Part shown: piece after piece, positions 1-64,000 of the stretch
Layout of the letters: every line of letters begins with the position of its first letter
Numbering within the stretch: position 1 is the first letter of the stretch
Origin: a virus
IMG/VR virus record: IMGVR_UViG_2597490295_000013
Coordinates: 21,285-85,284 of that record
Length of the DNA: 64,000 nucleotides
Direction: 5' to 3' (one strand)
Translations under genes and position numbers: made by a program
The notes under the pieces: generated by a model
Database searches by the model: none
Told to the model about the DNA's origin: nothing
The model's input: the letters and a program-made list of their open reading frames with translations, nothing else

Positions 1-13
1 CCTTTCTACCTAT

Positions 14-54
14 ATTATAACATAACTAAACTTTTAATAATACTCTGCGGTGTA
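14..54 (-). promoter_or_regulatory. Leftward sigmaA-like promoter preceded by the TACACCG motif; its gene lies left of the window
   Basis: Minus strand: TACACCGC-AGAG-TATTAT-17 nt-TATAAT with extended TG, then AGAAAGG RBS at the window edge. Confidence 0.7.
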
Positions 55-84
55 TTCATAAATTATTTTCAGTGCAATTTCTTT

Positions 85-125
85 TACACCGCACCATAGT
101 ATAATAACTCTATATATGGTATACT
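85..125 (+). promoter_or_regulatory. Rightward (antisense) promoter with the same motif geometry
   Basis: TACACCGC(85-92)-ACCA-TAGTAT(97-102)-17 nt-TATACT(120-125) with extended TG; same architecture as the leftward cassette promoters. Confidence 0.65.
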
Positions 126-131
126 GTAAGT

Positions 132-212
132 AGATAAAGAGTTAAGAAAACATATAGTAATACCTCCTTTCTTGTAAGGGTTAGCTAGTCGGTGGCTGAC
201 TCTTACTTTGTA
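132..212 (+). ncRNA. Candidate ~80-nt small RNA carrying an anti-Shine-Dalgarno sequence and a 3' hairpin
   Basis: Follows promoter 85-125; contains ACCTCCTTTCT (162-172); 12-bp stem 174-185/195-206 whose two G-U pairs form only on the + strand; TTTGT follows; no ORF. Confidence 0.45.
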
Positions 213-252
213 AATTCTATATACACCGCTTTATCCGGTGTATTACCATACT

Positions 253-278
253 AAAAGAAAACTACCAATAAATGGTAG
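253..278 (-). terminator. Intrinsic terminator of gene 279-704
   Basis: CTACCA-5 nt loop-TGGTAG stem followed by a U-rich tract, directly after the TAA. Confidence 0.75.
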
Positions 279-704
279 TTAAAATTCTTCTGGTAAATTT
301 CTCCATGCTTTACTTGCTTTTCTAGCAATTATTTTTTTTTCTATTGCTGACATTACTAATTCAGTATTTTTTCTTAAAGATTTTTCAATTTTTTCAAATC
401 TTTCTTTCTCTGATAATTCCATAAAATTAATAAAAGATTGTTTATTATATTGTATAAAATCTTTTTCACCTGTCATAATTGTATTGAGATTAGATGTATA
501 TGTGCCTTCCATTAATTGGTTATTATACAAAAATTTTATTTTTACTATAATAAAAAATCTGTTATTACTTCTTTTGTAACTAATTAATCGGATATTTACT
601 CTTTCAATTTCTTTCTTGTCTAGTATAATATAGGTGACATATAAAATTCCTATTATCCCAAATACTAACATAAACATAAATATTGCTTGTATAATTTCAT
701 TCAT
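279..704 (-). CDS. Hypothetical protein with an N-terminal transmembrane helix
   Basis: 141 aa; RBS AGAAAGGGAG; hydrophobic residues 5-27; own promoter (731-771) and terminator. Confidence 0.8.
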   Translation of the reverse strand: MNEIIQAIFMFMLVFGIIGILYVTYIILDKKEIERVNIRLISYKRSNNRFFIIVKIKFLYNNQLMEGTYTSNLNTIMTGEKDFIQYNKQSFINFMELSEKERFEKIEKSLRKNTELVMSAIEKKIIARKASKAWRNLPEEF

Positions 705-853
705 TTAATACACTCCCTTTCTGTAACTCTATTATCTCATATATGCTAAGAAAAAGATACTGTCCGGTGTATTAAAAAATTATACATTTTATTATCCAGT
801 GTATTAAAATTAGGCATACACCGCTTTATCCGGTGTATAAAAAGATGGAATCC

Positions 854-1027
854 TTAAATAACAGGAAACCATACCTTTTCAAGATGCAGATATTCATAAT
901 AAATATGGTAATCTCTACCAAATATAATTTTAGTGAATCTCTTATGACCACCATATTCACAAGGATTGTAAATATATCCTTGTTTTTCTAATCTTCTTAC
1001 TAATTTGTTAAATTCTGTATTTTTCAT
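854..1027 (-). CDS. Small hypothetical protein (57 aa), missing from the ORF track
   Basis: AGGAG RBS then ATG at 1027: MKNTEFNKLVRRLEKQGYIYNPC...KVWFPVI, TAA at 854-856. Confidence 0.7.
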   Translation of the reverse strand: MKNTEFNKLVRRLEKQGYIYNPCEYGGHKRFTKIIFGRDYHIYYEYLHLEKVWFPVI

Positions 1028-1029
1028 AC

Positions 1030-1377
1030 TCAACTCCTATCTATCAAAACAACTTGCAAACTATCTCTAAATGCTATCTCATAAGTATTTTCTTTAACTG
1101 CTAAAATTTTTGTTATAAAATTAGTTACTAAAATATTTTTAAATTCTTCAACATATTTTCCAAATTCTTCCATTCCTTTTTCTGTAAAATAACAATGACC
1201 AATTTTTTCATTTAAGCTATAATCTTGTGGATTAATGATTGGTAAATTTCTTTTAAATTGGTATGATGCTGTAGTATTATATAAATTTCTGTGCATTTCA
1301 TCGGGAATATTCATATCCCTAAACATTCCTACCCATTCATTCACTATATCATCAAAAAATTCTAATCTATAAAACAT
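1030..1377 (-). CDS. Hypothetical early protein ending at TGA (stop, or a 10-codon extension to TAG 1000-1002 under code 4)
   Basis: 115 aa; GAGGTG RBS; promoter TTGTGC-17-TATAAT with the motif upstream; TGA overlaps the RBS region of the next gene. Confidence 0.75.
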   Translation of the reverse strand: MFYRLEFFDDIVNEWVGMFRDMNIPDEMHRNLYNTTASYQFKRNLPIINPQDYSLNEKIGHCYFTEKGMEEFGKYVEEFKNILVTNFITKILAVKENTYEIAFRDSLQVVLIDRS

Positions 1378-1535
1378 AATTCCACCTCATTTCTATATAA
1401 TAATTATATCATATTTTACTAGAAAGCACAACTATGCGGTGTATAGGAATTCTTTTCCGGTGTATTCAGCAAGGGTAATTACATTTACACCGTGTCTTCC
1501 GGTGTATTGACAGTAAAAAAAGAGAAATTAATCTC

Positions 1536-2168
1536 TTAATATAATTCTCTATCATAAAATTGACAAGTGCCAGTGTCACATATTAAATAGGTATTTCTGT
1601 TTGAAGTGCTACATAATATATTATTATAATGGATATCACTTATTTGATATCCTTTTTTTCTAAATATATTATCAACAAATTCTTTAAATTTTACCATTCC
1701 TTTACAATGAATATTTTTAGGTTTTACACCTTTCTCTTGGATTAAAATAGTAAAATTTTTATAAACAAATATATCTACAACTTTTAACAAATGTTTTTGT
1801 AATGGCGAAAATTTCAAAGCTCTATAATTTAATGCTTCAATAATATTTTGATTATGATACATGAATCTGTCCTCAATTCCTAACCATATTTTAACAGATT
1901 CTTTATTAACTCCTAAATTTAAAATAGAAATAGTATTAAGATAATTTCTGTTAGTAATATGATTATTTTCAATTTCTTTCATTATACGTTTATATCCTAA
2001 TTTGGGTAATAATTCATAATCAGACATTTCAGTGTATCTTTCAATTTTTATTACTAAATTATCATTCAATGTATATACATCCCTAGAAATTCCACAGCCT
2101 AACATTTGTATATCGTTTTTATTGTCAAATATTTCCATTGCTTGTTTTCTTAATTCCTCTCTATCCAT
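1536..2168 (-). CDS. Protein kinase-like (atypical kinase fold) early protein
   Basis: Gly-rich loop LGCGISRDVY, VIKIE lysine strand, catalytic-loop-like SDIHYNNI and DFG-like ICDTG in kinase order. Confidence 0.55.
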   Translation of the reverse strand: MDREELRKQAMEIFDNKNDIQMLGCGISRDVYTLNDNLVIKIERYTEMSDYELLPKLGYKRIMKEIENNHITNRNYLNTISILNLGVNKESVKIWLGIEDRFMYHNQNIIEALNYRALKFSPLQKHLLKVVDIFVYKNFTILIQEKGVKPKNIHCKGMVKFKEFVDNIFRKKGYQISDIHYNNILCSTSNRNTYLICDTGTCQFYDRELY

Positions 2169-2390
2169 TTTATTCTTCCTTCCATTTTATGATAGTTAGG
2201 AATAGGTTAGACCAGAGTCTAGTCAGTAGTCTAACTCATTTGTAACTATACTTAATTATATCATAGGTTTTAAGAAAATACTATTATGCGGCGTATTTCT
2301 CTTCCGGTGTATCAGCGGTGTATTTTGAGTGGAGTAATCACGTTTACACCGCACTTTCCGGTGTATTCATGTCCTAAAAAAAATGAAAGA

Positions 2391-2936
2391 TTACTCTTCC
2401 ATTTTAGCAAGTGCTTTTGCCATTGCATAGGCATTTTTATTCGCTCTGTATTCTGTTCTACACCATCTCATATAAAATTTTTGTTGATTATCTCTATCTT
2501 TTTCTATCCTTACATATTTTCTATTTATTTTTTTATCAATTTCTAAATCTTCCCAGAATCTAGCAGGATTATCAAGATAATCTAACCAGTGTCCCAATTC
2601 ATGTAATATCGCATATTCTTCAAGCCCAAAATTAGGATTAATTTTTTTCATTTTTCTTTCAATTTGTTTTATTGCTTTTGGAAAATCTTTCTTAAATAAT
2701 TGAAGGTCTGAATCTGAAAAACGCAATATAGTATCATTCTCTTCAATTCTAGGTATAATATTATCTGTTCGAAACATTGAATAATCTAAATCATTCAATT
2801 TATTAATATCACCTTTAATAGCTAATGAAATAGGATATATTCTATTAATTTTTAAAGTAACACTATTAAAATAATGAGGATATAATTTTTTCATTTTTTC
2901 AAATATTTTTTTTGCTTTAATTTCTGATTCCATCAT
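2391..2936 (-). CDS. HExxH motif protein (ImmA/IrrE-like zinc metallopeptidase fold)
   Basis: ILHELGHWLD motif and a downstream EYRAN; start moved to ATG 2936 because the RBS AGAAAGGAAG and the promoter lie inside the longer predicted ORF. Confidence 0.5.
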   Translation of the reverse strand: MMESEIKAKKIFEKMKKLYPHYFNSVTLKINRIYPISLAIKGDINKLNDLDYSMFRTDNIIPRIEENDTILRFSDSDLQLFKKDFPKAIKQIERKMKKINPNFGLEEYAILHELGHWLDYLDNPARFWEDLEIDKKINRKYVRIEKDRDNQQKFYMRWCRTEYRANKNAYAMAKALAKMEE

Positions 2937-3023
2937 TTCTAACACTTCCTTTCTATAATCATTATAACATAAATACAAAGAGAATACTATTGTGCGGTGT
3001 ATAAAGATATTAAAAAAGGAAGA

Positions 3024-3302
3024 TTATTCCTTTTCTGAAACAATCTCAATAGTTTCGCCCAGAATTTTTTCTAATTCGGCAACTGTATATTTTTTTACCT
3101 TAATTGGTCTATTATCTTCAATAACACCATTTGAAGCTTCATAATAAATTTCATTATTATTTTTATTAAATTCTCTTTTAACCCAAAATCCATCAGAATT
3201 TTCATAATAAATTTTATTATTATTTTTATCAAATACAGAAAAAGAATCATCTTGGTATCTTATAATATATTCACCTTTTAACTCAACACCTTTTAATTTC
3301 AT
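3024..3302 (-). CDS. Phage hypothetical protein with a tandem (NNNxIYYExSxG) repeat
   Basis: 92 aa; two copies NNNKIYYENSDG / NNNEIYYEASNG; own promoter TAGTAT-17-TATACT. Confidence 0.75.
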   Translation of the reverse strand: MKLKGVELKGEYIIRYQDDSFSVFDKNNNKIYYENSDGFWVKREFNKNNNEIYYEASNGVIEDNRPIKVKKYTVAELEKILGETIEIVSEKE

Positions 3303-3601
3303 AGCTTCACTTCCTTTCTAATTATAGTATATCATAATATTACAGGTAATACTACTATACGGTGTATAATAAATTTTATCCGGTGTATTCCTGGTCATAA
3401 GCGGTGTACGGAAAGAAGCGGTGTATTAGCGGTGTAGGTCCTGGTCGTGAGTGCGGTGTATATTATACACCGGAAGTTCCGGTGTATTTATTTGCGGTGT
3501 ATTTACTTGACAGTTGCGGTGTAATACACCGACCCGTCGGTGTATTTCCTGGTCGTCCTTTGGGTACCAAATTATGGGAATAGAATTGCGGTGTATTGAG
3601 T

Positions 3602-3630
3602 ATAAAAAAAAATAGGGAATTAATCCCTAT
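3602..3630 (-). terminator. Intrinsic terminator, an exact 29-nt duplicate of 4382-4410
   Basis: Minus strand ATAGGGATTAATTCCCTATTTTTTTTT overlapping the radC stop codon. Confidence 0.8.
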
Positions 3631-4088
3631 TCTATTGTTCCATATTCTTTGAAACTGTAAAATTTATTTTCAGAACCTATAATAATATGGTCTAACACTT
3701 TTATTCCTAAAAGTTCCCCACAGTCACACAATTTTTCTGTTATTTTAAAATCTTCACCACTTGGTTCGGGATTCCCACTTGGATGGTTATGCATCAATAT
3801 AATACTTGAACAATTTTCAGCGATTGCATATTTAAATACGTCTCTAGGATGAACAATTGAACAATTTAAAGTACCGCTTGATATCTGTCCGATTCCAATA
3901 ATTTTATTCTTTGTATTTAATGCAATAACCCAAAATTTTTCTTGTGCTAATTCCCTTGCTTCTAATAAATCAGCGATTTCACTTATTTTAGTTGGTGAGT
4001 TAATTGTATATTCAATTAATGCATCATTTACTTCACACGCTTCGATTCTTTTTAGTCTCATTTCATATACAGATAATAATTTTTTCAT
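3627..4088 (-). CDS. radC: RadC-like JAB domain protein
   Basis: EKFWVIALNTKN, SGTLNCSIVHPRDVF, HNHPSG...SGED JAB metal motif, VLDHIIIG. Confidence 0.93.
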   Translation of the reverse strand: MKKLLSVYEMRLKRIEACEVNDALIEYTINSPTKISEIADLLEARELAQEKFWVIALNTKNKIIGIGQISSGTLNCSIVHPRDVFKYAIAENCSSIILMHNHPSGNPEPSGEDFKITEKLCDCGELLGIKVLDHIIIGSENKFYSFKEYGTIE

Positions 4089-4381
4089 AATATCCTCCTT
4101 TATTAATTGTTTATCGGTTATACCTTATTATAGCATTAATAAAGAATTTATTCAACTATGCGGTGTATTAAAATTTTATTGCGGTGTATTTCCGGTGTAT
4201 TTTCCAGGTTGCGGTCGGCGTACGGACTAGGGACTGGAAATTTCCGGTGTATAAATAATGCGGTGTATTTTCCTGGTCGTCTTTGGCTCACGGACTTTAG
4301 AGGATAGATTTGCGGTGTATTTTTCCTGGTCGCGGTCGGTGTACGGATTATTGGGCAGAGATTTGCGGTGTATAAATAAGC

Positions 4382-4410
4382 ATAAAAAAAAATAGGGAAT
4401 TAATCCCTAT
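4382..4410 (-). terminator. Intrinsic terminator identical to 3602-3630
   Basis: Same 29-nt sequence, overlapping the stop of 4400-4690. Confidence 0.8.
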
Positions 4411-4690
4411 CTTCTAAATATTCTACGTATTTATCAATATATGAGAATATTCTAAGTATTCCCAAACTTGCTGGAATATACCTCCATTGGATCTTTTTGT
4501 CATTAATTCCAATCCCTGGAAGTACTTCCGCTACCTTACAATAAATTACTGTTGTCTTTTTTAATACTAATTTAGATAATTCTGTCAAAACTGAAATGGA
4601 ATCTTTTCCCTGGGAAATCGTTCCATCTTCCCTGGTTTCTATATCTATTAATTTGGATAATTCTGGAATTTCGAATCTATATGTTAACAT
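4400..4690 (-). CDS. Hypothetical early protein
   Basis: Start moved to ATG 4690 behind the shared RBS AAAGGGGTAAAAA; TAA stop inside the terminator. Confidence 0.7.
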   Translation of the reverse strand: MLTYRFEIPELSKLIDIETREDGTISQGKDSISVLTELSKLVLKKTTVIYCKVAEVLPGIGINDKKIQWRYIPASLGILRIFSYIDKYVEYLEDRD

Positions 4691-4743
4691 TTTTTTTACC
4701 CCTTTCATAGTGTATAAATAGGGGAAAAATTTCCCCTATTTTA

Positions 4744-5085
4744 TCAATTCAATTGTTGTTGTTGCTTAACCCATTCATCTATCCATTCTTTTTCAATTAT
4801 TCTAATTTCTTCTAATGCGGTATCATCTAAAAAATCGATTAAAATATTCGATAAATCAACAACGGTAACAGTATAATCACGTTTTATAAAAAATTTTGTC
4901 TTTGATTCTTTAGTGCCATGGTGTGCTATTTCGCATATAACATTTTCTTGATTCCTATATTCTTCAAATAATATCAATAGCATTCTTCTAGCTTTTATCA
5001 TATCAAGCTTATAATGATTTACATGTATAGTAGCTTCATCAACAACACCTGATTCTTTATTAATAATTCTATAAGTTGTAAACAT
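4744..5085 (-). CDS. Hypothetical early protein ending TGA-TAA
   Basis: Start ATG 5085 behind AAAGGGGTAAAAA; tandem TGA then TAA (4741-4746). Confidence 0.7.
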   Translation of the reverse strand: MFTTYRIINKESGVVDEATIHVNHYKLDMIKARRMLLILFEEYRNQENVICEIAHHGTKESKTKFFIKRDYTVTVVDLSNILIDFLDDTALEEIRIIEKEWIDEWVKQQQQLN

Positions 5086-5132
5086 AATTTTTACCCCTTT
5101 CATAGTTTTAATTTATAAGGACTTTTTAGTCC

Positions 5133-5249
5133 CTATTCTTTTAAATATTCTTTAAATTCATTTTTCATTAAATCATAATTTATAACTATTTGGTCTTCAT
5201 CATAATCGTAAATCATTGCTAGCCATTCTGAATAGGTTAATTTTTTCAT
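5133..5249 (-). CDS. Small acidic hypothetical protein (38 aa), missing from the ORF track
   Basis: AAAGGGGTAAAAA RBS then MKKLTYSEWLAMIYDYDEDQ...EYLKE, TAG. Confidence 0.6.
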   Translation of the reverse strand: MKKLTYSEWLAMIYDYDEDQIVINYDLMKNEFKEYLKE

Positions 5250-5314
5250 TTTTTACCCCTTTCAATTTTAATTTTCTAGGGTAGGAAAACCCCTACCCTA
5301 GCAATACTTTTTTT

Positions 5315-5527
5315 TTAAATATCTTCATTTTCTATCTGTATTTCATAAAGTTTTTCTGCAATTTCTCTTTTTCCTTTTTCGCCATCATACTCGATTCCTA
5401 AATGCGATTCAATAAAATCACATTCTTCTAAGATTTCAAGGATTCTAAAACTTTTAATAGAATTCTTACAAATTTTGTAAAATAATGCTTCTTCTGATTC
5501 TCTTAATCTCAAATCATTGTTTAACAT
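5315..5527 (-). CDS. Hypothetical early protein
   Basis: 70 aa; AGGAGG RBS; hairpins on both sides. Confidence 0.7.
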   Translation of the reverse strand: MLNNDLRLRESEEALFYKICKNSIKSFRILEILEECDFIESHLGIEYDGEKGKREIAEKLYEIQIENEDI

Positions 5528-5594
5528 GGTATTACCTCCTATTTTAGATTATAGAGGGTAGTCCTTTACTACCCTCTTTTTAAGTCCCTAGAAA

Positions 5595-6149
5595 TTATTT
5601 TAAGCTATTTAAATAATTTCTAGTAATAATTTTTCTTAAACGTAATTTGTTACCATCTTTCACAGTAGTGACGTGTAACATGAGTAGCTTTTTAAACTGT
5701 TTAGATGTTAATACTGATACTGATTTTTTGTTTATATCTGTGATAAAATTCTCGAGTGTTATCATAAAAACGTCACATTCTCTATAGTACTTCATGATTC
5801 TATTAACAAACCTCAAATAAGTCTCGTCTGTACCCTTCTTAAATTCTGTTATACTTGGTGAACTGTTTTGCCCTAAATACTTAAATTGTATTCTTTTACC
5901 TTGATAGATAAAATCAAAGTGGTCAATTTTATCAAAGACGGGGTTTTGTATCCCTAACTTATATTGAGTATATAAATCAGCGATTTTACCTCTATTCATT
6001 TGATAGTCAAAACCTTCATAATCTTCTTCACTAAAGTAACATTCAAGCTCTTTGATAGCTCTTATGTTATCCCTATTGAATAATTCACGCCATTCGTTTT
6101 TTTCTGTTCTTAATGTTTTAACTTTTGTTGTTACTTTTTTAGTAGTCAT
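5595..6149 (-). CDS. Hypothetical protein, possible PD-(D/E)XK nuclease-like fold; first gene of the leftward arm
   Basis: 184 aa; AAAGGAAGG RBS; D-x10-QxK pattern (HFDFIYQGKRIQFK) only loosely resembles a nuclease motif. Confidence 0.55.
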   Translation of the reverse strand: MTTKKVTTKVKTLRTEKNEWRELFNRDNIRAIKELECYFSEEDYEGFDYQMNRGKIADLYTQYKLGIQNPVFDKIDHFDFIYQGKRIQFKYLGQNSSPSITEFKKGTDETYLRFVNRIMKYYRECDVFMITLENFITDINKKSVSVLTSKQFKKLLMLHVTTVKDGNKLRLRKIITRNYLNSLK

Positions 6150-6403
6150 TATAATACCTTCCTTTCATTCATTGGTTATACTAACTTGATGCTAGTATAA
6201 CGCTATTACACTTATATGATACTTATTATCGGTTAGTACCAAACAAGTGTTCTATTATGTTTTCAATGTGCTTTTAGAAGTCGCGACACGTCCGCTTTAT
6301 AACTTCCTGTGGTACTTATTAAATTATGATACATTATATATATACCTTATAAAAATACCTCTAAACATTTATTTTAAAAATAATTCAAGTTTTTTACTGT
6401 ATT

Positions 6404-6422
6404 GTAATGAGAATCATTCTTA
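6404..6422. promoter_or_regulatory. Fur-box-like 7-1-7 inverted repeat
   Basis: TGAGAAT-C-ATTCTTA (6408-6422); the 19-mer matches GATAATGATAATCATTATC at 14 of 19 positions. Confidence 0.45.
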
Positions 6423-6725
6423 ATGGATATTTAAGTCTTAACCCAAAAGTCATGTATACCCTATATCAGCATTTTAAAGTGCCTAGAATCAATTTTAATA
6501 TCATTCTAGTATTATAATATTATACCATGTTAAAACCGTTTAAATCTAAAATAAAGCATTATAGAATATATAAAAATATTTTAAAATATCTATATAATCA
6601 CTATTTTATTTTATGCAATAAAAATATATTAGTAAAAATAATCATGCTACTTTTATTGCATAACTAAAAAAAATTTATGCTACTTTTGTTGCACTGGTCA
6701 TGCAAGTTTTATGCAACTTAGTTTT

Positions 6726-6916
6726 GACTGTTATATCCTTAACACATTCAATTATCTAATTGTGTCAAACAATAAGAATATTAAGTGTGATATAATTAAC
6801 GATGCAGTTATCTAATTGTGTGAAACAATAAAACAATTGACTGTTATATTGTTAACACATTCATTTGCATGTTATTTCCTTAACACATTCAATTATCTAA
6901 TTGTTTGACACAATAA
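6726..6916. repeat. Cluster of imperfect direct repeats in the divergent non-coding region (iteron- or terminus-like)
   Basis: CCTTAACACATTCAATTATCTAATTGT twice (near 6737 and 6878); TTATCTAATTGT three times; GACTGTTATAT twice. Confidence 0.6.
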
Positions 6917-7714
6917 CACAATCGGGGTTATATATTATTTTCTTGCAATTGTGTGTATTTTCTTGATTGTTTGAATTGTTTGAATAATTTGAATTGTTTA
7001 GACAATACAAACAATGACGTTTATTTCCAGGACTTCCAAGAGTTACCAGTCCTGGGGTATTTTACCAGGACTGGAAGAGGGGGGTAGTTTTGGGAATATC
7101 TTCCATGGAAAATACTGGAAAGTGCGGGTGTAGTTCCTCTACCTACATTGACATTCTAAAACACGTAGTATACAAGTTCCTCTACCTACGTTGACCTTTT
7201 TTAATCCTTAGTGTACAAACCCTAACATATTTTCCAGGACATACGTACTTTCCCTCTGTTTTATAAGTATCTAATTTCTTTTAAACCGCGTCTAAAGTAT
7301 TAAAAGAAACTATATTATACCAAAAGCTAGTTTTCGAGAAAGAAGAAACATTATATATTATATATAAATCTATTTGAACCGCGTCTAAAATATTAATATA
7401 TAATATCCCTATCCTTTGTCTCTTTCTCTTGGGGCAAGCCGTTAGGCTTGCTATAGGAGATATAGGTATAGGAAAACTAGGAAAACTAGATAACAATTTA
7501 TAGAGAGTACCTTACCTCATACTTCGTTCTTTTCGCTTTCCGGAAAAAAATGGTATAATAAAGATAGAGAGAAAACGAGTAATAAACAAATAAATAATAT
7601 AGAAGATTTAAAAGAATTTATATTAAATTATAAATATACTGAAATTATAATCAAATGAGCGCACTCTGTGCTTTTTTAGATATAGGTGCGGTTTTAACTG
7701 AATTGGAGGTAATT

Positions 7715-7936
7715 ATGGCGTTGACAGTAGTAGAGAATGGTCAAGAAGTTATCTTAAAAGAGATAGATTGAGGAATAAAGTTAAAAAGAAAATTAGAAAG
7801 CATGGGATTAACACCTGGTGTTAAAATAACTATGATTCAAAGCTCGTCATTTGGACCTTGTATTGTTGAGGTAAGAGGAACAAGACTTGCGCTTGGAACT
7901 GAAATTATAGCTAAAATATTTGTGCGGTTTAAATAA
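7715..7936 (+). CDS. feoA: FeoA ferrous iron transport protein A (one TGA=Trp); absent from the ORF track
   Basis: GGAGG RBS; MALTVVENGQEVILKEID(W)GIKLKRKLESMGLTPGVKITMIQSSSFGPCIVEVRGTRLALG: typical FeoA L-x-x-M-G-L-x-P-G and VRG-x-R-LALG motifs. Confidence 0.85.
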
Positions 7937-8057
7937 ATTTAACGCAATAGATGAGGACTTTACGTTCTTCGTTTATTGTGTTTTTTACATAAATATGTTA
8001 TAATAAAAGTAGGAATAATAATTTGAACACTTTTGTCCAAATACTATAAATATAAGA

Positions 8058-9140
8058 ATGGTGGTGAAAATAATCAAACTTAAACTAGATACAACTATAA
8101 AAACCCAAGAGGAACGAATGGAATATATTAAAAAAATAATAGATTCCCCGGAATTTAGACCTAATTCATGGGTTTTGGAACTATTGACTAACTATGTTCT
8201 ATTTTTGAAGCCAAGAAAAGACCATTCAATTATAAGTGATAATAGACGTAAAACAATAAGGAAAAGAGAAACTTCAACAGAAGGACTTAAAGAAAAATTT
8301 GAAACTGGAGAAGATGCGATTTACAATTTAATTAGAAATGATAAGAATATGATATTATCTCCGAAAGTAACTATAACTCCACGAGATATTGCGGAACATA
8401 TTGAATTGAAACAATTAGTAGATACCATAAAAGAATGAGATGCGGAAATGAAGAGAAAAAATCTAACAGGGAAGAACCTGTATAGAGCAAAGAAAGCATT
8501 AATAGAGATGCGTCAGATGCAATACATAATTAAGGAAGAACTGAATAAACCATCAAGAATGAGAAATTTTAGAAAGACAACTTTAGAAATGCAGTTTAGT
8601 ATTGACACATGGTATATAAAAGAAGATGGAGACGTAAAATTAGTTAGTGAAGATACTATAGATTTTAAAGAGGGGAAGCACATAGAGATGTTGCTTTATT
8701 ATTACCCGAAGCTTATAGATTCTGCTTGAGATTTTAACAAAAGTGAAATGAAACATATATTATGGGATTTGGAATTACTTATTAATGCGTCATTAAAAGA
8801 AAAACCAGCTTGAAAAGATATTATTATTTGGAAAATAGATAAAAGAACTAATAAAGATATTAGAGAAATGTTACGTGAAGACCATAATTTGATCTATTCA
8901 GAAGAATATATTTCTACTTTATATAGGAATAAAATTCCTGCATTTATTGCGGAATATTATAGAATATCAGTAGAAGATTGGTATCATCTTAATAAAGTGA
9001 AAGGCACTTATAAAAAATGTAATAGATGCGGCGAACAGAAATTAATGAATAATACAAATTTTTCATTAAACAAAGGTAGTAAAGATGGGTTCTATTCCAT
9101 TTGTAAATCTTGTCGAAAAAAGAAAAATAAAAAACAGTAA
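8058..9140 (+). CDS. Conserved phage protein with a C-terminal CxxC-x-CxxC zinc finger (360 aa, 3 TGA)
   Basis: Track fragments 8058, 8448 and 8868 are in one frame joined by TGAs; KCNRCGEQK...ICKSCRK; upstream promoter TTGTGT-17-TATAAT (7976-8004). Confidence 0.8.
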
Positions 9141-9157
9141 CCCTTGGAGGTTGAGAT

Positions 9158-10405
9158 ATGCAAAAAGCAATTAAATATGTAGATACGAATGTATTGCTAG
9201 ACTATCCTGAATTGTTATTTGAACATGAAAATGTTGTTATACCAATGGTAGTATTAGAAGAACTTGACCACTTAAAAACAAAAGGTGGAGAAGTAGGTTA
9301 TAAGGCTAGAAAAGCTGTAAGAGCTATAAAAGGTCATATAGGTAACTGCAATTTAAAAATTCTTTACAATAGAGAGATAGAAAGTTTAAAAATCCCAAAT
9401 GATAATAAAATTATAGCGTATGTTGTAAAATATGGGAATATGGAACTAGAGGGTTGTAATAAAGTTATATTAATTACTAATGATATAAATATGGAATTAA
9501 AAGCAAAAGCAGTTTTTGGTAGAAAAATGGAATTGGGCGAATGCGATAAAGAATATATTGTTTGGAATCTATATCCTAATAAGAGAAAGTATAAAGGTTG
9601 GGAAAGAATTACTGATCACAAAGAATTAGAAGGAATCTTTTTAGGGAATAAAAAAGACTTAGGATTTGAAATTGGTACATATGCGATTATGGATGATTTA
9701 GTAAGTAAAGGTAGCGTATATAGATTTACAGGTGTATCATTTGTTAAAATCAATTATCTTGCTTTTCATTCTAAAATAATGGGAACAATTAAACCAAAAG
9801 ATTCTTATCAACTTGCGGTGATTCATAGTTTAATTAAAGATGACTTTACTGTATTGGTAGGACCAGCGGGTTCAGGTAAAACACTCTTATCTTTGTCTTA
9901 TGCGTTTGATATGATTGAACAGAAAAAATTTGAAAAATTAATTATTGCGATAAACCCTATTGCCGCTCGAGGAGTAGCTGAAATGGGATTCTTAAAAGGT
10001 GACAAAATAGACAAGTTACTTGGAGGAAGTTTAGGTGGAATATTAATAAGTAAATTAGGTACAAGAAAAGCAGTTGTAGATTTAATTAATAGCGGGATTT
10101 TAGAAATTACAAGTATCGCGCAATGCAGAGGTAGACAAATTAATAAAGGTGAAATTTTATATATACCAGAAGCACAAAATTTAACTATAGATACTACTAA
10201 ACTTATGATTCAAAGAGTTGAAGAAGGTGCGAAGCTAATACTAGATGGTGACTATAAAGCGCAAGTTGATGCAAGTGTATATGCTGGACAAAATAATGGA
10301 TTAGCAAGAGCAATAGAAGTATTTAAAGAATATAGCTTTTTTGGAGTTATGTATCTTCCTAATATTTATCGTTCAATGATGGCTGACATAGCCGAAAAGA
10401 TGTAG
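9158..10405 (+). CDS. phoH: PIN-PhoH (PhoH2-like) ATPase/ribonuclease
   Basis: N-terminal PIN YVDTNVLLD; Walker A GPAGSGKT; PhoH motifs MGFLKG, RGR and EAQN. Confidence 0.9.
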   Translation: MQKAIKYVDTNVLLDYPELLFEHENVVIPMVVLEELDHLKTKGGEVGYKARKAVRAIKGHIGNCNLKILYNREIESLKIPNDNKIIAYVVKYGNMELEGCNKVILITNDINMELKAKAVFGRKMELGECDKEYIVWNLYPNKRKYKGWERITDHKELEGIFLGNKKDLGFEIGTYAIMDDLVSKGSVYRFTGVSFVKINYLAFHSKIMGTIKPKDSYQLAVIHSLIKDDFTVLVGPAGSGKTLLSLSYAFDMIEQKKFEKLIIAINPIAARGVAEMGFLKGDKIDKLLGGSLGGILISKLGTRKAVVDLINSGILEITSIAQCRGRQINKGEILYIPEAQNLTIDTTKLMIQRVEEGAKLILDGDYKAQVDASVYAGQNNGLARAIEVFKEYSFFGVMYLPNIYRSMMADIAEKM

Positions 10406-10423
10406 TAGAAAGAAGGGAACTGA

Positions 10424-11476
10424 ATGGTTGAAAAGAAAAAATGTACTGGATGCCATCAAGATCGCTCTATAAAAGAATTCTGAAAAAGTAATAATTTAGA
10501 AATGTACCCTGGGGACGGCAAGATAGATCTTTGTCGTTCTTGTCTTACTAAGGGTGTAGAAGATTTAGAGGATTGGAGAGGTGTACGAGAGGTATGCAAA
10601 GTAATGGACTTTCCTTATTTGGATAAGGTTTGGAAAGGTGTAGTAGTAAAAATAAAGGATAGTAATAGATATAATATGTCTTCAGAAGCTAAGAAGCGAG
10701 AAACTATTCGTAAAGCATTAGGTGATTATTCGCGATTAATGAAATTAATAGCATATAGGAATAAAACTTATAGAGATTCTGATGCAATTGTTACGTTAAT
10801 TGATAACGCTGCGGATGAAGTGAAAAAATTAGAGGTAGAAGCAAAGAATGAAGAATTGAGATTAGTTATCGAAGCAAGTCACATCTCCCTCTCTGTCGAA
10901 GACAGGTCATTTCTTATGCAAAAATGAGATACGAGTGATTTAAGTGATATAATGTATTTAGAGGATTTTTATTTAGGTATGATGGATGACTTTGATATCA
11001 GTACTACTTCGCATAAAGATTATCTTAGAAAAATTGCGTTAATATCATTAAGACTAAATAAAGCAATAAAACAAGATGATTGGGACGCTATTAAGGTATT
11101 ACGTGTAACATATAGTAACTGGATGAAAGAGGCTGATTTTACAGCACAACAAAATAATAAAGATAAATCAGAATTTGCGTCTTGCTTTGGAGAAGTTGCG
11201 GCATTTTTAGAATCTAAAGGTTTTATAGATACAATAAATTTAGATTTTCCAAGAGATATAGTTGATAGAACTATTGGTAATTTGAATTCTTATACAAAAG
11301 ATTTAGTATTAAGCGAGAATGGACTTGGGGATTTACTTGAATCTACTATTGCACTTATGAATAAACCAGAAGAAGATGAAGAAGCCGATTATGTATATGG
11401 TGCAGATGATTGAGATGAAGATTTAGATATTGACTGGTCTGGAGAAGATGCAGACGAGGATGATGAAAATGAGTAA
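10424..11476 (+). CDS. Zinc-finger protein upstream of TerL, candidate terminase small subunit (350 aa, 3 TGA)
   Basis: ATG 10424, KCTGCHQ...DLCRSC; fragments 10502 and 10952 joined in frame; acidic C-terminus ends TAA 11476; position next to TerL. Confidence 0.65.
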
Positions 11477-12195
11477 TATGTCAGACAAAAGAAGAGAAGA
11501 AGTATTACTTAACATTAAAAAGCAAGTAGCTATAGCAAAAGAAAAAGATTTTGGATTAAATAATTTAGAAATTACAGAAGAAAGATTAAATAAAATAGAA
11601 CCTGAACTTAGAAAACAATTTGGCTTTTGGAAAGCATATCCTGATTTATTTTTGGACATAATTTTGCCGAAAGAATCTAATTTTAATTTTTATTTTTATC
11701 AAAGAGTTTTTCTTAGAATAGCAATGCGTTATAAACTTATTTATGCAACTTTTACTCGTGCATTTTCAAAGTCTTTTTTATCTATAATTATAGAATATTT
11801 AAAATGTATTTTTTATCCTGGCGCTAAACAATTTATTACAACTGGTGGCAAAGGACAAGCCGCACAGATTGCGGAAGAAAAGATAAAAGAGATATGGGGA
11901 ATTTGACCAATTTTAAAGAATGAATTATTATCTAAAAGTGGATGAAGCTTTCAGAAAGATGGAGTAACTTTAAATTTTAAAAATGGTAGTATCCTCGATG
12001 TTGTCGGTATGCGAGACAGTACTAGAGGAGGTAGAAGACATGGGGGGTTGATAGAAGAGACGATCTTAATAGATGGTGTTAAACTCAATGAGGTGATCCT
12101 GCCTTTAATGAATGTCAGCAGGAGAGCTAAAAATGGCGAGGTAGATCCAAATGACATCAATAATAAAAGTCAAATTTTTGTGACAACCGCTGGGT
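11469..12195 (+). CDS. terL: Terminase large subunit, exon 1 (ATPase domain; 2 TGA)
   Basis: FTRAFSKS Walker A variant, RGGRRHGGLIEE Walker B, FVTTAG coupling motif just before the splice site. Confidence 0.88.
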
Positions 12196-12987
12196 TAACA
12201 TGGGTAGCCCCTCTTGCTAGTAATAGTAAGATGAAAATTCTTTTAATTGCTGGAAAATCCTTATAGGACAATCAGCAGCCAAGATTTAATATGTGTATAA
12301 GAGAGGAGAAATTATGTTTAAAAATGTAATAGCTTGAAATGTAAAACCAAACTTATACAAAATAAATGAAAAAGGTGAAGTATTAAGCATTTATATGAAT
12401 AAAATTATGAAAACAAGACTAGATAAAGATGGATATCCATCATTATCTCTCAGGAATAATAAAGGTGGATATAGTACTTTTTATATTCATAGATTATTAT
12501 TATCTACTTTTAATCCAATAGAGAATTATAGAGATATGACAGTTAATCATAAAAATGGGATAAAAACTGATTTCAATTTAGAAAATTTAGAATGAATGAC
12601 TAATTTGGAAAATTTAGAGCATGCGAATAGAACTGGCTTGCATAATGTAGTTGGAGAAAATCATCCTCGAGCGAAATTAACTGAAAAAGATATTTTTAAA
12701 ATATTAGACTTATTAAAATCAGGAATGAGTGGAGTCAGTATATCAAAAATATATAATGTTAATGAAAGCTGTATCTCTAAAATAAAAAATGGGAATACTT
12801 GAAATCATATTACACATATTAAATAAGGTTCAACGACTATGGGAGTAGCGTCCCTTAGGTTATAAGTTAATGATAACCGAAACGGAGAATGCCCGAAAGG
12901 GTAAAGATATAGTCTAGTCTGCATGGTAACATGCAGCAGTTCATAAGAGAACGGGATAAAGTGTTGCGGCTTTATTCGAATATAACG
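12196..12987 (+). mobile_element. Group I intron (792 nt) interrupting terL
   Basis: P AATTGCTGGAAA (12245), Q AATCAGCAG (12270), R GTTCAACGACTA (12828), S AAGATATAGTC (12904); exon ends in U with P1 GGGU/GCCC; intron ends in G; splicing restores TTAG-Y-KGSFAYEKL in frame. Confidence 0.9.
12314..12826 (+). CDS. Intron-encoded HNH homing endonuclease (170 aa, 3 TGA)
   Basis: GAGGAG RBS; YIHRLL...TVNHKNGIKTDFNLENLE(W)MTNLENLEHA HNH core; C-terminal HTH-like segment; lies between Q and R. Confidence 0.88.
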
Positions 12988-14063
12988 ATAAGGGTAGCTT
13001 TGCTTACGAAAAATTGATTCAGGTATTATTATGACAAGTAATTAAGCCAAAAGATGCATTCATCCTTGGTGGAGATTATCGTATCCCAATGATGCATGGT
13101 CTCCTTGATAAAAATTTTGTTAAAGAACTAAAAGCTGACGGTACTTATAATGAAACATCTTTTAACAGAGAATATGGTTCACGTTGGTCAGGCACTAAAG
13201 ATGGAGCTTTTTTTGACGCAGAAATATTTACAAAATATAGAATGCTAGGACATGCTGAATTTTCTCCAGACGGAAGAAGCAGTAAAGATACTTTTTATAT
13301 ATTTGGAATTGATGTTGCTCGTCATAGAGCCCAAACAGTAGTAGTTATTATTAAAGTAACTTTAAATCAAACAACAGGTCTTTGGGATAAAAGAGTTGTA
13401 AATATGCATGTTTATGAAGATGCGCATTTTGATGATCAATGTGGTGAAATTAAATATTTATTTAATATATTTAGACCAAGAGCAATCGTAATTGATGGTA
13501 CTGGTTTAGGTACTGGTTTAATAGATCCATTAGTAAAACGAACAGAATATAACGGTATCGTTTACGAACCTTTTGGTGTAATTAGTGAAAAACATAAAGA
13601 AGATTATGAACAATTTATACAACCAGATACAATTCCTGTTTTATATATTATTAAAGCAGATCCAGCAATGAACAGTGCAATGCACTCAAATATATATGCG
13701 CAATTAGTTGGCGGAAGAATGAAATTTTTAATTGATGAACGTACAGCTAAAACGAAGTTTGCTTCAAGAAAGAATTGAAATACTTTATCATCAGAAGATA
13801 GGGCAAGAAAGTTAAAACCATTTACATTAACTTCTATATTAAAGGAAGAAATGTTAAACTTACGTCGAGAGGGCGAAGGTGGAGACATTCGTTTGAAAAA
13901 AGTTCGAACTACAGTTGGTAAAGATAAATTCTCTGCTCTTGAAAATGGTCTGTATTATATTTATTTATTAGAAAGAGATAAAAGAAAAAAATTAAATATA
14001 GATGTTAAGGCTATAGTAAAGATGACTAAGAAAACAAAAAAACAATGGAAAAGATGGAAATAA
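12988..14063 (+). CDS. terL: Terminase large subunit, exon 2 (nuclease domain; 2 TGA)
   Basis: FGIDVAR, VIDGTGLG and KDKFSALE motifs; fragments 13089 and 13851 joined in frame by TGA. Confidence 0.88.
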
Positions 14064-14130
14064 AACTCCATTTCTTTTCTTTTTTGTAAAAATATGTTAT
14101 AATAATAAGTGTTGGAGGTGAAATTAAATA

Positions 14131-15573
14131 ATGCTTAATAATAAAAGATTAAAAGATTATATAGCGCAAGGAAAAGATTTAGAAGCCTTTAAGGGTCAAG
14201 AAGCTCTTTATAATCCTACCGTATTACCTAAATTTACTTTTTCAGAAGAAGATATTAGGACTGCTATAGATGGGTTAAATGTAGCAAAAATGAGAGATAT
14301 ATCAATGTATTTTTATTATGCTAGCAAAGCTTATGGTAGATTAGTTGATTATTTTGCTAATATGTTAACTTTTGATTATTTAATAATCCCAAAAAGACAA
14401 AATGGGAAAAAGAAAAAAACAATTGATAGTGAAAAAGTACAAGAAGAATTATCTAAAGTTCTTAAAACTTTTAAGTTGAGTAGAATCAAACAAGAGTCTA
14501 GAGAGATTGCATCAAAAGTTTTAATAGAAGGTGTTTTTTATGGATATTTAATGTATTCAAAAGAAAGTATGGATATTCAAGAATTACCTTATAAATATTG
14601 TACTACAAATTTTGAATATATGGGAGTACCTATTATTGAATTTAATTTAGAATATTTTGATAGAGAATTTAGAACTGAAGAACAAAGAGTTTTAATTTTA
14701 GAAATTTATCCTAAAGAAATATATGATGCTTATAATGCATATAAGAATGGCGGACCAAAAATATTTTATGTAGAACCTAAGCATTCTATGGTATTTGCAT
14801 TAAATGATAATAACATTCCTTATCTTATTAGCATAATTTTAGATATTATTAGATTTAATAATTATAAAGCTATAGATGAAATTAGAAATGAACAAGAAAT
14901 ATTAAAACTTATTATACAAAAACTTCCAGTTAATAAAGATGGTACGTTAATTTTCTCTCCAGAAGAGATTACTTATCTACATACGATAGTATCGGATATG
15001 TTAGAAGAAATGCCATCAATAGATTTAATTACAACTTATGCGGAAATATCAACTGAGAATTTACAAGAACAACGGAATTCAATGCAAAACTCTATGGGTA
15101 ATGCCAAGAGTAACATTTATTCTGAAGCTGGAGTAAGTGAACAGTTAATGGATGCATCTGGTAATGTAGCATTAGAAAAATCTATTAAAACTGATGAAGG
15201 TGTAATGTTTAACTTATTAGAATCTATAAGGAATTTTTTTCAATTTGTTTTAGAAACAGAGTTCTCAGGTAAGAAGTTATCCTACAGTCTTATCATGCCA
15301 GAATTAACTATTTATAATAGACAAGAATGGTTTGATAGATACCTCGAAGGTGCACAATATGGATACAGCAAATTGCTAGTCGTATTAGCAATGGGCATTG
15401 ATCAAGAAGATTTTTATGATTTAATGGATTATGAAAATAATATTCTTAATATTGTGGATCAATTAATTCCTTTACAATCTAGTCATACTACTACAGGTGA
15501 CGAAGGCGGTAATCCAGGGAAACCAGATGAGAATAAAGATGACAAAACAATAGTTAATCAGAATAATGATTAA
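14131..15573 (+). CDS. Portal protein
   Basis: 480 aa directly after TerL; size, position and acidic C-terminal tail typical of a portal; no TGA. Confidence 0.75.
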   Translation: MLNNKRLKDYIAQGKDLEAFKGQEALYNPTVLPKFTFSEEDIRTAIDGLNVAKMRDISMYFYYASKAYGRLVDYFANMLTFDYLIIPKRQNGKKKKTIDSEKVQEELSKVLKTFKLSRIKQESREIASKVLIEGVFYGYLMYSKESMDIQELPYKYCTTNFEYMGVPIIEFNLEYFDREFRTEEQRVLILEIYPKEIYDAYNAYKNGGPKIFYVEPKHSMVFALNDNNIPYLISIILDIIRFNNYKAIDEIRNEQEILKLIIQKLPVNKDGTLIFSPEEITYLHTIVSDMLEEMPSIDLITTYAEISTENLQEQRNSMQNSMGNAKSNIYSEAGVSEQLMDASGNVALEKSIKTDEGVMFNLLESIRNFFQFVLETEFSGKKLSYSLIMPELTIYNRQEWFDRYLEGAQYGYSKLLVVLAMGIDQEDFYDLMDYENNILNIVDQLIPLQSSHTTTGDEGGNPGKPDENKDDKTIVNQNND

Positions 15574-15585
15574 AGGAGGTAAAAA

Positions 15586-16989
15586 ATGGCAAGAATGAAT
15601 AAAAAAGTTTTTTCTACTTCTGGAATTAAAGTTACTTTTATAGAAACAGAATTTGATTCTGATAAAAATCCTCTTTTTTCAAAAGTTAAAATCAATTTTC
15701 TTTACAAAGGATATAATAGAAATGGAAGTTATATTTCTAAAAGAGTTGCGGAAAATATAGGTAAAAAAATAGCATACATTCCAATAGTTGGAGAGTTCAT
15801 AACAGAAAAAGAAGATTTTGGAACGCATGGTGGTAAATTAACTATTACTAGCGACGATATCGTTTATGAAGAAACTACAGTTCCTTATGGAGTTGTTGGT
15901 GCTGCAGAAAATCTTTGGTGAGAAGAAGTTGAAGATGAAGATGGCAAGATGGTTAATTATTTAACTACATGAGGTTATTTATGGACTAAACGTTATCCTG
16001 ATGCAGAGAAAGTTTTATCTAACAATAATTGGCAATCAATGGAATTAGATCCAAGTTCTGTTGAAGGCAGATGGATTCAAAAGAAAGGTGAAGAAGAATT
16101 TACTTTCCATATAGACGATGCGCTTATTTCGGCATTTTGTATTTTAGGAGAAGATATAGCACCAGCTTTTGAAGATTCTCAAGTTACTCAATTTGAGTTA
16201 ATGAGAGAAGCCATTATTGGTAAAAAATTTAAAGAAGAATTTGAAGAAATGAAAAATGATTTTAAAGATTTTTTATTCACTTTGGGCGGAAAAGAACAAA
16301 TTGATATTGATAGTAATGATAATGATTTAGAGGGAGGAACAGATTCTATGTTATATAAACTTAATATCGAAAATCCAAGTTCTGTTTTCTCTAGTTTAAA
16401 TGTAGAAGAAGAAGCTAGTAAAATCGTAATAAGTGAAACAGAGGATACTGTTGTTTACTTCGATTTAGAAGACCAAAAATTCTACACTAGAAAGTTTAGC
16501 TTAAATGAAGAAGAAATTCTAGAATGGGCTGAAGATGCTGAAGTAATAGAGTTCGGATTAGTTCCTGATACAGCAGTATTAGAAGAAGCGATTACAACTT
16601 TAAAAACTACAGTTACAGATTTTGAATTAGAAGTAGAAAAAAAAGATACAACAATTGGAGAACTTGAAAGTAGCATTGTTACTTTACAAGGATCAGTCAA
16701 CACATATGAAGTTTTAGAAAAAGAAATAGTTTTAGAAGCTAAAAAAGAAATAATTAATGAATTTAGAGAGCAAGTTTCAGAAGAAGATATTGAAAGTATC
16801 GAAAGTGAAATTGAAAATTTTTCTGCGGAAGAAATTAAATCTAAATTAGCTTTAATAGTTTATGAACTTTCTAAAGAAGAAATTGATGGAGACAATCCAG
16901 AACCAAAATTTACACATAAACCAAAAGGCAGCGACAATGGAAGTACGCCTGCATGGTTTAATGAAGTAGTAAAAAATATAAAGAAATAA
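15586..16989 (+). CDS. Prohead protease-scaffold fusion (467 aa, 2 TGA)
   Basis: Fragments 15586 and 16039 in frame; N-terminal NRNGS...PIVG...HGG...QSMEL protease-like core; acidic coiled-coil C-terminus; lies between portal and capsid. Confidence 0.7.
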
Positions 16990-17009
16990 ATTAAGGAGGA
17001 TATTACAAC

Positions 17010-17597
17010 ATGGCTAGATTAGCAAAAAGTACAACTTATGGAGTACTAGAAATGAACAGAGTTGCTTCTGTAGACACTAAGCAAGTATTTTCTCAATTAC
17101 CTTTAGATGCAACAGATTTTGCAAGTATTGCTTGTGAAAATGGTATGGTTCTAGTTTACGATGAAGTTGCTGGAGCAATAAGATTACCAACAGATGCAGC
17201 TGGCGTAATAGTTGAAGAAATGTACTTAGTTGGAACTCACGAATTCTATTATGTAGATAAAGAATTAGGTGAATTCGCGGTAACAATTGAAACTACAGCA
17301 GTTAAGCATTCTACAATTGGCTTTGCTGGTGCAGCAAGAGCTCAATATACTTACCCAGATTTATACAGATTAACTTTAGGTGACACTTTTACAACAAATA
17401 CTCTTGATATGGCAGCAGCTGCATTCGGAGATATTTCAGTAGGACATTATTTCACAGCTAGAGACACAGGTCTATTAACTTATGACGGTGCTACTGCAGC
17501 AGCAGGATCTTCTCTTATCTGTCAAGTAATTAAGATTTATACTGTTCCAAACGGAGACGAAGCAGTTAAATTAAAAGTTACTCAAGTAGTAGTATAG
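17010..17597 (+). CDS. Putative capsid decoration/cement protein
   Basis: 195 aa between scaffold and MCP; strong RBS; Ala/Thr-rich beta composition. Confidence 0.55.
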   Translation: MARLAKSTTYGVLEMNRVASVDTKQVFSQLPLDATDFASIACENGMVLVYDEVAGAIRLPTDAAGVIVEEMYLVGTHEFYYVDKELGEFAVTIETTAVKHSTIGFAGAARAQYTYPDLYRLTLGDTFTTNTLDMAAAAFGDISVGHYFTARDTGLLTYDGATAAAGSSLICQVIKIYTVPNGDEAVKLKVTQVVV

Positions 17598-17630
17598 AAT
17601 AAAAATAATTTAATAGGAGGTTAAGAACTT

Positions 17631-18632
17631 ATGAATTTTGAACAAATAAAAGAATTAGCGAAAAAAACAATAGTAGCTAAGCCTAATGCTCAATTCTCTT
17701 ATGATGGCGAAACTATCACAAAAGATCAAATGCTTGATACGTTAAGAACAAGCATCAATGAACTTGCTGGCGACTATAAATCTTATAGACGTAATAAAAA
17801 CTTAGTTTTCGAACTTATAGAAGAAACTGCAGATTTATATTTACCTGCTAAGGTAAAAGAAAATATTGGGAGATTTGCAGAAATAAAAGATACTAACATT
17901 GGAGATAAACCTAAATTTAATTTAAAATTAGGTAAAAACAGAGGTAAACAATTTGTTACTAAAGTCGGTACATCTGGAATCTATGAAGTATTCAGATTAG
18001 ATTCAAAACAATTCGGCGTTGAAACTGAAAGAATTGGTGGAGCTGGAGTTATTTCTTTAGAGAGATTATTAACAGGTGCAGAAGATTTAGTAGATATTTT
18101 AGAAGTAATTCTAGAAGGTATTGAAGATGAAATTTACGGTGCGGTACAAACTGCTTTACAAGCATCTTTAGCTAGTGGTGCGGCAGCAAGTAACTATGGT
18201 GAAAATGCTGGATTTTCAGCTACAATTTTACAAGCATTAGTTAACTCTATTTCAGCTTATGGAAAACCTGTAATTTATTGTACACCTGAATTCGCTCAAA
18301 CTATCGTTCCAGATACTGGATATGTTGGCGACGCTGACAAAAACGATAAGAGACAATTAGGATACATTGGTAGATGGAACGGGATTGAAATTGTTGTTAT
18401 GCCACAATCTTATGTAGATGAAACAAATGCTGTTAAAGTATTTGATCCTCAATTAGCTTACATCATCCCTGCAGGCAGAGAGAAGATTGTTAAAGTTTTA
18501 TTTGAAGGACAAACAGTAGTTGAAGAAATTACAAATAGAAACAGAACTAGAGAGATTGCAGCTACAAAAAGAATTGGTGTTGCAGTATTATTCAACAACC
18601 ATTTTGCTATCCTTAAGAATTCTAGTCTATAA
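17631..18632 (+). CDS. Major capsid protein
   Basis: 333 aa; AGGAGG RBS; head-module position; followed by a terminator; no TGA. Confidence 0.75.
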   Translation: MNFEQIKELAKKTIVAKPNAQFSYDGETITKDQMLDTLRTSINELAGDYKSYRRNKNLVFELIEETADLYLPAKVKENIGRFAEIKDTNIGDKPKFNLKLGKNRGKQFVTKVGTSGIYEVFRLDSKQFGVETERIGGAGVISLERLLTGAEDLVDILEVILEGIEDEIYGAVQTALQASLASGAAASNYGENAGFSATILQALVNSISAYGKPVIYCTPEFAQTIVPDTGYVGDADKNDKRQLGYIGRWNGIEIVVMPQSYVDETNAVKVFDPQLAYIIPAGREKIVKVLFEGQTVVEEITNRNRTREIAATKRIGVAVLFNNHFAILKNSSL

Positions 18633-18686
18633 GATTAGCGTTTTTATAGAAAATGTAGTATAATTATAGTATAAAATAATAAATAT

Positions 18687-18712
18687 GGGGCATTCATTTG
18701 CCCCGTAATTTT
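18687..18712 (+). terminator. Hairpin terminator after the capsid gene
   Basis: GGGGCA-TTCATT-TGCCCC followed by an AT/T tract. Confidence 0.6.
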
Positions 18713-18743
18713 ACTATACAAAAGGATTAAATAGGAGGAAAAT

Positions 18744-19367
18744 ATGAACAGTAAAATTTTACCTAGTACTTTATGTAGAGTTGTTTGCATTAAACCAGGG
18801 TTTATTGGTTTATCTGCGCCATCTTTCAAATATCACATAGTTTTTAAAGAACCTGGACAAGAAATCCAAGTTAAGTTTGAAATACTTCAAGATTCAGTAC
18901 ATGCTGATAATGGATATATTTTAAATAATTCTTTAAGAGTAATGGATAGAGATGTGCGGTTAGAACTTGGATTGAATGATGATGTAGAGTACAGATTAAC
19001 TTTAAAACAAGTAAGAAATATTATTCTTAAAGGTTCATTGGAAGAATTAAGAGATTTATTTACTTATGGTCCTGAAGGTTATGCACGTCTTGCAGCTGAC
19101 TTAGCTGTAAAAGAAAAAATTGATAGCAAAGCTAAATTAGATTTAATTCAAGATTTTAGTGGAATAGATGTTGCATTCCAAATTTTACATGAAATTGGAA
19201 TAGGTGCTTTAGATGAAAAAAATGCGGATTTAGATGCTAGCAAGGAAAGAAACTATGATACAATAGGTGTAACAAGTGAAAATAAAGATGAACCTGATGA
19301 AGATAAATCTGATGAAAATGAAACTAAGACACGAAATTATGCCAAAGTTGAAGATAATGAAGAATAA
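18744..19367 (+). CDS. Hypothetical head-associated protein
   Basis: 207 aa with RBS; acidic tail; followed by hairpin AACTGGCATATGCCAGTTTTTT. Confidence 0.65.
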   Translation: MNSKILPSTLCRVVCIKPGFIGLSAPSFKYHIVFKEPGQEIQVKFEILQDSVHADNGYILNNSLRVMDRDVRLELGLNDDVEYRLTLKQVRNIILKGSLEELRDLFTYGPEGYARLAADLAVKEKIDSKAKLDLIQDFSGIDVAFQILHEIGIGALDEKNADLDASKERNYDTIGVTSENKDEPDEDKSDENETKTRNYAKVEDNEE

Positions 19368-19409
19368 TAACTGGCATATGCCAGTTTTTTATTGATTAGG
19401 AGGTTAAAT

Positions 19410-19859
19410 ATGATTACCAAATTTGGTGATATTTATAAATTATTTATAGGTAGCATAACAGAAAAATTATATATAAATATGACAAAAGAACAAACTGAAG
19501 CAGATGCTCAAACTTTCCTAATATTATCAATTGCTGAATTTAAGTATTGTAAACTTGATATTTTAGATTTTAATTTAGATTCAGAATCTTGGAATATTTT
19601 ATTAACTTTAGATGAAATTTCACATTTAGTATTTTTAATGAAAAAACATTGGTTAAAAAGACAAATTGATAATACTGATTTATACGATCAAAAAATCTAT
19701 GCAGATAAAGATATTAAAGTATATTCTCAAGCTAATCATTTGGGAACTTTATTAGAAGCATATAAAATTGCATTATTTGATGTTAAAAAAGATAAGGATG
19801 ATTATAATAGGATTGATGGAGACAGAAATGCGTATCTTGGCATCATAGCAGGAAAGTAG
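19410..19859 (+). CDS. Putative head-tail adaptor
   Basis: Start at ATG 19410 behind AGGAGG; position after the capsid genes. Confidence 0.5.
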   Translation: MITKFGDIYKLFIGSITEKLYINMTKEQTEADAQTFLILSIAEFKYCKLDILDFNLDSESWNILLTLDEISHLVFLMKKHWLKRQIDNTDLYDQKIYADKDIKVYSQANHLGTLLEAYKIALFDVKKDKDDYNRIDGDRNAYLGIIAGK

Positions 19860-19866
19860 GCGAACA

Positions 19867-20157
19867 ATGAATAACAAGGATAATTTTACAGAACAAGATT
19901 GAAAAGATTATCTTCATTGGTTAAAAAACCAAATTTTTAAATTACTTCCCTTAAGAGAAGAAGATGGCGAATGGGAAAAATTTGCGATATCTTTAATTTG
20001 AGAATTAAGAGGGGCAAATTTTATTCAAACGAGAGTACCTTTTATGAGTCTAATATTTAAATTATCTGCACTAGGAGAAATGGCAGATTTTGCAGTTTAT
20101 AGAAAGACTATATTTGAGTGCATAAACTTAGTTGATAAATTTGATATAGGTGATTAA
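19867..20157 (+). CDS. Hypothetical protein (96 aa, 2 TGA), missing from the ORF track
   Basis: MNNKDNFTEQD(W)KDYLHWLKNQIFKLLPLREED...RKTIFECINLV; fills the gap exactly up to the next ATG. Confidence 0.7.
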
Positions 20158-21372
20158 ATGGGAGATTATTTTGATAGATATAAAGAAAGAATAAATATTT
20201 TAGGCAATACATTTGCGGAAAAAATGGATAAAGATGCGAAAGAAGTTTATGAAAGATATATGTTTGACAAAGGCACTGATACCGCAGTTATAAATTTGAA
20301 TGAATACCGCATTTCGAAGATAAATGATAAAGATAATGAAACAGTAGAACAGTATATAATTCTTGCAGACAGAAATTCTCCTTTTACGACAGGGACAGTT
20401 TTTGAAATTGATTGTGTTTTTTATATAGTTATTTATGAAGTACAAACTGAACATAACCAATATTTTAAAGGCTATGCTAGGAGATGTACTCATTCTTTGA
20501 AGATTAAAACTGAAGCGGGAGTGTATTTATATGATGCTTATATTGAAGGTATTAATGGTGTGAATATGAAAAGAACTGTTACAGAGGGCTTGATTGTAGA
20601 TGATGATCAAGCATCTGGTAAAGTTATAATACAAAAAGATAGTTATTTTAGATATATTAAACCTTTAAAAACTAGAATTTTTATTGGTGATGAAGTTTAT
20701 AAAATAGTTGGGAAAAATTCATTACAAGATATGGGATATTTAAGAGTTGAAAAAGATATTATTAATACTTTTACAGATAATAAAGTTTTAGGTATTGCAG
20801 ATTACTATGAAGATGTAGAAATCGAACATAATTTCTATATATCTGCGACAACTGTATCTGGGATTGCTCTTGGTTTAGATACTGAATATGAGATAGAGGA
20901 TATATTAGATATTCAAATAAAAAATTATGAGGGTGAATTTGTACCTATGGCATATACTTTAAATGCGATTGCTACGGAAATTAATATAAATGGAAGTAAA
21001 ATTACTCCTTTGGTTTTAGGAAATCTTAAACTTTATATTACTTTAGATGAGGATGTAAATTCAAGAGCTGAAGTAGTATTAGAAGTATTAAATGATGATA
21101 TTCTTAATTATACTATGACAGGAGAAGATACTTTAGTTTGGTCTGAATCATCAATTTATGAAATAACTAAATTTATATCTGATGTAGAAGTTCCTTCTAC
21201 TTGAGCATTTACAATAGAAAGTGGTGCGGATTTAGTTGATTTAGAGGTTATAGATGGAAATTCTTGCAGTTTAGTTGCTAAAGAAGAAGGACAAGTAGGT
21301 ATAGTTGTGCTCTTGGGCACTAATGGATTAGAAGAAGTTAGAATGAATATTAATATAGTATCATGGTGGTAA
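20158..21372 (+). CDS. Putative head closure/neck protein with a C-terminal Ig-like extension (404 aa, 1 TGA)
   Basis: Read-through at 21202-21204 extends to TAA 21372, just before the next RBS. Confidence 0.55.
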
Positions 21373-21385
21373 AAGGAGGTAACTA

Positions 21386-21877
21386 ATGCGTTCAAGAACA
21401 AATAGAGCAATTGCGAAAATAAATAAAAGTTTAAATATTATAGCTGGGATCTTAGCGCAAAATGAAGAGTTAAGACAATTTCTTTTTTATCCAGCTGATT
21501 CTTTTGATGATTCATTAGAATTAATAGATAGAAAAACAGTTATGGAAAAATGTACAGACATAGTAGTTAATTATCCAGATAGAATGGAAGCTATTGGTGC
21601 TTTCTTAGTTATTGGTGTACCTGAAATGCATGTTAATGAAAAAAATAGTAAATTTATGGATATTGTTTTAACTATAGATGTAATGATTCATGAGAATAGT
21701 GAAAAATTTGGTGTTGGGTTAAGAGTATTTGAAATTACAGATTTAATAGATTATCTTCTTAATGAAACTGACATACAAGGTATAGGAAAATTAAAATTAA
21801 CAGATTTATTTTTCCAAGTTTATACTCCAGGTGTTAGAGGATATACAATGGTTTTCCATAATAGAGATATGAACTAA
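21386..21877 (+). CDS. Putative tail terminator/neck protein
   Basis: 163 aa in the neck module; IDYLLN...GIGKL pattern; position. Confidence 0.5.
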   Translation: MRSRTNRAIAKINKSLNIIAGILAQNEELRQFLFYPADSFDDSLELIDRKTVMEKCTDIVVNYPDRMEAIGAFLVIGVPEMHVNEKNSKFMDIVLTIDVMIHENSEKFGVGLRVFEITDLIDYLLNETDIQGIGKLKLTDLFFQVYTPGVRGYTMVFHNRDMN

Positions 21878-23502
21878 TGAGTAGTTTATTTAATAGAGAT
21901 AAGCAAGGTAGAGTGAAAGGCTTAATGAGTCAATATGAAGAAGTTAAAGCTTTTTATAGTCATGTAGGTATTTATAAAAATCATGGCTATAAAAAGACTA
22001 ATCCTTTGTATATTTCTATTTTTTCTTATATAGAAGATGGTAATAAAGAAAGAGCGTCAACTACCAAAGGGTTAAGTGCTAGACAGTATTACGTTTATAA
22101 TCAAGGATTGTCTTTATCAGATATAAATATTCCAAAAGATAAAAGACGTAAAATTAAATCTAGTGCGGAATTTAAAAATTTATTAGATGCGGAAGTTAGT
22201 AAATATTTAAAACAAGTAACTGGAAAATATAAAGATATGTCAGATGGGCAAGTCTATAAAATTATAGAGCAAAGAATAGAACAAAATAATAAAGAACTGG
22301 GGATTATGCCTACAGACGCAGAAGCAGATTTTAATAAAAAATTTCTTGGAGCAGTTTTTAATAATTCTAAAAAAATGGCTAAAGATAAAAATAGAGATTT
22401 AATAAAAGAAAGTTTTATTGAACTTCAAGATTTTATAAATAGAACAATAAAAGAAGGAGAGAGTTCTTTATCTGTAGGAGGAGAAAAAAAAGGAAAAAAA
22501 GATTATTATGTACTTAATCTTAGTAAAGATATGAAAGAAATCAGTAGTCAATATGAAGCTTTATTAGAGCATATAAAAAAAGCTTTAATTAAAGGACTTA
22601 AAGAAGGTTCCATGCATCCAAAATTTACTAGTCAATTATTTAGTTTTTATGATAGTTTACAAAATAGAGTTCTTATTTATGAAAGAAAATCTGGATCAAA
22701 AAAAGTTAAAAAAGGTTATATAAGATATTTTAATGAAGCCGGTATTAAAATGGATATGAAATCTTTAATAGTTGGAGAAGATAAGAATAAGAAACTTAGC
22801 ATGATAAATGAAATTACTAGTATCCTTAGCAATGCAGCGGGATTAGGATATGAGATAGCTATTTTAGCTGCAGCAATAGAATTAATGGGGAAAGGTAGAG
22901 ATGTCAATAATAATTTTAAAGATATTTCTAAAGAAGAACTTAAACGTAGATCTTTACAAATTATGGTAAATGAATCTAAGAGAAAGAAAGATATTAAAAT
23001 AGAAGGAAAAGTTTTTAGTGGAGAAGTAACAGGAGATTTAATAGTAGATGGAAAAACTTCTAAAGCAGATGTTGTATTAAGAATCGAAAATAAACTTAGA
23101 AAAACTAAAACAGAATTTAAAATTTCTGCGAAAAATTATAATAGTGGAAAATTTAAAGTTCATACTGGGAAAGTAACAAGTTTTGCTTCAGCAATAAGTC
23201 AAAAAGGCAGACAAAAAGAAGCATATATTGCACAATCAATGTTTGATACTATTGCTTGGTATCCAGCTTATTTTGATAAAGGTAAGGGAAATGATTCTAT
23301 ATATAATATGTTTAAAAAAATGATTTTATTAAATTTAGATTTCTTTTATGGTTTTGATGTAACTCAATTATTTTCTGCAGGAGCAAGAGGATATGAGAAT
23401 ATGTCAGAGGTGCTTTTAAGAACAGCTATAAAGAAAATTGAAATAAATAAAGAATCTGGTTCTATAAGTTTAATAGTAAGGGTGAATAAAAATGTACAAT
23501 AG
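21877..23502 (+). CDS. Hypothetical Lys-rich protein
   Basis: 541 aa, translationally coupled to the upstream gene (TAATG); no recognisable motif. Confidence 0.7.
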   Translation: MSSLFNRDKQGRVKGLMSQYEEVKAFYSHVGIYKNHGYKKTNPLYISIFSYIEDGNKERASTTKGLSARQYYVYNQGLSLSDINIPKDKRRKIKSSAEFKNLLDAEVSKYLKQVTGKYKDMSDGQVYKIIEQRIEQNNKELGIMPTDAEADFNKKFLGAVFNNSKKMAKDKNRDLIKESFIELQDFINRTIKEGESSLSVGGEKKGKKDYYVLNLSKDMKEISSQYEALLEHIKKALIKGLKEGSMHPKFTSQLFSFYDSLQNRVLIYERKSGSKKVKKGYIRYFNEAGIKMDMKSLIVGEDKNKKLSMINEITSILSNAAGLGYEIAILAAAIELMGKGRDVNNNFKDISKEELKRRSLQIMVNESKRKKDIKIEGKVFSGEVTGDLIVDGKTSKADVVLRIENKLRKTKTEFKISAKNYNSGKFKVHTGKVTSFASAISQKGRQKEAYIAQSMFDTIAWYPAYFDKGKGNDSIYNMFKKMILLNLDFFYGFDVTQLFSAGARGYENMSEVLLRTAIKKIEINKESGSISLIVRVNKNVQ

Positions 23503-24346
23503 AATGAAGTTGTTAGCGGGTAAGAAAGTATTTGACAAAGAATTTAAAACATATTTTTATCCTTTAACTCTTGATTTTATTGCAGAAGAGTTTGAAGAAG
23601 AAATACTTTTTTTAAATCCTATGAATATTTTATCAATGGATGAATATGATTTAAAATTTCACGCAGATAAAATTATGGATAATAGTAAAGATTCTGCAGA
23701 ACCTATTAAAGATTTAGTATTAACAAGATATCAAATTATTATGATTTATATTATTACGGGGATTAGAGAAAAAAATCCTGAATCTTTTTTACAATTAATT
23801 AAAGGATTCTCAATAATTTTTGAAAAAACTTTTGGTTCAAAATTTAAATTTAATATGGAAGAATTTACTTTTACATCAAAAGATAAAGTAATAATTACTA
23901 AAATTATAAATTCGGACGGATTAGTTAAAACTCAATTAGAAGATTTTTTAATTATAAATGAGGATAACTTTGAAAGAGTTTGTGATTCAATAAAAGAAGT
24001 AAATGGTTGAAATGTAGGTACTAATGAAGATAAGCCTGAATATAATCCAATTAATGAAAAAGCTAGGAAAATAGCTGAGAAGCTAAACAAAGCTAGAAAA
24101 AAAATACAAAATTTAAAGGCGAAAGATTCTTCAAAAGATGAAGTTACTTTAACTGATTTTATTTCTTCATATAGTACACAAGCGAAAATCAATATAAATG
24201 AAGTGTATGGCACTTATACTTTATTTCAATTTTTTATGCAAAGTGCCAGAGAATCCCTATATTTTGAATATAATACGAATATTCAAGCAATGCTTCATGG
24301 GGCTTCTGACGTTGAATTAAAAAATTGAAGCAAAAAAATAAATTAA
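23492..24346 (+). CDS. Conserved tail-module hypothetical protein (284 aa, 2 TGA)
   Basis: Read-through at 24008 and 24326 extends to TAA 24346, next to the RBS of the tail tube gene. Confidence 0.7.
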
Positions 24347-24359
24347 GGAGGAAATTTCC

Positions 24360-25181
24360 ATGAGATTTGGTATTAGAGAAGTTGCAGATGTAACTTTTAG
24401 AACTTTAGCAGAAATGGTAATTGGTGGACAAACATTCACTGTTGGCGAACCTGTTCTTTATTTTGAATCTTTGAAAGCTTCTACTTTAACTGGTAGTGCG
24501 AATACTGTTTTCGCTACTGGAGGTAGAGGAGCGAATAAATTAATCGGTTGGGATGGAGACAAAGAAATAGTTTTCACTATTGAAGATGCTCTTATTTCAC
24601 AAGAATCTTTTGCTATTCTTTCAGGTGCGGATTTAGTGAGCTATGATGGTTCAGCTACAAAAGCTAAAGAACATAAAAAAGAATTACTACAATTAGATGC
24701 TTCAGAAACAGTTACTTGTGCAGAAACATTTTTAGAAAGTGAAACAGACTATCCATTGTTTATTTATTTAAGTAATGGTTCTGGTGAAATTGGTGAAAAA
24801 ATTACGGATGGTTCTTATACAAATAATCCTATTATTGATTTTATAGCTTCTGTGCATGTAGATTTAGTAGTTGGTGCTTGGGTAATAGTAGATTATTACT
24901 TTGAAAGTACAAATGAAGTAAAAAGTTTAGTTATTAAAACAGATTCTTTCGGTGGATACTTTAAAATTGAAGGAGCTTGCCTATGGAGAAGAGAACTAGA
25001 TGGTGCTGACTTACCAGCTTATTTAACAATCCCTAGAGCAAAAATTAGAACTAACTTTGAATTTAACATGACTCCAGATGGAGATCCATCTACATTCACT
25101 TTTGAATTAGATGCTTTCCCAGCAACTGTTTCAGGTGTTGGAACAAATGTTTTATTCTTATTAGATGTAGAAGAAGTATAA
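24360..25181 (+). CDS. Major tail (tube) protein
   Basis: 273 aa; MRFGIREVADVTF start, GGRGA..LIGWD, MTPDGDPSTFTF; position upstream of chaperone and TMP. Confidence 0.7.
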   Translation: MRFGIREVADVTFRTLAEMVIGGQTFTVGEPVLYFESLKASTLTGSANTVFATGGRGANKLIGWDGDKEIVFTIEDALISQESFAILSGADLVSYDGSATKAKEHKKELLQLDASETVTCAETFLESETDYPLFIYLSNGSGEIGEKITDGSYTNNPIIDFIASVHVDLVVGAWVIVDYYFESTNEVKSLVIKTDSFGGYFKIEGACLWRRELDGADLPAYLTIPRAKIRTNFEFNMTPDGDPSTFTFELDAFPATVSGVGTNVLFLLDVEEV

Positions 25182-25199
25182 GATAATTAAATATTTGGA

Positions 25200-25463
25200 G
25201 TGATTAATTTCACTCCAATAATTTACTTTAGATTAGAAGGAGGACATATAAATATTAAAGAATTAAAAAAATTTTTAAAAAGAAGTTTTAGACGTTTTTT
25301 AAAAACTGAAAAAAAATATTATATAGATCAACAAGTTAAAAATAATTTACCATTAGACTATTGCGAAGGATTCAAAATAGGAGATGAACTTGGTATAATT
25401 ATAGAATTGGAAGTAGATGGTAATATTTCTATAAAAGTAATAGAACATATTAATTTACAATAA
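25200..25463 (+). CDS. Small hypothetical protein (start uncertain)
   Basis: Open frame; the best RBS (AAGGAGG, ~25237) lies inside the predicted ORF, before an in-frame ATA. Confidence 0.45.
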   Translation: MINFTPIIYFRLEGGHINIKELKKFLKRSFRRFLKTEKKYYIDQQVKNNLPLDYCEGFKIGDELGIIIELEVDGNISIKVIEHINLQ

Positions 25464-25474
25464 AGGAGAATAAT

Positions 25475-25984
25475 ATGAATATAAAGGATATTGAAAAATA
25501 TAATAAAATTGAAAATAATATCAAAATAGTAAAAATTGCAGAAGGAAAAATAATTCACGTTAAAAAATATTTAGCATCTGACCAAAAAATGGCTTTTGTA
25601 ATAGATATAGTTAACAGATGTGTTGATGGTGGAAGAGTTATTCCTGTATCAGTTGATATCGTAACTTACATGAATTTTGTAATTTATTATAGTGATTTAG
25701 AAATAGATTTAGAAGAAAAAAGTATTTTTGAAGTTTATGATATTTTAGTACAAAGCAATGTATTAAGAAGAATATTAGAAGTTATTCCAGAAGAAGAATT
25801 AGATGCGATGGTTGAGTATGTTAAAGAAAGTATTGAAAATGAAATTAGTTATGCTAGTTCAATCGCTGGTGGAATAGGTGAAATGACAAAAGTAATTGCA
25901 GAAGCTTCACTTCCAGGGTTTATAGAAGCAGTTAAAGAAAATCCTGAAATGTTAGAAGAACCAAAAGAAGAAGAAGAAGAATAA
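25475..25984 (+). CDS. Putative tail assembly chaperone
   Basis: 169 aa acidic protein directly upstream of the TMP; followed by terminator ATCCTGTTTAACAGGATTTTTT. Confidence 0.5.
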   Translation: MNIKDIEKYNKIENNIKIVKIAEGKIIHVKKYLASDQKMAFVIDIVNRCVDGGRVIPVSVDIVTYMNFVIYYSDLEIDLEEKSIFEVYDILVQSNVLRRILEVIPEEELDAMVEYVKESIENEISYASSIAGGIGEMTKVIAEASLPGFIEAVKENPEMLEEPKEEEEE

Positions 25985-26115
25985 ATCCTGTTTAACAGGA
26001 TTTTTTTTTTATGTGTAATTATCTGATTGGGCAGATTAGTTCAATATATCTTATACATTTTTGATTTTCATATAGGAGTAACATAGGATTTTAAAAGGAA
26101 GAAGGAGGAGAATAA

Positions 26116-29100
26116 ATGGCTGATTTTAAGTATACTTACGCCCTTGCTATGGATAAAGTTTCTAAAAAGCAATCATTAAAAGATTTAGATCAATTCTCTA
26201 AATCGATAGAGAAAATCTCACCAGAGATATCTCCTTTTAGTCGTAAAGATTTAACAAAGCTAGAAAAAGATTTAGGTAAAGCTAAAAAAGTAATTAATAA
26301 TACTTTTTCTGGACAAAAATATGTTCAATTTGAAGAAATGAATAAATCTTTATCTAAAGTAGGAGTAAATCTTAAAAATGTTAATAGTAAAGTCTTACAA
26401 ATTAATAGAGCTGAAAGCATGGTCGGTGGCGTAGCTAGTAAATATAAACAAATGGCACAAGAAATAAGCGTAGCGGGAGCAATGCATAATAGATTAAATA
26501 AATTTGTAGGAACTTTTACAAAGTTAGTTAGTTTTAAAGTTTCAATCGCCGCTTATCAATTTATTACGCAACAGTTCAGAGAAGCTGTAGAATTCACTAA
26601 AGAATTAGACAAGACTTTAACTGAAATTGCTACAGTATCAGGTGCGTCAAGAAAGCAATTAGGTAAATACGCAGTTGAATTTAATAAAATGGCGGAAGAA
26701 ATGGGTCGTACAACTAATGAAATGGCTAAAGCTTCAGTTATCTTCTTTAGACAAGGTAAGGCAACTGCGGAAGTAATGGAATTGGTTGAAGCTACAACTA
26801 TTGCCGCATCAATTGCACATACAGAAATGGCTCAAACATCAGAGTACTTAACTGCTACTTTAAATGGTTTTAAACTTGAAGCAGTGGAAGCTATGTCTGT
26901 AGTAGATAAATTTTCTGCTATTGCAGCAAATGCTGGAACATCTTTTGAAGAATTAGCGATTGGTTTAACTAAGGTTGCATCTGGAGCAAACAATGCTGGT
27001 ATCGATCTTGATCACATGATGACTTATATAGCTACAGTTTCTGAAGCAACAAGAGAAACAGCTACAAATATTGGTACATCTTTCAAAACTATTATTGCTC
27101 GTTTTAGAGGTGTTACTTCAGAAGGACATGAATCTGCGGCAACTCTTAACTCTGTAGACAAAGCTTTACAAAGTTTAGGAATTTCACTTAGAGGTCCTGA
27201 TGGACAATTAAGAGATTTACAAGATGTATTAGGTGAATTAGGACAACAATGGGGAGATTTAGATACAAATACTAAAGCTTACATTGCAACAGTAGCAGCT
27301 GGTACAAGACAACAAAATAGATTCATTGCATTAATGGAAAATTATGATAGAAGTTTAGAAATCTTAGCGATTTCGTTAAATAGTGCTGGAGCAGCACAAG
27401 CTCAATTTGGGGAGTTCTCTAAAGGTATTGAATTCTCAATTAATCAATTAAGAGCATCATTAGAAAGATTATGGTCTAGTCTAGTTTCTAGTCAAGATAT
27501 TAAATTTCTAGTAGAAGGATTAACAAAAATAGTTAAAGCTTTAACTTATTTAGGTGAGAGTTTTAGTCATATAGCATTATTTGCTATTGGTTTTAACAAA
27601 ATTCTTACTAAAGTATTTACTGGAATGGTTGTTGGTTCTACAGATATTTCTAATTTAACTAAAAAAATACAAGTACATGGTGGTTCAATTAAAAAATTAA
27701 CTGCTAGTTATAAAATATTATCGCACCAAAGAAATAAAATGAAAACTGATAAATTTGCTCAACAAGTTTTATCTGCGAGTGAATTTGAAAGATATGCAAC
27801 TGGAGTGCGTCAAGCAGGAGATGCTTATTTAGAAGCAAGCGAACCTTTAAAGCAAGCTACTGCGCAAATGAAAGCTTTTACTTTACAATCTGAAGAAGCT
27901 GATGCTATAGTAAAAGATTTTGCAAAAAATTATAATAAAGTTGCGAAAGGTAAATCTTTATTTGGAAAAGAAAAACAATTAGAAGATTTAGTAGGAAAAA
28001 GAGCAGTAGATCCTAAAACTTTAGAAGTTAATGAAAAATTATTAAATGCAAGAATACAAGAAAGAAATTTATCAATAGAAGATACTGCTAGATTAAAAAG
28101 TAATTTATTATTAGCACAAGAAAAATTAGGATTACAAAAAGATATTACAGAAGAAACAAAAAATATAAAAGCAATAATGCCTGAATTAGTGAAAGATGAA
28201 AAAGCAGCAAAAGAAGCTTTAAGACAAGAAGTTGTTTTACAAAAGAAAAAAACTGCTGAACTTCAAAAACAAAGAAAATCTGTTGCTCATGCTAAATTGG
28301 CGGCAATAGGAACTTTAATAGTAGTTCAAGGAATTGCTAGCGCTATTTCTGAAGGTGATGGAACAATAGAAGATACAAGAGATAGAGTATTAAAACTTAC
28401 TAATTCATTAGCAAGCATGGCTTTAATAATGTCTCCAGAACCTATAACTAAAGCTATTGCAGCTGGAGTTTTAGTTGCGGGAGCGATAGTTACTAAATTT
28501 TGGAAAACTAACACTGAAAAATTAAAAGAATATAGAGATGAAATAGATGAGTTATCACAAAATTTACAAGTTTTAGGTGATATAGATAAGAGTTATGAAG
28601 AATTAAGAATTAAAGCTGCTAGAGGTGGTATAAAATTCTTAGATGAAGATGAACAAAAACAATTATTTGATTATATGCAAAGAATTGCAAATATAGATAA
28701 AGATTTAGTTATTGATTATTCTGTAGAAGGTAGACCTATTATTGATTTAACAAAATCAATAGATGAATTAATAGAAGCTCAACAAGAATTAGTCAGACAA
28801 AATAAACAAAATATTGTTAGTTCAACAGAATTAAAAGAAATTTGAGAAGAAACAACAGAAGCAGCGTTAAAAGCACAAGAACTTAAATTTCAAGCACCTA
28901 GAGGTGGCAGAAGTACAGTTCAACGTGGTAGAGAAGGTTCAAAAACATTTGGTAAAGAAATAGGTTTATCTTTGCAAGATTTTGCAGAAGAGAGTAAAAA
29001 AGCTAGAACTGAAGCTTTGCTAGATATGATTCCTTTTTTAAAAACTGAAACAACAGAATTTAAAAAAATTTTTATAGATCAATGGTTAAAAATTTTTGAT

Positions 29101-31959
29101 GTAGATAGCATAAGAAATGAACTTGGAACAATTTCTGATGATTTCTATAATATGGTAAGCAATAGTTTAGGAGAAGCAGCAAGAGAAGGTGTATTAAGTT
29201 CAGAAGATGCAGATAAAATTGTAGATAATATTTTAATTACTCTTGGAGAATCATTCGATTTAACAGAAGAAGAATTAGCATTTTTAGATGGTCTTTTTGT
29301 AGAAGAATTAAAAAATAGATTCACAATTCTTGCAGAAGAAGTAGCTGAAGCTATGGTTTCAATAGCTGGATTATTAACATCTTATGCAGATTTAGAAAAA
29401 TCTACTAGCAAATTAAAAGATGCTAAACAAAAATTAGTTAATGAAGAAAAATTAGAAACTGAGGAAGTTTTAGCTTTAGTTGAAGAATATGGTTCATTAA
29501 TTGAATATTTAGATTTAACTGCAGACAATGCTGGAATTACAGCTGAAGCATTAGATGAAGCATCAGACATCCTAGTTCAAGCAGAAATAGAAACTGCTAG
29601 AGCAAAATTAGAAGGAGTTACAGCTACATTAAAAGCTGCTGAAGCAAATTCAGAACAAATTCTTAGTCTTTACGCATTAGCAGCAGCTCAAAGAGAAACT
29701 ATTCCTTATTCATTAGCTTCAATGGCATTACAAGCTAAAGCTGCTAAAGATAATATTGCTTCTTTAAAACAACAACAAAGAAATATTAGAACTTTTATTG
29801 CGGAATTAATGAATTATACTTTAGAAGTAGAAAGATCTACTGAAGCTCAAGATTCTTGGACTGCTAGTATTAAAAAGTCAGCTTTGGAATTTAAAAATAT
29901 GAATGAATTATTAGAAACTTCTAATGAAGAATTAACAAATTTAAGAAATGAAATTAAAAGTCTTGAAGAAGACATGAAAGATGCTGATTTAGGAACTATT
30001 TCTACTTTAGAAGCACATATGGAAGCTTATGACAAGTTAAGAGGTGTTTTAGAAGGTCAATTAAATTTACAAGATAATTTAAAAGAAGAAGCATTAGAAG
30101 GATTAACTCAAGTTCTTGGTATTTTAGAAGAAGATATTCCAGGAATTGATATTAATGATATCATTGTTGACGGTAAAGTAGATGATACTAAATTTAATAA
30201 TTTAGTTAATTTTGCTAAAGAACAAGTTAATAAATTAAATGAAGAGTTAGCTTTAGGAAGAGGAACGAAAGCAACAGAAAATCAAGTTAAAATTTATCAT
30301 ACTTTAATTAATGAAGTTGAAAGTTATAAAGACGCGATTGAAAAATCTGATATTGCTATTGATAAAGTTAATGACAATTTAGAAGATACAAGAAAAAAAC
30401 AACAAGAGTATTATGAGAGTATTCTTATAAATACTTTAACTTATATAGAAGATGCGCTTAAACAAAAATTTGAGAAAGCATTTGAAGACATACAAGAAGC
30501 ACACGATAAATCTGTGGAAGCGATAGAAGATGAACGAGATCTTTGGGATGAAATTTTAGAAAAACAAAAAGAAAGATTAAATATAGAAAAAGAATTAAGA
30601 GAATCCGAAAAAGAAAGAAGAGATTTATTAAAGGATATTGGAGAAAAACAAGCTGAAATTAATAAATTATCTTTAGATGACTCTTTATTTGCTAAGAAAA
30701 GAATTAAAGATTTAACAGGTTTAGTTGAAAAAGATAAAGCTAAATTAGAGGACATTGAATATGATACAACATTTGATGCTAGAATTGCGGCTTTAGATCA
30801 GTTAGATGCAGTAAAACAAAAAGATTTTGAAAAAAGACTTGGTGGATTAGAAACTTATTTGCAAAGCCAAGAAATTAGATTTGAAACTTTACTTCAAGAA
30901 GGTAACTTAGAAAGAATGGCAGCAGCTCTTCTTAGAGGTGCGAAATTTAAAGTTATAGGTGATGAAGTTATTGAGTTAAATGGATTAATAACAGAACTTG
31001 GAGAAGAACTTGAAAAAACTGGTACAAGAAAACAATTAGAAGGATTCAATACCTTTAAAGAAGAATTAGAATTAACTAAAGATATTTTAGCTGAAATAGG
31101 AATGACTTATGAAACTGTAATTATTGATTGGAGTCAAATAGATTCTAAGAATTTAAAAGATTTTGAAGCAGACATAATTAGTGCAGCAGATTTAGTAGGA
31201 AGTTCTTTCTCAAGCAATATTTTAGATGAATTTAAAGTTGGTACTTCTTCTCTTGTAAATGAAATAGGATTAAAAGCTGAAGAGATGACTATAAAGATTG
31301 GTGATCATGCAAATTCTGTTGTTAAAATTTATAGAGATATGATTGTTGATATAAATAAAGCTGTAGCAGCATTAGGAGAAGAATTAGAAGAAATTCCTGA
31401 TAAAGTAGGAGCAATTCCTAGTATTTTTGATAGATTATATGCAATGGCAGATGAAGAAACTAGACAGTTATTGCTTGAAGCTGGAGTTATTAATATTGAA
31501 GCTAAAGAAGTTATATTATCTACAGAGAAGAGATTTCCTGAAGATAAATTTACTGATTATCCAACTCCAGGAGGTCCAATTATTATGCCACCGAAAGATT
31601 CTTCTAATGGATTAACTCCAGACGAAATAAAAGCACTTGAAGCACTATACGGTAGCGCAAATGGTAATTTTGTTGAACAAGATGGATTAACTTTTGTACA
31701 TGGTGAAAGTAGTCCTGAATGGATTTTTAATTCTTCACAATTAGAGTCAGTTATAGAAATGACTAATATGAACATGATAAAAAGCTTAGCAAGTCTTAAA
31801 TTAAAAGCTCCAATCGATAGTAGCGAAGTTATAATTAAGAATTTAATTAATATTGAAGGGAATGCAACAGAACAAACAGTAATAGAAATTAAAAAATTAG
31901 CTAAACAAATTGCACCATATATAGATAAACGAGTGGTTAATAATATTAAGAAGAGATAA
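26116..31959 (+). CDS. Tape measure protein (1947 aa, 1 TGA)
   Basis: Fragments 26116 and 28972 are in frame across TGA 28843; TP901-like tape-measure core (LTEIATVSG...TNIGTSFKTIIARF), long coiled coils, C-terminal VHGESSPEWIF. Confidence 0.92.
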
Positions 31960-32012
31960 GAAGAGAAGATAATTCTCTTCTTTTCTTGACTTTTGAGAGG
32001 AAGGATGATATA

Positions 32013-32822
32013 ATGTTTACAGGAACAGATTTTAGTTATAATGGTATATTAGCTAGTAGTTTTGGATTATTAGTTGTAAATGTTGGAAGTAAAGATTCTG
32101 ATAGACCATTCGGATTACAAAGAGAAATAAGAGAAACAAGTAGAATAGATGGAAAAAATTCTTATCATGGATTAAGCAATGAACCATTAGAATTTACTAT
32201 TACTTTAGCAAGAGAAGAAGAATGAGATTTAGCAACTAGAAAAGATGTTGTAAAATGATTATTTCAAAATAATTATAAAGAATTAATTGATACGGATCAT
32301 CCTACTGTAATATATAATGCATTAATATATTCAGATAGTGAAATATTTACAGTTGGTAATATACCAAGATATATTACTTTAAATATAAGAACAGATGCTG
32401 CTTGAGGTTGAACACAAAGCTATGAATATGAACATGATTGTGATACAACTTTAGATATTCAAATTACTAATTTAACTAATTTGAATATGCCAGTTTATAC
32501 AGAAGTAGAAGTTACTTTAGAATCTGGTAATAGTTTTGAGATTCAATTTGATACTGATAAAGTATTTAAATTTATGAATGCAACTTATGGTGGAGATACT
32601 TATACATTAGTTATAGGAGAAACAATCTATGTAAACAATGATAAAAAAATAATTCTTTCAGACCAAACAGGTTCTGAAGATAAAAGAATAAAGAATTTTA
32701 TTAAAAGCGATGCAACAAAAGAAAGAAGTGATTGGTTTTATTTAACAGATGGAGTTAATGATATTACTTTAATAGGTAATGCAACATTTATAATAAGAGT
32801 TAAATACCCAGTTATGATTTAG
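32013..32822 (+). CDS. Distal tail protein (Dit)-like (269 aa, 4 TGA)
   Basis: MFTGTDFSYNGI start typical of Dit; fragments join in frame; directly after the TMP. Confidence 0.7.
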
Positions 32823-32839
32823 AGAGAAAGGAGAAATAA

Positions 32840-35800
32840 ATGTTAGGAGATATAAATTACCTAATTGGTCCAATAGAATATGAATTAATGCTAACTAAAC
32901 CAAATAAAGAACCGATAATTGCTATCTCTAATGACTATGGGAAAGTATATAATCCTTCAATGATTGCGGTGGATGAATTTAGCTTTAATATAGATAAATA
33001 TTATTCAGATGGAAGTATAAATGATTCATATAATAAAATTAAAGAAAAATTATTAATTAGATTAAATCAGCAAGAATTTTTTGTAATTATTGGCATAGAA
33101 GAAGATGAAGTAAATGGAATAAAAGAAATTATTTGCTATTCTTTAGAATTTGAACTTAGTCAAAAATTTATTCAAGTTTATGAAGTTACTTCAGCGAAAC
33201 TTTATAGTGATAATTCAGACATTCCAGGAGTAATGAATTTAATTAATTCATTAGCGCCATCATGGACAGTAGGAACGATAGATTCAGAAATTCTTACAAA
33301 ATATCGTTCTTTTGATGTAAGTAATATTGATATTCGTAGTTTTATTATAAAAAATATTCAAGAAGCATACGGATGTATTGCTATTTTTAATACAGACGAT
33401 AAAACAATAGATTTTAAATTATTAGAAAATATAGGAACTAACAAATCTTTGTATCTATCTACAGAGAATTTAATAAATGAATTAACAAGAAATAGAAAAT
33501 TAGAAAATTTAGCTACTAGAGTGTATGGATTTGGTTCAGAAGATTTAACAATGAATACAGTAAATCCTAATGCGGGAAAAAGTTATATTGATAATTGGTC
33601 TTATTTTAGAAATAGAGATTGGATGTCTCAAGGATTAATAGATGCTCTTGATGCGCATGATGTAATTGTTGCGGCGAATATCACAGAATTTCAAACTGTA
33701 TTAGCTGAGTATCAAGCAGAGTTTGAAGATAAGTATGGTTCAAATACAAACAATACTTTATTAGCAACATTAATTTCAGGTACGAATATTACATTTGATG
33801 ATAATGCTTCTGATTTAGATAGTTACTATAATGGTTGGGAATTATTGATTGACGCACCAAGTTCAACGAATTTAGATTGTGTAGGTCAAACTGCTACAAT
33901 AGTATCATATAATGGTACAACTAAAATTGCAACGATAGATTCTGCGTTTTCAATTGTGCAACATACTTATCAAACAGTACAAGTTACAGTTATAGATATC
34001 CCAGAAAATCCAGTAGGAGAAGAAGTTTATGCAGAAGGCGTTTATTTTATTTCTGAAGATATCGGTAATTATAGATTTTTACAAGTAACTTTAAGTAAAC
34101 AAGCTTATTTCCAAGAATATGAAATAGCATTAATCGCGAAGCATGCTTCAATAACTCCAACGCAAGATGATTTAGATGAATTAGCTGAAACTAGAACTCA
34201 TTTAGATTATTGGAATGGACAAGTAACAACTTATCAAGCTTTAGTTGATGCTAATGATACAGTACTTGATACAAAAACTACAAGATTACAAGAATTAAAT
34301 GTTATAATGGATATAGAAACAAATCTAACATTTGCGCAATTGCAAGAGTTAGATCCTTATATAATTGAGACAACTCATACAAATACTACGATTATAGATG
34401 AAACTGATTTATATGATGAAGTTAAAGAAATATCTGATAGAATGGCTTATCCTAGATATGAATTTAGTTTAAATGCGGCAGATTTTTTAAAAATGGTTGA
34501 ATATCAACATATAAGACATAGACTTAATACTGGAGATATAATTAATGTTAAAGTTTCTGATACAGAAGTTGTAGAAGTTAGATTATTAAGTTACACTCAT
34601 GATTTTGATGAAGATGGATTAGAAATGACTTTCTCTTCTGTAAATTCAATTCTTGATGCAACTTATGAATTAGCTGAAATTTTAAATAGCACTTCTAGTT
34701 CAGCGAATACACTTAATGTAGAACGTTTTAAATATAAAACATATATAGATAATGATCAAAATACGATTTATCAATTTATGAACAGTTACCTTGATGCAGC
34801 CAATAATGCAGTTAAAGCGGGTAATAATCAAGAAGTAATAATTGATAGAACAGGTATTACAATGAGAGAATTTGATCTTCTTACAGGTGGTTATAAAGAT
34901 AGCCAAATGCGGTTAATTAATAATACAATTGCTATTACTGATGACAATTGGAATACCGTTAAAACTGCGATAAGTCCAACTGGAGTTTTTGCAGATGTTT
35001 TAGTTGGTAGAGCAATACTTGGTACGGAATTTCAAATTGAAGCAGCAGATGGAACTTTTACAGTTGATGATTTAGGGACTGTAATTAAAAACATGTCTTT
35101 AACAGCAGTTAAGGATGAAGGATTAGGAACAGAAAGAAAAATAGTATTAAATGATACAGACGTAATTAGAGTTTCTATTGGTGAAGTTGACAAATTATGG
35201 ATTGACTCTAGTGGGGATTTAAATATAACTGGTAATATTAATATGAGCGCAAGTTCTACAATTTCTTGGGATAATATCACAGATGGAGATATTGAAGCTA
35301 AAGCAGCAGCGTTCGATGGAACTACTTATTCAACGTATATAGGAAGTGACGGAATTTATACAGGTACTTTAATTGCTAATAAAATATTAACTGGTACTCT
35401 TGGTGCTCCTGGTTCAACTTTAACTTTAACATCTAATGTTGTTATTGGTTCAGGTTTTTCAATTGCTTGGACAGATGTTACTAATTCAGATGCTAGTGCA
35501 GTCCTTGCATATGAAGGAACTTATATAGATGGAAATGGAGTTTATACTGGTGAAGTCAAAGCAGATAAACTTATAGGTCATGAATTATATATAGGAGATC
35601 CATTGGATCTTTATACTACAAGATTTATTGAATTTTCAAGTGGAATAAAAATTATTTCAGACTCATCTGGAACAGGGATTTTAAAATTTACAGCAGATAG
35701 AACTGATATATGTTATGATGGCAATTATTTAAATATAGGTCATAATAGCATGGTTGGTGATATTGTTTGTCAAGGAGATTGGGATTTTACCAATGCTACT

Positions 35801-36031
35801 GTATCAGGAATTTCTAGTGGAGTTGGTGGTTCTAATAGTTTTCTTGGTAATGGAAGTGGAAGAACAGTAACCCATGGGTTAGGGAGTACTCCTTCTTCTG
35901 TTACAATAACTGCTGATGGAGATCCTAATGGATGGTTAGGTGAAGTTTGAGTTGGTTCAATAGGTGCTACTACATTTATAGTTTATAATAGTGGAAACTA
36001 TATTGGAAATTTTAGATGGATTGCAGTATAA
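32840..36031 (+). CDS. Tail-associated baseplate hub/spike (Tal-like) protein (1063 aa, 1 TGA)
   Basis: Follows Dit; prophage tail endopeptidase-like N-terminus (ATRVYGFG); C-terminal VTHGLGSTP fibre-tip motif completed by read-through at 35948. Confidence 0.7.
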
Positions 36032-36040
36032 CATAATTTA

Positions 36041-36069
36041 TTGTGTTATATCAGCAATTTTGATATAAT
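36041..36069 (+). promoter_or_regulatory. Dedicated sigmaA-like promoter of the radical SAM cassette
   Basis: TTGTGT-17 nt-TATAAT with extended TG. Confidence 0.7.
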
Positions 36070-36109
36070 ATGTATGAATAAAGAATTAAAGAGAATAAAA
36101 GGAGGATAA

Positions 36110-37606
36110 ATGATGAAGTGGAAATGGATGCCTGCAGCAGCATCACTATTGTTAACAGAAGATTGTAATTTAAGATGCACTTATTGTTTCGAAAAGCATA
36201 ATAAAAAGAAAATGAGTAATGAAGTTGCACTTAAATCTTTAGAATTTTTATCTAATAATGCGATAGAAAATAAACAAAATTATTTTTCAGTTACGATGTT
36301 TGGTGGAGAACCATTATTACAACCAGATTTAATGGAATTTATTTTTAAAAATGGACATCGTATTGCGCAAGAAAAGAAGATTCATTTTTCTGTAACAATA
36401 ATTACTAATGCAACAATTATGTCTGATAAAATTTTTAATATGCTTTCTTATTGGAATACTAAAATAAGTTTAAGTGTTCAATTATCAGTAGATGGAAAAA
36501 AAGAAAGTCATGACTTATATAGAATTACTGCGGCTGGGATAGGAAGTTTTTATTTAATTGAAAAAAATATTCCTAAATTTAAAGAAATTTTTAAAAATAA
36601 TCCAAAGTCATTAAATATTCATGGAGTTATTAATAAAAAAACGTTACCAAAATTATATGAAAATTATAAAATGTTTAGAGAAGAATGAGGATTTTCAAGA
36701 ATTTGGTTTTTAATATTACAAAGTGAAACAGAATGAAGTTATGAAGATGTGGCAATTTATGAAGAAAATTTGCGATTAATAGCAGATTACCAATTGAATA
36801 TTGTTAGAAGAGAAGGCAATATAGATGAAATTCGTAATTATGCGCCAATTGATAAATGTTTAAGTTTTGAAAGAAATTTAAGTAATTCTCCTTGTGGAGC
36901 AGGTAAAAATTTTGTAACAATAACTGCAAATGGAGAAATTTATCCATGTCATCATTTTTATTTTAATGACCCTAATAAAGAAACTAAAATAGGAGATCTT
37001 GATAATGGTCTTGATGAAGCAGCTAGAAGAATTTATATAGATTATGATGGAACAGATTTAACTTGTGAAAAAAATTGTCCTAATAATAGTTGTTATAGAT
37101 GTATAGCACAAAATTGGACAGATAAAGGAAGTATTTTTTCTCAAATTAAGGGAATTAATTGTTTATTTTCAGGAGTTGAGAAAAAAATACAAGATTATAC
37201 ATTGAAAGAGTTGAGAAAAATGGGGATATTTAATAAAAGTAACCAAAAATCAAATAATCCTAATTGTTTATGTGATTTAAGAAGTGGAGAAAATCAATCA
37301 AATCAATCAAATAATTCTGATTGTTATTGTGATTTAAGAACGGGGAATAGTCAAACAGAAGGAGTTGGTTGTGGTAATAATGTAACTCCTAAAAATAATC
37401 AATCTAAAGAATCAGATTGTTATTGTGATTTAAGAACTGGAAATACTCAAACAATTTTTCCAGAAGGAGAAAAGCAAATGTCTTGTGAATTGAATGATGA
37501 GAAAAAATCAAAAAAAGAAATTGATATAATTCTTATTAATCAACTTGCTGAAGCAGTAATAAAAATTATAGATGAAATTGAAGAAATTAAAAAGAAAATA
37601 GAATAG
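36110..37606 (+). CDS. Radical SAM/SPASM maturase-like protein with C-terminal CxCDLRxG repeats (498 aa, 2 TGA)
   Basis: CNLRCTYC; MFGGEPLL; SPASM-like CGAG..GEIYPC..CEKNC..CYRC; fragments 36110 and 36749 in frame. Confidence 0.88.
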
Positions 37607-37615
37607 GAGAATATA

Positions 37616-39100
37616 ATGGGATATAGTTTAAGATCTGTTGCCAATGCTATAGCAGCGAATGGTGGATATGATATGACTCTTGATGCAGCATCGAAGTCAT
37701 TACAAACTTTAAAAAATCTTATTCTTGATACTAATTCTTTCAGAGAAAAGAGTACATCTTTATGTGAAACATATGTGTATGTAAATGCAAATTCAGCAAA
37801 TGATTCGTTCGGGGGAATTTCAGGTAAAATTAGTGAAATTATTGATTGCTCTTGTAATAGTGTTACCCCTACTTGCGATTGTCAAGATAGGACATCTGCT
37901 CCTGCTTGTACGTGTGATATGGATTATACTTGTGATTGTGAGTTAAGAACTGGAGAACCAACTTGTTTAACTGAAATTACATGTGATTGTCAATCTAGAT
38001 TTACTGCTGATTGTACTTGTGATAATAGAGTTGGAGATTGTAGTTGTCAAAGTAGGACATCTGTTCCAACTTGCACTTGTGATGTAGAAGATCCAGATAC
38101 TTGTGATTGCCAATCTAGAACATATTTACCAACTTGTGAATGTAATACTCTTGCAGCATGTAATTGTCAGAGTAGAACAGGTTCATCTTCTTGTACTTGT
38201 AATACTGATTTAGGAGGAACTTGTGATTGTCAAGCTAGAACAGCAGTTCCGGCTTGTACTTGTAATGTACAAGATACTTGTGATTGCCAATCTAGGACAT
38301 ATACACCAACTTGTACTTGTAATGTAGAAGATCCAGATACTTGTGATTGTCAAGCTAGAACAGCAGTACCAACTTGTACTTGTGATGTTAATCCTTATTG
38401 TGATTGCGATACCAGAACCTATGCACCAACTTGTACTTGTGATGGTAGAACTGCTACATGTGATTGTAATACTAGAACTGGTTGTATATTATTGATAGCT
38501 TGTAATTGTCAATCTAGGACTTATGCTCCAACTTGTACTTGTGATTTAAGAACAGGTATTTGTACATGCGAGAATAGAACTAGTGAACCAGCTTGTGATC
38601 TTAATGTACCAGGAAGTTGCACATGTGAGAATAGAACTTATGCACCAACTTGTACATGTAATGCAAGAACAAATACTTGTGATTGTGTAGATAGAACTAG
38701 TGAACCGGCATGTACTTCTTATACAGCTCCATACTGTACTTGCCAATTTAGGACAGGTGATCCAACTTGTCTTTGTAATTTAAGAACAGCTTCTTGTACT
38801 TGTCAGTCAAGAACAGGACAACCTGAATGTGATCTTAATATACCAGGCAGTTGTACATGCGAGAATAGAACTGCGATACCTAGTTGTACATGTAACATTG
38901 ATGCATATTGTGACTGTGAAAGTAGGACTGGAGAAGTAAGTTGTTATTGTGATTTAAGAACAGATTCTTGTGAATGTGTTGGTAGAGGAACTCCTGATTG
39001 TACGATAAATTTTCCAGCATGTACTTGCGAATCAAGAGATGCGGTACCTACTTGTGAATGTGATATTGATCAAACAGCTACAGACATTTTCAGTGAATAA
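37616..39100 (+). CDS. Cys-rich CxC repeat protein (494 aa, about 37 CxC motifs, about 80 Cys)
   Basis: About 77-aa non-repetitive N-terminus, then repeats of C-x-C-x-x-R-T-x-x-P-x alternating with shorter C-x-C linkers; AGGAG RBS; no Trp. Confidence 0.9.
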   Translation: MGYSLRSVANAIAANGGYDMTLDAASKSLQTLKNLILDTNSFREKSTSLCETYVYVNANSANDSFGGISGKISEIIDCSCNSVTPTCDCQDRTSAPACTCDMDYTCDCELRTGEPTCLTEITCDCQSRFTADCTCDNRVGDCSCQSRTSVPTCTCDVEDPDTCDCQSRTYLPTCECNTLAACNCQSRTGSSSCTCNTDLGGTCDCQARTAVPACTCNVQDTCDCQSRTYTPTCTCNVEDPDTCDCQARTAVPTCTCDVNPYCDCDTRTYAPTCTCDGRTATCDCNTRTGCILLIACNCQSRTYAPTCTCDLRTGICTCENRTSEPACDLNVPGSCTCENRTYAPTCTCNARTNTCDCVDRTSEPACTSYTAPYCTCQFRTGDPTCLCNLRTASCTCQSRTGQPECDLNIPGSCTCENRTAIPSCTCNIDAYCDCESRTGEVSCYCDLRTDSCECVGRGTPDCTINFPACTCESRDAVPTCECDIDQTATDIFSE

Positions 39101-39112
39101 AAGGAGAGAAAA

Positions 39113-40036
39113 ATGGAGAGATATGTTGTGCATGTAACTAAAAGATGTAACTTAGATTGTTTTTATTGTTATGAAGATGATAAGAGCAGTATTTATTCTT
39201 GAAAAGAAATTAAATATTTTATAGATGAAATAATAAAATATGCTAAAGAACCTTTTTCTATTGAATTCCTTGGTGGAGAACCTTGTTTAGAAACAGGATT
39301 GATGTTAAAAGCTATTAATTATTTTAAACAAAAAACAAATTTAATTGATAGTTTTGGTATTACTACTAATGGGACTATAGTAGATACAAACTTATTGCAA
39401 ATTTTAAAAGAGAATAAGAATGTTTATATAGGGATTAGTTTAGATGGGACAAAAAATATGAATCAGTTTAGAGTTTTTAAAAATACTAAAGATAATTCAT
39501 ATGATAAAGTAATAGAATCTATTGAAGTATTAAAAGAAAATGGGTTTATAGATAGAATAAGTATTCATATAGTAACTCATTTATATAATGTTTATTTATT
39601 ACATCATGGGATAAAGCATCTCCAATCTTTAGGAATTAAAAGAATTGGAGTTGGTACAATAGAAAAAACGATGGAAATTGATGATATGTACGTTAAAACT
39701 TTTGTTTCAGAATTTAAAAAAATATCAAAAGATATTGCTAAAGGGATAATAACAGTTCATATAGATTTATTAGATTATTTAAAACCAAAATCTGATGTTA
39801 GACATTATATATATGACAAAGGGAAAATTGTAGGAGAAAGTTATGGCAGAGCTAAAGACGATATAACAAATAATAAAAATAATTTTAATATTATTGCTCC
39901 AGGTTCACCATTCTCAGATATGATATATAATTTAAGAGAGACGGTTTATAATAATCATAAACAAATATTATTAAAAGAACAAAAACGAAAAGAATTTTAT
40001 AAATTATGTAATATTATTAAAGGAAAGACAAGCTAA
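39113..40036 (+). CDS. Second radical SAM protein without SPASM (307 aa, 1 TGA)
   Basis: AGGAG RBS; ATG 39113, VTKRCNLDCFYC, FLGGEP, ITTNG, ISLDG; the track ORF (39299) misses the CxxxCxxC motif because of the TGA at codon 30. Confidence 0.88.
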
Positions 40037-40070
40037 AATGCTTGTCTTTTTTTATAAAATATGATATAAT
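40024..40070 (+). terminator. Terminator closing the rSAM cassette, overlapping the promoter of the downstream fibre genes
   Basis: AAAGACAAGC-TAAAAT-GCTTGTCTTT plus T tract; TTGTCT(40042)-17-TATAAT(40065). Confidence 0.7.
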
Positions 40071-40107
40071 AAAAGAGTAAAGAATTATAGATTATAAGGA
40101 GGACACA

Positions 40108-40272
40108 ATGTTAATTAAAATGTCACAAGAACAAATAAATAATTTAATGAGTTTATTAGATAGAGTTGAAATTAAAGGTTTTAAAGAAATACAAGTTATG
40201 ACAGATATAGTTAAATCTCTTCAACAAGCAAGACCAGAAGTTGAGTCAGATAAAGCAAATATTAAGAAATAA
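40108..40272 (+). CDS. Small hypothetical protein (54 aa), missing from the ORF track
   Basis: AAGGAGG RBS; MLIKMSQEQINNLMSLLDRVEIKGFKEIQ... Confidence 0.7.
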   Translation: MLIKMSQEQINNLMSLLDRVEIKGFKEIQVMTDIVKSLQQARPEVESDKANIKK

Positions 40273-40303
40273 TTTGTATAAAAATTTAGAAAGGAGAGAT
40301 TAG

Positions 40304-41452
40304 ATGCCTAGTAATTCACCAAATTTTAGTTTTTTTATATATGATTCAACTGCAGATGAAGCTTCTTTATTTAAAGATTATATTGATCATATGGCTGATA
40401 ACTTTGGTATTTTAGATGATATAATTGTAGGAGAGATTACGGATATAACTCTTACAACTCCAGCAAACGGAGAACTTCTTATATTAGATACAGGAGTATG
40501 GATTAATAAGACTTTGGCTGAAGCAGGAATTTCTGCGACCGGTCATACGCATACAGCTAGTAATGTTACAGATTTTGATACAGAAGTAGGCAATCATACT
40601 GATGTTGCAGCGAATACTACACATAGAGGTATAACTGCGGGAAATCCTCATGGTGCGGAAGTAGAAGATTTAAGTGATGTAACGTTAGCATCAGCTGGAG
40701 ATAAAGAAATGTTAACATACAATACTAGCGGTGGTAATTGAATAAATAGGACTGCGGCTGAAGTAGGATTATCTGAAACGGGACATACTCATGCAGCTAG
40801 TAATATTACAGATTTTGATACTGAAGTAAGTAATAATAGTACAGTTGATACGAATACTACTCATTCAGGAACAACAACTGGAAATCCACATAGTTTAGAT
40901 ATGGATGATTTAGATAGTGTTTATTTTGGAAAATATAACAGTTTAACAACTGATGATTATTTAGTATATGATGGAACAGATTGAGTAAATGGACCATTTG
41001 ATATTAATGCTATATCTGATGTAACAATTTCATCATCAACTGATAATGAAGTATTAGCATATAATAATGCAACTTCTAAATGGATTAATCAGACCGCAGC
41101 AGAAGCGGGGTTAGCGACTGCATCAGATGTTAGCGTTTTACAAGCATATGGAACAATTAACACAAAATCAGCCTCGTCAACATTAGCATTAACAGATGCA
41201 AATGATTTTATTAAATGTACAAGTGCAACAGCTATGAATCTTACAGTTCCACCAAATTCAAGTGTGGCATTTACTATAGGGACTGTAATTGATGTATTAA
41301 ATTATGGTGCTGGAGTAGTTACAATTGTAGCAGGGAGTGGAGTAACGTTGCGTTCAATTGATAGTAATTTAGATATAAGTGGACAGTATGGCGGAGTTAC
41401 ACTTAAAAAGTTAGCTACTGATGAATGGTCAGTTATTGGAGCATTAGAATAG
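40304..41452 (+). CDS. Tail fibre protein (382 aa, 2 TGA)
   Basis: Repeats (WIN.T.AE.G...GHTH.AS..TDFDTEV; DLSDVT); C-terminal LTVP.NSSVAF.IGT...GAG.V..VAGSGVTL fibre module. Confidence 0.75.
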
Positions 41453-41462
41453 GAGGGATACT

Positions 41463-42587
41463 ATGGCACCATTTATAAAATTTGGAACATTCGCGGCACA
41501 AATAACGAATACTTTGATTAAAGGAACCCCTTTAACTATCGATATTTATTCTCCTGATTGAGCACCAGTAGCAGCTAGACTAACAGATACTACTGCTATT
41601 CTTGTAGTTTCTGATGTTCAAAGTCGTGGAGATGCATATGTTATAACAGAATCAAATTTGAGCTTATCTAAAGGAACAGTAGAGGAATTTGCTACTGGGA
41701 TTAGTAGTTGCAAAGCTCCAACTGTATGTACTTTAACAAGTACAAAAGCTTTAACTACATTTGAAGATGATAGTGATTCAGATTATGCTAAAGGATGTGT
41801 TTTAGATATTTCAGGAACAACTATAACTGCTGGCACCGTCCAGACATTTGGATCAATATCCTCTCAGTATCATTCAAACGCTAGAATAACAGATTCTACT
41901 GTCCTTGCTGCTTATGGAAAAGGTTCAAGTGAAGGTGGAGATATTGTAGTTTTAACTATTTCAGGAACAACTATAACTGCGGGAACTATTGTGAATTTTT
42001 CACCAGGAATTACAGTTTATAATACGAATGTTATAATGTTAACAGCTACAAAAGGGATATTATTTTGGAGACCTACAGGTTCTTTATTGCGTGTGCAAGT
42101 TGTTAATATTTCAGGAACTACTATCACTTTAGGAGCAACTTCTTATGCCTTAACAGAAACTGCTGCTTATTTCATTCCGACTAGATGGACACAACCAATC
42201 TCTACGAATGGAGCATTATATATGTATAAAGATTTTTGGGATTCTTTAGTGGTTGGATTAATATCAGTAAGTGGTGATGTAATAACAGCAGAAGATACTA
42301 TCACTCCTATATCAAGTATATCAGGTATTGGCGGAATAGGGAAGTTATCTGACACTAGAATGATAATAGCTTATTATGATTCAACTCCTTTAAAATCAGA
42401 AGCAATATTAATTGAAATAACAGGAACGAGTTCATTAACTACAGGAGATAGTTTAGAATTCCCAGATACTTCGGATGCGAATAATCAAAGTGTAACAGCT
42501 ATAACTTCTAGTGTTGTTATAATAGCTTATGATGATGAGGATACAGATGATACAGAGATTATAGCAATAGAATATACAGGAGCATAA
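41463..42587 (+). CDS. Putative receptor-binding protein with beta-propeller-like (ISGTTITAG) repeats (374 aa, 1 TGA)
   Basis: ATG 41463 behind AGGAGG, in frame with track ORF 41658; repeated ISGTTITxG blades. Confidence 0.65.
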
Positions 42588-42689
42588 AGTATTATAAAAA
42601 TATTATAATTTTAATTATATTTAAAAATATAAAGATAAGAAGACATTTTGTTTAATAAATTAATATTATATATAGAAAGGAGGGATTAG

Positions 42690-44369
42690 ATGCCACAAAA
42701 TACACCTAATTATGGATTAAAAAAATATAGCACTATCATAGATGGTCCAGAAATATTTGATAATTATATAGATGATACATCAAATAATTTTGAAATTATA
42801 GATACTGAATTAAATAGAGTAGAAGTTCAATCTGATTTTTATAAAGCTGGTTGAGATGATAACCAAACTTATCCAATTTTAAGTTTTGATGATTTAACTA
42901 GGACTTTTACAGTAGAAGGGAATGGTGCAACTTATTGGATTAATAATGTTCATTATTCTTTAGATATAGATGCTTCTATTCAAATTCCGGCAATTGAAGG
43001 AGTTCATTTTATTTATTTTACTAGCAGTGGTATAGAAACTTCTACTACAGAATGACCTTTTAATAATGAAGTATGTCCTATATCTATTACTTATTGAGAT
43101 AATACTAATTTAAAAAAGATTGGGTTAGGATATGAATTTCATAAATGAAGAATGGATCCAAGTCTTCATCATTATTTACATGATACACGTGGAACAGTAT
43201 ATAGCGAAGGTCTTGGTGTTACTCAGGTATCATCAACTACAATAAGAGTTGGTACAGGAACTATATTTGATGAAGATATAGAATTAAGAATAGGAGACAA
43301 TATAGGGAGTAGTCAAGTATTAAATCCATTGAGCAGTCCTATTGTTTATAGGATAGGAGAAGATGGAGATCTTAGATTAATTACAGCAAGTACTGACGTA
43401 TGTTATCTTAATCCAGGTCCAGAAATAAATACTTTTAATGGAAGTATTTGAGAAATGACATCTGTAAGTAATAATAAATATTTTTGTTATTGGTTACTTG
43501 CAACGAATGATTCAAATTTTCCAATAATTTTAGTACCAGGTCAAGTAGAAGGAGGAACATTAAAAGAAGCAGATGAATTGAACACTTTAGCAGGAATGCT
43601 TTTTGGAAATATTCATTTTGCAGAATTTGTTGTTTTATCAAGAGTTATGATGTTAGCAACTATAAGTTCTTATTCAATAGTACAAATAGATGATTATAGA
43701 ACTTCAAATGTTGCAAGTTCTTCTATCGTAAGCGAAAGTGCTCCTATTGTAATGGATGTTTTACCAGACATTACTACTAGAGATGCACTTGAGAATCCAT
43801 CTACGGGTAAACAAGTTCATATTATTGACGCAAGTGGAGATTCTAATGTCTACTCTAGCTGAGCACAGTATATTTACACAGGAGCGGTTTGAGTAAAAAC
43901 CAATGAAGATGATATTAATACTTCTTTTGGGACTTTTTATCAAAAAGAAACAGATCCATACAATATGGTTACAACTGGGACAAGTACTTTTACAGGAAAT
44001 AAAGTTGCATTAGTAATAACACAATCTGATATTCAAGGAGGAATAAGTCTTAATGGAGTAGATGGCAGACTTGAACATTCTGGAAGAGATACTAATTATC
44101 TCTTTAATGCTACTGCCACAGTTAGGGACCCTGATACTCCAAATATGAAAATTCATTTTATATTAGTTAAGAATGGAACAATATTTATAAATCCTTCAAT
44201 GAGCTATGGTAGATTAGAATCATTAGGAGCTGCTATGAGTTTAGATGCAGCATCTAATGTAAATATGTCAGATGGAGACTATATAGAAGTTTTTTGTAAA
44301 ACTGATAAATTAGATGGAGAATTTTGAGTTGATAGTATGCAATTACAATTAGTTCAAGTTCCACAATAA
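42690..44369 (+). CDS. Tail fibre / receptor-binding protein (559 aa, 8 TGA)
   Basis: MPQNTPNYGL start typical of fibres; three track fragments plus gaps join in one frame; C1q-like end (MSDGDYIEVFC). Confidence 0.7.
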
Positions 44370-44400
44370 AAAAAATCACCCCTTAATTGGGGTGTAATTT
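44370..44400. terminator. Bidirectional terminator between the convergent fibre gene and endolysin
   Basis: A tract-CACCCC-TTAATT-GGGGTG-T-rich. Confidence 0.75.
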
Positions 44401-44404
44401 TACT

Positions 44405-45091
44405 TTACGATTTTAATTTATTCCTTAGTTTTTCTAATATAAGATCAATTTCATTTATTATTGCTAAGCAATCTTGTATTTTTTTATCTTGTTTTTCTTT
44501 TTCTGAATCTTCAAAAAGTATAGAATAATCAATATTAAAATATTTACAAATTGCAACTGCATGAGCCATTGCTATTTTATCACGATAATTTTCATCTAAT
44601 AATTTTTGAGCATCTCTTTTATTAGTCATGAAACCATTTTCACTTAGAATTGCTGGCATTGTAGTATAACGGATTACATAGAAAGCTTTTTCTTTAACAC
44701 CTCTACTAATCATTCCTGTCGCTTTAATTAATTCATCTTGGACAAGTCTTGCTAGTTTTGGTCCCATGCTACTTCCGGGACAATTAAAAGTTTCTATACC
44801 AGTTACGCTATTCCATCCGCCACTACCAAAAGCATTGGCATGGATAGAAACAAAAATATCTGCATTCGTTTTATTTGCGTTTGAAACTATTTCACCTAAT
44901 GGCATATCACGTGTTTCACTGCCAACTTTAATCACTTCAAATTGACCAGTTTTTAATAAAAGTTTTTCAATTCTTTTAACAACTGCGATATTAAAATAAA
45001 ATTCTTTCATGTGGCTACCATCTATAAAATTTGGTGTACGTTTACCAGCTGTGTTCGGTCCATGACCTCAATTTAATGCTACTATATACAT
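44405..45091 (-). CDS. Endolysin, N-acetylmuramoyl-L-alanine amidase (Amidase_3; 228 aa, TGA at codon 8)
   Basis: AAAGGAG RBS; MYIVALN(W)GHG...MKEF...SIHAN...ILSENGF: all three Zn ligands and the catalytic Glu are present only with read-through. Confidence 0.92.
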
Positions 45092-45110
45092 TGTACTTCA
45101 CTCTCCTTTG

Positions 45111-45160
45111 GATATAAGATTCTTATATCTTATTATAACATAGTTTTTTTACTATGTCAA
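45111..45160 (-). promoter_or_regulatory. Consensus sigmaA promoter plus a 9-1-9 palindrome upstream of the endolysin
   Basis: TTGACA(45160-55)-17 nt-TATAAT(45137-32) with extended TG; GATATAAGA-T-TCTTATATC (45111-45129) between -10 and the RBS. Confidence 0.85.
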
Positions 45161-45277
45161 ACAGGGCAGCTAAGAATTGCGGTTGAATTAGATTGGGCGA
45201 ATATATTAAATCTTCTATCGATATTTTGAATATTATATATGGATAGAACTATGTCCAGTTTAAGAAAGGATAGTGAA

Positions 45278-45571
45278 ATGTTCGAGAAATTTAAAAATTT
45301 AGAAACATCAAAAAAACTTATAACAATAGTTACTATAATATGAATATTGTCTATTATTATTGGTTTTGTTGGACTTTCATTTGGTTTTGATTTCATCACT
45401 ATTATAAATGTTGTAAATTTAGATTTTTTAGTTATTCTTGGATACTATTTTACGAAAGCAGGAACTGAAAATGTTATAAAACTTACCAAAAGTTTTAAAA
45501 TTGAAGAAACTAAAGAACCAGAAAAAAACATTTATGATGGAATGGATAATAAAAACAAACAAATGCTATAG
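45278..45571 (+). CDS. Holin-like membrane protein (97 aa, TGA at codon 22)
   Basis: AGAAAGGA RBS; two hydrophobic helices and a charged C-terminus; next to the endolysin. Confidence 0.6.
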
Positions 45572-45581
45572 GAGGGATAAA

Positions 45582-46241
45582 ATGGGTGAATACACCAGTA
45601 TTATTGTAGCGATAATAGCCTTTCTATCAAGTATTATCACAGCTTTTATTAACAACAGATATAGAAAAGCCAAGAGAAAGAAAAAGTTAAATAATAAATT
45701 AATAAATCATCCACTTCATCACCGCATAAAAAGTTATAAAAGAAGATTCCTTATTGATTTCATATTAGGAAACAAAGGAAAAGAAATGATTTTTAGAGAT
45801 TTATTTATTAAAAAGTTTGAATTATGAGCAGATGCCTTATATGAGTTAGCGAAAGAAACGGATGATTGTATAGAGAATTGTCCTAACGCAGATAATTGCT
45901 CAATGATGGAAAAAAGAAATTTATTATGTTTTAATGAAACAATTGAAAAATTTAATGCATATCACTATGGTCCTGAGTATAGTGCGGAAGAAAGGGAAAT
46001 TTTAGAGATTGTGATACAAAGATTTAATATTTGGCAAAGTCATAGACAAAGATTTTTAGAAGAACAAATTATAGATATTTGTAATAATTCCATGATGTAT
46101 CCTACTTGCGAAAGAAAGCAAATTGCTATATTTGATATTTATATGGCGGTTTTTGCAATGACTCTGAATGATGCAATGAAAACAATAGAGTCTATTAATG
46201 GAGAATTAGATGGAAAGAGTTTTAGAGGACAAATAATTTAA
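45582..46241 (+). CDS. Membrane-anchored hypothetical protein of the lysis region (219 aa, 1 TGA)
   Basis: AGGAGG RBS; N-terminal TM helix then a basic stretch; fragments join in frame. Confidence 0.65.
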
Positions 46242-46256
46242 GATAAGAGGTGAGTG

Positions 46257-46904
46257 ATGCTAGATAATAAAACGATAATATTAGATATTGGATATATAGA
46301 AGATACCTCAAATAATCATAGTGAATTATGTCCTAAAGATTTTAAATTTAATATTAAAGTTATTAAACTTATTAAAAAAATTTTAGAATTAAATGGAGTA
46401 AATGTGGTATTAGCGCAACCTTTAAACTTTGATAAGATATCTTTAAAAGATAAAATTGCGTTAGAAAAAGAAGTAAAAGCGAATGGATTTATTTCTATTC
46501 AGATTAATAAAAATTTAAATAATAAATTTGATGATTGAATTTTTTATTGGCATACTTCACATGAAAGTGGTAAATTAGCTGCTTTTATAGATAGATCTTT
46601 AGATGATTATTTAAATAGTATTGACAGAGATATAACAGCATCAGCTCCTGGCTCTTGGAATGATTTTCAAATTTTGAAAGAAATAAATTGTCCAGTAGTA
46701 GTAATAGAATATAACCATATTTCTAAAAAATATTCTACTATAAAATATGCGTTATCTATTTCAGAAGGAATTATGCAATTTTTAGATATAAATTATATCT
46801 TAAAAATAAAGAAAAATAAATTAGTAATATTAATAGAAAAAACTATATATCTATTAAATAAATTATTAAATAAAATATTAGAAAAGGAGGAACATAATGA
46901 TTAA
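46257..46904 (+). CDS. Amidase_3-fold protein lacking the zinc ligands (pseudo-amidase; 215 aa, 1 TGA)
   Basis: IILDIGYI (for DxGHG), KDFKFN (for xEF.FN), FISIQIN (for SIHAN), ILKEINCPVVVIEY; fragments join in frame. Confidence 0.6.
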
Positions 46905-47262
46905 TTGGTCTTTAATTTTAGCTTTTTTACTAGTTGTTGCATTAGTTAGTTATTTTCGTTATGGAGCACCTTGGCTAAGAGCCAAAGGATTTGATTACTA
47001 TAGTGAAGTTAATTTAGCTTTAATGTTTACAGGTTATGCTTTTAGAGATGAAAAAATAAAAAATATAGCGGAAATTGCTCTTGTAGTAGTGAAAGGATTA
47101 GAAGAACTATCCTTAACTGCGACTGAGAAGCATGAAGTAGCTATAGTTGAATTAAGTAAAGAATTAATGAATGAATTTGATTTAATATTGGATGATGAGG
47201 CTTTAGATTTGCTTGTAAAATTAGCAGTAACTATTTTACCTCCAACACACATTCAATCATAA
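46897..47262 (+). CDS. Putative holin (LL-H-like)
   Basis: 121 aa; N-terminal TM helix, amphipathic C-terminus (EKHEVAIVEL); lysis region. Confidence 0.45.
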   Translation: MINWSLILAFLLVVALVSYFRYGAPWLRAKGFDYYSEVNLALMFTGYAFRDEKIKNIAEIALVVVKGLEELSLTATEKHEVAIVELSKELMNEFDLILDDEALDLLVKLAVTILPPTHIQS

Positions 47263-47295
47263 TAATAAAAATTACCTTAAAGGAGGAAAAGTTTT

Positions 47296-47733
47296 ATGGC
47301 TGTAACTGCTAAAATGTACGGGAATGCTTTATTAAAAGCACTATCAAAAGAAATCGATTTTTTAGTTGATACTATTAAAGTTGCTTTATTAGTCACTGGT
47401 TACACACCTGATCAAGATGCACATATTTATTGGGACGATGTATCTGCTAGTGAAGTTTCAGGTACTGGATACACAGCAGGTGGAGATACATTAGTTGGTA
47501 AAGGTTTAACTTATGATGGACCATCTAATACAATTAAATTAGATGGGACTGATACGACTTGGTCAGCTTCAACTATTACTGCATATTATGCAGTTGTATA
47601 TGTAGACACTGGTGTACCAGCAACAAGTGCTTTAATATGTTATATTGATTTCGGTCAAAATGAAATATCAAGCAATGGTGATTTCAAAATCACTTGGCAT
47701 GTAGATGGAATTGCGACTATCGTAGCATCATAA
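47296..47733 (+). CDS. Putative minor virion structural protein
   Basis: 145 aa; DTIKVALL..GYTP...EVSGTGYTAGG...DFG motif seen in phage structural proteins; followed by a hairpin terminator. Confidence 0.55.
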   Translation: MAVTAKMYGNALLKALSKEIDFLVDTIKVALLVTGYTPDQDAHIYWDDVSASEVSGTGYTAGGDTLVGKGLTYDGPSNTIKLDGTDTTWSASTITAYYAVVYVDTGVPATSALICYIDFGQNEISSNGDFKITWHVDGIATIVAS

Positions 47734-47806
47734 TCAACACAAATAAAGGATTATATTTTATATAATCCTTTTAAATTACATAAAATTAGATGAATGGAGG
47801 TGTAAC

Positions 47807-48430
47807 ATGGCTTGGGAATTTTTTGATTTAGGAGATCATTCGAATAAAACTTTAGGTACAATGAATGATGTAACTATAAAAAATTTAACTGATTTTCTTA
47901 CTATAATTGTAAGTGCTATTAGTGCTATTAATAATATGGATACGGAAATACCTTCTATAGATACAATTAGAATTGTAAATATTTCTAATGAAATTGCAGC
48001 TTCAACAAGCGATGCAAAGACACCTACATTAAATTTAGGTTTAAATATAAGTGCAGAAGTATCAACTTTAACAGCAAGTACGAATGAACCTAATTTAAGT
48101 TTAGGATTAAATGTAATTAGTAATACTGCAAATTCTAGTACAAATGCAGAAGTTCCTATTTTAAGTTCAGGATTAGACATCAGTGCAGAAATTTCAGTAA
48201 ATACTTCAGATGCAGAAGATCCTATTTTAAGCACAGGAGCAAGTATTGGTGCAGAAATATCAACATCAATAAATGATGCTGAGATACCTACATTAAATTT
48301 AGGTTTGAATATTAGCGCAGAAATATCAGTGTCATCAGTAGATATCCCTAGTGCAGTAATTACATCTATATTAGGAGCACCAATTTTAGCAGCAATTCAA
48401 CAAGATTTTAACATAGAACTAACTTGGTAG
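47807..48430 (+). CDS. Short 22-aa-repeat protein, paralogue of 48445-51876
   Basis: About six repeats of (D/N)AExPxLxxGLxIxAExSxS. Confidence 0.75.
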   Translation: MAWEFFDLGDHSNKTLGTMNDVTIKNLTDFLTIIVSAISAINNMDTEIPSIDTIRIVNISNEIAASTSDAKTPTLNLGLNISAEVSTLTASTNEPNLSLGLNVISNTANSSTNAEVPILSSGLDISAEISVNTSDAEDPILSTGASIGAEISTSINDAEIPTLNLGLNISAEISVSSVDIPSAVITSILGAPILAAIQQDFNIELTW

Positions 48431-48444
48431 AAAGGAGCAAGTAA

Positions 48445-51400
48445 ATGGCTTTAATTAAAACTTTTACATTTACCGGCTCTTTAGAGAGTTGGGTAGGTAC
48501 AGATGAAAACAGGGCGTATGCGGTTAATACATCAACAGATATTGGTTTTGATGCTCTTGGTCGTAATCAAGATGGATTACCAACTTGGGAATGGACTGGC
48601 ACTTGGGAAGATTTAGGGGCTAGTGTTGGAGATACAATAACAGATTGTCAAATAAGTTTTGATGGTGAAGTTGATGGATATGAAACTGTAGATACTGCAC
48701 AAGTAAAATTACAGATAACTGTTGCTAGTACTACATATGATTTATATACTTGAGAACCAACAACGACAGAATCTTATAGTACTAGGAATGGTTCTACTAC
48801 AGATTTTGGTGGTACGTCAAGTGCATCTAATGCAACTATTACAATAACATTCGCTGGTAATTTAGATACTGGTAATAGTGCAACTGGAGCACTTTCTTTT
48901 AATATGGATAATGTTGCAATAAGCGTAACCGCAGAAACAGCTGTAGATGTTACAGCAGTAACTGCAACAATTACTCCAGTAGATGCACAAATTCCTACAT
49001 TAAGTTCAGGATTGAATATTGCAGCATTGACTTCAACAATTACTCCGGTAGATGCACAAATTCCTACATTAAATGCGGGATTAAGTGTTAATGGAGTAAC
49101 TGCATTAAATACGAATGATGCAGAAATTCCTACAATAATTTCAGAATCAAATATAAATATTAATGGAGAAGTTTCATTAAATGTAAGTGATGCGGAAATA
49201 TCAGAATTAAATGTTGGATTAAGTATAGATGCAGAGGTATCAGCAGCAACGAGCAATGCAAAAGAACCTTCAGTATCAATAAATGAAACAATAAATGCGG
49301 AAATCGCAAATTCTAATATAGATGCGGAAATTCCTATTTTAAGTTCAGGGTTAAATATTAGTGCAGAAGTATCACCATCAACAAGTAATGCAAAAGAACC
49401 AATAATATCAATAAATGAAATAATAAATGCGGAAGTATCAACAAATACCTGTGAAGCGCATGAGGTAGTAGTTGTTACAGTTCTTGATGTAGATATAATT
49501 GCTGAAAAAGCTATATCTAATATTCAAGGAGAAAATCCTGTTATAGAAACAAAAAGATTTGTATCAATTGATTCAGAAGTTTCAACAGTTACAACTTCTG
49601 CAGAAGTCCCAGTTTTATCTACTTATTTAGATGGGTATATAATAGAAAGAAAAATTGGGGTAGGAAGTTGGGAACCTCTAAATAAAGTAACAAAAATTAC
49701 TAGCGATTATTTAGATTTAAGTTTGGAGACTGGAGAGACTTATACTTATAGGATAAAAAGAGTAATTGGTACGAAGGAATCTGCTTGGTCTAATGAAGCA
49801 CAAGTAACTATGGAATCTCTTGGAATAGAAGCTCCTACATCAGTTAACAATGTGAATGCAGAAGAACCTGTAATATCAGTAGAAATTGTTATAAATGTAA
49901 GTGCTATTAATGCTATTAATAATACTAATGCAGAAGAGCCTGTTATGAGCTCAATCAGAAATATAGATGTAAACGCTATAACTGCGAATTCAATAAATGA
50001 TGCGGAAATTCCTATTTTAAGTTCAGGCTTAAATATTAGTGCAGAAACTGCAATTACAAATATTAATGCAGAAGAACCTGTAATATCAATAAGTGAAACA
50101 ATGAATGCAGAAGTTGCAATAAGTACTTCAAATGCGGAAATACCAAATTTAAGTTTAGGTTTAAATATTAGTGGAGAGACTGTAATTGTAAATACTAATG
50201 CAGAAGAACCTGTTATGAGTTCAATCAGAAATATAGATATAAATGCCATAACTGCGACTTCTGATCAAAATGCGGAAGAACCTGTTATAAGTTCAATTAG
50301 AAATATAGATGTAAATGCGGAAGTTGCGAATTCAACAACTAGTGCTCATAGTCCTGCTATAGGTGTTACTGAACCTGTTGAAGTATTTGGTGAAGTTGCT
50401 ATATCTAATAGTAATGCCAATATTCCTGATTTAAGTATTATTGTAAATGTATTTGCTGAAAAAGCTATTTCAAATACTAATGCTAATTCACCTGTTTTAA
50501 ATGTAGGCACTACGATTGGAGCGGAAGTAGTAAGTGTTAATGCAAATGCAAATGCACCAGAAGTATCTATACATGCTACAGTTGAATCAGAATCAGCAAA
50601 TTCTAACGTGAATGCGAATACACCTATATTAAATGTAGGTACTACAATTAATGGATTAACAGCTATCATAAATACGGATGCAGAAGAGCCCGTTATAAGT
50701 TCAATTAGGAATATAGACGTGAATGCTTTAACAGCAATTGTTAATTCTTTTGGACAACAACCTATAATAAATGCGGTTAGAAATACAACAATTAATAGTG
50801 AAATAGCTATGTCAAGTATAAATGCTAATGAACCTACTTTAAATGTTGGTGTTATGATTGAATCAGAATCAGCAAATTCTAATACGAATGCTAATATACC
50901 TATATTAAATATTGGAGTTATGATTGAATCAGAGTCAGCAAATTCTAATGTAAATGCAGAAATTCCTATTTTAAATATAGGTGCTACAATTAATGGATTA
51001 ATAGCTATCGCAAGCACAGATGCGAAAGAGCCTATAGTAGAACCTATAAGAAATAAAGATATAAATGCTTTAACAGCAATTAATAATATAAATGCGAATA
51101 TTCCTACAATGAGTTTAGGCTTAAATATTTTAGGAGAAGTAGCAATTAATAATACATTTGCTCAAGATTCTATAATAGATACTACATGGAATATTTATCT
51201 TGATGGAGAAGTTGCAATTAATGCCGTCAATGCGAATGAGCCTATACTATCTGTAGCAACTACAGTAAGTGGACAATTATCAACTTCTATTGTAGATACG
51301 AATGATCCTACTATATTTACTATTTGGAACCTTTCAGTAGATGGTGAAGTTTCAACGTCTAGCATAGAAGCTCTTATACCTTATGTAGGTATTACTATTA

Positions 51401-51876
51401 GTGCTGATGTAGATACAGAAGTTAGTAGTAATATGGCTGGTCCGTATCATCCAGATATTTATACAGAAATTACAGATGTTGGTTATATTTCAGTTGAAGT
51501 AATTACATGTTATACATTAGGAGATTATTTTGGAACGCAATTATTTGATATGCTTCATATTTCATTAGCAGAATTAATTTGTAATTTAACTACTAATACT
51601 AGTTTAATGGAAGAAATATCAGAATCTAGTTTAAATGCGAATATACCAGATATATCAACGGGAACAACTATTTATCCTCCAGTAATTTTAACAGTAGTTA
51701 AAGCGAACAAGGCTGCAATTCTAGCGATTGTAGATGATACATTGCCTAAGATATGGAAAGTTAAAGTATATGAAAAAATTAGAAAAATTATATTAAAAAG
51801 TGAATCTAGAAATATAAATATAGTTGAAGAAACTAGAGATTTGAAAGTTTATGCAGAGGAGGGAAGACATGACTAA
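48445..51876 (+). CDS. Large 22-24-aa-repeat fibre-like protein with one fibronectin type III domain (1143 aa, 1 TGA)
   Basis: More than 30 repeats of NAE(I/E)PxxSxxxNIxAE; FN3 YIIERK...YTYRIK...ESAWSNE; fragments 48445 and 48904 in frame. Confidence 0.8.
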
Positions 51877-52192
51877 AGTTACAATTGGAGACACAGTTAG
51901 ACTTATTGTTGAATTTTATGATTTCGATGGAAATTTGATAGATCCGACAGATATAGTTATAACAATAGAAAACAAGCAAAGAGAAGTTTTAATAGAAATT
52001 CCACTTGATGCTGGAAGCAAATTGATAAACTCTGCAGGACTTACTCAAATAGGAAAATATTACTATGATTATACAACTACAGAAGTTGGTTTATTATACT
52101 ACTATTTTCAAGGTACTATAAATGGAACAACAGGACTAAGAAATGGAAGTTTCGTGGTTATGGATATAGATGGAACAGGAGGATGTAGATAA
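51869..52192 (+). CDS. Ig-like/BppU-like small structural protein
   Basis: Start ATG 51869 behind GAGGAGG; GDTVRL.VEF.D.DG.L.DP...GKYYYDYT pattern. Confidence 0.5.
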   Translation: MTKVTIGDTVRLIVEFYDFDGNLIDPTDIVITIENKQREVLIEIPLDAGSKLINSAGLTQIGKYYYDYTTTEVGLLYYYFQGTINGTTGLRNGSFVVMDIDGTGGCR

Positions 52193-52416
52193 TGACTATT
52201 ACTATAGAATATACTAATTATCCAGATATCATATCAATAATAACTATAGATACCAGTATAGAACAAAATTTCGTTATTTCTTTAACTGATGCGAATACAA
52301 TAGATATTCAAGCTAATGATAGCGGAACTACAGATACTGTTACAAATAGCATGTCAAAAGAAGAATTATTAGATATGATTAAAGTTTTACAACAAATGAT
52401 AAATCAGATGAATTAG
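52192..52416 (+). CDS. Small hypothetical protein
   Basis: 74 aa, coupled (TAATG); last gene of the rightward arm. Confidence 0.6.
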   Translation: MTITIEYTNYPDIISIITIDTSIEQNFVISLTDANTIDIQANDSGTTDTVTNSMSKEELLDMIKVLQQMINQMN

Positions 52417-52421
52417 AACAT

Positions 52422-52458
52422 AAAAATAGGAGTGATTAATTTCACTCCTATTTTTTTT
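52422..52458. terminator. Bidirectional terminator at the convergence of the late and replication arms
   Basis: A tract-ATAGGAGTGA-TTAATT-TCACTCCTAT-T tract; the same GGAGTGATTAATTTCACTCC core occurs near 25196. Confidence 0.85.
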
Positions 52459-52460
52459 AT

Positions 52461-53567
52461 TTATTCTATAAAATTTAATTTATCATCTAATCATTTACCG
52501 TTTACATCAATTTCACGAATAAAGATACGTTCGTTATTGTCAATATATTTAGTTTGATGAAATTTAAAAATCATTTTATTATTTTCAATTCCTATAATTT
52601 CTATTTTACCTTGAACATGTGACATAATTAATTTAAATCTTTTACCAATACCATTCAAATATTGTTTAGTTTCTTTTACTAATTCATAAGATTCAAGCAA
52701 TGTTTTTTGGAAACCAGCTTTAGCTCCTTTTACGGGTCTGCACTGGAATACATAGTATGGATTAATTCCGACTCTGGTTAATCCGTTTAATAGCTCCGCT
52801 AATACTTTAGGGTCATCATTTACACCTTTTAATATTACAGCTTGATTATTAATTGCAATACCTTTCTTTAAAAGCATATCAATCGCTCTTTTAGCTTCAA
52901 CAGTCAGTTCTCTAGGATGATTAAATTGTGTAATAATAACAATTTTTTTCTTATCATTATATTTAGCTAAAATATCTATAAGTTCTTGATCACCATAAAT
53001 TCTTTCAGGGAAAACTACTAATGCTCTTGTTCCAAATCTTATGAAATCTAAATGCTCAATCTCAACTAAATTCTTCAAATAATTTTCTATTTGTTCATTA
53101 CTCATACAGAATGAATCTCCACCTGTTAATAACACATTGTTAACTTCTTCATGTTCTTTTAAATATTTTATTGTTTCTTTCATTCTATTATTAATTTCAT
53201 CAGAATTAGATCCAACCATTCTTTTTCTAAAACAATGTCTGCAATACATAAAGCATGCGCTTGTAGTAAGCACTAAAGCTGTCGTACTATATTTATGTTG
53301 TAGTCCAGGCATTTTAGTATTTGATGATTCTCCTGATGTATCTGTGTCTCCCATAAGATCTGCTTCAAACGCGTTCGGGAAACATAGTTTTTTTATCGGA
53401 TCATTTGGATCATTTTCGTCTATTAAATTATAATAATACTTTGGAATACTCATAGGATATCTTTCACTAACAACTTTTAAAATATCTTTTTCTTCTTTAT
53501 CTATGTCCCATGAAACATCTTCAATTGCTTTTAAATTATCTTTCCATTTTTTTTCTCATGATTTCAT
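52461..53567 (-). CDS. KamA-family (lysine 2,3-aminomutase-like) radical SAM protein (368 aa, 2 TGA, the first at codon 4)
   Basis: GLQHKY, CFMYCRHCFRKR, VLLTGGD, IRFGTR, QFNHPRE, NQAVILKGVND, YYVFQCRPV; read-through gives a WLDD end. Confidence 0.88.
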
Positions 53568-53587
53568 TAATATTTGCTCCCTTTTGA

Positions 53588-54313
53588 TTAGTCATCTCAA
53601 TTCAAATATTTTTTTTCATTTAATTTACTACATCCAAATTTTCCAATACAAATAGCTTCTGCTTCGTCATCTGTAACTTTAAGTCCAAATTCTTTTAATA
53701 CATATAATTGAGCATTTCTTTTTAATTGTTGTCTATTAGTTCCTTTAATACCGCAGAACTTTCTTCATTCTGAACTATAAATAGATTCATACGAGATACT
53801 TAAAGCATGAGCAACTACTTTACATACTCCTAAAACCATTGACAACGTTTTAAATGTTCCTACATTTGATTCTAATTGTATGTCTTCAAAGTATACAATT
53901 TCTGGACTTTTCTCTTCAATAAAACTTTTCATTCATTTACTAATCATATAAAGTCTATGGATAGTATCCTTGCTAGCTGAAAAGTCAACTACCCCATAAC
54001 TAATTAATTTATTATTTTCTCAAACTGAATATCCTATAAGTCTTGAGGACTGGTCAAACGCTATCAATTTCTTTGAGTTTTTTGATTCTACGGGTACATA
54101 ATCATCTATTTTTATTTTTTCTTTTCTACTATCTGAGGTATTAGATATTTTTTCAATAGAAAGTTTACCGGTTTCATCGTATCTTTTTCTATATTTTTTT
54201 ATGGTTGCAAGAGAAGCATTCATTTTTTCAGCTATCTCTTGGTCAAAAAGGAAATCTTCAAACAATTTTTGCATTTCTTGTAGATTTTTTACAGATGGAT
54301 TAAATCTGCTCAT
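53588..54313 (-). CDS. ruvC: RuvC-like Holliday junction resolvase with an N-terminal HTH-like extension (241 aa, 4 TGA)
   Basis: LIAFDQSS...GYSV(W), VYFEDIQ, SSE(W)RKFCGIKG, DDEAEAICIG; mostly missing from the track because of TGAs. Confidence 0.8.
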
Positions 54314-54320
54314 GTTACAC

Positions 54321-54761
54321 CTACTTTCCAGTTGAGCCAAAACCGCCTTGACCTCTTTCAGTCTTTTCTAATTCTTTATAATCAGATACTTCTAAGAATC
54401 TACTAATTTCATATTTAGCAAAAATCATTTGTGCAATTCTATCTCCAACTTGTACAGTGTAAGGTTCATTGCTTAAATTAATTAAAGGTACTTTTAATTC
54501 TCCTCTATAATCAGAGTCAAGAGTTCCTACACAATTGATCATAGTAATTCCAAATTTTGCGGCTAACCCACTCCTAGGTCGTATTTGCATTTCTATGCCA
54601 ATAGGTAATTCAAAATACAATCCAGTTTTTATCATAACTCTTTCTCCTGGTTGTAAAGTAACAGTTTCTGTTGAATATATATCAGCACCAGCGCTGCCTT
54701 TAGTTTTATATTTAGGGATCACAGCAATAGCAGAATCCCTATAAATTTTTATTCCTATCAT
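54321..54761 (-). CDS. dut: Trimeric dUTPase
   Basis: GSAGADI, IRPRSGLA, GTLDSDYRGE, RGQGGFGSTG motifs. Confidence 0.97.
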   Translation of the reverse strand: MIGIKIYRDSAIAVIPKYKTKGSAGADIYSTETVTLQPGERVMIKTGLYFELPIGIEMQIRPRSGLAAKFGITMINCVGTLDSDYRGELKVPLINLSNEPYTVQVGDRIAQMIFAKYEISRFLEVSDYKELEKTERGQGGFGSTGK

Positions 54762-54965
54762 CTACTCTTCCATAACTTTCTTTAGTTTTACTAAATAAAA
54801 GTCATCGTAAATTTCTCCGCCTTTAACTTTTGTCTTATGTTGGCTGCCATAATCTTTTAATTCATATCCACCTTCACGTTGATTTTCTTTTGCTTTTTTA
54901 ATTAAATTTTCAGCTTCTGTTTCAGTTTCACATCTGTAAAGTTCTATTATTTCTTTTAAATACAT
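54762..54965 (-). CDS. Small conserved phage hypothetical protein
   Basis: 67 aa; AGGAGG RBS; abuts dut. Confidence 0.7.
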   Translation of the reverse strand: MYLKEIIELYRCETETEAENLIKKAKENQREGGYELKDYGSQHKTKVKGGEIYDDFYLVKLKKVMEE

Positions 54966-54976
54966 TCCTTTTCCTC

Positions 54977-55219
54977 CTAAAATATTTGTATTGTAATTCT
55001 TGAATTACTATATAGAGTATTCATTGTTCTTGGATTTATCATTTTAACATTCGATATATAGAGTACAATGTCTTCTGTTGAATCTTTTAATATATCGTTC
55101 ATATATTTCATTACAGCTTCTATCGTATTTTCTACAAAAATTGTGAATCTTTTATCATCATTAACAATTAATAATTCCGTATTTTTCGTAAATTTTAAAT
55201 TATTATAATAAATACGCAT
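54977..55219 (-). CDS. Hypothetical protein
   Basis: 80 aa, coupled to the upstream gene. Confidence 0.65.
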   Translation of the reverse strand: MRIYYNNLKFTKNTELLIVNDDKRFTIFVENTIEAVMKYMNDILKDSTEDIVLYISNVKMINPRTMNTLYSNSRITIQIF

Positions 55220-55593
55220 TATATACCTTCCTTTATATCTACAATAAAATTATCTGCATGCATTAAGCTATAGCATGAATCTTCTACCCAAAAATCAATT
55301 TTACCTTGGAATTCTTCATCAAAATCTGTATCTATTAATCTTATTTTACCTATATATTTTTCAATAAATTTAAATACATCACTAATCTTTTCTAAGTTTT
55401 TAAAAATTGTAAGATACATACTTTGGCTATCTTTATCATAAGGTCTTAATAGAATATATTCAGTGCTTTTATCAATTTTAAGAAATCCTTTATCAATTTC
55501 TCTAAAATGTTTTAATTTATTTTCAATTGAAATTTCTTTAGGCAAATTAGCTATAATTATTTCATTAAGAGTCATTTCATCTGTTTTAGGCAT
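55219..55593 (-). CDS. Hypothetical protein
   Basis: 124 aa; GAGGG RBS. Confidence 0.7.
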   Translation of the reverse strand: MPKTDEMTLNEIIIANLPKEISIENKLKHFREIDKGFLKIDKSTEYILLRPYDKDSQSMYLTIFKNLEKISDVFKFIEKYIGKIRLIDTDFDEEFQGKIDFWVEDSCYSLMHADNFIVDIKEGI

Positions 55594-55605
55594 TATGTCC
55601 CTCCT

Positions 55606-56205
55606 TTACTTCAATAATTCTAAAGTTATTTTTTCCTTTTTTGTTTCTCTTTCTGTCTTCTTCTCAGCTTTTTCTTTAGCTTCTTTCTCTCTCCGTCTTT
55701 TATTTCTTATTTCTTTGCTTATCTTTTTTATTCTTTCTACTGCTAAAAAATGAGTTCTAAATATTTTTCCATTTTTTTGAATTAAACCTATTAAGAATTG
55801 ATCAAATGCAACTGGTGTATAGATTAATCCATAAAGTTCATTGTCATAGATTCTTTCATCTTCTGCATAAGCTATTATTTCAATTTTATCATCATCTTCT
55901 CTGGTAATATTAATTCGATCTATTGATGCAACTATTATTGCAGTTGTAGTATCTGCATTAACTATATCAATAAATACATAGTCAGAAGTAGCAATAGTAT
56001 TCATTAGTCTATCATGCATATCTTCACAATCTGATAATTCATTTGTGTAATAAAAACTATCTATTTTATGTAGACTAATAAAATCTATTTCTCTAATTTT
56101 GTTATCAGCGTGCAATTTCTTCAATTCCATTCACTCTTGTTGTCTTATTGTTTTATTTGCTCTTCCATGAAATGGTCCAGCAATTAAACAAATTTTATCT
56201 CTCAT
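55606..56205 (-). CDS. Hypothetical protein (199 aa, TGA at codon 25)
   Basis: AAAGGAG RBS before ATG 56205; in frame with track ORF 56130; charged helical C-terminus. Confidence 0.65.
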
Positions 56206-56220
56206 ATAATTTTCTCCTTT

Positions 56221-56781
56221 TTAATTCCGTAAATAATTTATAGAACAAATAAATCCTAAATTGTCTAAATCTAATATTTTATTTTTAGATGGAGACCAAT
56301 TATCAGATATTATAAAAGATTTTGTTATTTCTCCATCTTTTTCAATTACTCTAATTCCTTTAATAACTATAGTATGTCATGTGTATTTTTTATCTTTAGT
56401 ATTTAAAATACTTAAAATTACAGGTTTGTTATTCATAATAGATTTTTCTATTATATTAAAAAAATTTTTTGTTTTAAATAATTTAGTTTTCATTTTATAT
56501 TTATTAATTTTGAATTTTATTTTTAACATATATTGGACAAGACAAGAAATTGCTAAAGGATTACTGCCTAATTTAGGATGATATATAAATTGTCTTTTCG
56601 CTTGATATGCAACTAAATCATAAATAGAACCAAAAGAAAAATCATAATAGTCTAATAAATAATAATCTATAAAATTAGTAATTGATACTAAAGTGCAATC
56701 GTTTTTATCTCCATATTCTTTTTGTAATGGATTTTTTACTTTATCTATTATTTGTTCTTTCAAAATTTTAGAATTATCCAT
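56221..56781 (-). CDS. C39-like (papain-fold) cysteine peptidase (186 aa, 1 TGA)
   Basis: NDCTLVS catalytic Cys, (W)HTIVIKG His and ISDNW appear only with read-through; own promoter TTGACT-17-TATAAT (56834-56806). Confidence 0.6.
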
Positions 56782-56871
56782 TTATTATCACTCCTTTATT
56801 AATTAATTATAGCATTTTTTTTATATAAAGTCAATTAATTTAGTTAAAGAAAGAGAGAAATTATTTCTCTC

Positions 56872-59196
56872 TTATTTTATTGGACATGCACCAGTTGAGC
56901 ATTCACTTTCGTTAAGTTCAAAATCTTCGCCTGATTCATACTTAGAAATTAAACTCGGTTTAAAATCTAGCATCTCTGCTTTTCTTTCTAAATATTCTTT
57001 CTCATCTATTTCTTCATAAGGAAGTAACTCATAAGCGTTGTCATCTAATGATAAGAATGAAATTGCAACAATATCATCCCAGTTATCCCAAACCCATTGT
57101 TCTACTTCTTCTCATTCATGCGTTCTAACATGAACTGTAATAGAAACGTTGTGTTCAACATAATTTTCCATAAACATCTTATAATTCTCTAATTGTTCAA
57201 TAGCAGTTACATCATATTTTGTTTTTCCTTTTGGTGATTTAACTGGGAATTCAACAACATAAGTTTTTACATTAGGTTCTGTTTGTCCTACTTCAGGAAC
57301 CATTCGCCAATTTAACTCTCTTACTACATGTATCATCGGATCATTAGCATTAATTCTTACTCTTCTAATATAATAAGGAGAATGTGAATAATGCACTCCG
57401 CTAGATACAGTTGGGAGTTGTGACAGCGTACCTTCTGGCTTTACTGTAGTTGTCAATACTGGGGCATTCTTGCCCATTATAAGCGCGATATCTTTTGCAG
57501 TTTTATTAACTATTTTTTTCATTTCTTTTAATAATTTTGCTTGTTCTTCCATTGATAGATTAGTTAAATTAATCATATCTTGGTATCCAGTCATAGAAAC
57601 TCCAATTAAAGCATCTCTTTTATGAATAGCATTCCATTTAGGAAGTTCCATTTCAACGTTAGTCATTCTATAAGAAGCTCTTGTTAAAAGTTTTAAAACA
57701 TGAGCCATTTTATTTCTATTAAGTATTCCGTCTTTTATGAAAGCACTTATAACCAAAGTAACTAAATTACACATGCCTTTATTATCAAGTAAGATTTCCA
57801 TACATGGATTGCCTCCTTGAAAATTCTTTCTACGTTTCCTAGCTGCTTGAGAATTCATAAACCCTGGCTCACCAGTATATCTCATTTGCTCAATTTGCCA
57901 ATGTAATTGTTCCCTACTAGGCTTTTCTTCATAAAAAATACTATTGTTACTCATTTGTCTATGAATTAATTCTTTATTAACTTTTCATTTTCCTTCTTCT
58001 AATGTATATATTTCATTCTTTGCAGTTAACATGGCTTCATCATCATAGCCAAATAATATAACTTCACTAGTTCTTCTTACTCCACCTGAAACTACATTTT
58101 CACCTATAATATTAGCAATATCCATAAGATCTACAGTTTCTAATCTTCTATAAGTTTCAATATTGTTTTTCAATACTTTATCTATTTTTTCATACATATT
58201 TACCAATGCAGTATGACCGCTTGCATATCCACCGAATGTTTTTAACATTTCTCCTTTTGGTCGAACGTTATCATAATTAAATATAATTGTAGATATATCC
58301 GCGAAATGATTAGCTGTAAGAAGCTCAAAAAAGTATCTTAAGCTAGTTGCCCATCCCATTTTACTATCTCCTATTATAATTTTTACGATAGTATTATCAG
58401 GACTAAATTCTAAAGTAGTATGTTCAGTACGTTTATTTTTTGGAATTGAATTATAGTGCTTATTTATAATTTCTGTATTTGTCCTAATTAAAGGTAATAT
58501 TTCTTTTTCTTTTTTCGTAATTTTCAGTCCAACACCAGAACCAATCATTAATAAGTAAAATAGTTCATAAAATACTTCATAATCATTAATAGTATCAAAA
58601 GCACAGTTAAAATTTGACTGTGGGCTTATATCTGCTACCTTTGTGCCTCCAACTCATAATGATCTACCTGATAAAAATCCTTTAAGATTATATATAGCAT
58701 CGAATAATTCTTCTGCTTCTCTCTTAGAAGAATTCCCTAAAGAACAATTATAATCGACTGCTCTTGCAACAGTTTCCCATCATCTTTCTCTTCTTTTTTC
58801 TTCTATTATATAACGAGAATAAGTTCTATAGTATACGAATGCGCCTAATTGATTTTTAAATGGATCTGGTAAATGTTTATATTTACTAAGGAAAGCATCA
58901 CTTAAAAATTGGTATTCTTTTTTTACTCTAATTTTATGCTTGTTCCTATGCTCTATATAATCAGTTGCTATTCTAAAAAATCCTTGTTCCATTAAAGAAA
59001 ATTGTACAAACTCTTGAATTTCTTCGACATGAACTTCAGGTTTTTTTATTTTATCTATAATTGCTGCTGAAATCAATTTAATTTCACTTAATTTTAATAT
59101 TGTGTTTGATTCTAAAGCAGCGAGTTTTATATTACGTTCTATTACCATAATATTAAAAGGAACTTTTTTACCATTTCTTTTTATAACTGTAAACAT
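56872..59196 (-). CDS. nrdJ: Class II (adenosylcobalamin) ribonucleoside-triphosphate reductase with an N-terminal ATP cone (774 aa, 4 TGA)
   Basis: VIKRNG ATP cone; YYRTYSR, RRER(W)WETV, GRSL(W)VGGT, GVRRTSE, NPCMEI, TTVKPEGT, C-terminal CSTGACP. Confidence 0.93.
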
Positions 59197-59208
59197 ATAT
59201 CCCTCTCC

Positions 59209-59661
59209 TTACAATTTTTTAAAGAGAATTATTTCTCAATCATCATATAATTGAAGTTCTTTAAAAATTTCCATATTTTCAATTTCATATAATTCTTCAT
59301 CTTCTTGCATAGTTTCTTCTGATACTATTTGAAAAGCTAATTCAAATTGTTCATCATCTAAAATCATATTTATTAAATTTAAATAAGAAATTTCTTTCCA
59401 ACCGCATATCTTTGCAGTAAATATTTTCTCTGAAATATTCTTATAAGTTAAATATGTATAAAGATATTCACTCTCTGGGAATCTTTCTCCTTCTTCTTCA
59501 ATAATTCTAATATTACTTACATTATTATCGTCAATATTATATTCTACTATAACTGGTTTTTCTCCAAACTTTAAATCTAATACTATAGATTTTGTTTCTA
59601 ATTTATTCAAATATTCTACTAATTCTCCTAAAGCAAATTCTTTTTCTTTGTAAAGTAACAT
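59209..59661 (-). CDS. Hypothetical acidic protein (end 59236 if the TGA is a stop, 59209 under code 4)
   Basis: GGAGG RBS; 141-150 aa; promoter-like TATGTTATACT upstream. Confidence 0.6.
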
Positions 59662-59749
59662 CTTGTATTCCTCCTTTTCTTATGTACTATATTTTGTACC
59701 TTTATATAAGTATAACATATTTTGTAAAAAAACAGAAGTTGAGGAGATA

Positions 59750-62700
59750 TTATTCCCCACCTTCTCCTGTTCTTTCCCAAATAAGAGAGATAGTTCCATC
59801 TTCTCCTATATCAGTTATTTTATATATAGTATGTCTGCCAGTATTCCTATAAGTTTTAGCAACAAATTGACCGTCTCTTCTAAAACCTGTTATTAACAAT
59901 TTATTTCCTCTTTTAAACCAAGAACGTTCAACTATAGTTTTCTTATCATCGTTTCCTAATACTTCTGAAATTTGTCTATCAAAAGCAGAGAATTGATCTC
60001 TATAAAGTTTAACTACTGCTACTCCATTTGTTGTTAATAATGTGACAGTATGTCGTATTTTATCTTTATCTAATACAGTTCCTGCAATAGTATTTAATTT
60101 ATAAATAGGTCTGTCAATACCTTTATATCTATACCATCTTTCAATGATAGGTTCTTTAGGTAAATCATTAAATTCTGAAATCCCATAACTTGTGTAATCA
60201 ACATTTGCTAATTCATGTTCATGATGATAATAACAAATAGATTCCATTTCCCAATAAGAAATAGTTCCTTTCGCATACTTATTCCAAAACTCTGCGAATA
60301 ATGAATTATTGTATTCATTTAATATTTCTTTCATATTCGTTTTAATATAACTCTTAATTGGTAAAACTATAGGTTGATATATTTTATCTCATAATTTTTT
60401 AGAAATATATAAATTTCCTTCTATAGTTTCAACAAATGCTTCAGGAAAATCAAAGATAGTATAATATCCTTCTTTAATTGCTTCGTCAAATAAATAATAA
60501 TCATTATCATTAATAATAAATTTGTTTCCTCTTCTTCTCAAGTATTTATTAAATTTAGAAACTCTCATTTCTATCTTATATTTTTCTGGTATAAACCCAC
60601 CATTTATTAAAGCATTAAGATTTTGCATCGTTAATTTCTTTTTAGGCGCACATGCTTTCCATAAATAATCTTTCATTATTTCTTCTCTTGGTTTGTTTTC
60701 TAAAGTATCAAAAGAACCACCTTTAATAAGAGAAATCATTTGAGTTATATTTACTTTTACTTTCATACAAAAATCTTCTATTGATTCATAAGGTCTGTTT
60801 TCAATAATTTCTGCAACTAAATCTTGACCAATTTTATTCATACTTTTTAATCCAAATAGTATTAAATTGTTATCTGCGTCAGGCTTAAAATCAAAGTTGG
60901 CACGGTTAATATCAGGATAAACTAATATAACTCCATTTTCTTTCATTTTTCCTATAGCGGATGCGATAGAACCGTAATCAGTAGTTTTTGCTTTTTTAGC
61001 TTCACTATCTTCTAATGAACCAGCATTTACAGATAAGCAAGCAGTATTCCAATAAACGATAGGATAATTATAAGCAAGGTTCAATTGTTGAACAGCTATA
61101 ACAGTATAAGGTAAAGTATGGCACTCTGAGAAACTGTATCCAGCTTGTGGCAAAATACATTCTTTCCAAATATAGCGTAACATATTTAAAGAAGTTCCTA
61201 GTTTTAATCCTTTTTCTTTAAATAATTCTTTTACTTCATCCATTATTTTCTTTTTCTTTTTAGCTACAGCTTTTCTTAATTTATTTGCTTCTTTTACGTT
61301 AAAACCACTTATTCTTTTATCCATTGCTAATTTCATAATTGATTCTTGTGTAGTAGCAATCCCGTAAGTAGCTTCTAAATGTTCTTTTAATATTAGCCTT
61401 TCTTCTAAGGTTAATCCATAATCTATCATTAAGTTATCCCAAAGTTTTATATTGTCTTTAAATTCTATATACTTATCGATAGGTTGTTTTTGACCTCTTT
61501 CTGCCATTAATCTCATTAAGTCATTACCAGAAGCAGCTTGCTTAAGAGAAATAGGTTTAATTTTTTGGGCTGTTTGTATCCCAATAGAAGTTGAATATTG
61601 GAATAAATCTAATACTTTATTTTTATGCATTAACTTCCATATTTCTAAATTATCAAATTCTAATTTATCAGGATATAAATAATAATCATAAGTTTCTCTT
61701 AAAGAATCTTTCCATTCAATTCTACCATCTTCAGATAGTAAATCTAACGTAACTCGGATTTTATCCATAGCTTTCACTGTGAGAAAATCATACTTAAGAC
61801 CTCCAAGGTAGTCTGAATTTTCCATATTAAATTGTGTGATAGGTTGTCCACTTGGAGCACGCATCATTACATTTCAATCTGTAAAATCAGAAGAGAAAAT
61901 GTAAACTCCAGAAGCGTGTATGCTACGCTTATTAACTAGCCCTTCAATTCCAAATGCTACTTCTTTTAATCTATCATATTTATTTATTTCATGTATAAAT
62001 TTTTTACTAGGTCGTCTTTCTTTTTCTTCATTCCCATAATAACAATCATCTAAAGTCCAATTAAATCCTCTTTCAATAGGAATTAAACTAGCAATAAATT
62101 CTGCTGTATCATTGTCAATTCCTAGCCCTCTGCAGGCAGTTTGCAAGGCTGACTTAGATTTTTCAGTTCCAAAAGTAGCAATGTTAAGAACTCTTTTGTA
62201 GCCAAGTTCTTCTTTTAATTTTCGTAAAATTAAAGCACGTTTGCTAGCTTCAGTATCGAAGTCAACATCTGGGAGCTCTGGTCTTTCTGCTGAGATATGT
62301 CTTCAATGAGGAAGCTCATACTTTATTGAATCTATTTGAGTAATATCCATTAAGTAAGCAGTTAAGAATCCATTTACAGAACCTCGACCTGGACCAATCA
62401 AACTATTACCGCCATCATCTGCTCAAATTAAATCCATAATATATTCCATTGTATTATAATATTGACTTATATTTTCATCCATATTAATACCAATACCAAT
62501 GATTTCACTAATTTCTAAATCTATTCTAGCAAGATATTGGTCAGACCATAGTCCTTTATTATATAATCCATAAAGACTTCTTAATGCAAAATATAATTCT
62601 TGATCATTGTCAGAATTTATATACTTTTCAATATTATCATATTTCATATAAGCATCATGAACTAAATCTCTAAATTCTCTATTTGTCATTATCATTTTTT

Positions 62701-63694
62701 CTATTTTGTCTAATTTTAATTTTTCACGCACATTTACACTAGGCACAACTTGCTTATGATATAAATCATAATTTTCGCACATATCAGGAATTGCTATCGT
62801 ATTTTCAATAATTTCTTTTATTTGCTCTTCTTTTAAAGAAATACTTAAATAATCAACCATTTCATTCATTTCCATCATATAAGTAGTTGAATAAAAATCA
62901 TCAACTTCTCTATCTCCTTGTTTAGAATTAAGATAAGCTTTATGAACAGTCCTATCTTCTTTTGTAAGATAATGACTATCAGTAGTAACTATAGTTTTAA
63001 CTTTATAAACAGTAGCTATTTCATAAGCTAATTTATTAAAAATATTTTGTTCATCTTGTGCAGATGGTTGAATTTCTACAAAGAAATTTTCAATACCGAA
63101 TGTATTAATTCCCCAATTCATAAAATTATCTATCCAAATTTTACTTGATTCCGCACCTTCACTTCTATAATAGTTTAAAACAGCTTGAGGAAATTCTCCA
63201 CCAAGACACGCTGTAGCTCCAATAATGTCGCCTCTATATTTTTCCATAATTTCTTCTAAAAATTTCTTATCAGTAGGAACTCTTTCCATTGGACCTCTTG
63301 TATGAAATGAATTTTCCCATGCTTGACTAGAAAGGATTCTTAATGCTTCATGCCCTCTCTTATTTTTAGCCAAGAGAATGAAATGATAAAACGATGCCTT
63401 TCCACCATCTTCATAAATTTGTTTAATTTCTTCGGCACTATCTATTAAATATATTTCATTTCCAAGAATTAATTTAAAATCATTATCTAATTCTTTACTC
63501 TTTAAATGTTTTATTGCATCTACATGCGCGGATAAAACTTCGTGGTCAGTAATAGCGATACCATTACTACCTAATTCAATTGCTCTATCTATTAATTTTT
63601 CAACTTTATTAATGCTATCTAAAAGTCTTATATTAGAATATTCAGTATGATTATGCAAATAAGGAATTTGATTATATATTTGTTTATTTATCAT
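59750..63694 (-). CDS. dnaE: DNA polymerase III alpha subunit (family C; 1314 aa, 4 TGA)
   Basis: PHP LHNHTEYS/AITDHE; GPGRGS; ERPELPDVDFD; HASGV; KYDFL; OB-fold C-terminus; four track fragments in one frame. Confidence 0.96.
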
Positions 63695-63705
63695 TTTACC
63701 TCCTA

Positions 63706-64000
63706 TTATAAAAAACTTTTATTTAAATTTATTATTTTTGTTTCTTTAAATTTTTCTTTCATTGCTGTTGTTGCTAAATAATCTGCTCTTTCATTCCCTT
63801 TAACCCCTGAATGACCTTTTACTTTTACAAATTCAACTATACACATAGAGCTATTCACTAATGCATCTAACCATTTCCATAAATCTTTATTTTTTACTTC
63901 TTCTTTTTTAGAATTTTTCCAACCATTTTTCTTCCAATTATCTATTCATTTTTTATTATAAGCATTTGCTACATAAGAAGAATCTGTATATATAATTATT
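63706..64000 (-). CDS. rnhA: Ribonuclease HI, C-terminal part (start outside the window; 1 TGA)
   Basis: YTDSSYV..K(W)IDNWKKNGWKNSKK..VKNKDLW..KVKGHSG..NERADYLA. Confidence 0.92.

Follow-up and report, generated by a model that had tools for sequence, protein, structure and literature searches.

The seven-base word TACACCG is most likely the docking site of a phage regulator through which a whole block of early genes is switched in concert. This reading of the sequence is favoured because the word occupies one fixed spot at about 20 promoters, is stacked in dozens of further copies and is used in the same way in four relatives. It was found in a large uncultured phage (contig C53) that is siphovirus-like, about 128 kb long and TGA-recoded; "the window" denotes the 64-kb stretch of its DNA that was analysed.

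A heptamer locked to the promoters of one arm

The sequence-only reading had counted 37 copies of TACACCG/CGGTGTA in the window. There are exactly 37, every one within 48-4372 and none elsewhere in the window, against a mean of 0.84 and a maximum of 4 for the whole 64 kb in 100 dinucleotide shuffles. A motif scan of the whole contig revealed that they are the end of a larger cluster, which runs on beyond the left edge of the window and holds 84 copies in C53:12353-25656, 80 of them within 12 kb (C53:13651-25656); 13.3 kb thus carry 84 copies versus 4 in the remaining 114 kb of the 128-kb contig. All 84 are intergenic and separate small single-gene cassettes, and 67 point with the minus-strand genes. 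Variants with one mismatch are scarce in this arm: the three most frequent occur 4 times each, versus 84 exact copies. In its extended form the word reads A-TACACCG-[C/G]-A. No deposited phage matched the arm in a similarity search, and an Rfam search of it was empty. The sequencing runs listed as containing this DNA are four DNA runs of one marine-sediment sample, which may be its source, and no RNA run.

Eight promoters of the window had been said to share one layout, and all of them (motif ends at 54, 85, 771, 1443, 2295, 3001, 3366 and 4167) do read motif-N5-[-35]-N17-[-10], the one at 2295 with the variant TACGCCG in place of TACACCG. Their -35 boxes are mostly non-consensus, as claimed (TATTAT, TAGTAT four times, TATCTT, TTGTGC and TTGAAT), and TGn precedes every one of their -10 boxes (TATAAT, TATACT or GATAAT), which makes these extended -10 boxes. 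The features are as follows, in window coordinates:

14..54, minus strand: motif promoter with TACACCG 54-48, -35 TATTAT 42-37, TGn and -10 TATAAT 19-14; drives a YopX-like 109-aa gene whose start lies just left of the window (C53:21282).
85..125, plus strand: motif promoter with TACACCG 85-91, -35 TAGTAT 97-102, -10 TATACT 120-125; the sole rightward one in the window, facing an ORF-free stretch of ~90 nt with ACCTCCTTTCT and a hairpin (candidate small RNA).
222..242, unstranded: inverted pair TACACCG-N7-CGGTGTA, beyond the terminator of gene 279-704.
279..4088, minus strand: putatively regulated cargo, seven small genes mostly without known relatives.
731..771, minus strand: motif promoter with motif 771-765, -35 TATCTT, -10 GATAAT 736-731; serves the 141-aa membrane-anchored gene 279-704.
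817..837, unstranded: inverted pair, immediately past the stop codon of gene 854-1033; in a generic scan it also scores as a terminator-like minus-strand hairpin.
1403..1506, minus strand: control region of gene 1030-1377, with proximal motif 1443-1437, -35 TTGTGC, -10 TATAAT 1408-1403; 21 bp upstream of the motif lies another copy (1464-1458), and at 1486-1506 an inverted pair.
2255..2365, minus strand: control region of gene 1536-2168, with variant TACGCCG 2295-2289, -35 TAGTAT, -10 TATAAT 2260-2255, upstream copies at 2311-2305 and 2322-2316 and an inverted pair (2345-2365).
2961..3001, minus strand: motif promoter with a single copy 3001-2995, -35 TAGTAT, -10 TATAAT 2966-2961; serves the HExxH-motif gene 2391-2978.
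3326..3595, minus strand: promoter of gene 3024-3302 (motif 3366-3360, -35 TAGTAT, -10 TATACT 3331-3326) and array up to 3595, with two inverted pairs (3466-3486, 3525-3544) and GACCAGGAA co-motifs.
3609..3633, minus strand: intrinsic terminator of the cassette upstream of the 3360-3595 array, repeated identically at 4387-4415.
4127..4372, minus strand: promoter of the RadC-like JAB gene 3627-4088 (motif 4167-4161, -35 TTGAAT, -10 TATAAT 4132-4127) and array up to 4372, 8 copies in a single shared orientation.

Each of the seven cargo genes has its own promoter, a short leader, a strong AGAAAGGAGGTG-type ribosome-binding site and a terminator; the RadC-like JAB gene alone belongs to a Pfam family.

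The same layout extends beyond the window. In all 20 motif promoters of C53 (18 minus-strand, 2 plus-strand) the word is co-oriented with the promoter and lies exactly 28 nt from the -10 box, which places it at about -47 to -41 (centre about -44), 5 nt upstream of the weak -35. The relatives obey this 28-nt rule at 25/26 promoters (G001, n = 11; L376, n = 8; L375, n = 1; L383, n = 5 plus one at 29 nt). Over the five phage sequences this makes 45 of 46, always in the orientation of the promoter, a fixed placement adjoining the -35 like that of the factor site at class II promoters. The sequence separating the word from the -10 shows no conservation. Part of the invariance could have been inherited through duplication of the promoter module.

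Relatives, host background and two promoter classes

A scan of relatives extended the observation: four diverged phages keep the identical word (94, 56, 34 and 13 copies), with portal proteins 67% and exonucleases 69-77% identical. Copy number and arrangement turn over among them and the exact word stays constant. These relatives were found via protein clusters, exonuclease-only searches giving just one short contig. When viral and bacterial collections were scanned with a single inverted pair or a triple direct repeat, nearly everything that came up was a chance match or an unrelated tandem repeat. A literature search for the word yielded primers only, and we know of no regulator with a TACACCG site.

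The other 2 Mb of the assembly (putative host contigs) contain 65 copies, compared with 56 of the reversed-word control, and no two lie within 100 bp or any in the promoter geometry. The word is thus present in the putative host at background counts only, without paired copies. Readings of TACACCG as a Chi site, a restriction site or a packaging signal were dropped, the word being promoter-locked and not enriched in the host. A host protein, either a global regulator or a polymerase-associated factor, could also read the word and so tie the early arm to host physiology. Such a factor would be present at once, with no need for a prior phage activator. The same arm of a more distant relative, L379/L380, is packed with 59 copies of the Spo0A-box word TGTCGAA, and phages of the phi29 family carry Spo0A boxes at early promoters (PMC2731898). 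However, the background counts, the lack of pairs and of such promoter geometry, and the presence of just two OmpR-type regulators in the putative host bin make a host reader very unlikely; moreover, the TGTCGAA copies of L379 are scattered, partly within genes, and none stands in the promoter geometry of TACACCG.

The genome itself holds two classes of promoters. In C53, the motif-less promoters have consensus TTGACA/TTGACT -35 boxes and concentrate at 0-13.5 kb and 104-128 kb. A -35 matching TTGACA at 5/6 positions or more was found at 15/26 of them versus 0/16 motif promoters (Fisher p = 1.3e-4), and TATAAT serves as the -10 at 21/26 versus 7/16. In G001 the -35 contrast between the classes is not significant (p = 0.16), motif promoters there being mostly TTGnnn. 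The idea of a cis-element defining a regulon is strongly supported because (i), spacing and orientation are invariant, (ii), the exact word persists in four diverged relatives, (iii), further copies are helically phased (see below) and (iv), in C53 weak -35 boxes occur only with the word. Of the undescribed activator initially proposed for a regulon of single-gene cassettes, the stereospecific element adjoining the -35 and the undescribed phage regulon are the supported parts; activation is what we infer from them.

Arrays, phasing and inverted pairs

The reported stack of 13 copies is real, 13 TACACCG lying in 3360-3595. The spacing of the extra copies follows helical turns (11, 21-22 and ~32 bp): pooled same-orientation spacings peak at 11 bp (45 pairs), 21-22 bp (41 pairs) and 30-33 bp, with zero pairs at 10, 20 or 23 bp. 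Another 40 pairs at 16-19 bp are at odds with same-face phasing. The extra copies may be decoys or titration sites, as had been suggested. Arrays of up to 13 copies exceed the known needs of an activator and count against activation.

A phage protein at these sites could instead silence self-sufficient extended -10 promoters after they have fired immediately. Such a shut-off is the chief rival reading, though we consider it unlikely; an arm product (or a middle gene) would accumulate, fill the arrays cooperatively and block or trap polymerase, the inverted pairs and oriented copies stopping read-through like stoperators. In Firmicutes, TRTGnTATAAT promoters are able to function with neither a -35 nor an activator, and phi29 p4, acting from a site upstream, represses a strong promoter via contact with RNA polymerase. 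The 8-13-copy arrays and the pairs right behind terminators would suit coating or roadblocks better than recruitment, and the most conserved arm proteins come from motif promoters, which fits negative feedback. The sites also resemble the L5 gp71 stoperators of cluster A mycobacteriophages, more than 20 asymmetric, transcription-oriented, monomer-bound sites in promoter regions and short intergenic spaces (PMC9283540), in that TACACCG is asymmetric, confined to short intergenic spaces and oriented along transcription in 67/84 copies. However, stoperators are 13-mers distributed genome-wide in temperate phages, silence elongation in lysogens and occupy no set position ahead of a -35; the TACACCG sites are restricted to one arm and promoter-locked, and no repressor or integrase was found among the part of the phage proteins that was scanned. 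Further observations rather argue against shut-off: (i), the nearest copy stops at -41, outside the essential part of an extended -10 promoter, (ii), a repressor needs neither base-pair-exact spacing nor a weak -35, (iii), in C53 the word accompanies weak promoters, not strong ones, and (iv), genes for lysogeny were not seen, and descriptions of comparable recoded phages call them virulent.

The copies might also be structural or evolutionary and the word non-regulatory, as recombination joints, RNA hairpins (terminators or 3' stabilisers), decoys or partition sites. Arm gene content does vary widely between relatives where modules persist, the methyltransferase gene lying behind a consensus promoter in C53 and inside the arm in G001 and L383, and one inverted pair scores as terminator-like. 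Single accessory genes between repeated promoter/hairpin modules recall the PeSL cassettes of T4-type phages, where such modules bracket accessory genes of a hypervariable region that differs by whole cassettes (PMC2839356, PMC4122927). PeSLs, however, are ordinary early promoters without a factor-binding word or arrays, and the role proposed for them is recombination, not regulation. Seven bases are too short for homologous recombination and the flanks of the word are unconserved, while the copies nearest the promoters precede the transcription start and are therefore absent from RNA. Shuffling would account for the number of modules but not for the exact word, the fixed spacing or the helical phasing, and we regard a purely structural role as most improbable. 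The segregation sites suggested by the sequence-only reading find no support, and neither does an iteron origin: C53 and G001 have no ParB_N- or ParA-type match, and the sites are tied to promoters and spread over some 20 promoter regions, not gathered in one or two compact clusters.

The predicted regulator and its relation to known systems

On balance we lean towards TACACCG being the predicted site at which a factor made by the phage binds, touches the RNA polymerase of the host and turns on a delayed-early regulon; the binding of a protein, its origin in the phage, activation and timing are all part of the prediction. A sequence-specific phage protein would recognise one oriented copy at about -47 to -41 and touch the host sigma-A RNA polymerase, through sigma region 4 or the alpha C-terminal domain, thereby recruiting it. 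The factor would be made first, from consensus promoters without the word, and some 20 cassette promoters would then fire jointly as a delayed-early class. Copies one to three helical turns upstream and inverted pairs behind terminators would allow cooperative loading of more protein, and extra copies may also insulate cassettes or buffer free protein.

Several known activators share parts of this arrangement. In T4 middle promoters the MotA box, acting with AsiA, takes the place of the -35, with its centre at -30 and without arrays of extra copies. The likeness to MotA drawn at the outset holds for the regulatory logic, i.e. a phage promoter class in which the -10 is good and often extended, a proper -35 is missing and a fixed-position word defines a many-promoter regulon; it does not hold for position, since the word here is centred near -44, upstream of a retained weak -35, and is accompanied by arrays. 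General Pfam and PHROG scans of the arm proteins named no MotA or AsiA. OmpR/PhoB sites are direct repeats with a 10-11-bp period adjoining a weak -35, and the Mor/C site of Mu is centred near -43.5 at promoters without a -35; at both kinds of site the contacts are with sigma region 4 or the alpha C-terminal domain. These serve single operons or small regulons without 8-13-copy intergenic arrays, and the OmpR-type DNA-binding domain is absent from the phage. In Gram-positive phages, the phage-encoded late activators of the Ltr superfamily (RinA, ArpU, LtrA-C) and TP901-1 Alt act on a host-type promoter through three or four direct repeats of 7 nt immediately ahead of it, the repeat word setting specificity (PMC3753634). 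The word studied here is a heptad too, with direct repeats at 11 and 21-22 bp upstream of promoters. However, Ltr proteins control one late promoter near the activator gene and terS, whereas some 20 early-type arm promoters, 84-94 copies and inverted pairs are involved here. No basic protein of ~130 aa with a sigma-region-4-like domain was found either: the ArpU-type model TIGR01637, the one model of this superfamily searched, had no match on the phage, and the weak Sigma70_r4/r4_2 matches fall only in the N-terminal HTH of a RuvC-like resolvase. A small HTH ORF (window 54020-54340) considered as the binder proved to be the N-terminus of this resolvase, read through TGA codons.

Among 40 small proteins scanned with Pfam and PHROG, no DNA-binding family was named, except that a 76-aa CxxC protein weakly matches a "transcriptional regulator" PHROG (E = 8e-10). 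That match apart, clade-only proteins yielded no informative fold or family, and neither PDB profile searches nor the ESM Atlas gave anything of use. For a fold search the AlphaFold models were too weak or too plain, with pLDDT 57 for the A/B/C family and 67.5 for the basic protein, which was modelled as two long helices. It is tempting to speculate, as a quite improbable generalisation, that word-saturated early arms are an undescribed organisation of accessory genes in large uncultured phages, each pairing a private word with a fast-evolving small binder of unrecognised fold, the word being both a polymerase-recruiting box at -44 and, as arrays and inverted pairs, a concentration-dependent timer and insulator for swappable single-gene cassettes. 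Candidate binders would then be the acidic-tailed A/B/C paralogue family, the 76-79-aa basic helical-hairpin protein and the 76-aa CxxC protein, and switching the word would isolate the regulons of co-infecting relatives.

If the activation reading is true, it defines by sequence a clean early regulon in a group of recoded uncultured phages and makes their temporal control directly testable: about 20 promoters carry one word at one position and the consensus class of the same genome is a built-in control. The word would also mark genes of unknown function as early cargo under shared control, which probably serves to take over the host or to counter its defences, and would point to a DNA-binding protein missed by current family libraries. 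In more distant relatives the same arm is filled with other words, the lineages using TACACCG, TGTCGAA or TCTGACAA, with GTCCGATAA in a different genome. This variety of saturating words among related arms suggests that the design recurs as a principle and is not an isolated curiosity. Two unrelated phages, G002 and G003, carry a 2+3 array of ATACACCGCAA but have no match to any of three candidate queries (the HTH protein and two family profiles).

Distribution of the word in phage and host

The window holds 37 occurrences of the heptamer TACACCG (CGGTGTA on the opposite strand), both strands counted, all of them at 48-4372, whereas shuffled versions of the entire 64 kb predict 0.84; the sequence-only reading, which had announced 37 copies in 4.4 kb and none elsewhere in the window, was thus accurate. 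The window spans positions C53:21285-85284 of the phage contig C53, and the cluster extends leftward beyond its start. The scan of the full contig and its relatives that had been proposed as a check was run, and it places 84 copies in C53:12353-25656, a region of small early-type cassettes (hereafter the arm) on the 127,832-bp phage contig C53, and only 4 elsewhere on that contig. The arm copies are all intergenic and flanked by small minus-strand genes, and near-variants are scarce (4 copies each for the three commonest vs 84 exact). In the other 2 Mb of the assembly, the word count is close to that of a reversed-word control (65 vs 56), no two copies fall within 100 bp of each other and none stands in promoter geometry. 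A host factor reading the word is unlikely because the counts in these presumed host contigs are at background.

C53 comes from a marine-sediment metagenome and looks like a large siphovirus, with genes for a portal, a tape-measure protein, a minor tail protein, PhoH, a DNA polymerase, gyrase, RNA ligase 2 and 24 tRNAs; phages of Firmicutes, 115-168 kb in size, are distantly related to it. TGA is a sense codon in C53: the polymerase, the resolvase and other genes (window 7715-64000 and the rest of C53) are open only when TGA is read through, the polymerase frame running for 1,102 codons interrupted by TGA only. The host contigs use the standard code. The 24 tRNAs include the following:
L370:10103-10176, tRNA with anticodon UCA

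Promoter geometry and its conservation

The cassettes of the arm share a common order on the minus strand. A terminator is often followed by an inverted pair, TACACCG-N7-CGGTGTA, and by 0-12 further copies, mostly co-oriented; then come the promoter-proximal copy, 5 nt, a weak -35, 17 nt, TGn with TATAAT or TATACT, a short leader, a strong AGAAAGGAGGTG-type ribosome-binding site and one ORF (two or three in a few units). The full site is of about 10 bp, A-TACACCG-[C/G]-A. Wherever a copy lies upstream, exactly 28 nt separate the word from the extended -10, as seen in C53 for 18 promoters on the minus strand and 2 on the plus strand, and the promoter-linked copy always points in the direction of the promoter. 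The word thus occupies -47 to -41 if the -10 hexamer is set at -12 to -7. The identical layout of word, -35 and -10 claimed earlier for eight promoters of the window is borne out by this fixed gap, in the 20 promoters of C53 and, with one exception at 29 nt, in its relatives.

A second class of C53 promoters, about 25 in number, lacks the word, conforms to TTGACA/TTGACT, 17 nt, TGnTATAAT, and is concentrated at 0-13.5 kb and 104-128 kb. When the comparison is limited to candidates with a ribosome-binding site and an open frame downstream, a -35 with at least 5 of 6 matches is found in 0/16 motif promoters vs 15/26 motif-less ones (Fisher p = 1.3e-4), and TATAAT serves as the -10 in 7/16 vs 21/26. 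In the related viral contig G001, most motif promoters have TTGnnn as their -35, and in this respect they do not differ significantly from the motif-less ones (p = 0.16).

Two further arrangements were observed in the arm. In the three largest arrays (window 3381-3595, window 4182-4372 and L367:13685-13700, L367 being our handle for the C53 locus), a second word, GA(C)CAGGAA or AACCTGGAA, precedes seven copies. Orphan modules, TACACCG-N5-TTGACA with a perfect -35 at the usual offset and no -10 downstream, occur four times in C53 vs an estimated ~0.02 by chance, and are also present in G001, L376 and L383; unlike these modules, none of the motif promoters having a -10 carries a perfect TTGACA. 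The C53 modules are:
L367:12347-12370, orphan module
L367:13721-13744, orphan module
L367:13756-13779, orphan module
L367:14234-14257, orphan module

The word is conserved beyond C53. G001 (portal 67% identical) has the exact word 94 times in its syntenic arm (0 for the reversed-word control) and 11 promoters that obey the 28-nt rule. Three further members were reached through homologues of the arm exonuclease:

Members reached through the arm exonuclease
L376/L377: exonuclease 69% identical; 56 copies; 8 promoters at 28 nt
L383/L384: exonuclease 93% identical to that of C53; 34 copies; 5 promoters at 28 nt, one at 29
L375: exonuclease 71% identical; 13 copies in 1.1 kb; one promoter

In aligned orthologous upstream regions, conservation is limited to the word copies and the -10 region, and the number and arrangement of copies vary. 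With the five sequences pooled, same-orientation spacings show maxima at 11 (45 pairs), 21-22 (41 pairs) and 30-33 bp; 16-19 bp (40 pairs) forms a secondary cluster, and no pair is spaced by 10, 20 or 23 bp. Inverted pairs, measured start to start, favour 11, 14 and 22 bp when convergent and 8 bp when pointing apart. Such a pattern would be expected of a protein that occupies a single helical face and engages in lateral contacts.

Cassette shuffling is real, the content of the arm being very different among relatives. The same methyltransferase gene lies outside the arm in C53 (C53:1419-2168), where a consensus promoter precedes it, and inside the motif arm in two relatives (G001:9363-10148 and L383:303-1076), a placement that we take as evidence that cassettes move between promoter classes.

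A putative polymerase-contacting regulator and its rivals

Because the word is exact, fixed in orientation and spaced to the base pair across diverged genomes whose spacers are not conserved, and because it is helically phased and absent from the host, we consider it somewhat probable that it is the site of a putative sequence-specific protein touching RNA polymerase beside the -35, which would activate the arm as a delayed-early class. As to the sign of the regulation, we infer activation, which is favoured by the association of the word with weak promoters in C53. If so, the arm would be a delayed-early class relying on the product of a consensus promoter.

Purely structural readings, in which the copies would be PeSL-type recombination joints (PMC2839356), RNA hairpins, decoys or partition sites, leave the promoter geometry unexplained. 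Segregation sites, one of the alternatives offered by the sequence-only reading, fare poorly for this reason and because ParA and ParB are absent from the phage; as to decoys, the other alternative, the extra copies may have such a role. The main rival, a shut-off or insulating protein modelled on stoperators (PMC9283540), is rather improbable: it would fit the large arrays, the inverted pairs behind terminators and the origin of the best-conserved arm proteins from the motif promoters themselves, but the nearest copy does not reach into the sequence that an extended -10 promoter needs.

The Ltr/RinA/ArpU and Alt activators of Gram-positive phages use 7-nt direct repeats upstream of the promoter (PMC3753634). 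Together with T4 middle promoters, these activators are the closest in logic to the activation proposed here. The phage arm differs from both in scale (~20 promoters and 84-94 sites) and in its arrays and inverted pairs, and its targets are early-type accessory cassettes rather than a late operon. The MotA box of T4 sits at -30, whereas the word is at about -44.

No DNA-binding protein for the word was found among the phage proteins searched, and the phage has no OmpR-type or ArpU-type domain. Filtering for genes that all four longer members share and the more distant L378, L379 and L381 lack left three candidate groups, none with a recognisable DNA-binding fold. The first is a family of three paralogues of ~76-107 aa (a helix, three strands and an acidic tail):
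type A, end of the arm, behind a consensus promoter
type B, inverted gene, behind a motif promoter
type C, inside the arm
The second is a basic protein of 76-79 aa, 68-87% identical among members and modelled as two long helices. The third, a 76-aa CxxC...CxxC protein, matches a PHROG 'transcriptional regulator' (E = 8e-10); its closest deposited relatives, in Bacillus Herelleviridae, carry the same annotation without supporting evidence. The only HTH ORF with a resemblance to sigma region 4 proved to be the N-terminal part of a resolvase:
window 53454-54340, minus strand, HTH ORF as N-terminal domain of a ~250-aa protein, linked to a RuvC-like resolvase part across four in-frame TGA

Other words and neighbouring features

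In the distant relatives (exonuclease 45-56% identical), TACACCG is absent, promoters are mostly of the consensus type and the same arm is filled with other words; hence the saturation of early arms with a word may be a recurrent design. L379/L380 (ena:ERZ27276632:k141_114201 and a near-copy; exonuclease 46% identical) carry TGTCGAA 59 times in 19.5 kb, where base composition predicts an estimated ~2; this is the word of the Spo0A '0A box'. Its copies are scattered, about a dozen of them within the exonuclease gene, and are repeatedly spaced by 10, 20 and 30 bp. L381/L382 hold ~21 copies of TCTGACA(A), and four of their promoters share another box, TTTAATTGCGGAACTTT, just upstream of the -35.

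A 2+3 array of the 11-mer ATACACCGCAA, with 11-bp spacing, was seen in a divergent intergenic region of two unrelated, higher-GC phages, in which three candidate queries (the HTH protein and two family profiles) gave no match:
G002 (IMGVR_UViG_3300023202_000068) 54352-54450, 11-mer array
G003 (IMGVR_UViG_3300031555_000973) 1280-1374, 11-mer array

Around the C53 arm, we also noted:
L367:12960-13200, minus strand, leader of ~230 nt separating a consensus promoter from the arm's last operon; its ends can pair as a ~25-bp stem; no Rfam match, absent from G001
window 6150-8058, a non-coding stretch of 1.9 kb separating the arm from the rightward genes, with repeated words (CAATTAGATAA-type, GTCAACGTAGGTAGAGGAAC twice, TTAGACGCGGTT twice)
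window 7715-7936, plus strand, FeoA-like ORF with an in-frame TGA
window 85-215, plus strand, motif promoter directed against the gene flow, leading into an ORF-free stretch with ACCTCCTTTCT and then a hairpin

ACCTCCTTTCT is complementary to the ribosome-binding sites of the cassettes, and the stretch at 85-215 is a small-RNA candidate belonging to the same regulon as the cassettes.

Follow-up and report, generated by a model that had tools for sequence, protein, structure and literature searches.

Borges et al. proposed a model in which the standard-code genes of recoded phages are translated first (bioRxiv 10.1101/2021.08.26.457843), and Mgcod, by Pfennig, Lomsadze and Borodovsky (bioRxiv 10.1101/2022.06.29.495998), identified dual-coded early blocks in crAss-like and other multi-code phages. 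A code-change module comprising a suppressor tRNA, TrpRS and RF1 is also known from Jade phages (Borges et al., bioRxiv 10.1101/2021.08.26.457843). Here we describe a leftward gene arm that lacks in-frame TGA codons in a phage where about one third of Trp codons are written as TGA. The pattern is real, but it has already been described for other recoded phages, and the idea that the code works as a temporal regulator is not new either (bioRxiv 10.1101/2021.08.26.457843; bioRxiv 10.1101/2022.06.29.495998).

The phage contig, C53, is 127,832 bp long; the window analyzed here is a 64,000-nucleotide stretch of it, and positions refer to the window unless prefixed by C53. Like the Agate phages (bioRxiv 10.1101/2021.08.26.457843), C53 measures about 127 kb, has a low G+C content, reads TGA as Trp with its own TGA suppressor tRNA and is recoded in only part of its genes, the most TGA-rich of which encode, in both cases, homing endonucleases and the protein that immediately precedes the lysis genes. 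This likeness is one of described features; among cultured phages the best portal matches, the closest records in the phage collection, are from Enterococcus phages at only 33% identity, and the sources differ, C53 coming from marine sediment and Agate from the gut. Whereas published Agate maps place the DNA replication machinery in standard code, the replication block of C53 is as heavily recoded as its virion block (38 TGA, 68 TGG), which puts the code boundary earlier in the programme. With the Mgcod phages, C53 shares a block that has the same translation under both codes and is enriched in early genes (predicted early in C53), a code switch that follows the coding-strand switch, and a suppressor tRNA at the 5' end of the recoded strand. 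Those cases, however, are mostly TAG-to-Gln phages of Bacteroidota, while C53 reassigns TGA to Trp. C53 also departs from them in having its neutral part in two blocks, with one boundary that falls within a single strand, right at the tRNA, and in retaining the reassigned codon as a real stop in three of the 28 genes of the arm.

The suppressor is a Trp-like tRNA with anticodon UCA (C53 115102-115175, minus strand; Rfam tRNA score of 36.6 bits) that carries A1-U72 and G73, as does the tRNA-Trp(CCA) of the genome bin to which the contig belongs. It is found just after a gyrA-like gene, behind two TTGAC(A/T)-17-TGaTATAAT promoter sequences, and stands at the head of the recoded replication block and of a 24-tRNA array; another gene in that array resembles tRNA-Trp(CCA). 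As in Jade, the components that reassign TGA are encoded without TGA and sit just upstream of recoded genes; here, tRNA(UCA) is the one code-change component identified, and the contig yielded no phage release factor. Decoding as Trp agrees with the ribonucleotide reductase, whose TGA codons 139 and 181, both informative sites, align with Trp in PDB 1L1L.

The first-pass annotation had found that the 12 leftward genes at 279-6149 write each of their 14 Trp codons as TGG and lack internal TGA. Picking gene starts by ribosome-binding site, we obtained the same 12 minus-strand genes and reproduced that count exactly; open reading frames called under codes 11 and 4 in this interval are identical save for two gene ends, 1030-1377 and 4744-5085. 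The annotation's background of one third also holds, since the structural and replication blocks (IV and V) contain 81 TGA and 158 TGG (81/239 = 0.339), which gives a binomial probability of 0.0030 for 0 of 14, equal to its figure. As the region had been picked post hoc, the test was run genome-wide. The 279-6149 interval is the upstream 6 kb of a longer leftward arm (C53 about 12.4-27.5 kb) with 28 genes, 39 TGG and 0 TGA (P about 1e-7). The longest TGG-only run of Trp codons on the contig spans 40 codons (C53 14890-27594), whereas 20,000 label shuffles gave a mean longest run of 15.7 and reached 40 or more at a frequency of 5e-5. Counted per gene, TGA is present in 45 of 81 core genes against 0 of 28 in the arm. 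Automatic gene calls made with a TGA-blind coding score yield 38 TGG and 4 TGA for the whole arm (P=4e-4), all four TGAs being upstream of better start codons. When blocks I and VII are added to the arm, the count is 67 TGG and 3 TGA, two of the three within a GIY-YIG homing endonuclease.

Could so clean a pattern arise by chance, given how rare Trp codons are in such short genes, or from TGA-containing genes hidden in the spacers? The window alone, with P=0.003 and a region chosen after looking, would allow it. We nonetheless reject this reading as vanishingly improbable in view of the genome-wide run test, the whole-arm probability and the recurrence of the pattern in two relatives; moreover, the code-4 and code-11 frames coincide in the arm, and its spacers are filled with motif arrays that score as non-coding.

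The leftward arm is made of small, mostly orphan genes arranged in short promoter-to-terminator units, and most of its proteins have no family match. All genes in the window's part of it are on the minus strand. Gene 1 (5595-6149, 184 aa, 1 TGG, stop TAA) has no match in family searches but has a 52% identical homologue in the relative L006. It is followed by gene 2 (5315-5527, 70 aa, AGGAGG ribosome-binding site, stop TAA) and gene 3 (5133-5249, 38 aa, stop TAG), whose ribosome-binding-site context is the same as that of genes 4 and 5. Gene 4 (4744-5085, 113 aa) ends in TGA, gene 5 (4400-4690, 96 aa) in TAA with a terminator-like hairpin at 4387-4415. Gene 6 (3627-4088, 153 aa, 1 TGG, stop TAG) encodes a RadC-like JAB domain protein (Pfam PF04002, E=1.5e-43; phrog_10276). 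Gene 7 (3024-3302, 92 aa) and gene 8 (2391-2936, 181 aa, 3 TGG) both stop at TAA, as does gene 9 (1536-2168, 210 aa), which has weak kinase-like PHROG matches and homologues in L006 and L007. Gene 10 (1030-1377, 115 aa) ends in TGA, gene 11 (854-1027, 57 aa) has a syntenic 58-aa gene in L007/L008, and gene 12 (279-704, 141 aa, stop TAA), 39% identical to a homologue in L006, ends at a terminator-like hairpin (260-280).

Two of these ends indicate that TGA is a true stop position in the arm, as the first-pass annotation had suggested. Gene 10 stops at TGA 1030-1032, overlapping the next ribosome-binding region as described: the GGAG of gene 11 (1034-1037) is within the last codons of gene 10, and the gene 11 ATG (1025-1027) comes 2 nt past the TGA. 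Reading gene 10 in code 4 would add 10 codons and run into gene 11; in P0002, a 64% identical homologue, a TAG closes the frame two codons before that TGA, and nothing corresponds to the 10-residue extension. Gene 4 does end TGA-TAA (4744-4746, then 4741-4743), directly followed by a terminator-like G+C hairpin with a T-run (4722-4736, minus strand). Its L007 homologue shares both the final residues and the hairpin, with TAA-TAA between them, which identifies the TGA as a stop position. Both ends thus match or fall within two codons of a relative's TAA or TAG. All four TGAs in the arm are within the last 15 codons (P=0.003), and behind each TGA stop an in-frame TAA or TAG follows after 1 to 10 codons.

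The TGA-free arm is kept in two related phages. In IMGVR_UViG_3300033143_004212, whose sigma-like protein is 72.6% identical by tblastn, the same arm contains about 33 TGG and no credible TGA. Trp columns conserved between this relative and C53 are TGG in both genomes at 15 of 15 sites in the arm, while the core shows 22 TGG/TGG, 8 TGA/TGA and 9 flips, so that 17 of 39 columns involve TGA. These alignments bear on the view that the arm is a fast-turnover accessory island from standard-code donors, too recent to have gained TGA, with neither selection nor timing involved. The arm is indeed mosaic, genes 1030-1377 and 4744-5085 lacking a counterpart in the IMG/VR relative; the scarcity of family matches would also fit such an origin, and codon usage in the arm departs slightly from that of the core (0.44 vs 0.41, slightly above the 95th percentile of random core subsets). 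However, at least seven arm genes are common to both phages at 39-78% identity, over which TGA had occasion to appear as it did in the core; a block-specific set of motifs and promoters threads the arm and is present in relatives too; and arm codon usage is no closer to the bin (distance 0.56) than to the phage core (0.44). Recent import from such donors is therefore very unlikely.

Base composition is flat with respect to this pattern. The A-ending share of Lys, Glu, Gln, Leu(TTR) and Arg(AGR) codon pairs is alike across blocks (0.82-0.96), and the arm has no shortage of out-of-frame TGA (42-43 per 1000, vs 32-36). Selection for efficiency without timing would offer another account, in which very highly expressed arm genes avoid TGA because its decoding by tRNA(UCA), in competition with release factor 2, would be slow or leaky throughout infection. 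TGA is under-used everywhere relative to other A-ending codons, and likely abundant virion proteins (the portal and a 333-aa head-module protein) lack TGA as well, although these two genes have one Trp codon each and say little. Such selection would make TGA rarer without removing it from all of 39 codons and from two or three genomes, and it leaves TGA as an arm stop unexplained; we regard it as unlikely.

The arm's regulatory signals suggest early expression. An extended -10 element, TGnTATAAT, lies upstream of genes 10 and 11 (1403-1411, minus strand), with others at 2255-2263, 2961-2969, 4127-4135 and 6519-6527, and TACACCG motifs stand ahead of each; 84 of the contig's 88 TACACCG motifs fall in the arm. 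On the coding strand of the TGA-free blocks, TGnTATAAT occurs 6, 7 and 8 times against 0.9, 1.5 and 1.5 expected (5-7x enriched), compared with 1.4x in the replication block. Terminator-like sites number 15 vs 2.5 expected, while a general sigma-70 scan of this very A+T-rich DNA gave 75 hits vs 56 expected, barely over chance. From the host-type extended -10 promoters and the block-specific upstream motif, we infer that the arm is probably expressed early. In large virulent phages of Bacillota of the SPO1 type, early or host-takeover arms consist of many small orphan genes, grouped into short units that are served by strong promoters of host type and by terminators; all of SPO1 is written in the standard code. 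The likeness of the C53 arm to these is architectural only.

The recoded rightward block lies on the other side of a divergent, mostly non-coding control region (6150-8057) with iterated 53-nt repeats and rightward TGnTATAAT elements. The first large rightward gene (8058-9140, plus strand, 360 aa) has in-frame TGA at codons 127, 224 and 252, all three kept in L006. Its protein belongs to a PHROG 'sigma factor' family (phrog_5767, E=4.5e-45), an assignment given by one PHROG label only, with no match in Pfam, NCBIfam or PDB. Elsewhere, the PolC-like polymerase and the ribonucleotide reductase have 4 TGA each, three homing endonuclease genes have 7-8 TGA and 1 TGG, and TGA use peaks in a 559-aa protein just upstream of the Amidase_3 endolysin (8 TGA, 2 TGG). 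The annotation's statement that replication, structural and lysis genes need the switched code is supported by TGA at conserved Trp sites there. A second block of ~18 kb, directly upstream of the suppressor tRNA, is almost without TGA apart from a homing endonuclease, and encodes topoisomerase II subunits, RNA ligase 2, a phosphoesterase and a peptidase. Close to the arm, a run of small rightward genes (C53 5.9-12.3 kb) contains 4 TGA and 13 TGG, so not every small-gene region is code-neutral.

A strong form of the first-pass annotation's idea would make recoding an evolved timer, in which TGAs hold back replication, regulatory, virion and lysis genes until the tRNA builds up and the code-neutral arm represents the "before" state by design. 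TGA use is uneven among core genes (permutation P=0.011), with its peak before the endolysin and with TGA-rich endonucleases, patterns that Borges et al. also reported for Agate phages (bioRxiv 10.1101/2021.08.26.457843), and the regulator-like gene behind a host-type -10 element keeps its TGAs in a relative. Yet TGA positions within recoded genes show no 5' bias (Kolmogorov-Smirnov P=0.67), and the TGA share of Trp is 0.34 when comparable codon pairs have A-ending shares of 0.83-0.94, as if TGA were mildly selected against. Core TGA and TGG flip freely between relatives, the tRNA, with two consensus promoters, could appear at once, and the regulator's sigma identity is a single PHROG label. 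The even spread of TGA in late genes looks passive, and its low share fits passive tolerance as well as it fits a timer. A timer is thus possible but doubtful: the selected absence of TGA from the arm (argued by the relatives and the flat composition), the phage's own tRNA(UCA) and the standard code of the bin all stand, while the step from code-neutral early genes to a temporal regulator does not stand as stated.

The bin, as putative host, uses the standard code. ORF cover of C53 gains 0.17 under code 4, against at most about 0.06 for other bin contigs of at least 10 kb, though a few short contigs (5-8 kb) gain more than the large ones. The bin encodes RF1 and RF2 (RF2 with SPF), TGA makes up 11% of its stops, its tRNA-Trp is CCA only, and no other tRNA(UCA) was found in it. 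The phage-host link is by binning only, and no spacer-like or other shared sequence of at least 25 nt was found between contig and bin. The TGA stops retained in the arm likewise point to a standard-code host.

Taken together, we consider it likely that the arm is a standard-code-compatible block, kept without in-frame TGA by selection and read by the host code before, or independently of, tRNA(UCA). Host RNA polymerase would transcribe the arm and unmodified host ribosomes would translate it while release factor 2 still terminates at TGA, so that a TGG-to-TGA change would cut the protein short and selection would eliminate it. Translation of the arm would precede tRNA(UCA) build-up or be independent of it. 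With two consensus host-type promoters at the suppressor tRNA, any delay would be short; tRNA(UCA) may even be made alongside arm genes, narrowing the period in which TGA is still a stop. The ~18 kb topoisomerase block would behave as the arm does, whereas the replication genes downstream of the tRNA and the rightward block, with its sigma-like regulator, virion and lysis genes, tolerate TGA and would thus depend on the phage's tRNA.

C53, the phage contig from which the window is taken (127,832 bp, 28.5% G+C), belongs to a 2.1-Mb bin of 78 contigs, and the DNA comes from marine sediment metagenomes. Reading TGA as sense raises the cover of C53 by ORFs of at least 150 aa from 0.53 to 0.70, while the other bin contigs of at least 10 kb gain at most about 0.06. 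The bin encodes one tRNA-Trp(CCA), RF1 (PAT motif) and RF2 (SPF motif), and 11% of its long ORFs stop at TGA; no release factor genes were found on C53. The most upstream of the 24 tRNA genes on the minus strand of C53 (102150-115175) has a UCA anticodon (Rfam tRNA score 36.6 bits), is of normal size and shares A1-U72 and G73, known Trp identity elements in bacteria, with the bin tRNA-Trp. In the ribonucleotide reductase gene, TGA codons 139 and 181 align with Trp residues of the solved Lactobacillus enzyme. Because the bin has RF2 and TGA stops, the tRNA(UCA) is Trp-like and the reductase TGAs align with Trp, C53 is a TGA-to-Trp phage amid standard-code surroundings. It is by binning only that the phage is linked to the bin as its host; shared 22-mers between the two came to just four A+T-rich chance matches. 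No terminal repeat was found on C53, and a large protein search placed one of its proteins also on a separate 128,148-bp contig.

A few bin contigs of 5-8 kb gain more, and the short contigs C72, C78, C70, C1, C25 and C48 show a clear gain in ORF cover with TGA as sense (0.60 to 0.73 for C72) and may be pieces of further recoded phages. Rfam also matched a tRNA missed by ARAGORN at C53 107657-107727 (minus strand; 7657-7727 of the C53 slice L004). By eye, CCA stands in the anticodon loop of this tRNA, whose anticodon stem is weak, and it has A1-U72 and G73, so the phage seems to carry a tRNA-Trp(CCA)-like gene besides tRNA(UCA).

With gene starts chosen by ribosome-binding site, exactly twelve minus-strand genes lie between window positions 279 and 6149, the number counted in the first-pass annotation, and together they hold the 14 TGG codons and no internal TGA that it had reported. 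Its hand estimates were equally sound: TGA makes up about one third of the Trp codons elsewhere (81/239, 0.339, in the rightward virion/lysis and leftward replication blocks, here called the core), and the binomial probability of 0/14 at that background is 0.0030. ORF lists for this leftward arm under code 4 (TGA as Trp) and code 11 (TGA as stop) agree apart from two gene ends. Since the region had been picked post hoc, the whole contig was tested. The arm extends leftward beyond the window and, with two starts corrected and one ORF dropped that was really a motif array, comprises 28 genes whose 39 Trp codons are all TGG, none of the genes having an internal TGA (P about 1e-7). It coincides with the longest TGG-only run on C53, of 40 codons; a run as long arises at a frequency of 5e-5 when TGA/TGG labels are shuffled. 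An automatic gene set, built without hand curation from a coding score blind to TGA and TGG, gave 38 TGG versus 4 TGA for the whole arm (P=4e-4), each of the four TGAs lying upstream of a better start. For five other A/G codon pairs, the A-ending codon has a similar share in every block (0.82-0.96), and TGA counted out of frame is, if anything, more frequent in the arm than in other blocks. Composition does not explain the TGA-free arm.

TGA does occur in the arm at gene ends. Gene 1030-1377 ends, as first described, at a TGA, which lies 2 bases before the next ATG, with the GGAG of the following gene just upstream of this junction, and the TGA-TAA noted at the end of 4744-5085 is present and followed by a terminator-like hairpin. 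In L007, a contig of a relative, the homologue of 4744-5085 has identical last residues and then TAA-TAA and the same hairpin, where C53 has TGA-TAA. A homologue of 1030-1377 (64% identical) stops at a TAG two codons before the C53 TGA, this TAG being part of a conserved ribosome-binding site, and the ten residues added to the C53 protein under code 4 have no counterpart in it. As far as such a comparison of sequences can show, both TGAs are stops. Outside the window, one more arm gene (C53 14804-14947) closes with TGA, three codons and TAA. Every arm TGA falls within the last 15 codons (P=0.003), and the gain of 1, 10 or 3 residues after a code switch would probably be harmless to these proteins. 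For gene 1030-1377, relatives were absent from the IMG/VR scan and turned up in the large protein search. In the recoded genes, over-representation of TGA among the final 15 codons had raised the suspicion of "fossil" TGA stops, which was rejected: three cases belonged to a spurious ORF in a repeat region, and TGG has an equal end bias (Fisher P=0.26).

The relative L006 (IMGVR_UViG_3300033143_004212, 83 kb) has the layout of C53 and a sigma-like protein 72.6% identical by tblastn. Its leftward arm contains about 33 TGG and no credible TGA: apparent cases trace to a gene with a frameshift, to a promoter region and to a start artefact. In the L006 core, TGA accounts for about 20% of Trp codons. 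L006 has homologues of nine arm genes, at 29-78% identity. Trp columns conserved between the two phages are TGG/TGG in 15/15 cases in the arm, versus 22 TGG/TGG, 8 TGA/TGA and 9 flips in the core; the two codons thus swap freely at that distance where allowed, and never in the arm. A second relative, known from the 7-kb contigs L007 and L008, has its genes in the same order (210 aa, 113 aa, 58 aa, 141 aa), shares the TACACCG motif described below, and is free of in-frame TGA in all 17 of its distinct called genes. Codon usage in the arm is marginally off that of the core and not nearer to the bin. Recent import from standard-code donors is ruled out as the cause for the conserved arm genes by the TGG columns, the TGA-free second relative and this codon usage. 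No tRNA(UCA) was found in the 83-kb L006 fragment, estimated to be 56% complete. A kinase-like arm gene of L006 (5500-6434) carries a frameshift, two adjacent frames each matching half of the C53 protein, which could be an assembly error or a pseudogene.

Beyond the arm, blocks VII (C53 115.2-127.8 kb) and I (C53 1-5.9 kb), both on the minus strand, would be contiguous provided the genome is circular. Pooled, they contain 28 TGG and 3 TGA, two of the latter inside a GIY-YIG endonuclease and one at a doubtful start, and encode GyrA-like and GyrB-like proteins, an M16 peptidase, a lytic transglycosylase, a kinase-like protein, a phosphoesterase and RNA ligase 2. The tRNA(UCA) lies directly downstream of the gyrA-like gene, preceded by two near-consensus promoters (TTGAC(A/T), 17 nt, TGaTATAAT), and is followed by the tRNA array and then by recoded replication genes. 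Along transcription, therefore, what precedes the tRNA is TGA-free and what follows is recoded. Small rightward genes at C53 5.9-12.3 kb are intermediate (4 TGA versus 13 TGG, with two of the four TGAs inside an HNH endonuclease). A first count for block II (C53 5.9-13.9 kb), of 7 TGA to 14 TGG, had suggested that it was as recoded as the core; it was undone by a TGA-blind coding score, under which several of the ORFs proved to be antisense or motif arrays and the arm boundary shifted to about 12.4 kb.

The gyrB-like gene itself is split (C53 118195-121132, minus strand; 8195-11132 of the C53 slice L005) into a 451-aa N-terminal and a 161-aa C-terminal part by the GIY-YIG endonuclease gene; the TGAs of this block, otherwise TGA-free, all lie in that gene. 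At Rfam gathering thresholds the split gene showed no group I intron; the DNA around the suppressor and the split gyrB matched tRNAs only, with no ribozyme and no intron.

The arm is also set apart by its spacers, which are filled with TACACCG arrays (window 705-853, 1378-1535, 2169-2390, 3303-3626 and 4089-4399). Of the 88 TACACCG copies on C53, 84 fall at 12-28 kb, most of them on the strand of the genes; the density elsewhere in the bin is 0.03 per kb, and the motif marks the arm in both relatives. Most arm units have one TACACCG and then TGnTATAAT about 25-35 nt before the ribosome-binding site, one TACACCG standing at a fixed distance upstream of each TGnTATAAT. TACACCG is probably the binding site of a regulator of the arm gene set. 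Coding-strand TGnTATAAT is enriched 5-7x in the TGA-free blocks, 2.8x in the rightward block and 1.4x in the replication block, and terminator-like hairpins occur in the arm at six times expectation. The arm proteins are orphans except for a RadC-like JAB protein, and no RNA runs containing the arm are listed. This organization fits, without proving, transcription of the arm by the host polymerase and hence early expression.

Next to the arm lies a 1.9-kb, almost gene-free divergent region (window 6150-8057) at the minimum of cumulative GC skew. It contains four iterated 53-nt repeats (6723-6916) plus other direct and inverted repeats, and may function as an origin of replication, as a control region or as both. 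Small code-4 ORFs within it (for example 6816-7001, with 4 TGA) were dismissed as repeat artefacts. An FeoA-domain protein (7655-7936; Pfam E=1.3e-18) with an in-frame TGA is encoded there behind a TGgTATAAT element, which is unusual in the control region of a phage. Gene 8058-9140, the first large one in the rightward direction, falls in PHROG family phrog_5767, labelled sigma factor, and it is this label only that suggests a sigma identity; Pfam, NCBIfam and PDB sequences gave the protein no match, and no ORF of the bin resembles it. The gene contains three TGAs, all kept in L006, and has a TGnTATAAT element upstream, so that it could encode a translation-gated regulator.

There is good support for the view that a gene read ahead of the suppressor, or without it, has to remain free of TGA. 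Recoding might in addition be a designed timer, the code acting as a regulator as the first-pass annotation proposed. TGA use is uneven across core genes (P=0.011), and its share is highest in homing endonucleases and in the protein encoded just before the Amidase_3 endolysin. This 559-aa protein of no known family (window 42690-44369), the last gene before the inverted endolysin gene, is the most TGA-rich large gene on C53, with 8 TGA to 2 TGG. The homing endonuclease genes, HNH_3 (window 12293-12826), HNH (C53 11201-11644) and GIY-YIG (C53 118884-119732), pool to 7-8 TGA and 1 TGG, far above the 0.34 average. Against a timer, TGA is spread evenly along genes with no 5' bias, its share of 0.34 is well under the 0.83-0.94 of other A-ending codons, it flips between relatives, and the tRNA(UCA) has strong host-type promoters.

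A more elaborate reading, which we regard as rather unlikely, is a three-step programme with the code switch upstream of the transcription switch. The TACACCG-marked regulon would first be expressed by the host polymerase in the host code; the suppressor tRNA would then be fired by the two consensus promoters at the code boundary; and the sigma-like mRNA would be made early, its three conserved TGAs blocking translation until the tRNA is present. What licenses replication and late transcription would then be translation recoding rather than just a cascade of transcription. If true, this would give recoding a role earlier and more central than the lysis timing proposed so far.

For recoded phages whose hosts use the standard code, Borges et al. 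(bioRxiv 10.1101/2021.08.26.457843) proposed that the early genes are read by the standard code, that the code-change machinery is made next and that the recoded genes are expressed afterwards; for Agate phages they reported a TGA-rich pre-lysis protein and homing endonucleases. "Dual-coded" early blocks and a code switch that follows the strand switch have also been described, along with suppressor tRNAs that head the recoded strand at its 5' end (Pfennig et al., bioRxiv 10.1101/2022.06.29.495998). The C53 phage fits every one of these points, including the TGA excess of Agate phages in homing endonucleases and before the endolysin. It differs from the described cases in that its replication genes are recoded, its neutral block retains TGA stops and its habitat is marine sediment. 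The TGA-free arm is thus a real, well-supported and ordinary case of a known phenomenon, and as it stands the finding confirms the existing model without changing it. It provides a clean, statistically strong, non-gut example of a phage keeping part of its genome readable in the host code, and it is sharper than the surveys on three counts: the neutral block is the one that an independent transcriptional marker (its own motif together with host-type promoters) also picks out, relatives show that TGA is truly a stop there, and the code boundary lies exactly at the suppressor tRNA, ahead of the replication genes. Were a host in hand, the layout of C53 could show directly whether recoding sets the timing of expression or only records it.

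Follow-up and report, generated by a model that had tools for sequence, protein, structure and literature searches.

TGA-to-tryptophan recoding, with a phage-encoded tRNA(UCA), in a marine-sediment phage carrying an SPbeta-like replication module

Introduction

In Mycoplasmatales and Entomoplasmatales, which use genetic code 4, UGA is read as tryptophan through a UCA anticodon that is also able to read UGG; there the change is cellular, and RF2 has been lost. Phages too can carry such a change. CrAss-like phages with TGA-recoded late genes, and with a phage suppressor tRNA(UCA) ahead of those genes, were reportedly described by Yutin and colleagues in 2021; these are Bacteroidetes phages, unrelated to the one considered here. 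TGA-to-Trp, code-4 phages of standard-code gut bacteria include the ~127-kb ‘Agate’ and the ‘Jade’ clades (Borges et al., bioRxiv 10.1101/2021.08.26.457843). SPbeta, in contrast, uses the standard code, is temperate, and carries the SprA recombinase and a class Ib ribonucleotide reductase (RNR).

The phage analysed here, contig C53 of a metagenome bin, resembles the gut phages in that TGA specifies tryptophan, in having its own suppressor tRNA(UCA), in having nearly lost TGA as a stop codon, in placing the code-change gene within a standard-code stretch, and in the strong recoding of its homing endonucleases and of a lysis-adjacent protein. By description it is also like Agate in size (~127 kb) and in being integrase-less. 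It differs from all of these in coming from marine sediment, from Agate in that its replication genes are recoded whereas Agate's stay in the standard code, and from Jade in lacking RF1 and tryptophanyl-tRNA synthetase (TrpRS). Phage TGA-to-Trp recoding is already documented in gut phages; the lineage and the habitat are new.

Results

The window (the whole 64,000-nucleotide stretch analysed) is part of C53, a 127,832-bp sequence of 28.5% G+C that represents a whole, circularly closing phage genome. Closure as a circle was recovered in an independent assembly, with no host flanks. The sequence was present in at least 11 assembled contigs of 50–200 kb and was found in only four DNA runs, all from one marine-sediment sample; no RNA run containing it was listed. 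The RNA ligase gene is split by the contig end.

The genome belongs to a tailed phage whose replication module is SPbeta-like: in it, YorF-YorG(Sak4)-YorH-DnaB-YorJ-RecJ-YorL are syntenic at 30–40% identity (44–45% for YorL); genome size is similar to that of SPbeta, and SPbeta-like Staphylococcus phages show the same likeness. Head and tail matches were weak but collinear (YonG, the terminase YonF, the tape measure protein YomI, and YomG, at 22–28% identity), and the portal gave no match to SPbeta by tblastn. Unlike SPbeta, the phage has a class II RNR, 24 tRNAs and gyrase genes, and neither an integrase nor a resolvase was found on it (zero matches to the PF00239 and PF00589 profiles). No YonO-like RNA polymerase was found by tblastn against the SPbeta genome, the phage having a sigma-like gene instead. 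Single-protein scans with Pol III alpha returned zero close relatives in viral_contigs and genome_contigs; the nearest relatives come from two other metagenome assemblies and translate only with TGA read as tryptophan.

Coordinates of the principal features, which fall into a recoded block and a code-neutral arm, are given in Table 1.

Table 1. Features of the window, in window coordinates, with family matches and in-frame TGA codons.
Feature	Position	Strand	Remarks
Code-neutral early arm	279..6149	-	small leftward genes, zero internal TGA
Recoded block	7655..64000		late and replication/nucleotide operons; extends past the window to C53 106216
Late operon	7655-52416	+	inside recoded block
Sigma-factor-like gene	8058..9140	+	head of late operon; phrog_5767, E 4.5e-45; TGA at codons 127, 224 and 252
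Large terminase, two pieces	11430..14063	+	11430-12266 and 13014-14063
HNH endonuclease ORF	12293-12826	+	between terminase pieces; 3 TGA, 0 TGG
Portal protein	14131..15573	+	phrog_2739, E 2e-90; zero TGA
Tape measure protein, 1947 aa	26116..31959	+	PhageMin_Tail, E 2.5e-27; one TGA bridges two table-11 ORFs
559-aa protein	42690..44369	+	directly upstream of lysis genes; weak phrog_7946 match, no Pfam family; heaviest recoded gene, 8 TGA vs 2 TGG
Amidase_3 endolysin	44405..45091	-	Pfam E 3.6e-37; TGA at codon 8
Replication/nucleotide operon	52461 onward	-	inside recoded block
Class II ribonucleotide reductase, 774 aa	56872..59196	-	4 TGA
DNA polymerase III alpha (YorL-like), 1314 aa	59750..63694	-	4 TGA

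Recoding was extensive but uneven. Between window positions 7600 and 64000, 29/50 genes (code-4 calls: 49 genes plus the N-terminal terminase piece) contained TGA, with 63 in-frame TGA against 122 TGG codons, close to the hand counts of a preliminary description made from the window alone (about 60 TGAs in about 30 genes, and about 125 TGGs). Over C53 28.9–106.3 kb there were 90 TGA and 162 TGG, with TGA in 46 of the 80 genes, compared with 18 TGA and 96 TGG in the two arms combined; TGA/(TGA+TGG) was 36% in the former and 16% in the latter (Fisher p = 1.1e-4). The arm at 1–28.9 kb had 12 TGA and 68 TGG, the TGAs lying mostly in codons 2–9 or in last codons, and two of its ORFs (window positions 1030–1377 and 4744–5103) stop at a TGA with a backup TAA or TAG a few codons later. 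In the region upstream of the tRNA(UCA), at 127.8–115.5 kb, TGA occurred in two genes only: a GIY-YIG homing endonuclease gene, and another whose single TGA, at codon 2, is likely a start-codon miscall. The group I intron model gave zero Rfam matches at the gyrB/GIY-YIG insertion. Along genes, TGA positions were uniform, with no concentration near gene starts.

On C53, coding coverage (ORFs of ≥150 aa) was 0.53 with code 11 and increased to 0.70 with code 4. Coverage on the bin's remaining 77 contigs was ~0.85–0.95 under code 11, to which code 4 added ~0.01; the small gains in C72, C78, C70 and others came from out-of-frame ORFs or terminal extensions, and these contigs are not recoded. C53 is the sole recoded contig of the 2.1-Mb bin, and its relatives elsewhere also need TGA to be tryptophan, in keeping with the earlier proposal that the reassignment is phage-borne.

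Table 4 merged table-11 fragments into the full-length tape measure protein, RNR and Pol III alpha that had been predicted, each with end-to-end family matches. The accompanying claim that nearly all genes then end in TAA or TAG is true, but code 4 itself makes it so; what counts is whether proteins attain the lengths of their homologues without fusion to neighbours, which they do. One prediction did not hold: the large terminase is no single full-length ORF, its two pieces aligning to SPbeta YonF residues 45–206 and 246–583 on either side of the HNH endonuclease ORF. Around that ORF the Rfam Intron_gpI model scored 37 and 28 bits, under its gathering score of 50, and the ORF probably sits within a group I intron that splits the terminase.

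Alignment identified the residue for which TGA stands as tryptophan. In Pol III alpha, TGA sites 424 and 464 fell in columns that are tryptophan in 118/118 and 116/118 homologues, and site 1102 in a column of 80 phenylalanines and 31 tryptophans. The RNR sites RRER-x-WETV and GRSL-x-VGGT, already proposed as tryptophans, align to tryptophans of the L. leichmannii enzyme (1l1l). Against SPbeta, TGA sites were opposite tryptophan in 6/16 cases and an aromatic residue in 10/16; glycine, which the preliminary description had named as evidence to the contrary, was found at 0/16. In the two recoded relatives (75–87% identity) the TGAs corresponded to TGG (17), TGA (12) or other codons (7) and, reciprocally, 17 window TGGs aligned to TGA; the RNR is among the genes in which the two codons are exchanged. 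Searching the rest of the bin with the phage proteins (tblastn) gave distant paralogues only, with TGA mostly opposite Y, F or H and never G.

A reading of TGA as glycine (code 25), cysteine or selenocysteine might find support in the ‘SeC’ label that ARAGORN gives the phage tRNA, and in one RNR TGA opposite glycine, which lies in a variable stretch. However, neither the invariant tryptophan columns nor the reciprocal TGA/TGG swaps would be expected of it, and the tRNA, whose variable loop is 4 nt, fits the general tRNA model (Rfam, 36.6 bits, above threshold) and not the Sec model. Pseudogene lesions or assembly errors are contradicted by the number of contigs in which the sequence was assembled and by the retention of TGAs in relatives from other samples. 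We give such alternatives, taken together, a negligible probability.

The decoding machinery had been expected outside the window, and a tRNA(UCA) was indeed found by ARAGORN at C53 115102–115175 (- strand), ~29.8 kb beyond the window end. It is a 74-nt cloverleaf, the first gene by direction of transcription in the 24-tRNA array, and shares A1-U72, G5-C68 and G73 with tRNA-Trp; the phage set contains no CCA tryptophan tRNA. A homologue follows gyrA at the corresponding place in a recoded relative (contig L117), next to a DUF2828 protein 78% identical to its counterpart, and differs by seven compensatory pairs while keeping the anticodon loop unchanged. Read in the UCA register, the anticodon stem contains two compensatory pairs; the alternative UUC register offers none, and 4/5 of its pairs are broken in the C53 copy. 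The stems are imperfect: the C53 acceptor stem has two U.U mismatches, and the anticodon stem in both phages has three Watson-Crick pairs only, flanked by conserved mismatches. Neither viral_contigs nor metagenome_contigs contained an exact match to the tRNA core, and RF1, TrpRS or another anti-RF2 factor was not found on C53.

These stems lend something to the idea that the host tRNA-Trp(CCA) reads TGA by near-cognate pairing, the UCA tRNA being incidental or inactive, as does the result of Borges et al. (bioRxiv 10.1101/2021.08.26.457843) that, of the TGA-recoded phages, only 35% had a suppressor tRNA that could be detected. Such decoding is nevertheless improbable in view of the conserved position, compensatory changes and constant anticodon loop of the tRNA in the relative. 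Moreover, with eight TGAs in one gene, leaky read-through alone would hardly be enough.

Nucleotide context suggests that this tRNA meets a release factor. TGAT is a strong RF2 context. T followed 7% of in-frame TGAs, compared with 23% of TGGs and 49% of the bin's TGA stops (p = 2e-4), and since avoidance of TGAT makes sense only with RF2, RF2 would be present in the host cell. We found no description of TGAT avoidance in the preprint of Borges et al. The bin has prfB, prfA, trpS and tRNA-Trp(CCA), its only UCA tRNA is that of C53, 11% of its stops are TGA, and its coding is dense under table 11. Together with the code-neutral early arms, the prfB gene, TGA stops and TGAT avoidance suggest that the host, linked to the phage by binning, probably uses the standard code, as previously suggested.

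It is highly improbable, by comparison, that the contig was mis-binned and the phage merely matches a code-4 host lacking RF2, such as a Mycoplasmatales-like bacterium of the sediment. The host link is by binning only, the tetranucleotide distance of C53 to the bin mean is 0.016 compared with 0.004–0.009 for the bin's large contigs, and the phage has a UCA without a CCA tryptophan tRNA, as code-4 mollicutes do. Set against this, TGA is unevenly distributed, the early arms and the region upstream of the tRNA being nearly free of it, TGAT is avoided, and TGG still accounts for ~70% of tryptophan codons on C53. Moreover, the known code-4 bacteria that could host such a phage are without a cell wall, yet its Amidase_3 is intact and it also encodes a protein with an SLT domain. 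Unlike cellular code 4, recoding here affects one phage genome only, is uneven (TGA ~30% of tryptophan codons) and bears signs of competition with RF2; the sole associated cellular genome has prfB.

The bin (92.8% complete, 2.1 Mb) belongs to the Izemoplasmatales and is wall-less, having no PBP transpeptidase and no MraY, consistent with loss of peptidoglycan at the ancestor of that order (PMC10868615). The preliminary description had held the intact amidase to argue against a wall-less host. The amidase is intact, retaining the zinc-ligand and catalytic motifs GHG, E, SIHAN and E when aligned to CwlV (1jwq), but the bin is itself wall-less, so that either the binning or the amidase argument must be wrong. 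The label ‘Firmicutes’ for the host comes from the SPbeta-like relatives and the bin, not from a direct link. No CRISPR array was found in the bin, and when 158 genomes from the order were searched with 20 kb of DNA, no spacer-like match emerged: there were chance AT-rich matches of 24–30 nt only, the best four outside repeat arrays. The phage GyrA is 41–46% identical across the whole class and is uninformative.

There is about an even chance that the recoding is as described and the host is instead a walled, low-GC, standard-code Firmicute of the same sediment. Besides the intact endolysin, the genome carries a second Amidase_3 paralogue and an SLT-domain protein; the absence of PBP transpeptidase and MraY is from a bin of high completeness in an order with ancestral peptidoglycan loss; every relative of the replication module that has a name comes from a phage or prophage of a walled host (Bacillus, Staphylococcus, Paenibacillus or Clostridium); and the bin is larger than its genus mates (1.0–1.7 Mb). 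On the other side, the contig was binned with this genome, whose G+C (~29%) it nearly shares, two further MAGs from the family contain phage-like contigs that bear an Amidase_3 (G097:C77 and G087:C37), and a fourth MAG, from the order, contains a portal-like ORF in which two TGAs lie in frame. Such repeated finds may reflect a real association between phages and Izemoplasmatales, but repeated mis-binning would look alike. That the binning is right, and that the phage and its kin infect wall-less, standard-code Izemoplasmatales close to the mollicutes that fixed TGA as tryptophan, is possible but rather unlikely.

Discussion

The likely explanation for these data is that the phage uses TGA alongside TGG for tryptophan in its genes for replication, structure and lysis, and that its tRNA(UCA) competes with RF2 in a standard-code cell, in the manner of a timer. 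On infection, host machinery would express the code-neutral early regions and the tRNA array, and host TrpRS would charge the tRNA(UCA) through the features it has in common with tRNA-Trp. The tRNA would then compete with RF2, and TGA-bearing genes would be completed only after it had accumulated; those dependent on it would include the putative late sigma factor, the homing endonucleases, the heavily recoded lysis-adjacent protein and the endolysin. Recoding would in this way act as a translational timer; another possible effect is to keep phage genes from being expressed in cells that are not infected. A ‘late-gene timer’ is not the whole story, since recoding extends to the replication genes. 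Further points count against the explanation: a gene with eight TGAs has to be finished against active RF2 although no phage anti-RF2 factor was found, the acceptor and anticodon stems of the tRNA(UCA) are imperfect, and the one candidate host, the bin, is wall-less while the phage carries an amidase and an SLT-domain protein.

These results add an SPbeta-like lineage of marine sediment to the gut phages in which TGA-to-Trp recoding is documented, and provide a clean example, with a complete genome, a suppressor tRNA heading its array and code-neutral early arms. In the avoidance of TGAT, competition of the suppressor with the release factor has left a trace that can be measured. Standard gene callers shred the genome, and unless code 4 is used they give wrong annotations for the tape measure protein, RNR, Pol III alpha and numerous tail proteins; code 4 is needed for this one contig of the bin. 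That the endolysin is intact although the bin is wall-less calls for caution in assigning hosts by binning and, if the binning is right, poses a puzzle. Were the phage truly one of Izemoplasmatales, a phage tRNA-Trp(UCA) would circulate in a lineage adjoining the origin of code 4, offering a route by which a cell could gain UGA decoding before the loss of RF2, and phages of wall-less bacteria would keep peptidoglycan amidases for another purpose.

Genome and gene content

The contig that carries the window (C53, IMGVR_UViG_2597490295_000013) is 127,832 bp long, with a G+C content of 28.5%, and belongs to a bin of 78 contigs and 2.1 Mb. In an independent 127,887-bp assembly of the same phage its two ends meet without any gap, within a gene for RNA ligase, indicating that the contig represents the full genome, which maps as a circle and has no host flanks. 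All runs that contain the sequence come from a single marine-sediment sample. Gene order in the replication module follows that of SPbeta, and Pol III alpha shares 44–45% identity with YorL of that phage; a search of the contig for a tyrosine integrase or serine recombinase found neither.

Features of the phage genome and of a related contig. Positions are those of the window unless another sequence is named; L005 is a local numbering of the phage contig (L005 5102 = C53 115102) and L117 a JGI contig of a relative.
Feature	Position	Strand	Content
Late genes, first	window	+	sigma-factor-like gene, PhoH, terminase in two pieces
Late genes, structural	window	+	portal, prohead protease/scaffold-like protein, 1947-aa tape measure protein, YomG-like protein
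Uncharacterised 333-aa protein	window	+	phrog_4088 (function unknown)
Late genes, further	window	+	radical-SAM/SPASM cassette, tail proteins, two Amidase_3 proteins
Replication/nucleotide genes	window	-	class II RNR, Pol III alpha, RuvC-like protein, radical-SAM enzyme
Genes past the window			RNase H, PIF1-type helicase, RecJ, DnaB, Sak4, YorF, DHFR, ThyA
Genes farther on			24-tRNA array, gyrA, split gyrB, M16 peptidase, SLT-domain protein, Rnl2-type RNA ligase
Left arm	C53 1-28.9 kb, including 279-6149
Large terminase gene	11430-14063	+
HNH endonuclease ORF	12293-12826		3 TGA, 0 TGG
Group I intron matches	12187-12377; 12767-12936		Rfam, sub-threshold
Radical-SAM/SPASM enzyme gene and neighbours	36110-40036	+	enzyme gene with 2 TGA
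Gene for 307-aa product	39113-40036
Gene adjoining the next	47807-48430
Gene for 1143-aa protein	48445-51876
tRNA array	C53 102150-115175		24 tRNAs
tRNA(UCA)	C53 115102-115175 (L005 5102-5175)	-
Homologous tRNA	L117 9140-9213	+
Split gyrB	C53 118195-121132 (L005 8195-11132)		GIY-YIG homing endonuclease gene within
M16 (insulinase-like) peptidase; ABC1/kinase-like protein	C53 121556-122773; 124668-125429		outside window, TGA-free stretch upstream of tRNA(UCA)

The radical-SAM/SPASM enzyme gene and its neighbours lie within the tail module, and the 307-aa product encoded there shows N-terminal similarity to ORFs of two bin contigs (C36 and C38). The 1143-aa protein has no Pfam family; a relative's contig (L010) encodes a 785-aa counterpart with approximately 35% identity, and the adjoining gene gave repeated matches to the same stretch of that contig.

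TGA is read as tryptophan

Judged by comparative sequence evidence, TGA is a tryptophan codon in this phage. The best evidence is a comparison with its two nearest relatives, represented by one contig from JGI and one from ENA (75–87% protein identity); both translate only with TGA as tryptophan. Compared codon by codon with these two, window TGAs stood opposite TGG 17 times and opposite TGA 12 times, while window TGGs stood opposite TGA 17 times, a reciprocal exchange that is the behaviour of synonymous codons. In an alignment of 119 Pol III alpha sequences (the query and 118 homologues), the columns of TGA sites 424 and 464 held Trp in 118/118 and 116/118 homologues, that of site 1102 held Phe or Trp, and site 607 matched Trp in the three nearest relatives. 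Two of the four TGA sites in RNR align to Trp of the solved L. leichmannii enzyme. Against SPbeta, Trp was found at 6/16 sites, an aromatic residue at 10/16 and Gly at none; together with the Trp columns and the TGA/TGG exchanges, this excludes decoding as glycine (code 25) or selenocysteine. Sequencing error was also excluded as a source of the TGAs.

Recoding is extensive. A hand count of about 60 in-frame TGAs in about 30 genes, with about 125 TGG, agrees closely with the 63 TGAs found in 29/50 genes, versus 122 TGG, in window 7600-64000. The whole contig has 108 in-frame TGAs versus 258 TGG, and its genes stop at 127 TAA and 45 TAG, no more than two or three of the 172 genes being candidates for a TGA stop; TGA makes up 11% of stops in the bin. 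Under table 4 the fragments that table 11 yields fuse into proteins whose lengths match their families. The comparison of codes proposed in the preliminary description bore out its reading, coding density rising from 0.53 (code 11) to 0.70 (code 4), and no other contig of the bin showed a marked rise. Smaller code-4 gains on other bin contigs were artefacts, and recoding of those contigs was rejected.

A candidate suppressor tRNA

The preliminary description had placed the decoding machinery outside the window, naming a tRNA-Trp(UCA) and release-factor homologues as things to look for. The first was located: ARAGORN detected 24 tRNAs on the contig, none inside the window, one of which has the anticodon UCA. 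The second was not, no release factor or TrpRS being encoded on the contig. The tRNA(UCA) folds as a normal cloverleaf of 74 nt with a variable loop of 4 nt and no extra ‘decoy’ arm. The Rfam tRNA model gives it 36.6 bits, above the gathering score of 29, the Sec model does not match it, and its acceptor stem has two U.U mismatches (U2.U71 and U3.U70). The phage tRNA and the bin's tRNA-Trp(CCA) both have A1-U72, G5-C68, G73 and a genomically encoded CCA end, features that serve Bacillus TrpRS as identity elements at the acceptor end. A search across the bin found no second UCA tRNA. The array, which consists mostly of U34 ‘family-box’ readers, lacks tRNAs for Met, Cys and Trp(CCA), and the UCA species is thus the sole Trp-type tRNA of the phage.

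A homologous tRNA occupies the same place, after gyrA, on a second JGI contig (L117); the recoded 83-kb relative was recovered from the sample that also yielded this contig, whose DUF2828 protein has 78% identity to that of the phage. ARAGORN and Infernal label this homologue Glu(UUC) with low confidence. When the two sequences were aligned, the anticodon stem showed two compensatory pairs if read in the UCA register and none in the UUC register, of whose pairs 4/5 are broken in the phage's copy; seven compensatory pairs were seen over the whole cloverleaf. The acceptor stem of the homologue is perfect and Trp-like. Both copies have non-pairs at the ends of the anticodon stem, 27-43 (G.A) and 31-39 (C.C), which leaves that stem with three pairs.

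The base following in-frame TGA carries a further signal. T occurs there in 8/108 cases (7%) on the contig, compared with 23% after TGG, 21% among all codon first bases and 49% after TGA codons that are true stops in the bin (p = 2e-4 and 1.4e-4). In E. coli, RF2 reportedly acts most strongly on UGAU (Poole, Brown and Tate 1995). Competition between a suppressor and RF2 would be expected to lead to avoidance of TGAT; no such avoidance would be expected where a code-4 cell lacks RF2.

Host

The bin, with completeness of 92.8% and contamination of 1.3%, uses table 11 and has prfB, prfA, trpS and tRNA-Trp(CCA); its RpoB shares 81–84% identity with RpoB of Candidatus Izimaplasma/Izemoplasmatales MAGs. 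Searches of this 92.8%-complete bin found neither PBP transpeptidase nor MraY, consistent with the report (PMC10868615) that peptidoglycan was lost in the ancestor of the Izemoplasmatales. The phage encodes an Amidase_3 endolysin in which zinc-ligand and catalytic motifs are kept, as well as a weaker Amidase_3 paralogue and an SLT-domain protein. Phage and bin are linked only by binning: no CRISPR array was found in the bin and no spacer match in 158 genomes of the order, the composition of the two is only moderately close, and GyrA similarity gives no lineage signal. The odds slightly favour a walled, standard-code Firmicute, the type of host proposed in the preliminary description.

Phage-like contigs ending in an Amidase_3 gene also occur in two other Izemoplasmataceae MAGs (G097:C77, L105; G087:C37, L106), where they encode primase-polymerase, helicase, dNMP kinase, RNR and a tail-repeat protein; the amidase contrasts with a family thought to be without peptidoglycan. 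A 2.2-kb contig from a fourth MAG of the order (G155:C283, L098) has a portal-like ORF, 25% identical to the phage portal, with two in-frame TGAs; ORFs cover 0.78 of the contig by table 11 and 0.99 by table 4, and this piece may derive from a different recoded phage. Such recurrence could reflect a real association or repeated mis-binning.

Layout of recoded genes and comparison with known phages

Minus-strand transcription runs from 127.8 kb downward, and ahead of the tRNA(UCA) lie genes for RNA ligase, a kinase-like protein, an SLT-domain protein, M16 peptidase, gyrB and gyrA. These are TGA-free, save for the GIY-YIG endonuclease gene (three TGAs, no TGG), the sole clearly recoded gene upstream of the tRNA, and a single TGA, at codon 2 of a further gene, which is likely a start-codon miscall. 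The array begins with the tRNA(UCA), and the genes that carry TGA come after it. The left arm is nearly TGA-free; the few TGAs there fall either at codons 2–9, where the start is likely miscalled, or in the last codons, followed by a TAA/TAG backup. The two arms have 18 TGA versus 96 TGG, compared with 90 versus 162 in the middle block (Fisher p = 1.1e-4). The sigma-like gene opening the late operon has three TGAs, the endolysin has one at codon 8, and the most heavily recoded gene (8 TGA, 2 TGG) adjoins the lysis genes.

Two genes are interrupted. The large terminase gene is split by the HNH endonuclease ORF, in the region of the group I intron matches. At the GIY-YIG insertion in gyrB an Rfam intron search gave no match, and gyrB of the relative L117 is unsplit (643 aa).

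Phages that infect standard-code hosts are already known to recode stop codons and to carry a suppressor tRNA of their own, and layout features here mirror those described for gut phages by Borges et al. (bioRxiv 10.1101/2021.08.26.457843). The Agate phages of that study differ, in that replication genes are recoded here and not in Agate. New aspects are the pairing, by binning alone, of the phage with a wall-less bin; the marine-sediment habitat; the lineage, with its SPbeta-like replication module and no recognisable integrase; the depth of recoding, replication genes included; and the TGAT-avoidance signal. The gene layout suggests a role for recoding in timing.

Follow-up and report, generated by a model that had tools for sequence, protein, structure and literature searches.

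A conserved radical SAM and cysteine-repeat gene set in phages suggests enzymatic cross-linking of a tail-attached protein

Results

Reading TGA as Trp recovers a three-gene cassette

With TGA translated as Trp (translation table 4), positions 36110 to 40036 of the window, meaning the whole 64,000-nucleotide stretch of large-phage DNA that was analyzed, encode three proteins: a radical SAM/SPASM enzyme (P0001), a 494-aa protein built largely of CxC motifs (P0002), and another radical SAM enzyme that lacks SPASM (P0003). This is the unit that a first-pass annotation had described, with code-4 re-annotation proposed as a check. Under table 11, both enzyme genes are broken up or shortened and the upstream Tal-like protein ends at 35950; the repeat ORF contains no TGA codon. 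Residues W193 and W209 of P0001 and W30 of P0003, all encoded by TGA, align to conserved Trp residues of homologs that use code 11, and TGA is therefore taken as Trp. Two other assignments, Gly (code 25) and a genuine stop, were ruled out by the finding that four of four checked TGA positions fall on conserved Trp.

The cassette lies in the tail module, as first described, flanked by Dit- and Tal-like genes on one side and fiber genes on the other (Table 1). Ordinary fiber genes are also present 3' of the cassette in the window. Across sequencing runs, the DNA was detected only in its probable source sample, a marine sediment.

Table 1. Features of the cassette and its flanks
Feature	Coordinates	Strand	Evidence
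Dit-like distal tail protein (context; weak match)	31986..32822	+	phrog_202, E 3.6e-6
Tal-like minor tail protein, 1063 aa (code 4)	32840..36031	+	phrog_6211, E 1e-112
C-terminal tip domain of Tal-like protein, about 65 aa	35840..36031	+	36-51% identity to other loci
Promoter-like site, TTGTGT-N14-TGATATAAT, extended -10	36041..36069	+	Pattern match, putative
Radical SAM/SPASM enzyme P0001, 498 aa, TGA=Trp codons 193, 209	36110..37606	+	Pfam Radical_SAM, Fer4_12, SPASM
P0001 C-terminal tail: three substrate-like CxCDLR motifs, then amphipathic terminal helix	37255..37606	+	Homolog alignment
CxC-repeat protein P0002, 494 aa	37616..39100	+	Translation table 4
P0002 N-terminal nonrepeat domain, residues 1-77	37616..37846	+	Conserved across repeat family
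P0002 CxCxxRT repeat region, 37 CxC motifs	37847..39100	+	Motif count, shuffles
Second radical SAM enzyme P0003, 307 aa, without SPASM, TGA=Trp codon 30	39113..40036	+	Pfam Radical_SAM only
Intrinsic terminator, 14-bp hairpin + T-run	40020..40053	+	-17.5 kcal/mol, z = -6.85
Protein with tail-fiber-like C terminus (context)	40304..41452	+	phrog_8780, phrog_16053, phrog_6953 tail/tail-fiber families

The cassette had been credited with its own promoter and terminator. The terminator stands: none of 200 shuffles was equally stable, and the stop codon of P0003 sits inside the hairpin loop. The promoter is a good extended -10 match, and its pattern occurs at just two sites in the window (36041-36069 and 40042-40070, with 0.02 expected), but generic promoter-like matches are no more frequent in the cassette region than in shuffles, so a cassette promoter at the first site is no more than plausible. 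The further description of the cassette as self-contained is too strong, because a conserved fourth partner, the tip domain, lies 5' of the promoter and is fused to the Tal-like protein.

The SPASM enzyme resembles thioether-forming maturases

P0001 belongs to the radical SAM superfamily (49.5 bits against PF04055, cutoff 29.5) and carries a SPASM domain (22.5 bits against PF13186, cutoff 21.5), the type whose C-terminal seven-Cys motif serves two auxiliary 4Fe-4S clusters. All three cysteines of its radical SAM CX3CX2C motif are invariant among 13 homologs, and these together with seven SPASM cysteines (residues 262, 280, 319, 323, 328, 331, and 351) are kept in 12 to 13 of the 13. Its top NCBIfam match is the PapB family (NF047865), at 200 bits against a cutoff of 340; the other curated matches, to SCIFF, CcpM, CXXX-repeat maturase, and QhpD families, are also under their cutoffs, and among solved structures CteB (5WGG; E 1.7e-25) comes closest. 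Together with the seven SPASM cysteines, these matches point to a thioether-forming kind of enzyme, consistent with the type originally proposed.

The C-terminal tail of P0001 itself contains substrate-like motifs. A CxC at residues 405/407, in an NPN-x-C-L-C-D-x-R-G-like motif, is kept in 13 of 13 homologs, suggesting that the enzyme recognizes this motif, and the terminal helix is likewise conserved. The CxC-D-x-R motif could be a built-in pseudo-substrate or a tether.

Conserved cysteines in P0003 (67.7 bits against PF04055, cutoff 29.5) are limited, among 14 homologs, to the three of CX3CX2C, and no SPASM cysteines are present. PapB is again the best curated family (102 bits, cutoff 340) and CteB 5WGG again the nearest solved structure. 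These results define a radical SAM subfamily that lacks auxiliary clusters and has a clear candidate substrate.

P0002 belongs to a family of cysteine-repeat proteins without earlier description

P0002 contains 81 cysteines. Its CxC motifs number 37 and begin at residue 78, after a 77-aa nonrepeat head; 2,000 shuffles of the repeat region gave 15.2 +/- 3.1 CxC motifs, with a maximum of 28. The units are mostly 11 and 8 to 10 residues long, in alternation, with the consensus C-x-C-[QND]-x-R-T, and the DNA is tandemly repeated at 38066-38663, in units 57 to 120 nt long. The earlier account of this protein was correct in length, motif count, and leader; its label "giant" is softened by the family, which comprises about 110 to 144 clusters at 50% identity with a median length of about 250 aa. 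Members span 150 to 550 aa and 10 to 37 repeats, placing P0002 at the long end. Both ends of the proteins are conserved, at the C terminus past the repeats. Among 109 members, Arg occupies its fixed position in 67% of units and Thr in 40%, Thr being the most frequent residue at its position other than Cys and Arg.

Database searches gave P0002 no match in Pfam, NCBIfam, or PHROG, no usable match in the ESM Atlas, and no match among GenBank phages by tblastn; 17 family members searched against Pfam and NCBIfam at E <= 0.1 returned only one chance transposase match. An AF2 model from a 17-sequence alignment predicted a helical domain for the N-terminal ~80 residues (pLDDT about 80), left the repeats unmodeled (pLDDT about 30), and gave no fold match above Z 4.2 in a PDB-wide structural search. 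Other members bear additional non-Cys domains, central in P0004 and P0005 and C-terminal in P0104; the extra domains of the long members P0082, P0095, P0104, P0077, and P0103 have no PHROG or Pfam match. The central domain of P0005 gave a weak ESM Atlas lead to DUF859 (score 0.80), on which no conclusion rests. A CxCxxRT run also occurs within a 1730-aa DUF4815 protein of a baseplate module, adjoining Phage_base_V and gp25 genes, with no radical SAM gene within 10 kb. These comparisons define a previously undescribed protein family.

The enzymes and the repeat gene travel together, next to a tip domain

Close relatives of the small enzyme (37 to 50% identity) with enough flanking sequence were found at 17 distinct phage or prophage loci, and a CxC-repeat ORF adjoins the enzyme gene in all 17. 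Nearly all of these loci also hold a relative of the big enzyme (37 to 54% identity). The 96 control loci, centered on more distant radical SAM genes, contained no CxC-repeat ORF. The order of the genes differs among loci (big-CxC-small, big-small-CxC, and small-big-CxC), yet the set is kept together. A metagenome scan with the small enzyme added just six close relatives, mostly on very short contigs. The synteny test set for the original proposal thus came out in its favor, and the gene neighborhoods support the view of a dedicated and conserved system made up of the two enzymes and the Cys-repeat protein.

Except at one locus, L002, the gene set lies next to fiber genes in a tail or baseplate module. 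Genes 5' of the module encode Baseplate_J, Mu_Gp48, YQBQ, Phage_tail_fib, Sheath_initiator, or Sipho_Gp37 proteins, and upstream genes taken one by one match tail-fiber PHROGs. In a PBSX-like prophage the module has Baseplate_J and Mu_Gp48 on its 5' side and holin and amidase on its 3' side, and the interval from the baseplate to the lysis genes contains no further gene called at fiber size. At L002 the cassette adjoins replication genes instead of tail genes, yet keeps a stand-alone tip-domain ORF.

This tip domain, which in the window spans an in-frame TGA (35948-35950) aligned to an invariant Trp, is 36 to 51% identical to the C termini of genes directly 5' of the triad elsewhere. By profile search, 12 distinct loci carry it 5' of the triad. 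It is a separate small ORF in L002, L010, and L015; L011 has an additional stand-alone copy immediately 5' of its second CxC gene. AF2 modeled it as a six-strand beta sandwich (pLDDT about 90), and its weak fold matches to pyocin fiber, tailspike receptor-binding, and H-type lectin domains hint that it may be lectin-like, resembling fiber and tailspike tips.

Discussion

A proposed route to a cross-linked tail protein

The reading that best accommodates these observations, to which we give about an even chance, is that of a conserved four-part phage module making a covalently cross-linked, tail-attached protein. Its parts would be a fiber or Tal protein with the tip domain, a SPASM enzyme, a protein made of an 85-aa helical domain plus CxCxxRT units, and an enzyme with the SAM cluster only. 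Late in infection, the SPASM enzyme would take hydrogen from acceptor side chains of each repeat, candidates being the conserved Thr four residues past the second Cys (C-X3-T) or, adjoining the cysteines, Asp, Asn, Gln, or Glu, and would then bond these acceptors to cysteine sulfurs. The repeat region would become a ladder of small thioether rings, independent of a disulfide-forming environment. A further radical modification would be made by the second enzyme, and the stapled protein would ride on the tail in the host-binding apparatus, its N-terminal domain probably docked to the tip domain encoded upstream. The repeat protein is very probably the enzymes' substrate; thioethers are somewhat favored as the cross-links, and so, to a similar degree, is a place for the product on the virion.

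Several observations were weighed against this reading. All curated maturase families score under their cutoffs, an N-terminal recognition domain like that of CteB would not fit in the enzyme, and the repeat model, at its low pLDDT, offers no fiber-like fold. Fibers normally end in tip-type domains, so attachment beyond one would be unusual. The replication-gene neighborhood of L002, the ordinary fiber genes downstream in the window, and the lack of a radical SAM gene near the 1730-aa repeat protein were counted on the same side.

Competing explanations

The first-pass annotation had listed three possible products: a cross-linked virion fiber, a polyprotein cut into many cores, and a metal or Fe-S scaffold. 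Context favors the fiber, given the tail-fiber slot that the cassette fills in prophages, the upstream tip domain, and the repeat inside the 1730-aa baseplate-module protein, and the other two are less favored.

Genes for fiber assembly usually come directly after fiber genes, as in P2 H-G, Mu S-U, and T4 gp37-gp38, and the module is always 3' of a fiber gene or tip-domain ORF; with ordinary fiber genes downstream in the window, the modified repeat protein might then assist the tip-domain fiber within the cell, as a chaperone or assembly factor, and be absent from the finished virion. We consider this unlikely, since two enzymes of its own and 10 to 37 repeats open to cross-linking are not expected of a chaperone, the repeat is also built into the baseplate-module protein, and some family members bear extra globular domains, like fibers.

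It is also improbable that the phage carries a RiPP-type pathway, in which a long-leader precursor would be cross-linked and released at lysis, whole or as cores, as a bacteriocin-like or signal product. The nearest families of the enzyme all act on ribosomal peptides, the conserved 85-aa N-terminal domain could serve as a long leader, the cassette is bracketed by a promoter-like site and a terminator of its own, and that of L002 is away from tail genes. However, in the window the cassette neither contains nor adjoins a protease, transporter/exporter, or immunity gene, and no such gene was called beside it in three loci inspected gene by gene; host enzymes could still fill the protease and export roles. 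No regular cleavage motif was seen between the units of P0002, the C-terminal end is conserved past the repeats, the repeat is found inside a structural protein, and the cassette fills the tail-fiber slot with the tip domain as an obligatory neighbor.

CxC motifs and a Cys content of 16% are typical of metallothioneins, and the phage encodes three Fe-S enzymes that need supplying, but a metallothionein-like metal or Fe-S scaffold that is no substrate, with both radical SAM enzymes acting elsewhere, is quite improbable: metal binding does not explain the fixed-position Arg and Thr, the linkage to the two enzyme families is strict, and the big enzyme keeps the substrate motif in its tail. A noncoding or chance low-complexity frame, suggested by the odd composition of the repeat ORF and nothing more, has next to no chance of being right and is refuted by conservation of both ends across the 144 clusters of the family; the frame also stays open for 494 codons without TGA, and its CxC count is far above shuffles.

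Comparison with known maturases and fiber-tip genes

The PapB/PapA (freyrasin) ranthipeptide system shares the radical SAM plus SPASM architecture and is the top-scoring curated family for both phage enzymes; like the repeat protein, PapA has many regularly spaced cysteines with an acceptor a few residues C-terminal. PapB joins Cys to Asp or Glu, requires the acceptor C-terminal to the Cys, and is reported to dock the leader via a recognition element (PMC12373016). No PapB-type leader recognition domain was seen in the phage enzyme. PapA carries six CX3D motifs on a short peptide, whereas the candidate phage substrate is a protein of 150 to 550 aa with CxCxxRT units, and the phage module adds the second radical SAM enzyme without SPASM and the link to a tail-fiber tip domain.

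CteB/CteA (SCIFF, thermocellin; TIGR03974) provides the structure nearest to both phage enzymes, and the CteB product is a Cys-to-Thr thioether. P0001, however, scores 125.7 bits against the TIGR03974 cutoff of 425, its alignment begins at CteB residue 96 with no counterpart of the N-terminal recognition domain, and the SCIFF precursor model (six Cys in 45) does not match the repeat protein, the neighbor of the enzyme being 494 aa. In the CXXX-repeat system (TIGR04115, TIGR04119, TIGR04114/PF27846), a Cys-repeat target likewise has its own SPASM enzyme and a companion protein. P0001 gives partial matches under cutoff (TIGR04115, 113.5 versus 350; TIGR04119, 73.7 versus 150), and none of 17 repeat-family members matches the CXXX-repeat target models; the phage unit is CxCxxRT, of 8 to 11 aa, and the phage companion is a radical SAM enzyme where the CXXX companion is SPASM-only.

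The best functional analogy to the virion reading is QhpD/QhpC (TIGR03906), from the maturation of quinohemoprotein amine dehydrogenase. QhpD, a SPASM enzyme, joins Cys to Asp or Glu by several thioethers within a protein subunit; this subunit is retained in a larger assembly, with no peptide release. P0001 reaches 111.5 bits against a cutoff of 453 for this family, and the QhpD substrate is unrelated, without repeats or phage context. On the structural side, T4 gp37-gp38, Mu S-U, and P2 H-G resemble the module in that a fiber gene is followed by a gene for a protein acting at the fiber tip, and gp38-type adhesins have a repeat-rich, small-motif domain as host-binding cap, a lead only. Those systems are not known to have associated modifying enzymes, and no sequence or fold relation to their fiber-tip genes was found.

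Implications

As the first-pass annotation had stated, no characterized system of this form was found in the literature on radical SAM/thioether maturases and phage tails, nor was any description found there, for any virus particle, of enzymatic non-disulfide hardening of the host-binding apparatus. The recurrence of the gene set beside the tip domain suggests that phages enzymatically cross-link a tail-attached protein. The broader proposal, that phages of anaerobes staple a protein docked at the tail-fiber tip by radical SAM thioethers and a second radical modification, as a form of non-disulfide hardening, is tentative, with a chance slightly short of even. The repeat units could be useful as genetically encoded, enzyme-stapled scaffolds. 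If the proposal is true, radical SAM thioether chemistry would reach beyond short secreted peptides to protein-sized parts of virions, and would provide one route by which phages of strict anaerobes stabilize extracellular structures without disulfide bonds.

Genetic code, genes and boundaries of the cassette

Under the standard code, reading frames in this region are broken. Re-annotation with TGA read as Trp recovered three closely packed genes (see table), matching the set described in the first-pass annotation: a large radical SAM/SPASM enzyme (P0001), a Cys-repeat protein (P0002), and a second, smaller radical SAM enzyme (P0003). TGA codons at P0001 residues 193 and 209 and at P0003 residue 30 align to Trp residues conserved in homologs from code-11 contigs, and judged from sequence, the recoding of TGA to Trp at the cassette is genuine.

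The window sits on C53, a 127.8-kb contig in a 2.1-Mb genome bin from a marine sediment metagenome. Reading through TGA produced a far greater gain in long open frames in C53 than in the other large contigs of the bin, which resemble code 11. The contig probably represents a phage genome, 128 kb or longer, that was binned together with a bacterial genome, and the portal protein is ~33% identical to portals of 134- to 142-kb Enterococcus phages. One member of a tRNA array on C53 has the anticodon UCA, which fits a phage that supplies its own UGA decoder; the sole tRNA-Trp(CCA) of the bin is on contig C7, not C53.

The cassette had also been assigned its own promoter and terminator. The terminator half of this claim stood, as a hairpin and T-run overlapping the end of the P0003 gene form a strong terminator candidate. 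The upstream site is no more than a plausible promoter, because generic promoter-like matches were not enriched in the cassette region; its specific pattern recurs once elsewhere in the window, just past the terminator. The cassette is preceded by genes for a protein with weak similarity to Dit and for a Tal-like protein, and followed by a short open reading frame (ORF) and a gene for a protein with a fiber-like C terminus. Two downstream fiber-region proteins are 39% identical over their first 38 residues, as might be seen in alternative fibers sharing a common attachment module.

Features of the cassette, its surroundings, and two related loci (window coordinates unless a contig or locus is named)
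Feature	Coordinates	Strand	Evidence or description
In-frame TGA in Tal-like gene	35948-35950		Aligns to invariant Trp of tip domain
Promoter-like site, extended -10	36041-36069		Pattern match
P0001 gene, 498 aa	36110-37606	+	Open frame with TGA=Trp
Conserved CxC of P0001 tail	37322-37330		Residues 405-407
P0002 gene, 494 aa	37616-39100	+	Open frame; zero TGA codons
P0003 gene, 307 aa	39113-40036	+	Open frame with TGA=Trp
Candidate terminator, 14-bp hairpin + T-run	40020-40053		-17.5 kcal/mol, z = -6.85
54-aa ORF between terminator and next fiber gene	40108-40272		phrog_18977 (unknown function), E 5e-13
Shared N termini of two fiber-region proteins	40304-40417, 42690-42803		First 38 residues of each
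24-tRNA array	C53:102150-115175		tRNA gene scan; outside window
tRNA with anticodon UCA	C53:115102-115175		ARAGORN label SeC
Extended small-type radical SAM gene	L043:3248-4783		Relative of P0003
Locus with two repeat genes	L011:4774-11417		One enzyme pair

Linkage of both enzymes to Cys-repeat genes

A word-index search found four P0002 relatives, and on all of their contigs both enzyme types adjoin the repeat gene. Loci were also gathered from the small enzyme outward in viral, genome, and metagenome collections, and each was scanned by script; linkage was counted for loci with a close P0003 relative (37 to 50% identity) and enough flanking sequence. A CxC-rich ORF of 200 to 1,070 aa adjoined the P0003 relative in all 17 distinct loci, compared to 0 of 96 control loci, which the same scans returned for less closely related radical SAM genes and in which no ORF had at least three CxCxxR[TSD] motifs. 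Linkage of the enzymes to Cys-repeat genes, named beforehand as the point on which the proposal could fail, therefore holds.

A P0001 relative (37 to 54% identity) was present in nearly all 17 loci, the exceptions being L013, where the contig stops at the place it would occupy, and L043, which has an extended small-type enzyme only. Gene order varies between loci and the set remains together. Bin labels of the loci include Clostridia, Tissierella, Peptostreptococcaceae, and Thermoanaerobacterales, along with some others that are unlikely.

A family of protein-sized Cys-repeat proteins

P0002 contains 81 Cys and 37 CxC motifs (15.2 +/- 3.1 in shuffled sequences), beginning at residue 78, in units mostly of 11 and 8 to 10 residues with the consensus C-[TD]-C-[QND]-x-R-T. 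It had no match in Pfam, NCBIfam, or PHROGs, and none of 17 family members scanned matched any Pfam or NCBIfam model. An exhaustive profile search expanded the family to 144 clusters at 50% identity, 110 of them at E <= 1e-10. The 1,455 units of 109 members, mostly 8 to 11 residues long, give the consensus C-x-C-[NDQ]-x-R(67%)-T(40%). These members have medians of 248 aa in length and 12% in Cys content; since most family members are 150 to 340 aa, P0002 is a long representative of a family whose members are all of protein size.

Family members have in common an 85-aa N-terminal domain, predicted to be helical (AF2, pLDDT ~80), and many also have a conserved C-terminal end. Some carry additional domains lacking Cys: in P0004 and P0005 (residues ~245 to 400) this domain separates two repeat arms, and in P0104, whose gene is flanked by both enzyme types, ~340 aa are found at the C terminus (residues ~275 to 612). 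None of these domains matched Pfam or PHROGs; a feature-based comparison gave a weak lead from the P0005 domain to DUF859. A variant branch (L008/L045 and L009) lacks the usual N-terminal domain, and its proteins start straight at CxC units.

Repeats were also found inside a structural protein. A CxCxxRT run occupies residues ~980 to 1075 of a 1,730-aa DUF4815 protein, whose gene comes behind those for Phage_base_V, gp25, and BW3TFN and ahead of two further DUF4815 genes, with no radical SAM gene within 10 kb.

Two enzymes with different cofactor potential

P0001 has a radical SAM core, with CX3CX2C at residues 19 to 26, and a Pfam SPASM domain in which all seven Cys are kept in 12 to 13 of 13 homologs. 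Its best curated match was the PapB family (200 bits versus a cutoff of 340), and the other leading matches were SCIFF maturase, CcpM, CXXX-repeat maturase, and QhpD, every one below cutoff; these top matches are peptide or protein cross-linkers throughout. The nearest solved structure is CteB (5WGG), and because the alignment starts with P0001 residue 8 at CteB residue 96, P0001 has no space for an N-terminal recognition domain. Beyond SPASM, the tail of P0001 is of low complexity; it contains three CxCDLR motifs and closes with an amphipathic helix. All 13 homologs keep this helix and, ahead of it, one CxC set in an NPN-x-C-L-C-D-x-R-G-like motif. This conserved motif could be a pseudosubstrate or a tether.

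P0003 consists of a radical SAM core alone and is distant kin of P0001 (29% identity over 117 residues). Among 14 homologs, its only conserved Cys are the three of the SAM cluster, and with no auxiliary cluster, canonical thioether chemistry by P0003 is unlikely. The extended enzyme of L043 is 42% identical to P0003 over residues 1 to 291, has an extra C-terminal part of ~200 aa, and is placed after a 1,067-aa repeat-bearing protein.

Tail genes and a conserved tip domain next to the triad

In L003, a PBSX-like prophage, genes for sheath, tube, tape measure, Baseplate_J, and Mu_Gp48 precede the three cassette genes (the triad), and holin and amidase follow, with no further fiber-sized gene called between baseplate and lysis genes. 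Upstream genes in ten loci included Baseplate_J (four), Mu_Gp48 (three), YQBQ, Phage_tail_fib, Sheath_initiator, Sipho_Gp37, and tape measure, and downstream genes included lysis genes. The N-terminal parts of several proteins encoded upstream strongly match tail-fiber or tail-collar-fiber PHROGs.

Across the loci compared, the gene immediately before the triad always ends in one shared, lectin-like tip domain of ~65 aa, which a domain profile placed immediately before the triad in 12 distinct loci. In the window it forms residues 1000 to 1063 of the Tal-like protein. The only in-frame TGA of that gene falls inside it, so the domain is whole only in the recoded reading and is halved by the standard code. 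Loci L002, L010, and L015 encode it as a stand-alone ORF of 80 to 130 aa; L002 is also the only locus located among replication genes. The viral contig L011 has two repeat genes (202 and 335 aa), each preceded by a tip-domain ORF, with the enzyme pair between.

The tip domain is modeled confidently as a six-strand beta sandwich (AF2, pLDDT ~90), with weak but consistent fold matches to the R2 pyocin fiber C terminus, the cyanophage Pam1 tailspike receptor-binding domain, H-type lectins, gp53-like fiber C-terminal domains, and K1 lyase C-terminal domains. Upstream of the L008/L045 repeat protein, which lacks the N-terminal domain, the tip domain is missing as well, in the one such locus with enough upstream sequence. 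This joint absence is weakly consistent with cooperation between the two domains.

A proposed thioether-stapled tail component

The repeat protein is very likely the substrate, given the strict three-way linkage, a thioether-type SPASM enzyme, and a substrate-like motif in the tail of that enzyme. CteB links Cys to Thr. PapB links Cys to Asp or Glu, with the acceptor C-terminal to Cys (PMC12373016). By analogy, the likely outcome is that each unit forms small thioether rings; the second Cys of a unit could, for instance, be joined to the Thr four residues on.

A product attached to the virion seems more likely to us than a peptide that is released, based on the tail-fiber slot, the tip domain regularly present upstream, the repeats within a baseplate-module protein, and the absence of protease or exporter genes from the cassette in the window and beside the triad in three loci read gene by gene. 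The repeat protein as an intracellular fiber-assembly factor, a released peptide-like product, or a metal scaffold remain as alternatives to virion attachment. A literature search found no description of such a system. In its enzymology the system is probably a variant of thioether maturation as already known; if this reading is true, the biological use would be new.

Follow-up and report, generated by a model that had tools for sequence, protein, structure and literature searches.

The window, a stretch of 64,000 nucleotides that represents bases 21285–85284 of a 127,832-base phage contig in a 2.1-Mb assembly, contains on its minus strand an ORF of the Amidase_3 family (amidase A; 44405–45091), which is a probable endolysin with a length of 228 aa if TGA is read as tryptophan. 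This gene lies antisense among late genes, as a sequence-only reading of the window had noted, and is flanked by plus-strand genes at 42690–44369 and 45278–45571. Its start codon (ATG, 45091) is preceded by the ribosome-binding sequence AGGAG (45107–45103), while under translation table 11 the ORF opens at Met28 only (44405–45010). Amidase A matches Pfam PF01520 (3.6e-37; 128.5 bits against a cut-off of 27) over profile positions 1–173 of 174 and residues 4–182, and is also matched by the endolysin family PHROG 435 (9e-44). The catalytic domain of CwlV (PDB 1JWQ) can be aligned with amidase A from residue 2 onward, where the zinc ligands H10, E30 and H84 and the catalytic residue E151 align with those of CwlV and are invariant in 120 homologues; the histidine of the GHG motif, said in the earlier reading to be needed by Amidase_3 enzymes, is the zinc ligand H10. 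The C-terminus consists of a helical tail of about 40 aa, and amidase A contains neither a signal peptide nor a recognisable cell-wall-binding domain. Judged by its residue set, amidase A is a catalytically intact N-acetylmuramoyl-L-alanine amidase, for which the role of endolysin is most likely. A protein search with amidase A recovered, besides the truncated product of the window itself, four relatives (L001 to L004) with identities of 86–88%, 64%, 59% and 54–56%, where the ranges reflect different methods.

On its 3' side, amidase A is convergent with a plus-strand gene for a tail-fibre-like protein of 559 aa (42690–44369), which is the most recoded gene of the locus, as it contains 8 TGA and 2 TGG codons and all 8 TGAs align with TGG in L003. 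On the other side, the plus strand encodes a putative lysis cassette. Its first member is a protein of 97 aa with two hydrophobic segments (45278–45571), provisionally termed holin-like from its topology as judged by eye, its PHROG match being weak. The early TGA that had been pointed out in this gene is present at codon 22 (45341–45343) and stands at a conserved tryptophan, encoded by TGA in the window, L001 and L002 and by TGG in L004. It is followed by a protein of 219 aa with an N-terminal membrane anchor (45582–46241; plus strand; PHROG 18926 of unknown function, 5e-24), whose single TGA (codon 82, counted from the ATG at 45582) is shared by the window, L001 and L004. Next on the plus strand are amidase B (46254–46904), a paralogue of the Amidase_3 fold with a partial Pfam match (1.1e-12), and a protein of 121 aa (46897–47262) which contains no TGA and has a weak match to a holin family (PHROG 6918, 5e-5). 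Neighbours in this cassette have hydrophobic segments and weak family matches only (PHROG 6918, and PHROG 3793 at 9e-4). In alignment with its orthologues, amidase B has its zinc ligands replaced (His by Tyr, Glu by Asp and His by Gln) and is presumably non-catalytic. The whole assembly contains two Amidase_3 matches, amidase A and amidase B, and because the latter has lost its zinc ligands, amidase A is the sole intact amidase of the phage. Upstream of the holin-like gene, a conserved block on the plus strand (45193–45240) reads TTGGGCGAA ... TATTAAAT ... TTTGAATATTAT, where GCCCA and the AT-rich stretches are invariant in all four relatives; its motif GATTGGGC(A/G)(A/G)A recurs upstream of the tape-measure gene at 26028, and the block is a candidate phage-sigma (late) promoter.

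The relatives share the layout of the window: a fibre-like gene converges on the amidase gene in L001 to L004, while on its other side a holin-like protein of 90–95 aa, a membrane protein of about 220 aa and the dead paralogue are encoded in the diverging direction. L001, L002 and L004 share with the window the promoter, the inverted amidase gene and the genes around it, and in L003 the orientation is retained along with the adjoining fibre gene. Recoding is also seen in L002 and L004; L003, which has 0 TGA and 14 TGG in 4 kb, may be a standard-code relative. Viral and metagenome scans for further close relatives yielded one extra contig, from the same phage as L002. The check on orientation in related phages that the earlier reading had called for shows the inverted amidase in all four relatives, and the endolysin of this clade appears to form a separate host-sigma unit, conserved in its antisense position within the late block.

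The amidase promoter (45132–45160; minus strand) comprises a −35 box TTGACA (45160–45155), a 17-nt spacer with TG at 45140–45139 and a −10 box TATAAT (45137–45132). It matches the sigma-70/sigma-A type consensus at 12 of 12 positions with the TG extension (TGtTATAAT) and is the sole such site in 43800–46400. The perfect extended promoter described for this gene at first reading stands far beyond chance, as 15 perfect TTGACA-14-TGnTATAAT sites occur in the 127.8-kb contig against 0.005 expected from 200 Markov-2 simulations, with 4 in the other 1.99 Mb of the assembly. Fourteen of the 15 are located at contig 5220–13485 or 104776–125470, regions that comprise the TGA-poor arms and the tRNA array; no perfect copy other than the amidase promoter occurs within the intervening 91 kb, and it is the sole one inside the late block. 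Most early-class promoters have the initial transcribed sequence ATATATAGAA in common, in place of which the amidase promoter has a palindrome, and the sequence past the −10 in L004 resembles this usual early initial transcribed sequence. The element TTGACA-17-TATAAT is kept upstream of the amidase orthologue in L001, L002 and L004, on which the full promoter comparison rests because the L003 contig ends after the −10. The amidase promoter is thus classified by sequence as a member of the phage's host-sigma early class, not of the late regulon. Some 16 protein genes stand first behind early-class promoters, 13 of them without TGA and 3, including the amidase, with TGA; an early promoter joined to a TGA-bearing gene is an unusual pairing within this phage.

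The 9-1-9 palindrome recorded between the −10 and the ribosome-binding site is present and perfect (45111–45129; no strand), and lies over the expected transcription start. By itself it is within chance (about 9 perfect palindromes with arms of at least 9 are expected per contig, and the 28 hits seen are mostly terminators), while its placement at the transcription start is suggestive. Given this place, the palindrome may possibly be an operator; the earlier proposal that it is an added operator is weakened by its single copy in the contig and its poor conservation, as it is degenerate in L001 (6 of 8 positions match), weaker in L002 and unrecognisable in L004. An operator with further copies was rejected, as the contig contains no second copy. 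The reading as an RNA hairpin was rejected as well, since the fold is weak (−5.8 kcal/mol; z = −1.65) and is lost when transcription starts at the usual distance of 7 nt past the −10, and no consensus RNA structure of the region is found across the relatives. Between the convergent fibre-like gene and amidase A lies a bidirectional intrinsic terminator (44377–44394; both strands), absent from the earlier reading, which combines a 6-bp stem, 5 of whose pairs are GC, with T runs on both strands. With this terminator and its own promoter, the amidase constitutes a one-gene transcription unit.

The in-frame TGA is codon 8 of amidase A (45070–45068; minus strand), located, as originally described, two codons ahead of the zinc ligand His10 in the motif G-H-G. 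Since the product starting at Met28 is without the first zinc ligand, read-through of codon 8 is required. The codon is reproducible, as a second assembly record contains an identical sequence and 8 contigs of high coverage yield the same truncated call; a single study and its sample set account for all known carriers. The homologue column at position 8 (120 sequences including the query) contains D in 68, A in 35, N in 10, G in 3, and C, V, P and W in 1 each, where the single W is that of the query. As tryptophan occurs in 0 of the 119 other homologues, pure neutrality of the change is not self-evident, and selection for codon 8 itself could conceivably have played a part. The relatives do not conserve the codon, which is GGT in L001, GCA in L002, TGT in L003 and GTA in L004, and the amidase genes of L002, L003 and L004 contain zero TGA. 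The amidase gene of L001 contains one TGA, at the invariant Trp93; the window and L001 are the two most recoded, with one amidase TGA each at different codons. Conservation of the early TGA of the amidase gene, proposed as a check on its importance, is accordingly not seen in these phages.

Recoding extends across the phage contig, where switching from code 11 to code 4 raises the coding density from 0.625 to 0.763 (gain 0.14), while the other contigs have densities of 0.73–0.95 under code 11 (0.52 in one 15-kb contig) and gain at most 0.09 under code 4. TGA is opposite Trp/TGG in 27 of 39 ortholog pairs and at non-Trp positions in 12. The 114 ORFs of at least 100 aa contain 112 in-frame TGA and 224 TGG codons; TGA makes up a share of 0.18 of the Trp codons of the early arms, compared with 0.34 for the late block and 0.42 for the replication block. 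Along the genes, TGAs are distributed uniformly, with no 5' bias (KS p = 0.68) and no difference from TGG (p = 0.65). Two early ORFs apparently end at TGA. PHROG matches on the plus strand include the sigma factor, PhoH, portal, tape measure and minor tail proteins, and those on the minus strand include Pol III alpha and RNR, with 4 TGAs each. The phage sigma factor (8058–9140; plus strand; PHROG 5767, 4.5e-45) is encoded at the head of the late block and has in-frame TGAs at codons 127, 224 and 252, so that late transcription itself depends on the code switch. Pfam matches in the TGA-poor arm include gyrase A and B, a GIY-YIG endonuclease, an Rnl2-type RNA ligase and an SLT transglycosylase (contig 123458–124069); the GIY-YIG homing endonuclease gene adjoins the gyrase genes and contains 3 TGA and 0 TGG. 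No terminal repeats were found in the contig.

The contig encodes an array of 24 tRNAs on the minus strand, including tRNA(UCA) at contig 115102–115175, outside the window, which was found by ARAGORN and Rfam (36.6 bits). Its acceptor stem contains two U-U mismatches, and the tRNA shares A1-U72 and the discriminator G73 with the assembly's tRNA-Trp(CCA), features that appear compatible with Trp identity. Immediately upstream of tRNA(UCA) are a perfect early-class site, whose −10 ends at 115444, and a twin with one mismatch (115363), and the Rfam families near the array are tRNAs only, with no ribozymes or others. The phage's own tRNA(UCA), its TGA-poor early arms and the two TGA-ending early ORFs support the view that TGA decoding is supplied by the phage and not by a code-4 host; a host natively reading TGA as tryptophan, the alternative named with the original proposal, is disfavoured by the first two of these. 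Known code-4 bacteria are wall-less, and such a native code-4 host was rejected, as TGA is avoided in the early arms, a tRNA(UCA) is encoded by the phage itself and a peptidoglycan amidase is unsuited to wall-less bacteria. TGA read as glycine (code 25), a candidate prompted by the Gly at codon 8 in the closest relative, was rejected too, as TGA aligns with Trp elsewhere and the A1-U72 and G73 of tRNA(UCA) are not of the Gly type.

The source runs are marine sediment metagenomes from one study, and a check for RNA runs that contain this DNA found none. The assembly with which the phage contig is binned is 92.8% complete and contains no MraY, PBP transpeptidase, FtsW/RodA or MurA; therefore the binned bacterium is taken to be wall-less. 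It encodes RF2 (472 bits; 70–71% identical to Izemoplasmatales MAGs) and tRNA-Trp(CCA) only, and coding density under code 11 is high in its own contigs, but it may not be the host. The GC contents of phage contig and assembly are similar (28.5% and about 29%), and the nearest cultured relatives of the portal are from 134–142-kb phages of Enterococcus and Brevibacillus. Neither a CRISPR spacer nor an integration or sequence link was found between the phage contig and the remaining assembly. Phage contigs are commonly mis-binned, and this contig most likely is, so the code of the true host has to be deduced from the phage itself. From its TGA-free early genes, the two TGA-ending early ORFs, the suppressor tRNA and the wall-degrading enzyme, we infer that the true host uses the standard code. 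It would be expected among the walled, low-GC Firmicutes.

The best explanation, to which a probability of about 0.68 is assigned, is an early-class amidase unit with an ordinary recoded codon 8 and no dedicated lysis clock. A virulent phage of about 128 kb, siphovirus-like by its portal and tail genes, reads TGA as Trp by means of its own tRNA(UCA) and carries the amidase as a self-contained unit (host-sigma early promoter, gene and bidirectional terminator), lying in reverse orientation with the tail-fibre gene on one side and the holin cassette on the other. A cytoplasmic endolysin is harmless until the holin acts, and amidase A, being without a signal peptide, could accumulate in the cytoplasm at any time. 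The timing of lysis would be set by the membrane proteins of the plus-strand cassette under their own conserved promoter, which is probably phage-sigma-dependent. The codon-8 TGA would have arisen in this lineage alone, as a change to a Trp codon where the position is variable, and would make the amidase dependent on the suppressor tRNA, as roughly two thirds of the middle and late genes are. Early-class promoters would drive the tRNA(UCA), on which the sigma factor and the replication enzymes would depend. As the sigma factor, Pol III alpha and RNR need read-through, the code switch would precede replication and late transcription, and codon 8 would therefore delay the amidase at most until the general code switch. 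The phage sigma factor, through its dependence on the code switch, would be a more plausible point at which recoding controls late events.

The sequence-only reading had given codon 8 a larger part: the host polymerase would make amidase mRNA from the start of infection, ribosomes would produce only a 7-residue peptide until suppression begins, and the TGA, selected as a translational catch, would let the code switch time lysis. The early-type promoter and the need for read-through hold up, and both suit this model, as the amidase does have an early-class promoter and termination ahead of the first zinc ligand would leave no activity. Trp8 is unique among the 120 homologues, as if the codon rather than the residue mattered, and the holin-like gene retains its TGA at Trp22 in three phages. 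The idea has also been published for recoded phages generally and for a crAss-like amidase, and the early untranslated lysozyme transcript of T4 gene e is a precedent (PMC3014915). What does not hold up is codon 8 as the gate and the code switch acting through it as a lysis clock. Three of the four relatives are without a TGA in the amidase gene despite a kept promoter and orientation, the suppressor tRNA is itself preceded by promoters of the same class, read-through is required for the sigma factor and the replication genes ahead of lysis, and the TGAs are without 5' bias. The biology of lysis also argues against a catch, an endolysin confined to the cytoplasm being harmless without a holin, and UGA is reportedly leaky in Bacillus. 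The gating of lysis by codon 8 is thus unlikely. In its most developed form, the endolysin, uniquely among the late functions, would be transcribed by unmodified host polymerase from the first minutes, and a recent TGA at a residue-tolerant site immediately ahead of the first zinc ligand would serve as a safety catch that prevents early synthesis, which is improbable in like measure. It is no easier to credit that this catch represents a stop-codon version of the T4 gene e hairpin at an early evolutionary stage, with TGA standing at codon 8 in the phage of the window, at codon 93 in the nearest relative and at none farther away.

A quite improbable alternative to the ordinary recoded codon is a damaged gene, where the codon-8 TGA would be mildly or strongly harmful, through a bulky Trp beside the zinc site or through termination where suppression fails, so that amidase A would be weak or dead and lysis would proceed via other enzymes, such as the SLT-domain protein. 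The residues at position 8, which are D, A, N or G in nearly all homologues and W in no other, would fit such damage, as would the origin of all known carriers in one study and sample set and the presence of an SLT transglycosylase gene on the contig. However, the remaining gene is intact with every catalytic residue present, 8 contigs of high coverage contain an identical sequence, and TGA at non-Trp positions is common in the clade (12 of 39 pairs).

Very improbable is infection of the Izemoplasmatales-like bacterium of the bin with the amidase as an accessory, moron-like enzyme acting on something else, e.g. the peptidoglycan of other bacteria or a non-wall substrate. This would suit the lack of wall-synthesis genes in a 92.8% complete assembly, the similar GC content and the moron-like layout with its own promoter and terminator, but not the holin-like genes adjoining the amidase, the kinship of the portal with large phages of walled Firmicutes, the second wall-acting enzyme (the SLT protein), or the missing CRISPR and integration links to the bin. 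Phage contigs are, besides, often misplaced in binning.

Recoding as a regulator of lysis is already published (Borges et al., 10.1101/2021.08.26.457843; later Nat Microbiol 2022), the proposal being that lytic proteins are withheld until the code changes. If codon 8 truly gates the amidase, the locus would be a simple single-codon case for this published, untested idea; under the ordinary-codon explanation, it offers a clear case of phage recoding outside the gut. [quoted passage not shown] The phage of the window resembles them in descriptive traits only, namely a genome of about 127 kb, TGA as Trp with a phage suppressor tRNA, early genes in standard code, a strongly recoded tail protein just upstream of the lysis cassette, a recoded transmembrane protein in that cassette, and a recoded homing endonuclease, which is inside an early gene in 'Agate' and is here the GIY-YIG enzyme beside the gyrase genes. 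It differs in that its replication genes are as recoded as its late genes (0.42 and 0.34), whereas those of 'Agate' are described as standard-code, in its source in marine sediment instead of the gut, and in its recoded amidase, a family absent from the preferentially recoded 'Agate' families.

In T4, the early read-through transcripts of gene e are untranslated because the ribosome-binding site is sequestered, while the late transcripts are translated (PMC3014915; McPheeters et al. 1986). This is the logic of the original proposal, i.e. lysis-enzyme mRNA made early and its translation blocked until late. The block in T4 is an RNA hairpin over the Shine-Dalgarno sequence, relieved by late promoters, while the block proposed here is a stop codon relieved by a tRNA; unlike in T4 gene e, no structure is predicted to cover the ribosome-binding site of the amidase, and the proposed block is not conserved in the relatives.

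CwlV and the PHROG 435 endolysins share with amidase A the fold family and the complete set of zinc ligands and catalytic Glu. Amidase A differs from them in the helical tail of about 40 aa that replaces a recognisable cell-wall-binding domain, in the Trp ahead of the G-H-G motif, and in its genomic setting, which is antisense in a late operon, behind a host-type promoter and near a dead paralogue. The closest parallel to this setting is the morons, which are reportedly independent promoter-gene-terminator units within phage late operons. Like them, the amidase unit consists of one gene with its own sigma-70-type promoter and intrinsic terminator among late genes. Morons are usually accessory genes expressed from prophages, whereas amidase A is a probable core lysis enzyme of a virulent-looking phage, and its position is conserved in all relatives seen.

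Perfect copies of TTGACA-14-TGnTATAAT occur 15 times, against an expectation of 0.005, and represent an early promoter class of this phage, most of them being followed by ATATATAGAA(A/G)T. These promoter sites are located at 5220–13485 and 104776–125470 of C53 (the 127.8-kb phage contig, which reads TGA as Trp), outside or partly outside the window, and at window 45132–45160. A 24-tRNA array opens with the suppressor tRNA(UCA) (C53:115102–115175, minus strand, outside the window), and two tandem promoters of the early class stand immediately upstream of that gene. This tRNA contains A1-U72 and G73, as in the tRNA-Trp of the assembly, together with the mismatches U2-U71 and U3-U70 in its acceptor stem.

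The gene for the phage sigma factor (window 8058–9140, plus strand), which leads the late block, contains three in-frame TGAs, and late transcription should therefore await the code switch, i.e. the onset of TGA read-through. The motif GATTGGGC(A/G)(A/G)A is present on the plus strand upstream of the holin-like gene (window 45193–45240) and of the tape-measure gene (window 26026–26040), and is a candidate promoter of the phage-sigma type. Four relatives keep the block that precedes the holin-like gene. Related TGGGCAGAAAT copies are located in an ORF-free stretch (C53:9600–11200).

The assembly containing C53 originates from marine sediment, and the bacterial bin into which the contig was placed is 92.8% complete, with an RF2 sharing 70–71% identity with those of Izemoplasmatales MAGs. 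MraY, PBP transpeptidase, FtsW/RodA and MurA are absent from the whole assembly. The phage nevertheless encodes wall-acting enzymes, namely the intact amidase and an SLT-domain transglycosylase; either C53 is mis-binned, or a wall-acting phage infects a wall-less host. The transglycosylase gene (C53:123458–124069, minus strand, outside the window) is located in an early arm, contains no TGA and has a perfect early-class promoter approximately 550 nt upstream. It is conceivable that the intact amidase and its presumably non-catalytic paralogue form a two-subunit lysin. Both the paralogue (window 46254–46904, plus strand) and the intact amidase (tail at window 44405–44530, minus strand) end in a helix rich in Leu, Ile and Lys.

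Two minus-strand ORFs of an early arm (window 1000–1377 and 4741–5103) apparently terminate at TGA, which is followed at once by TAA in one of them, while the next TAA or TAG lies nine codons beyond in the other. L003, a Logan contig of 4164 bases from a relative, has the same gene order with 0 TGA and 14 TGG across four genes, and may represent a clade member that uses the standard code. A GIY-YIG homing endonuclease (C53:118884–119732, minus strand, outside the window), situated between a fragment of gyrase B and gyrase A, contains 3 TGA and 0 TGG in an arm otherwise without TGA. This TGA-bearing endonuclease agrees with the recoded intron endonuclease described in the Agate phages, the TGA-recoded phages of Borges et al.
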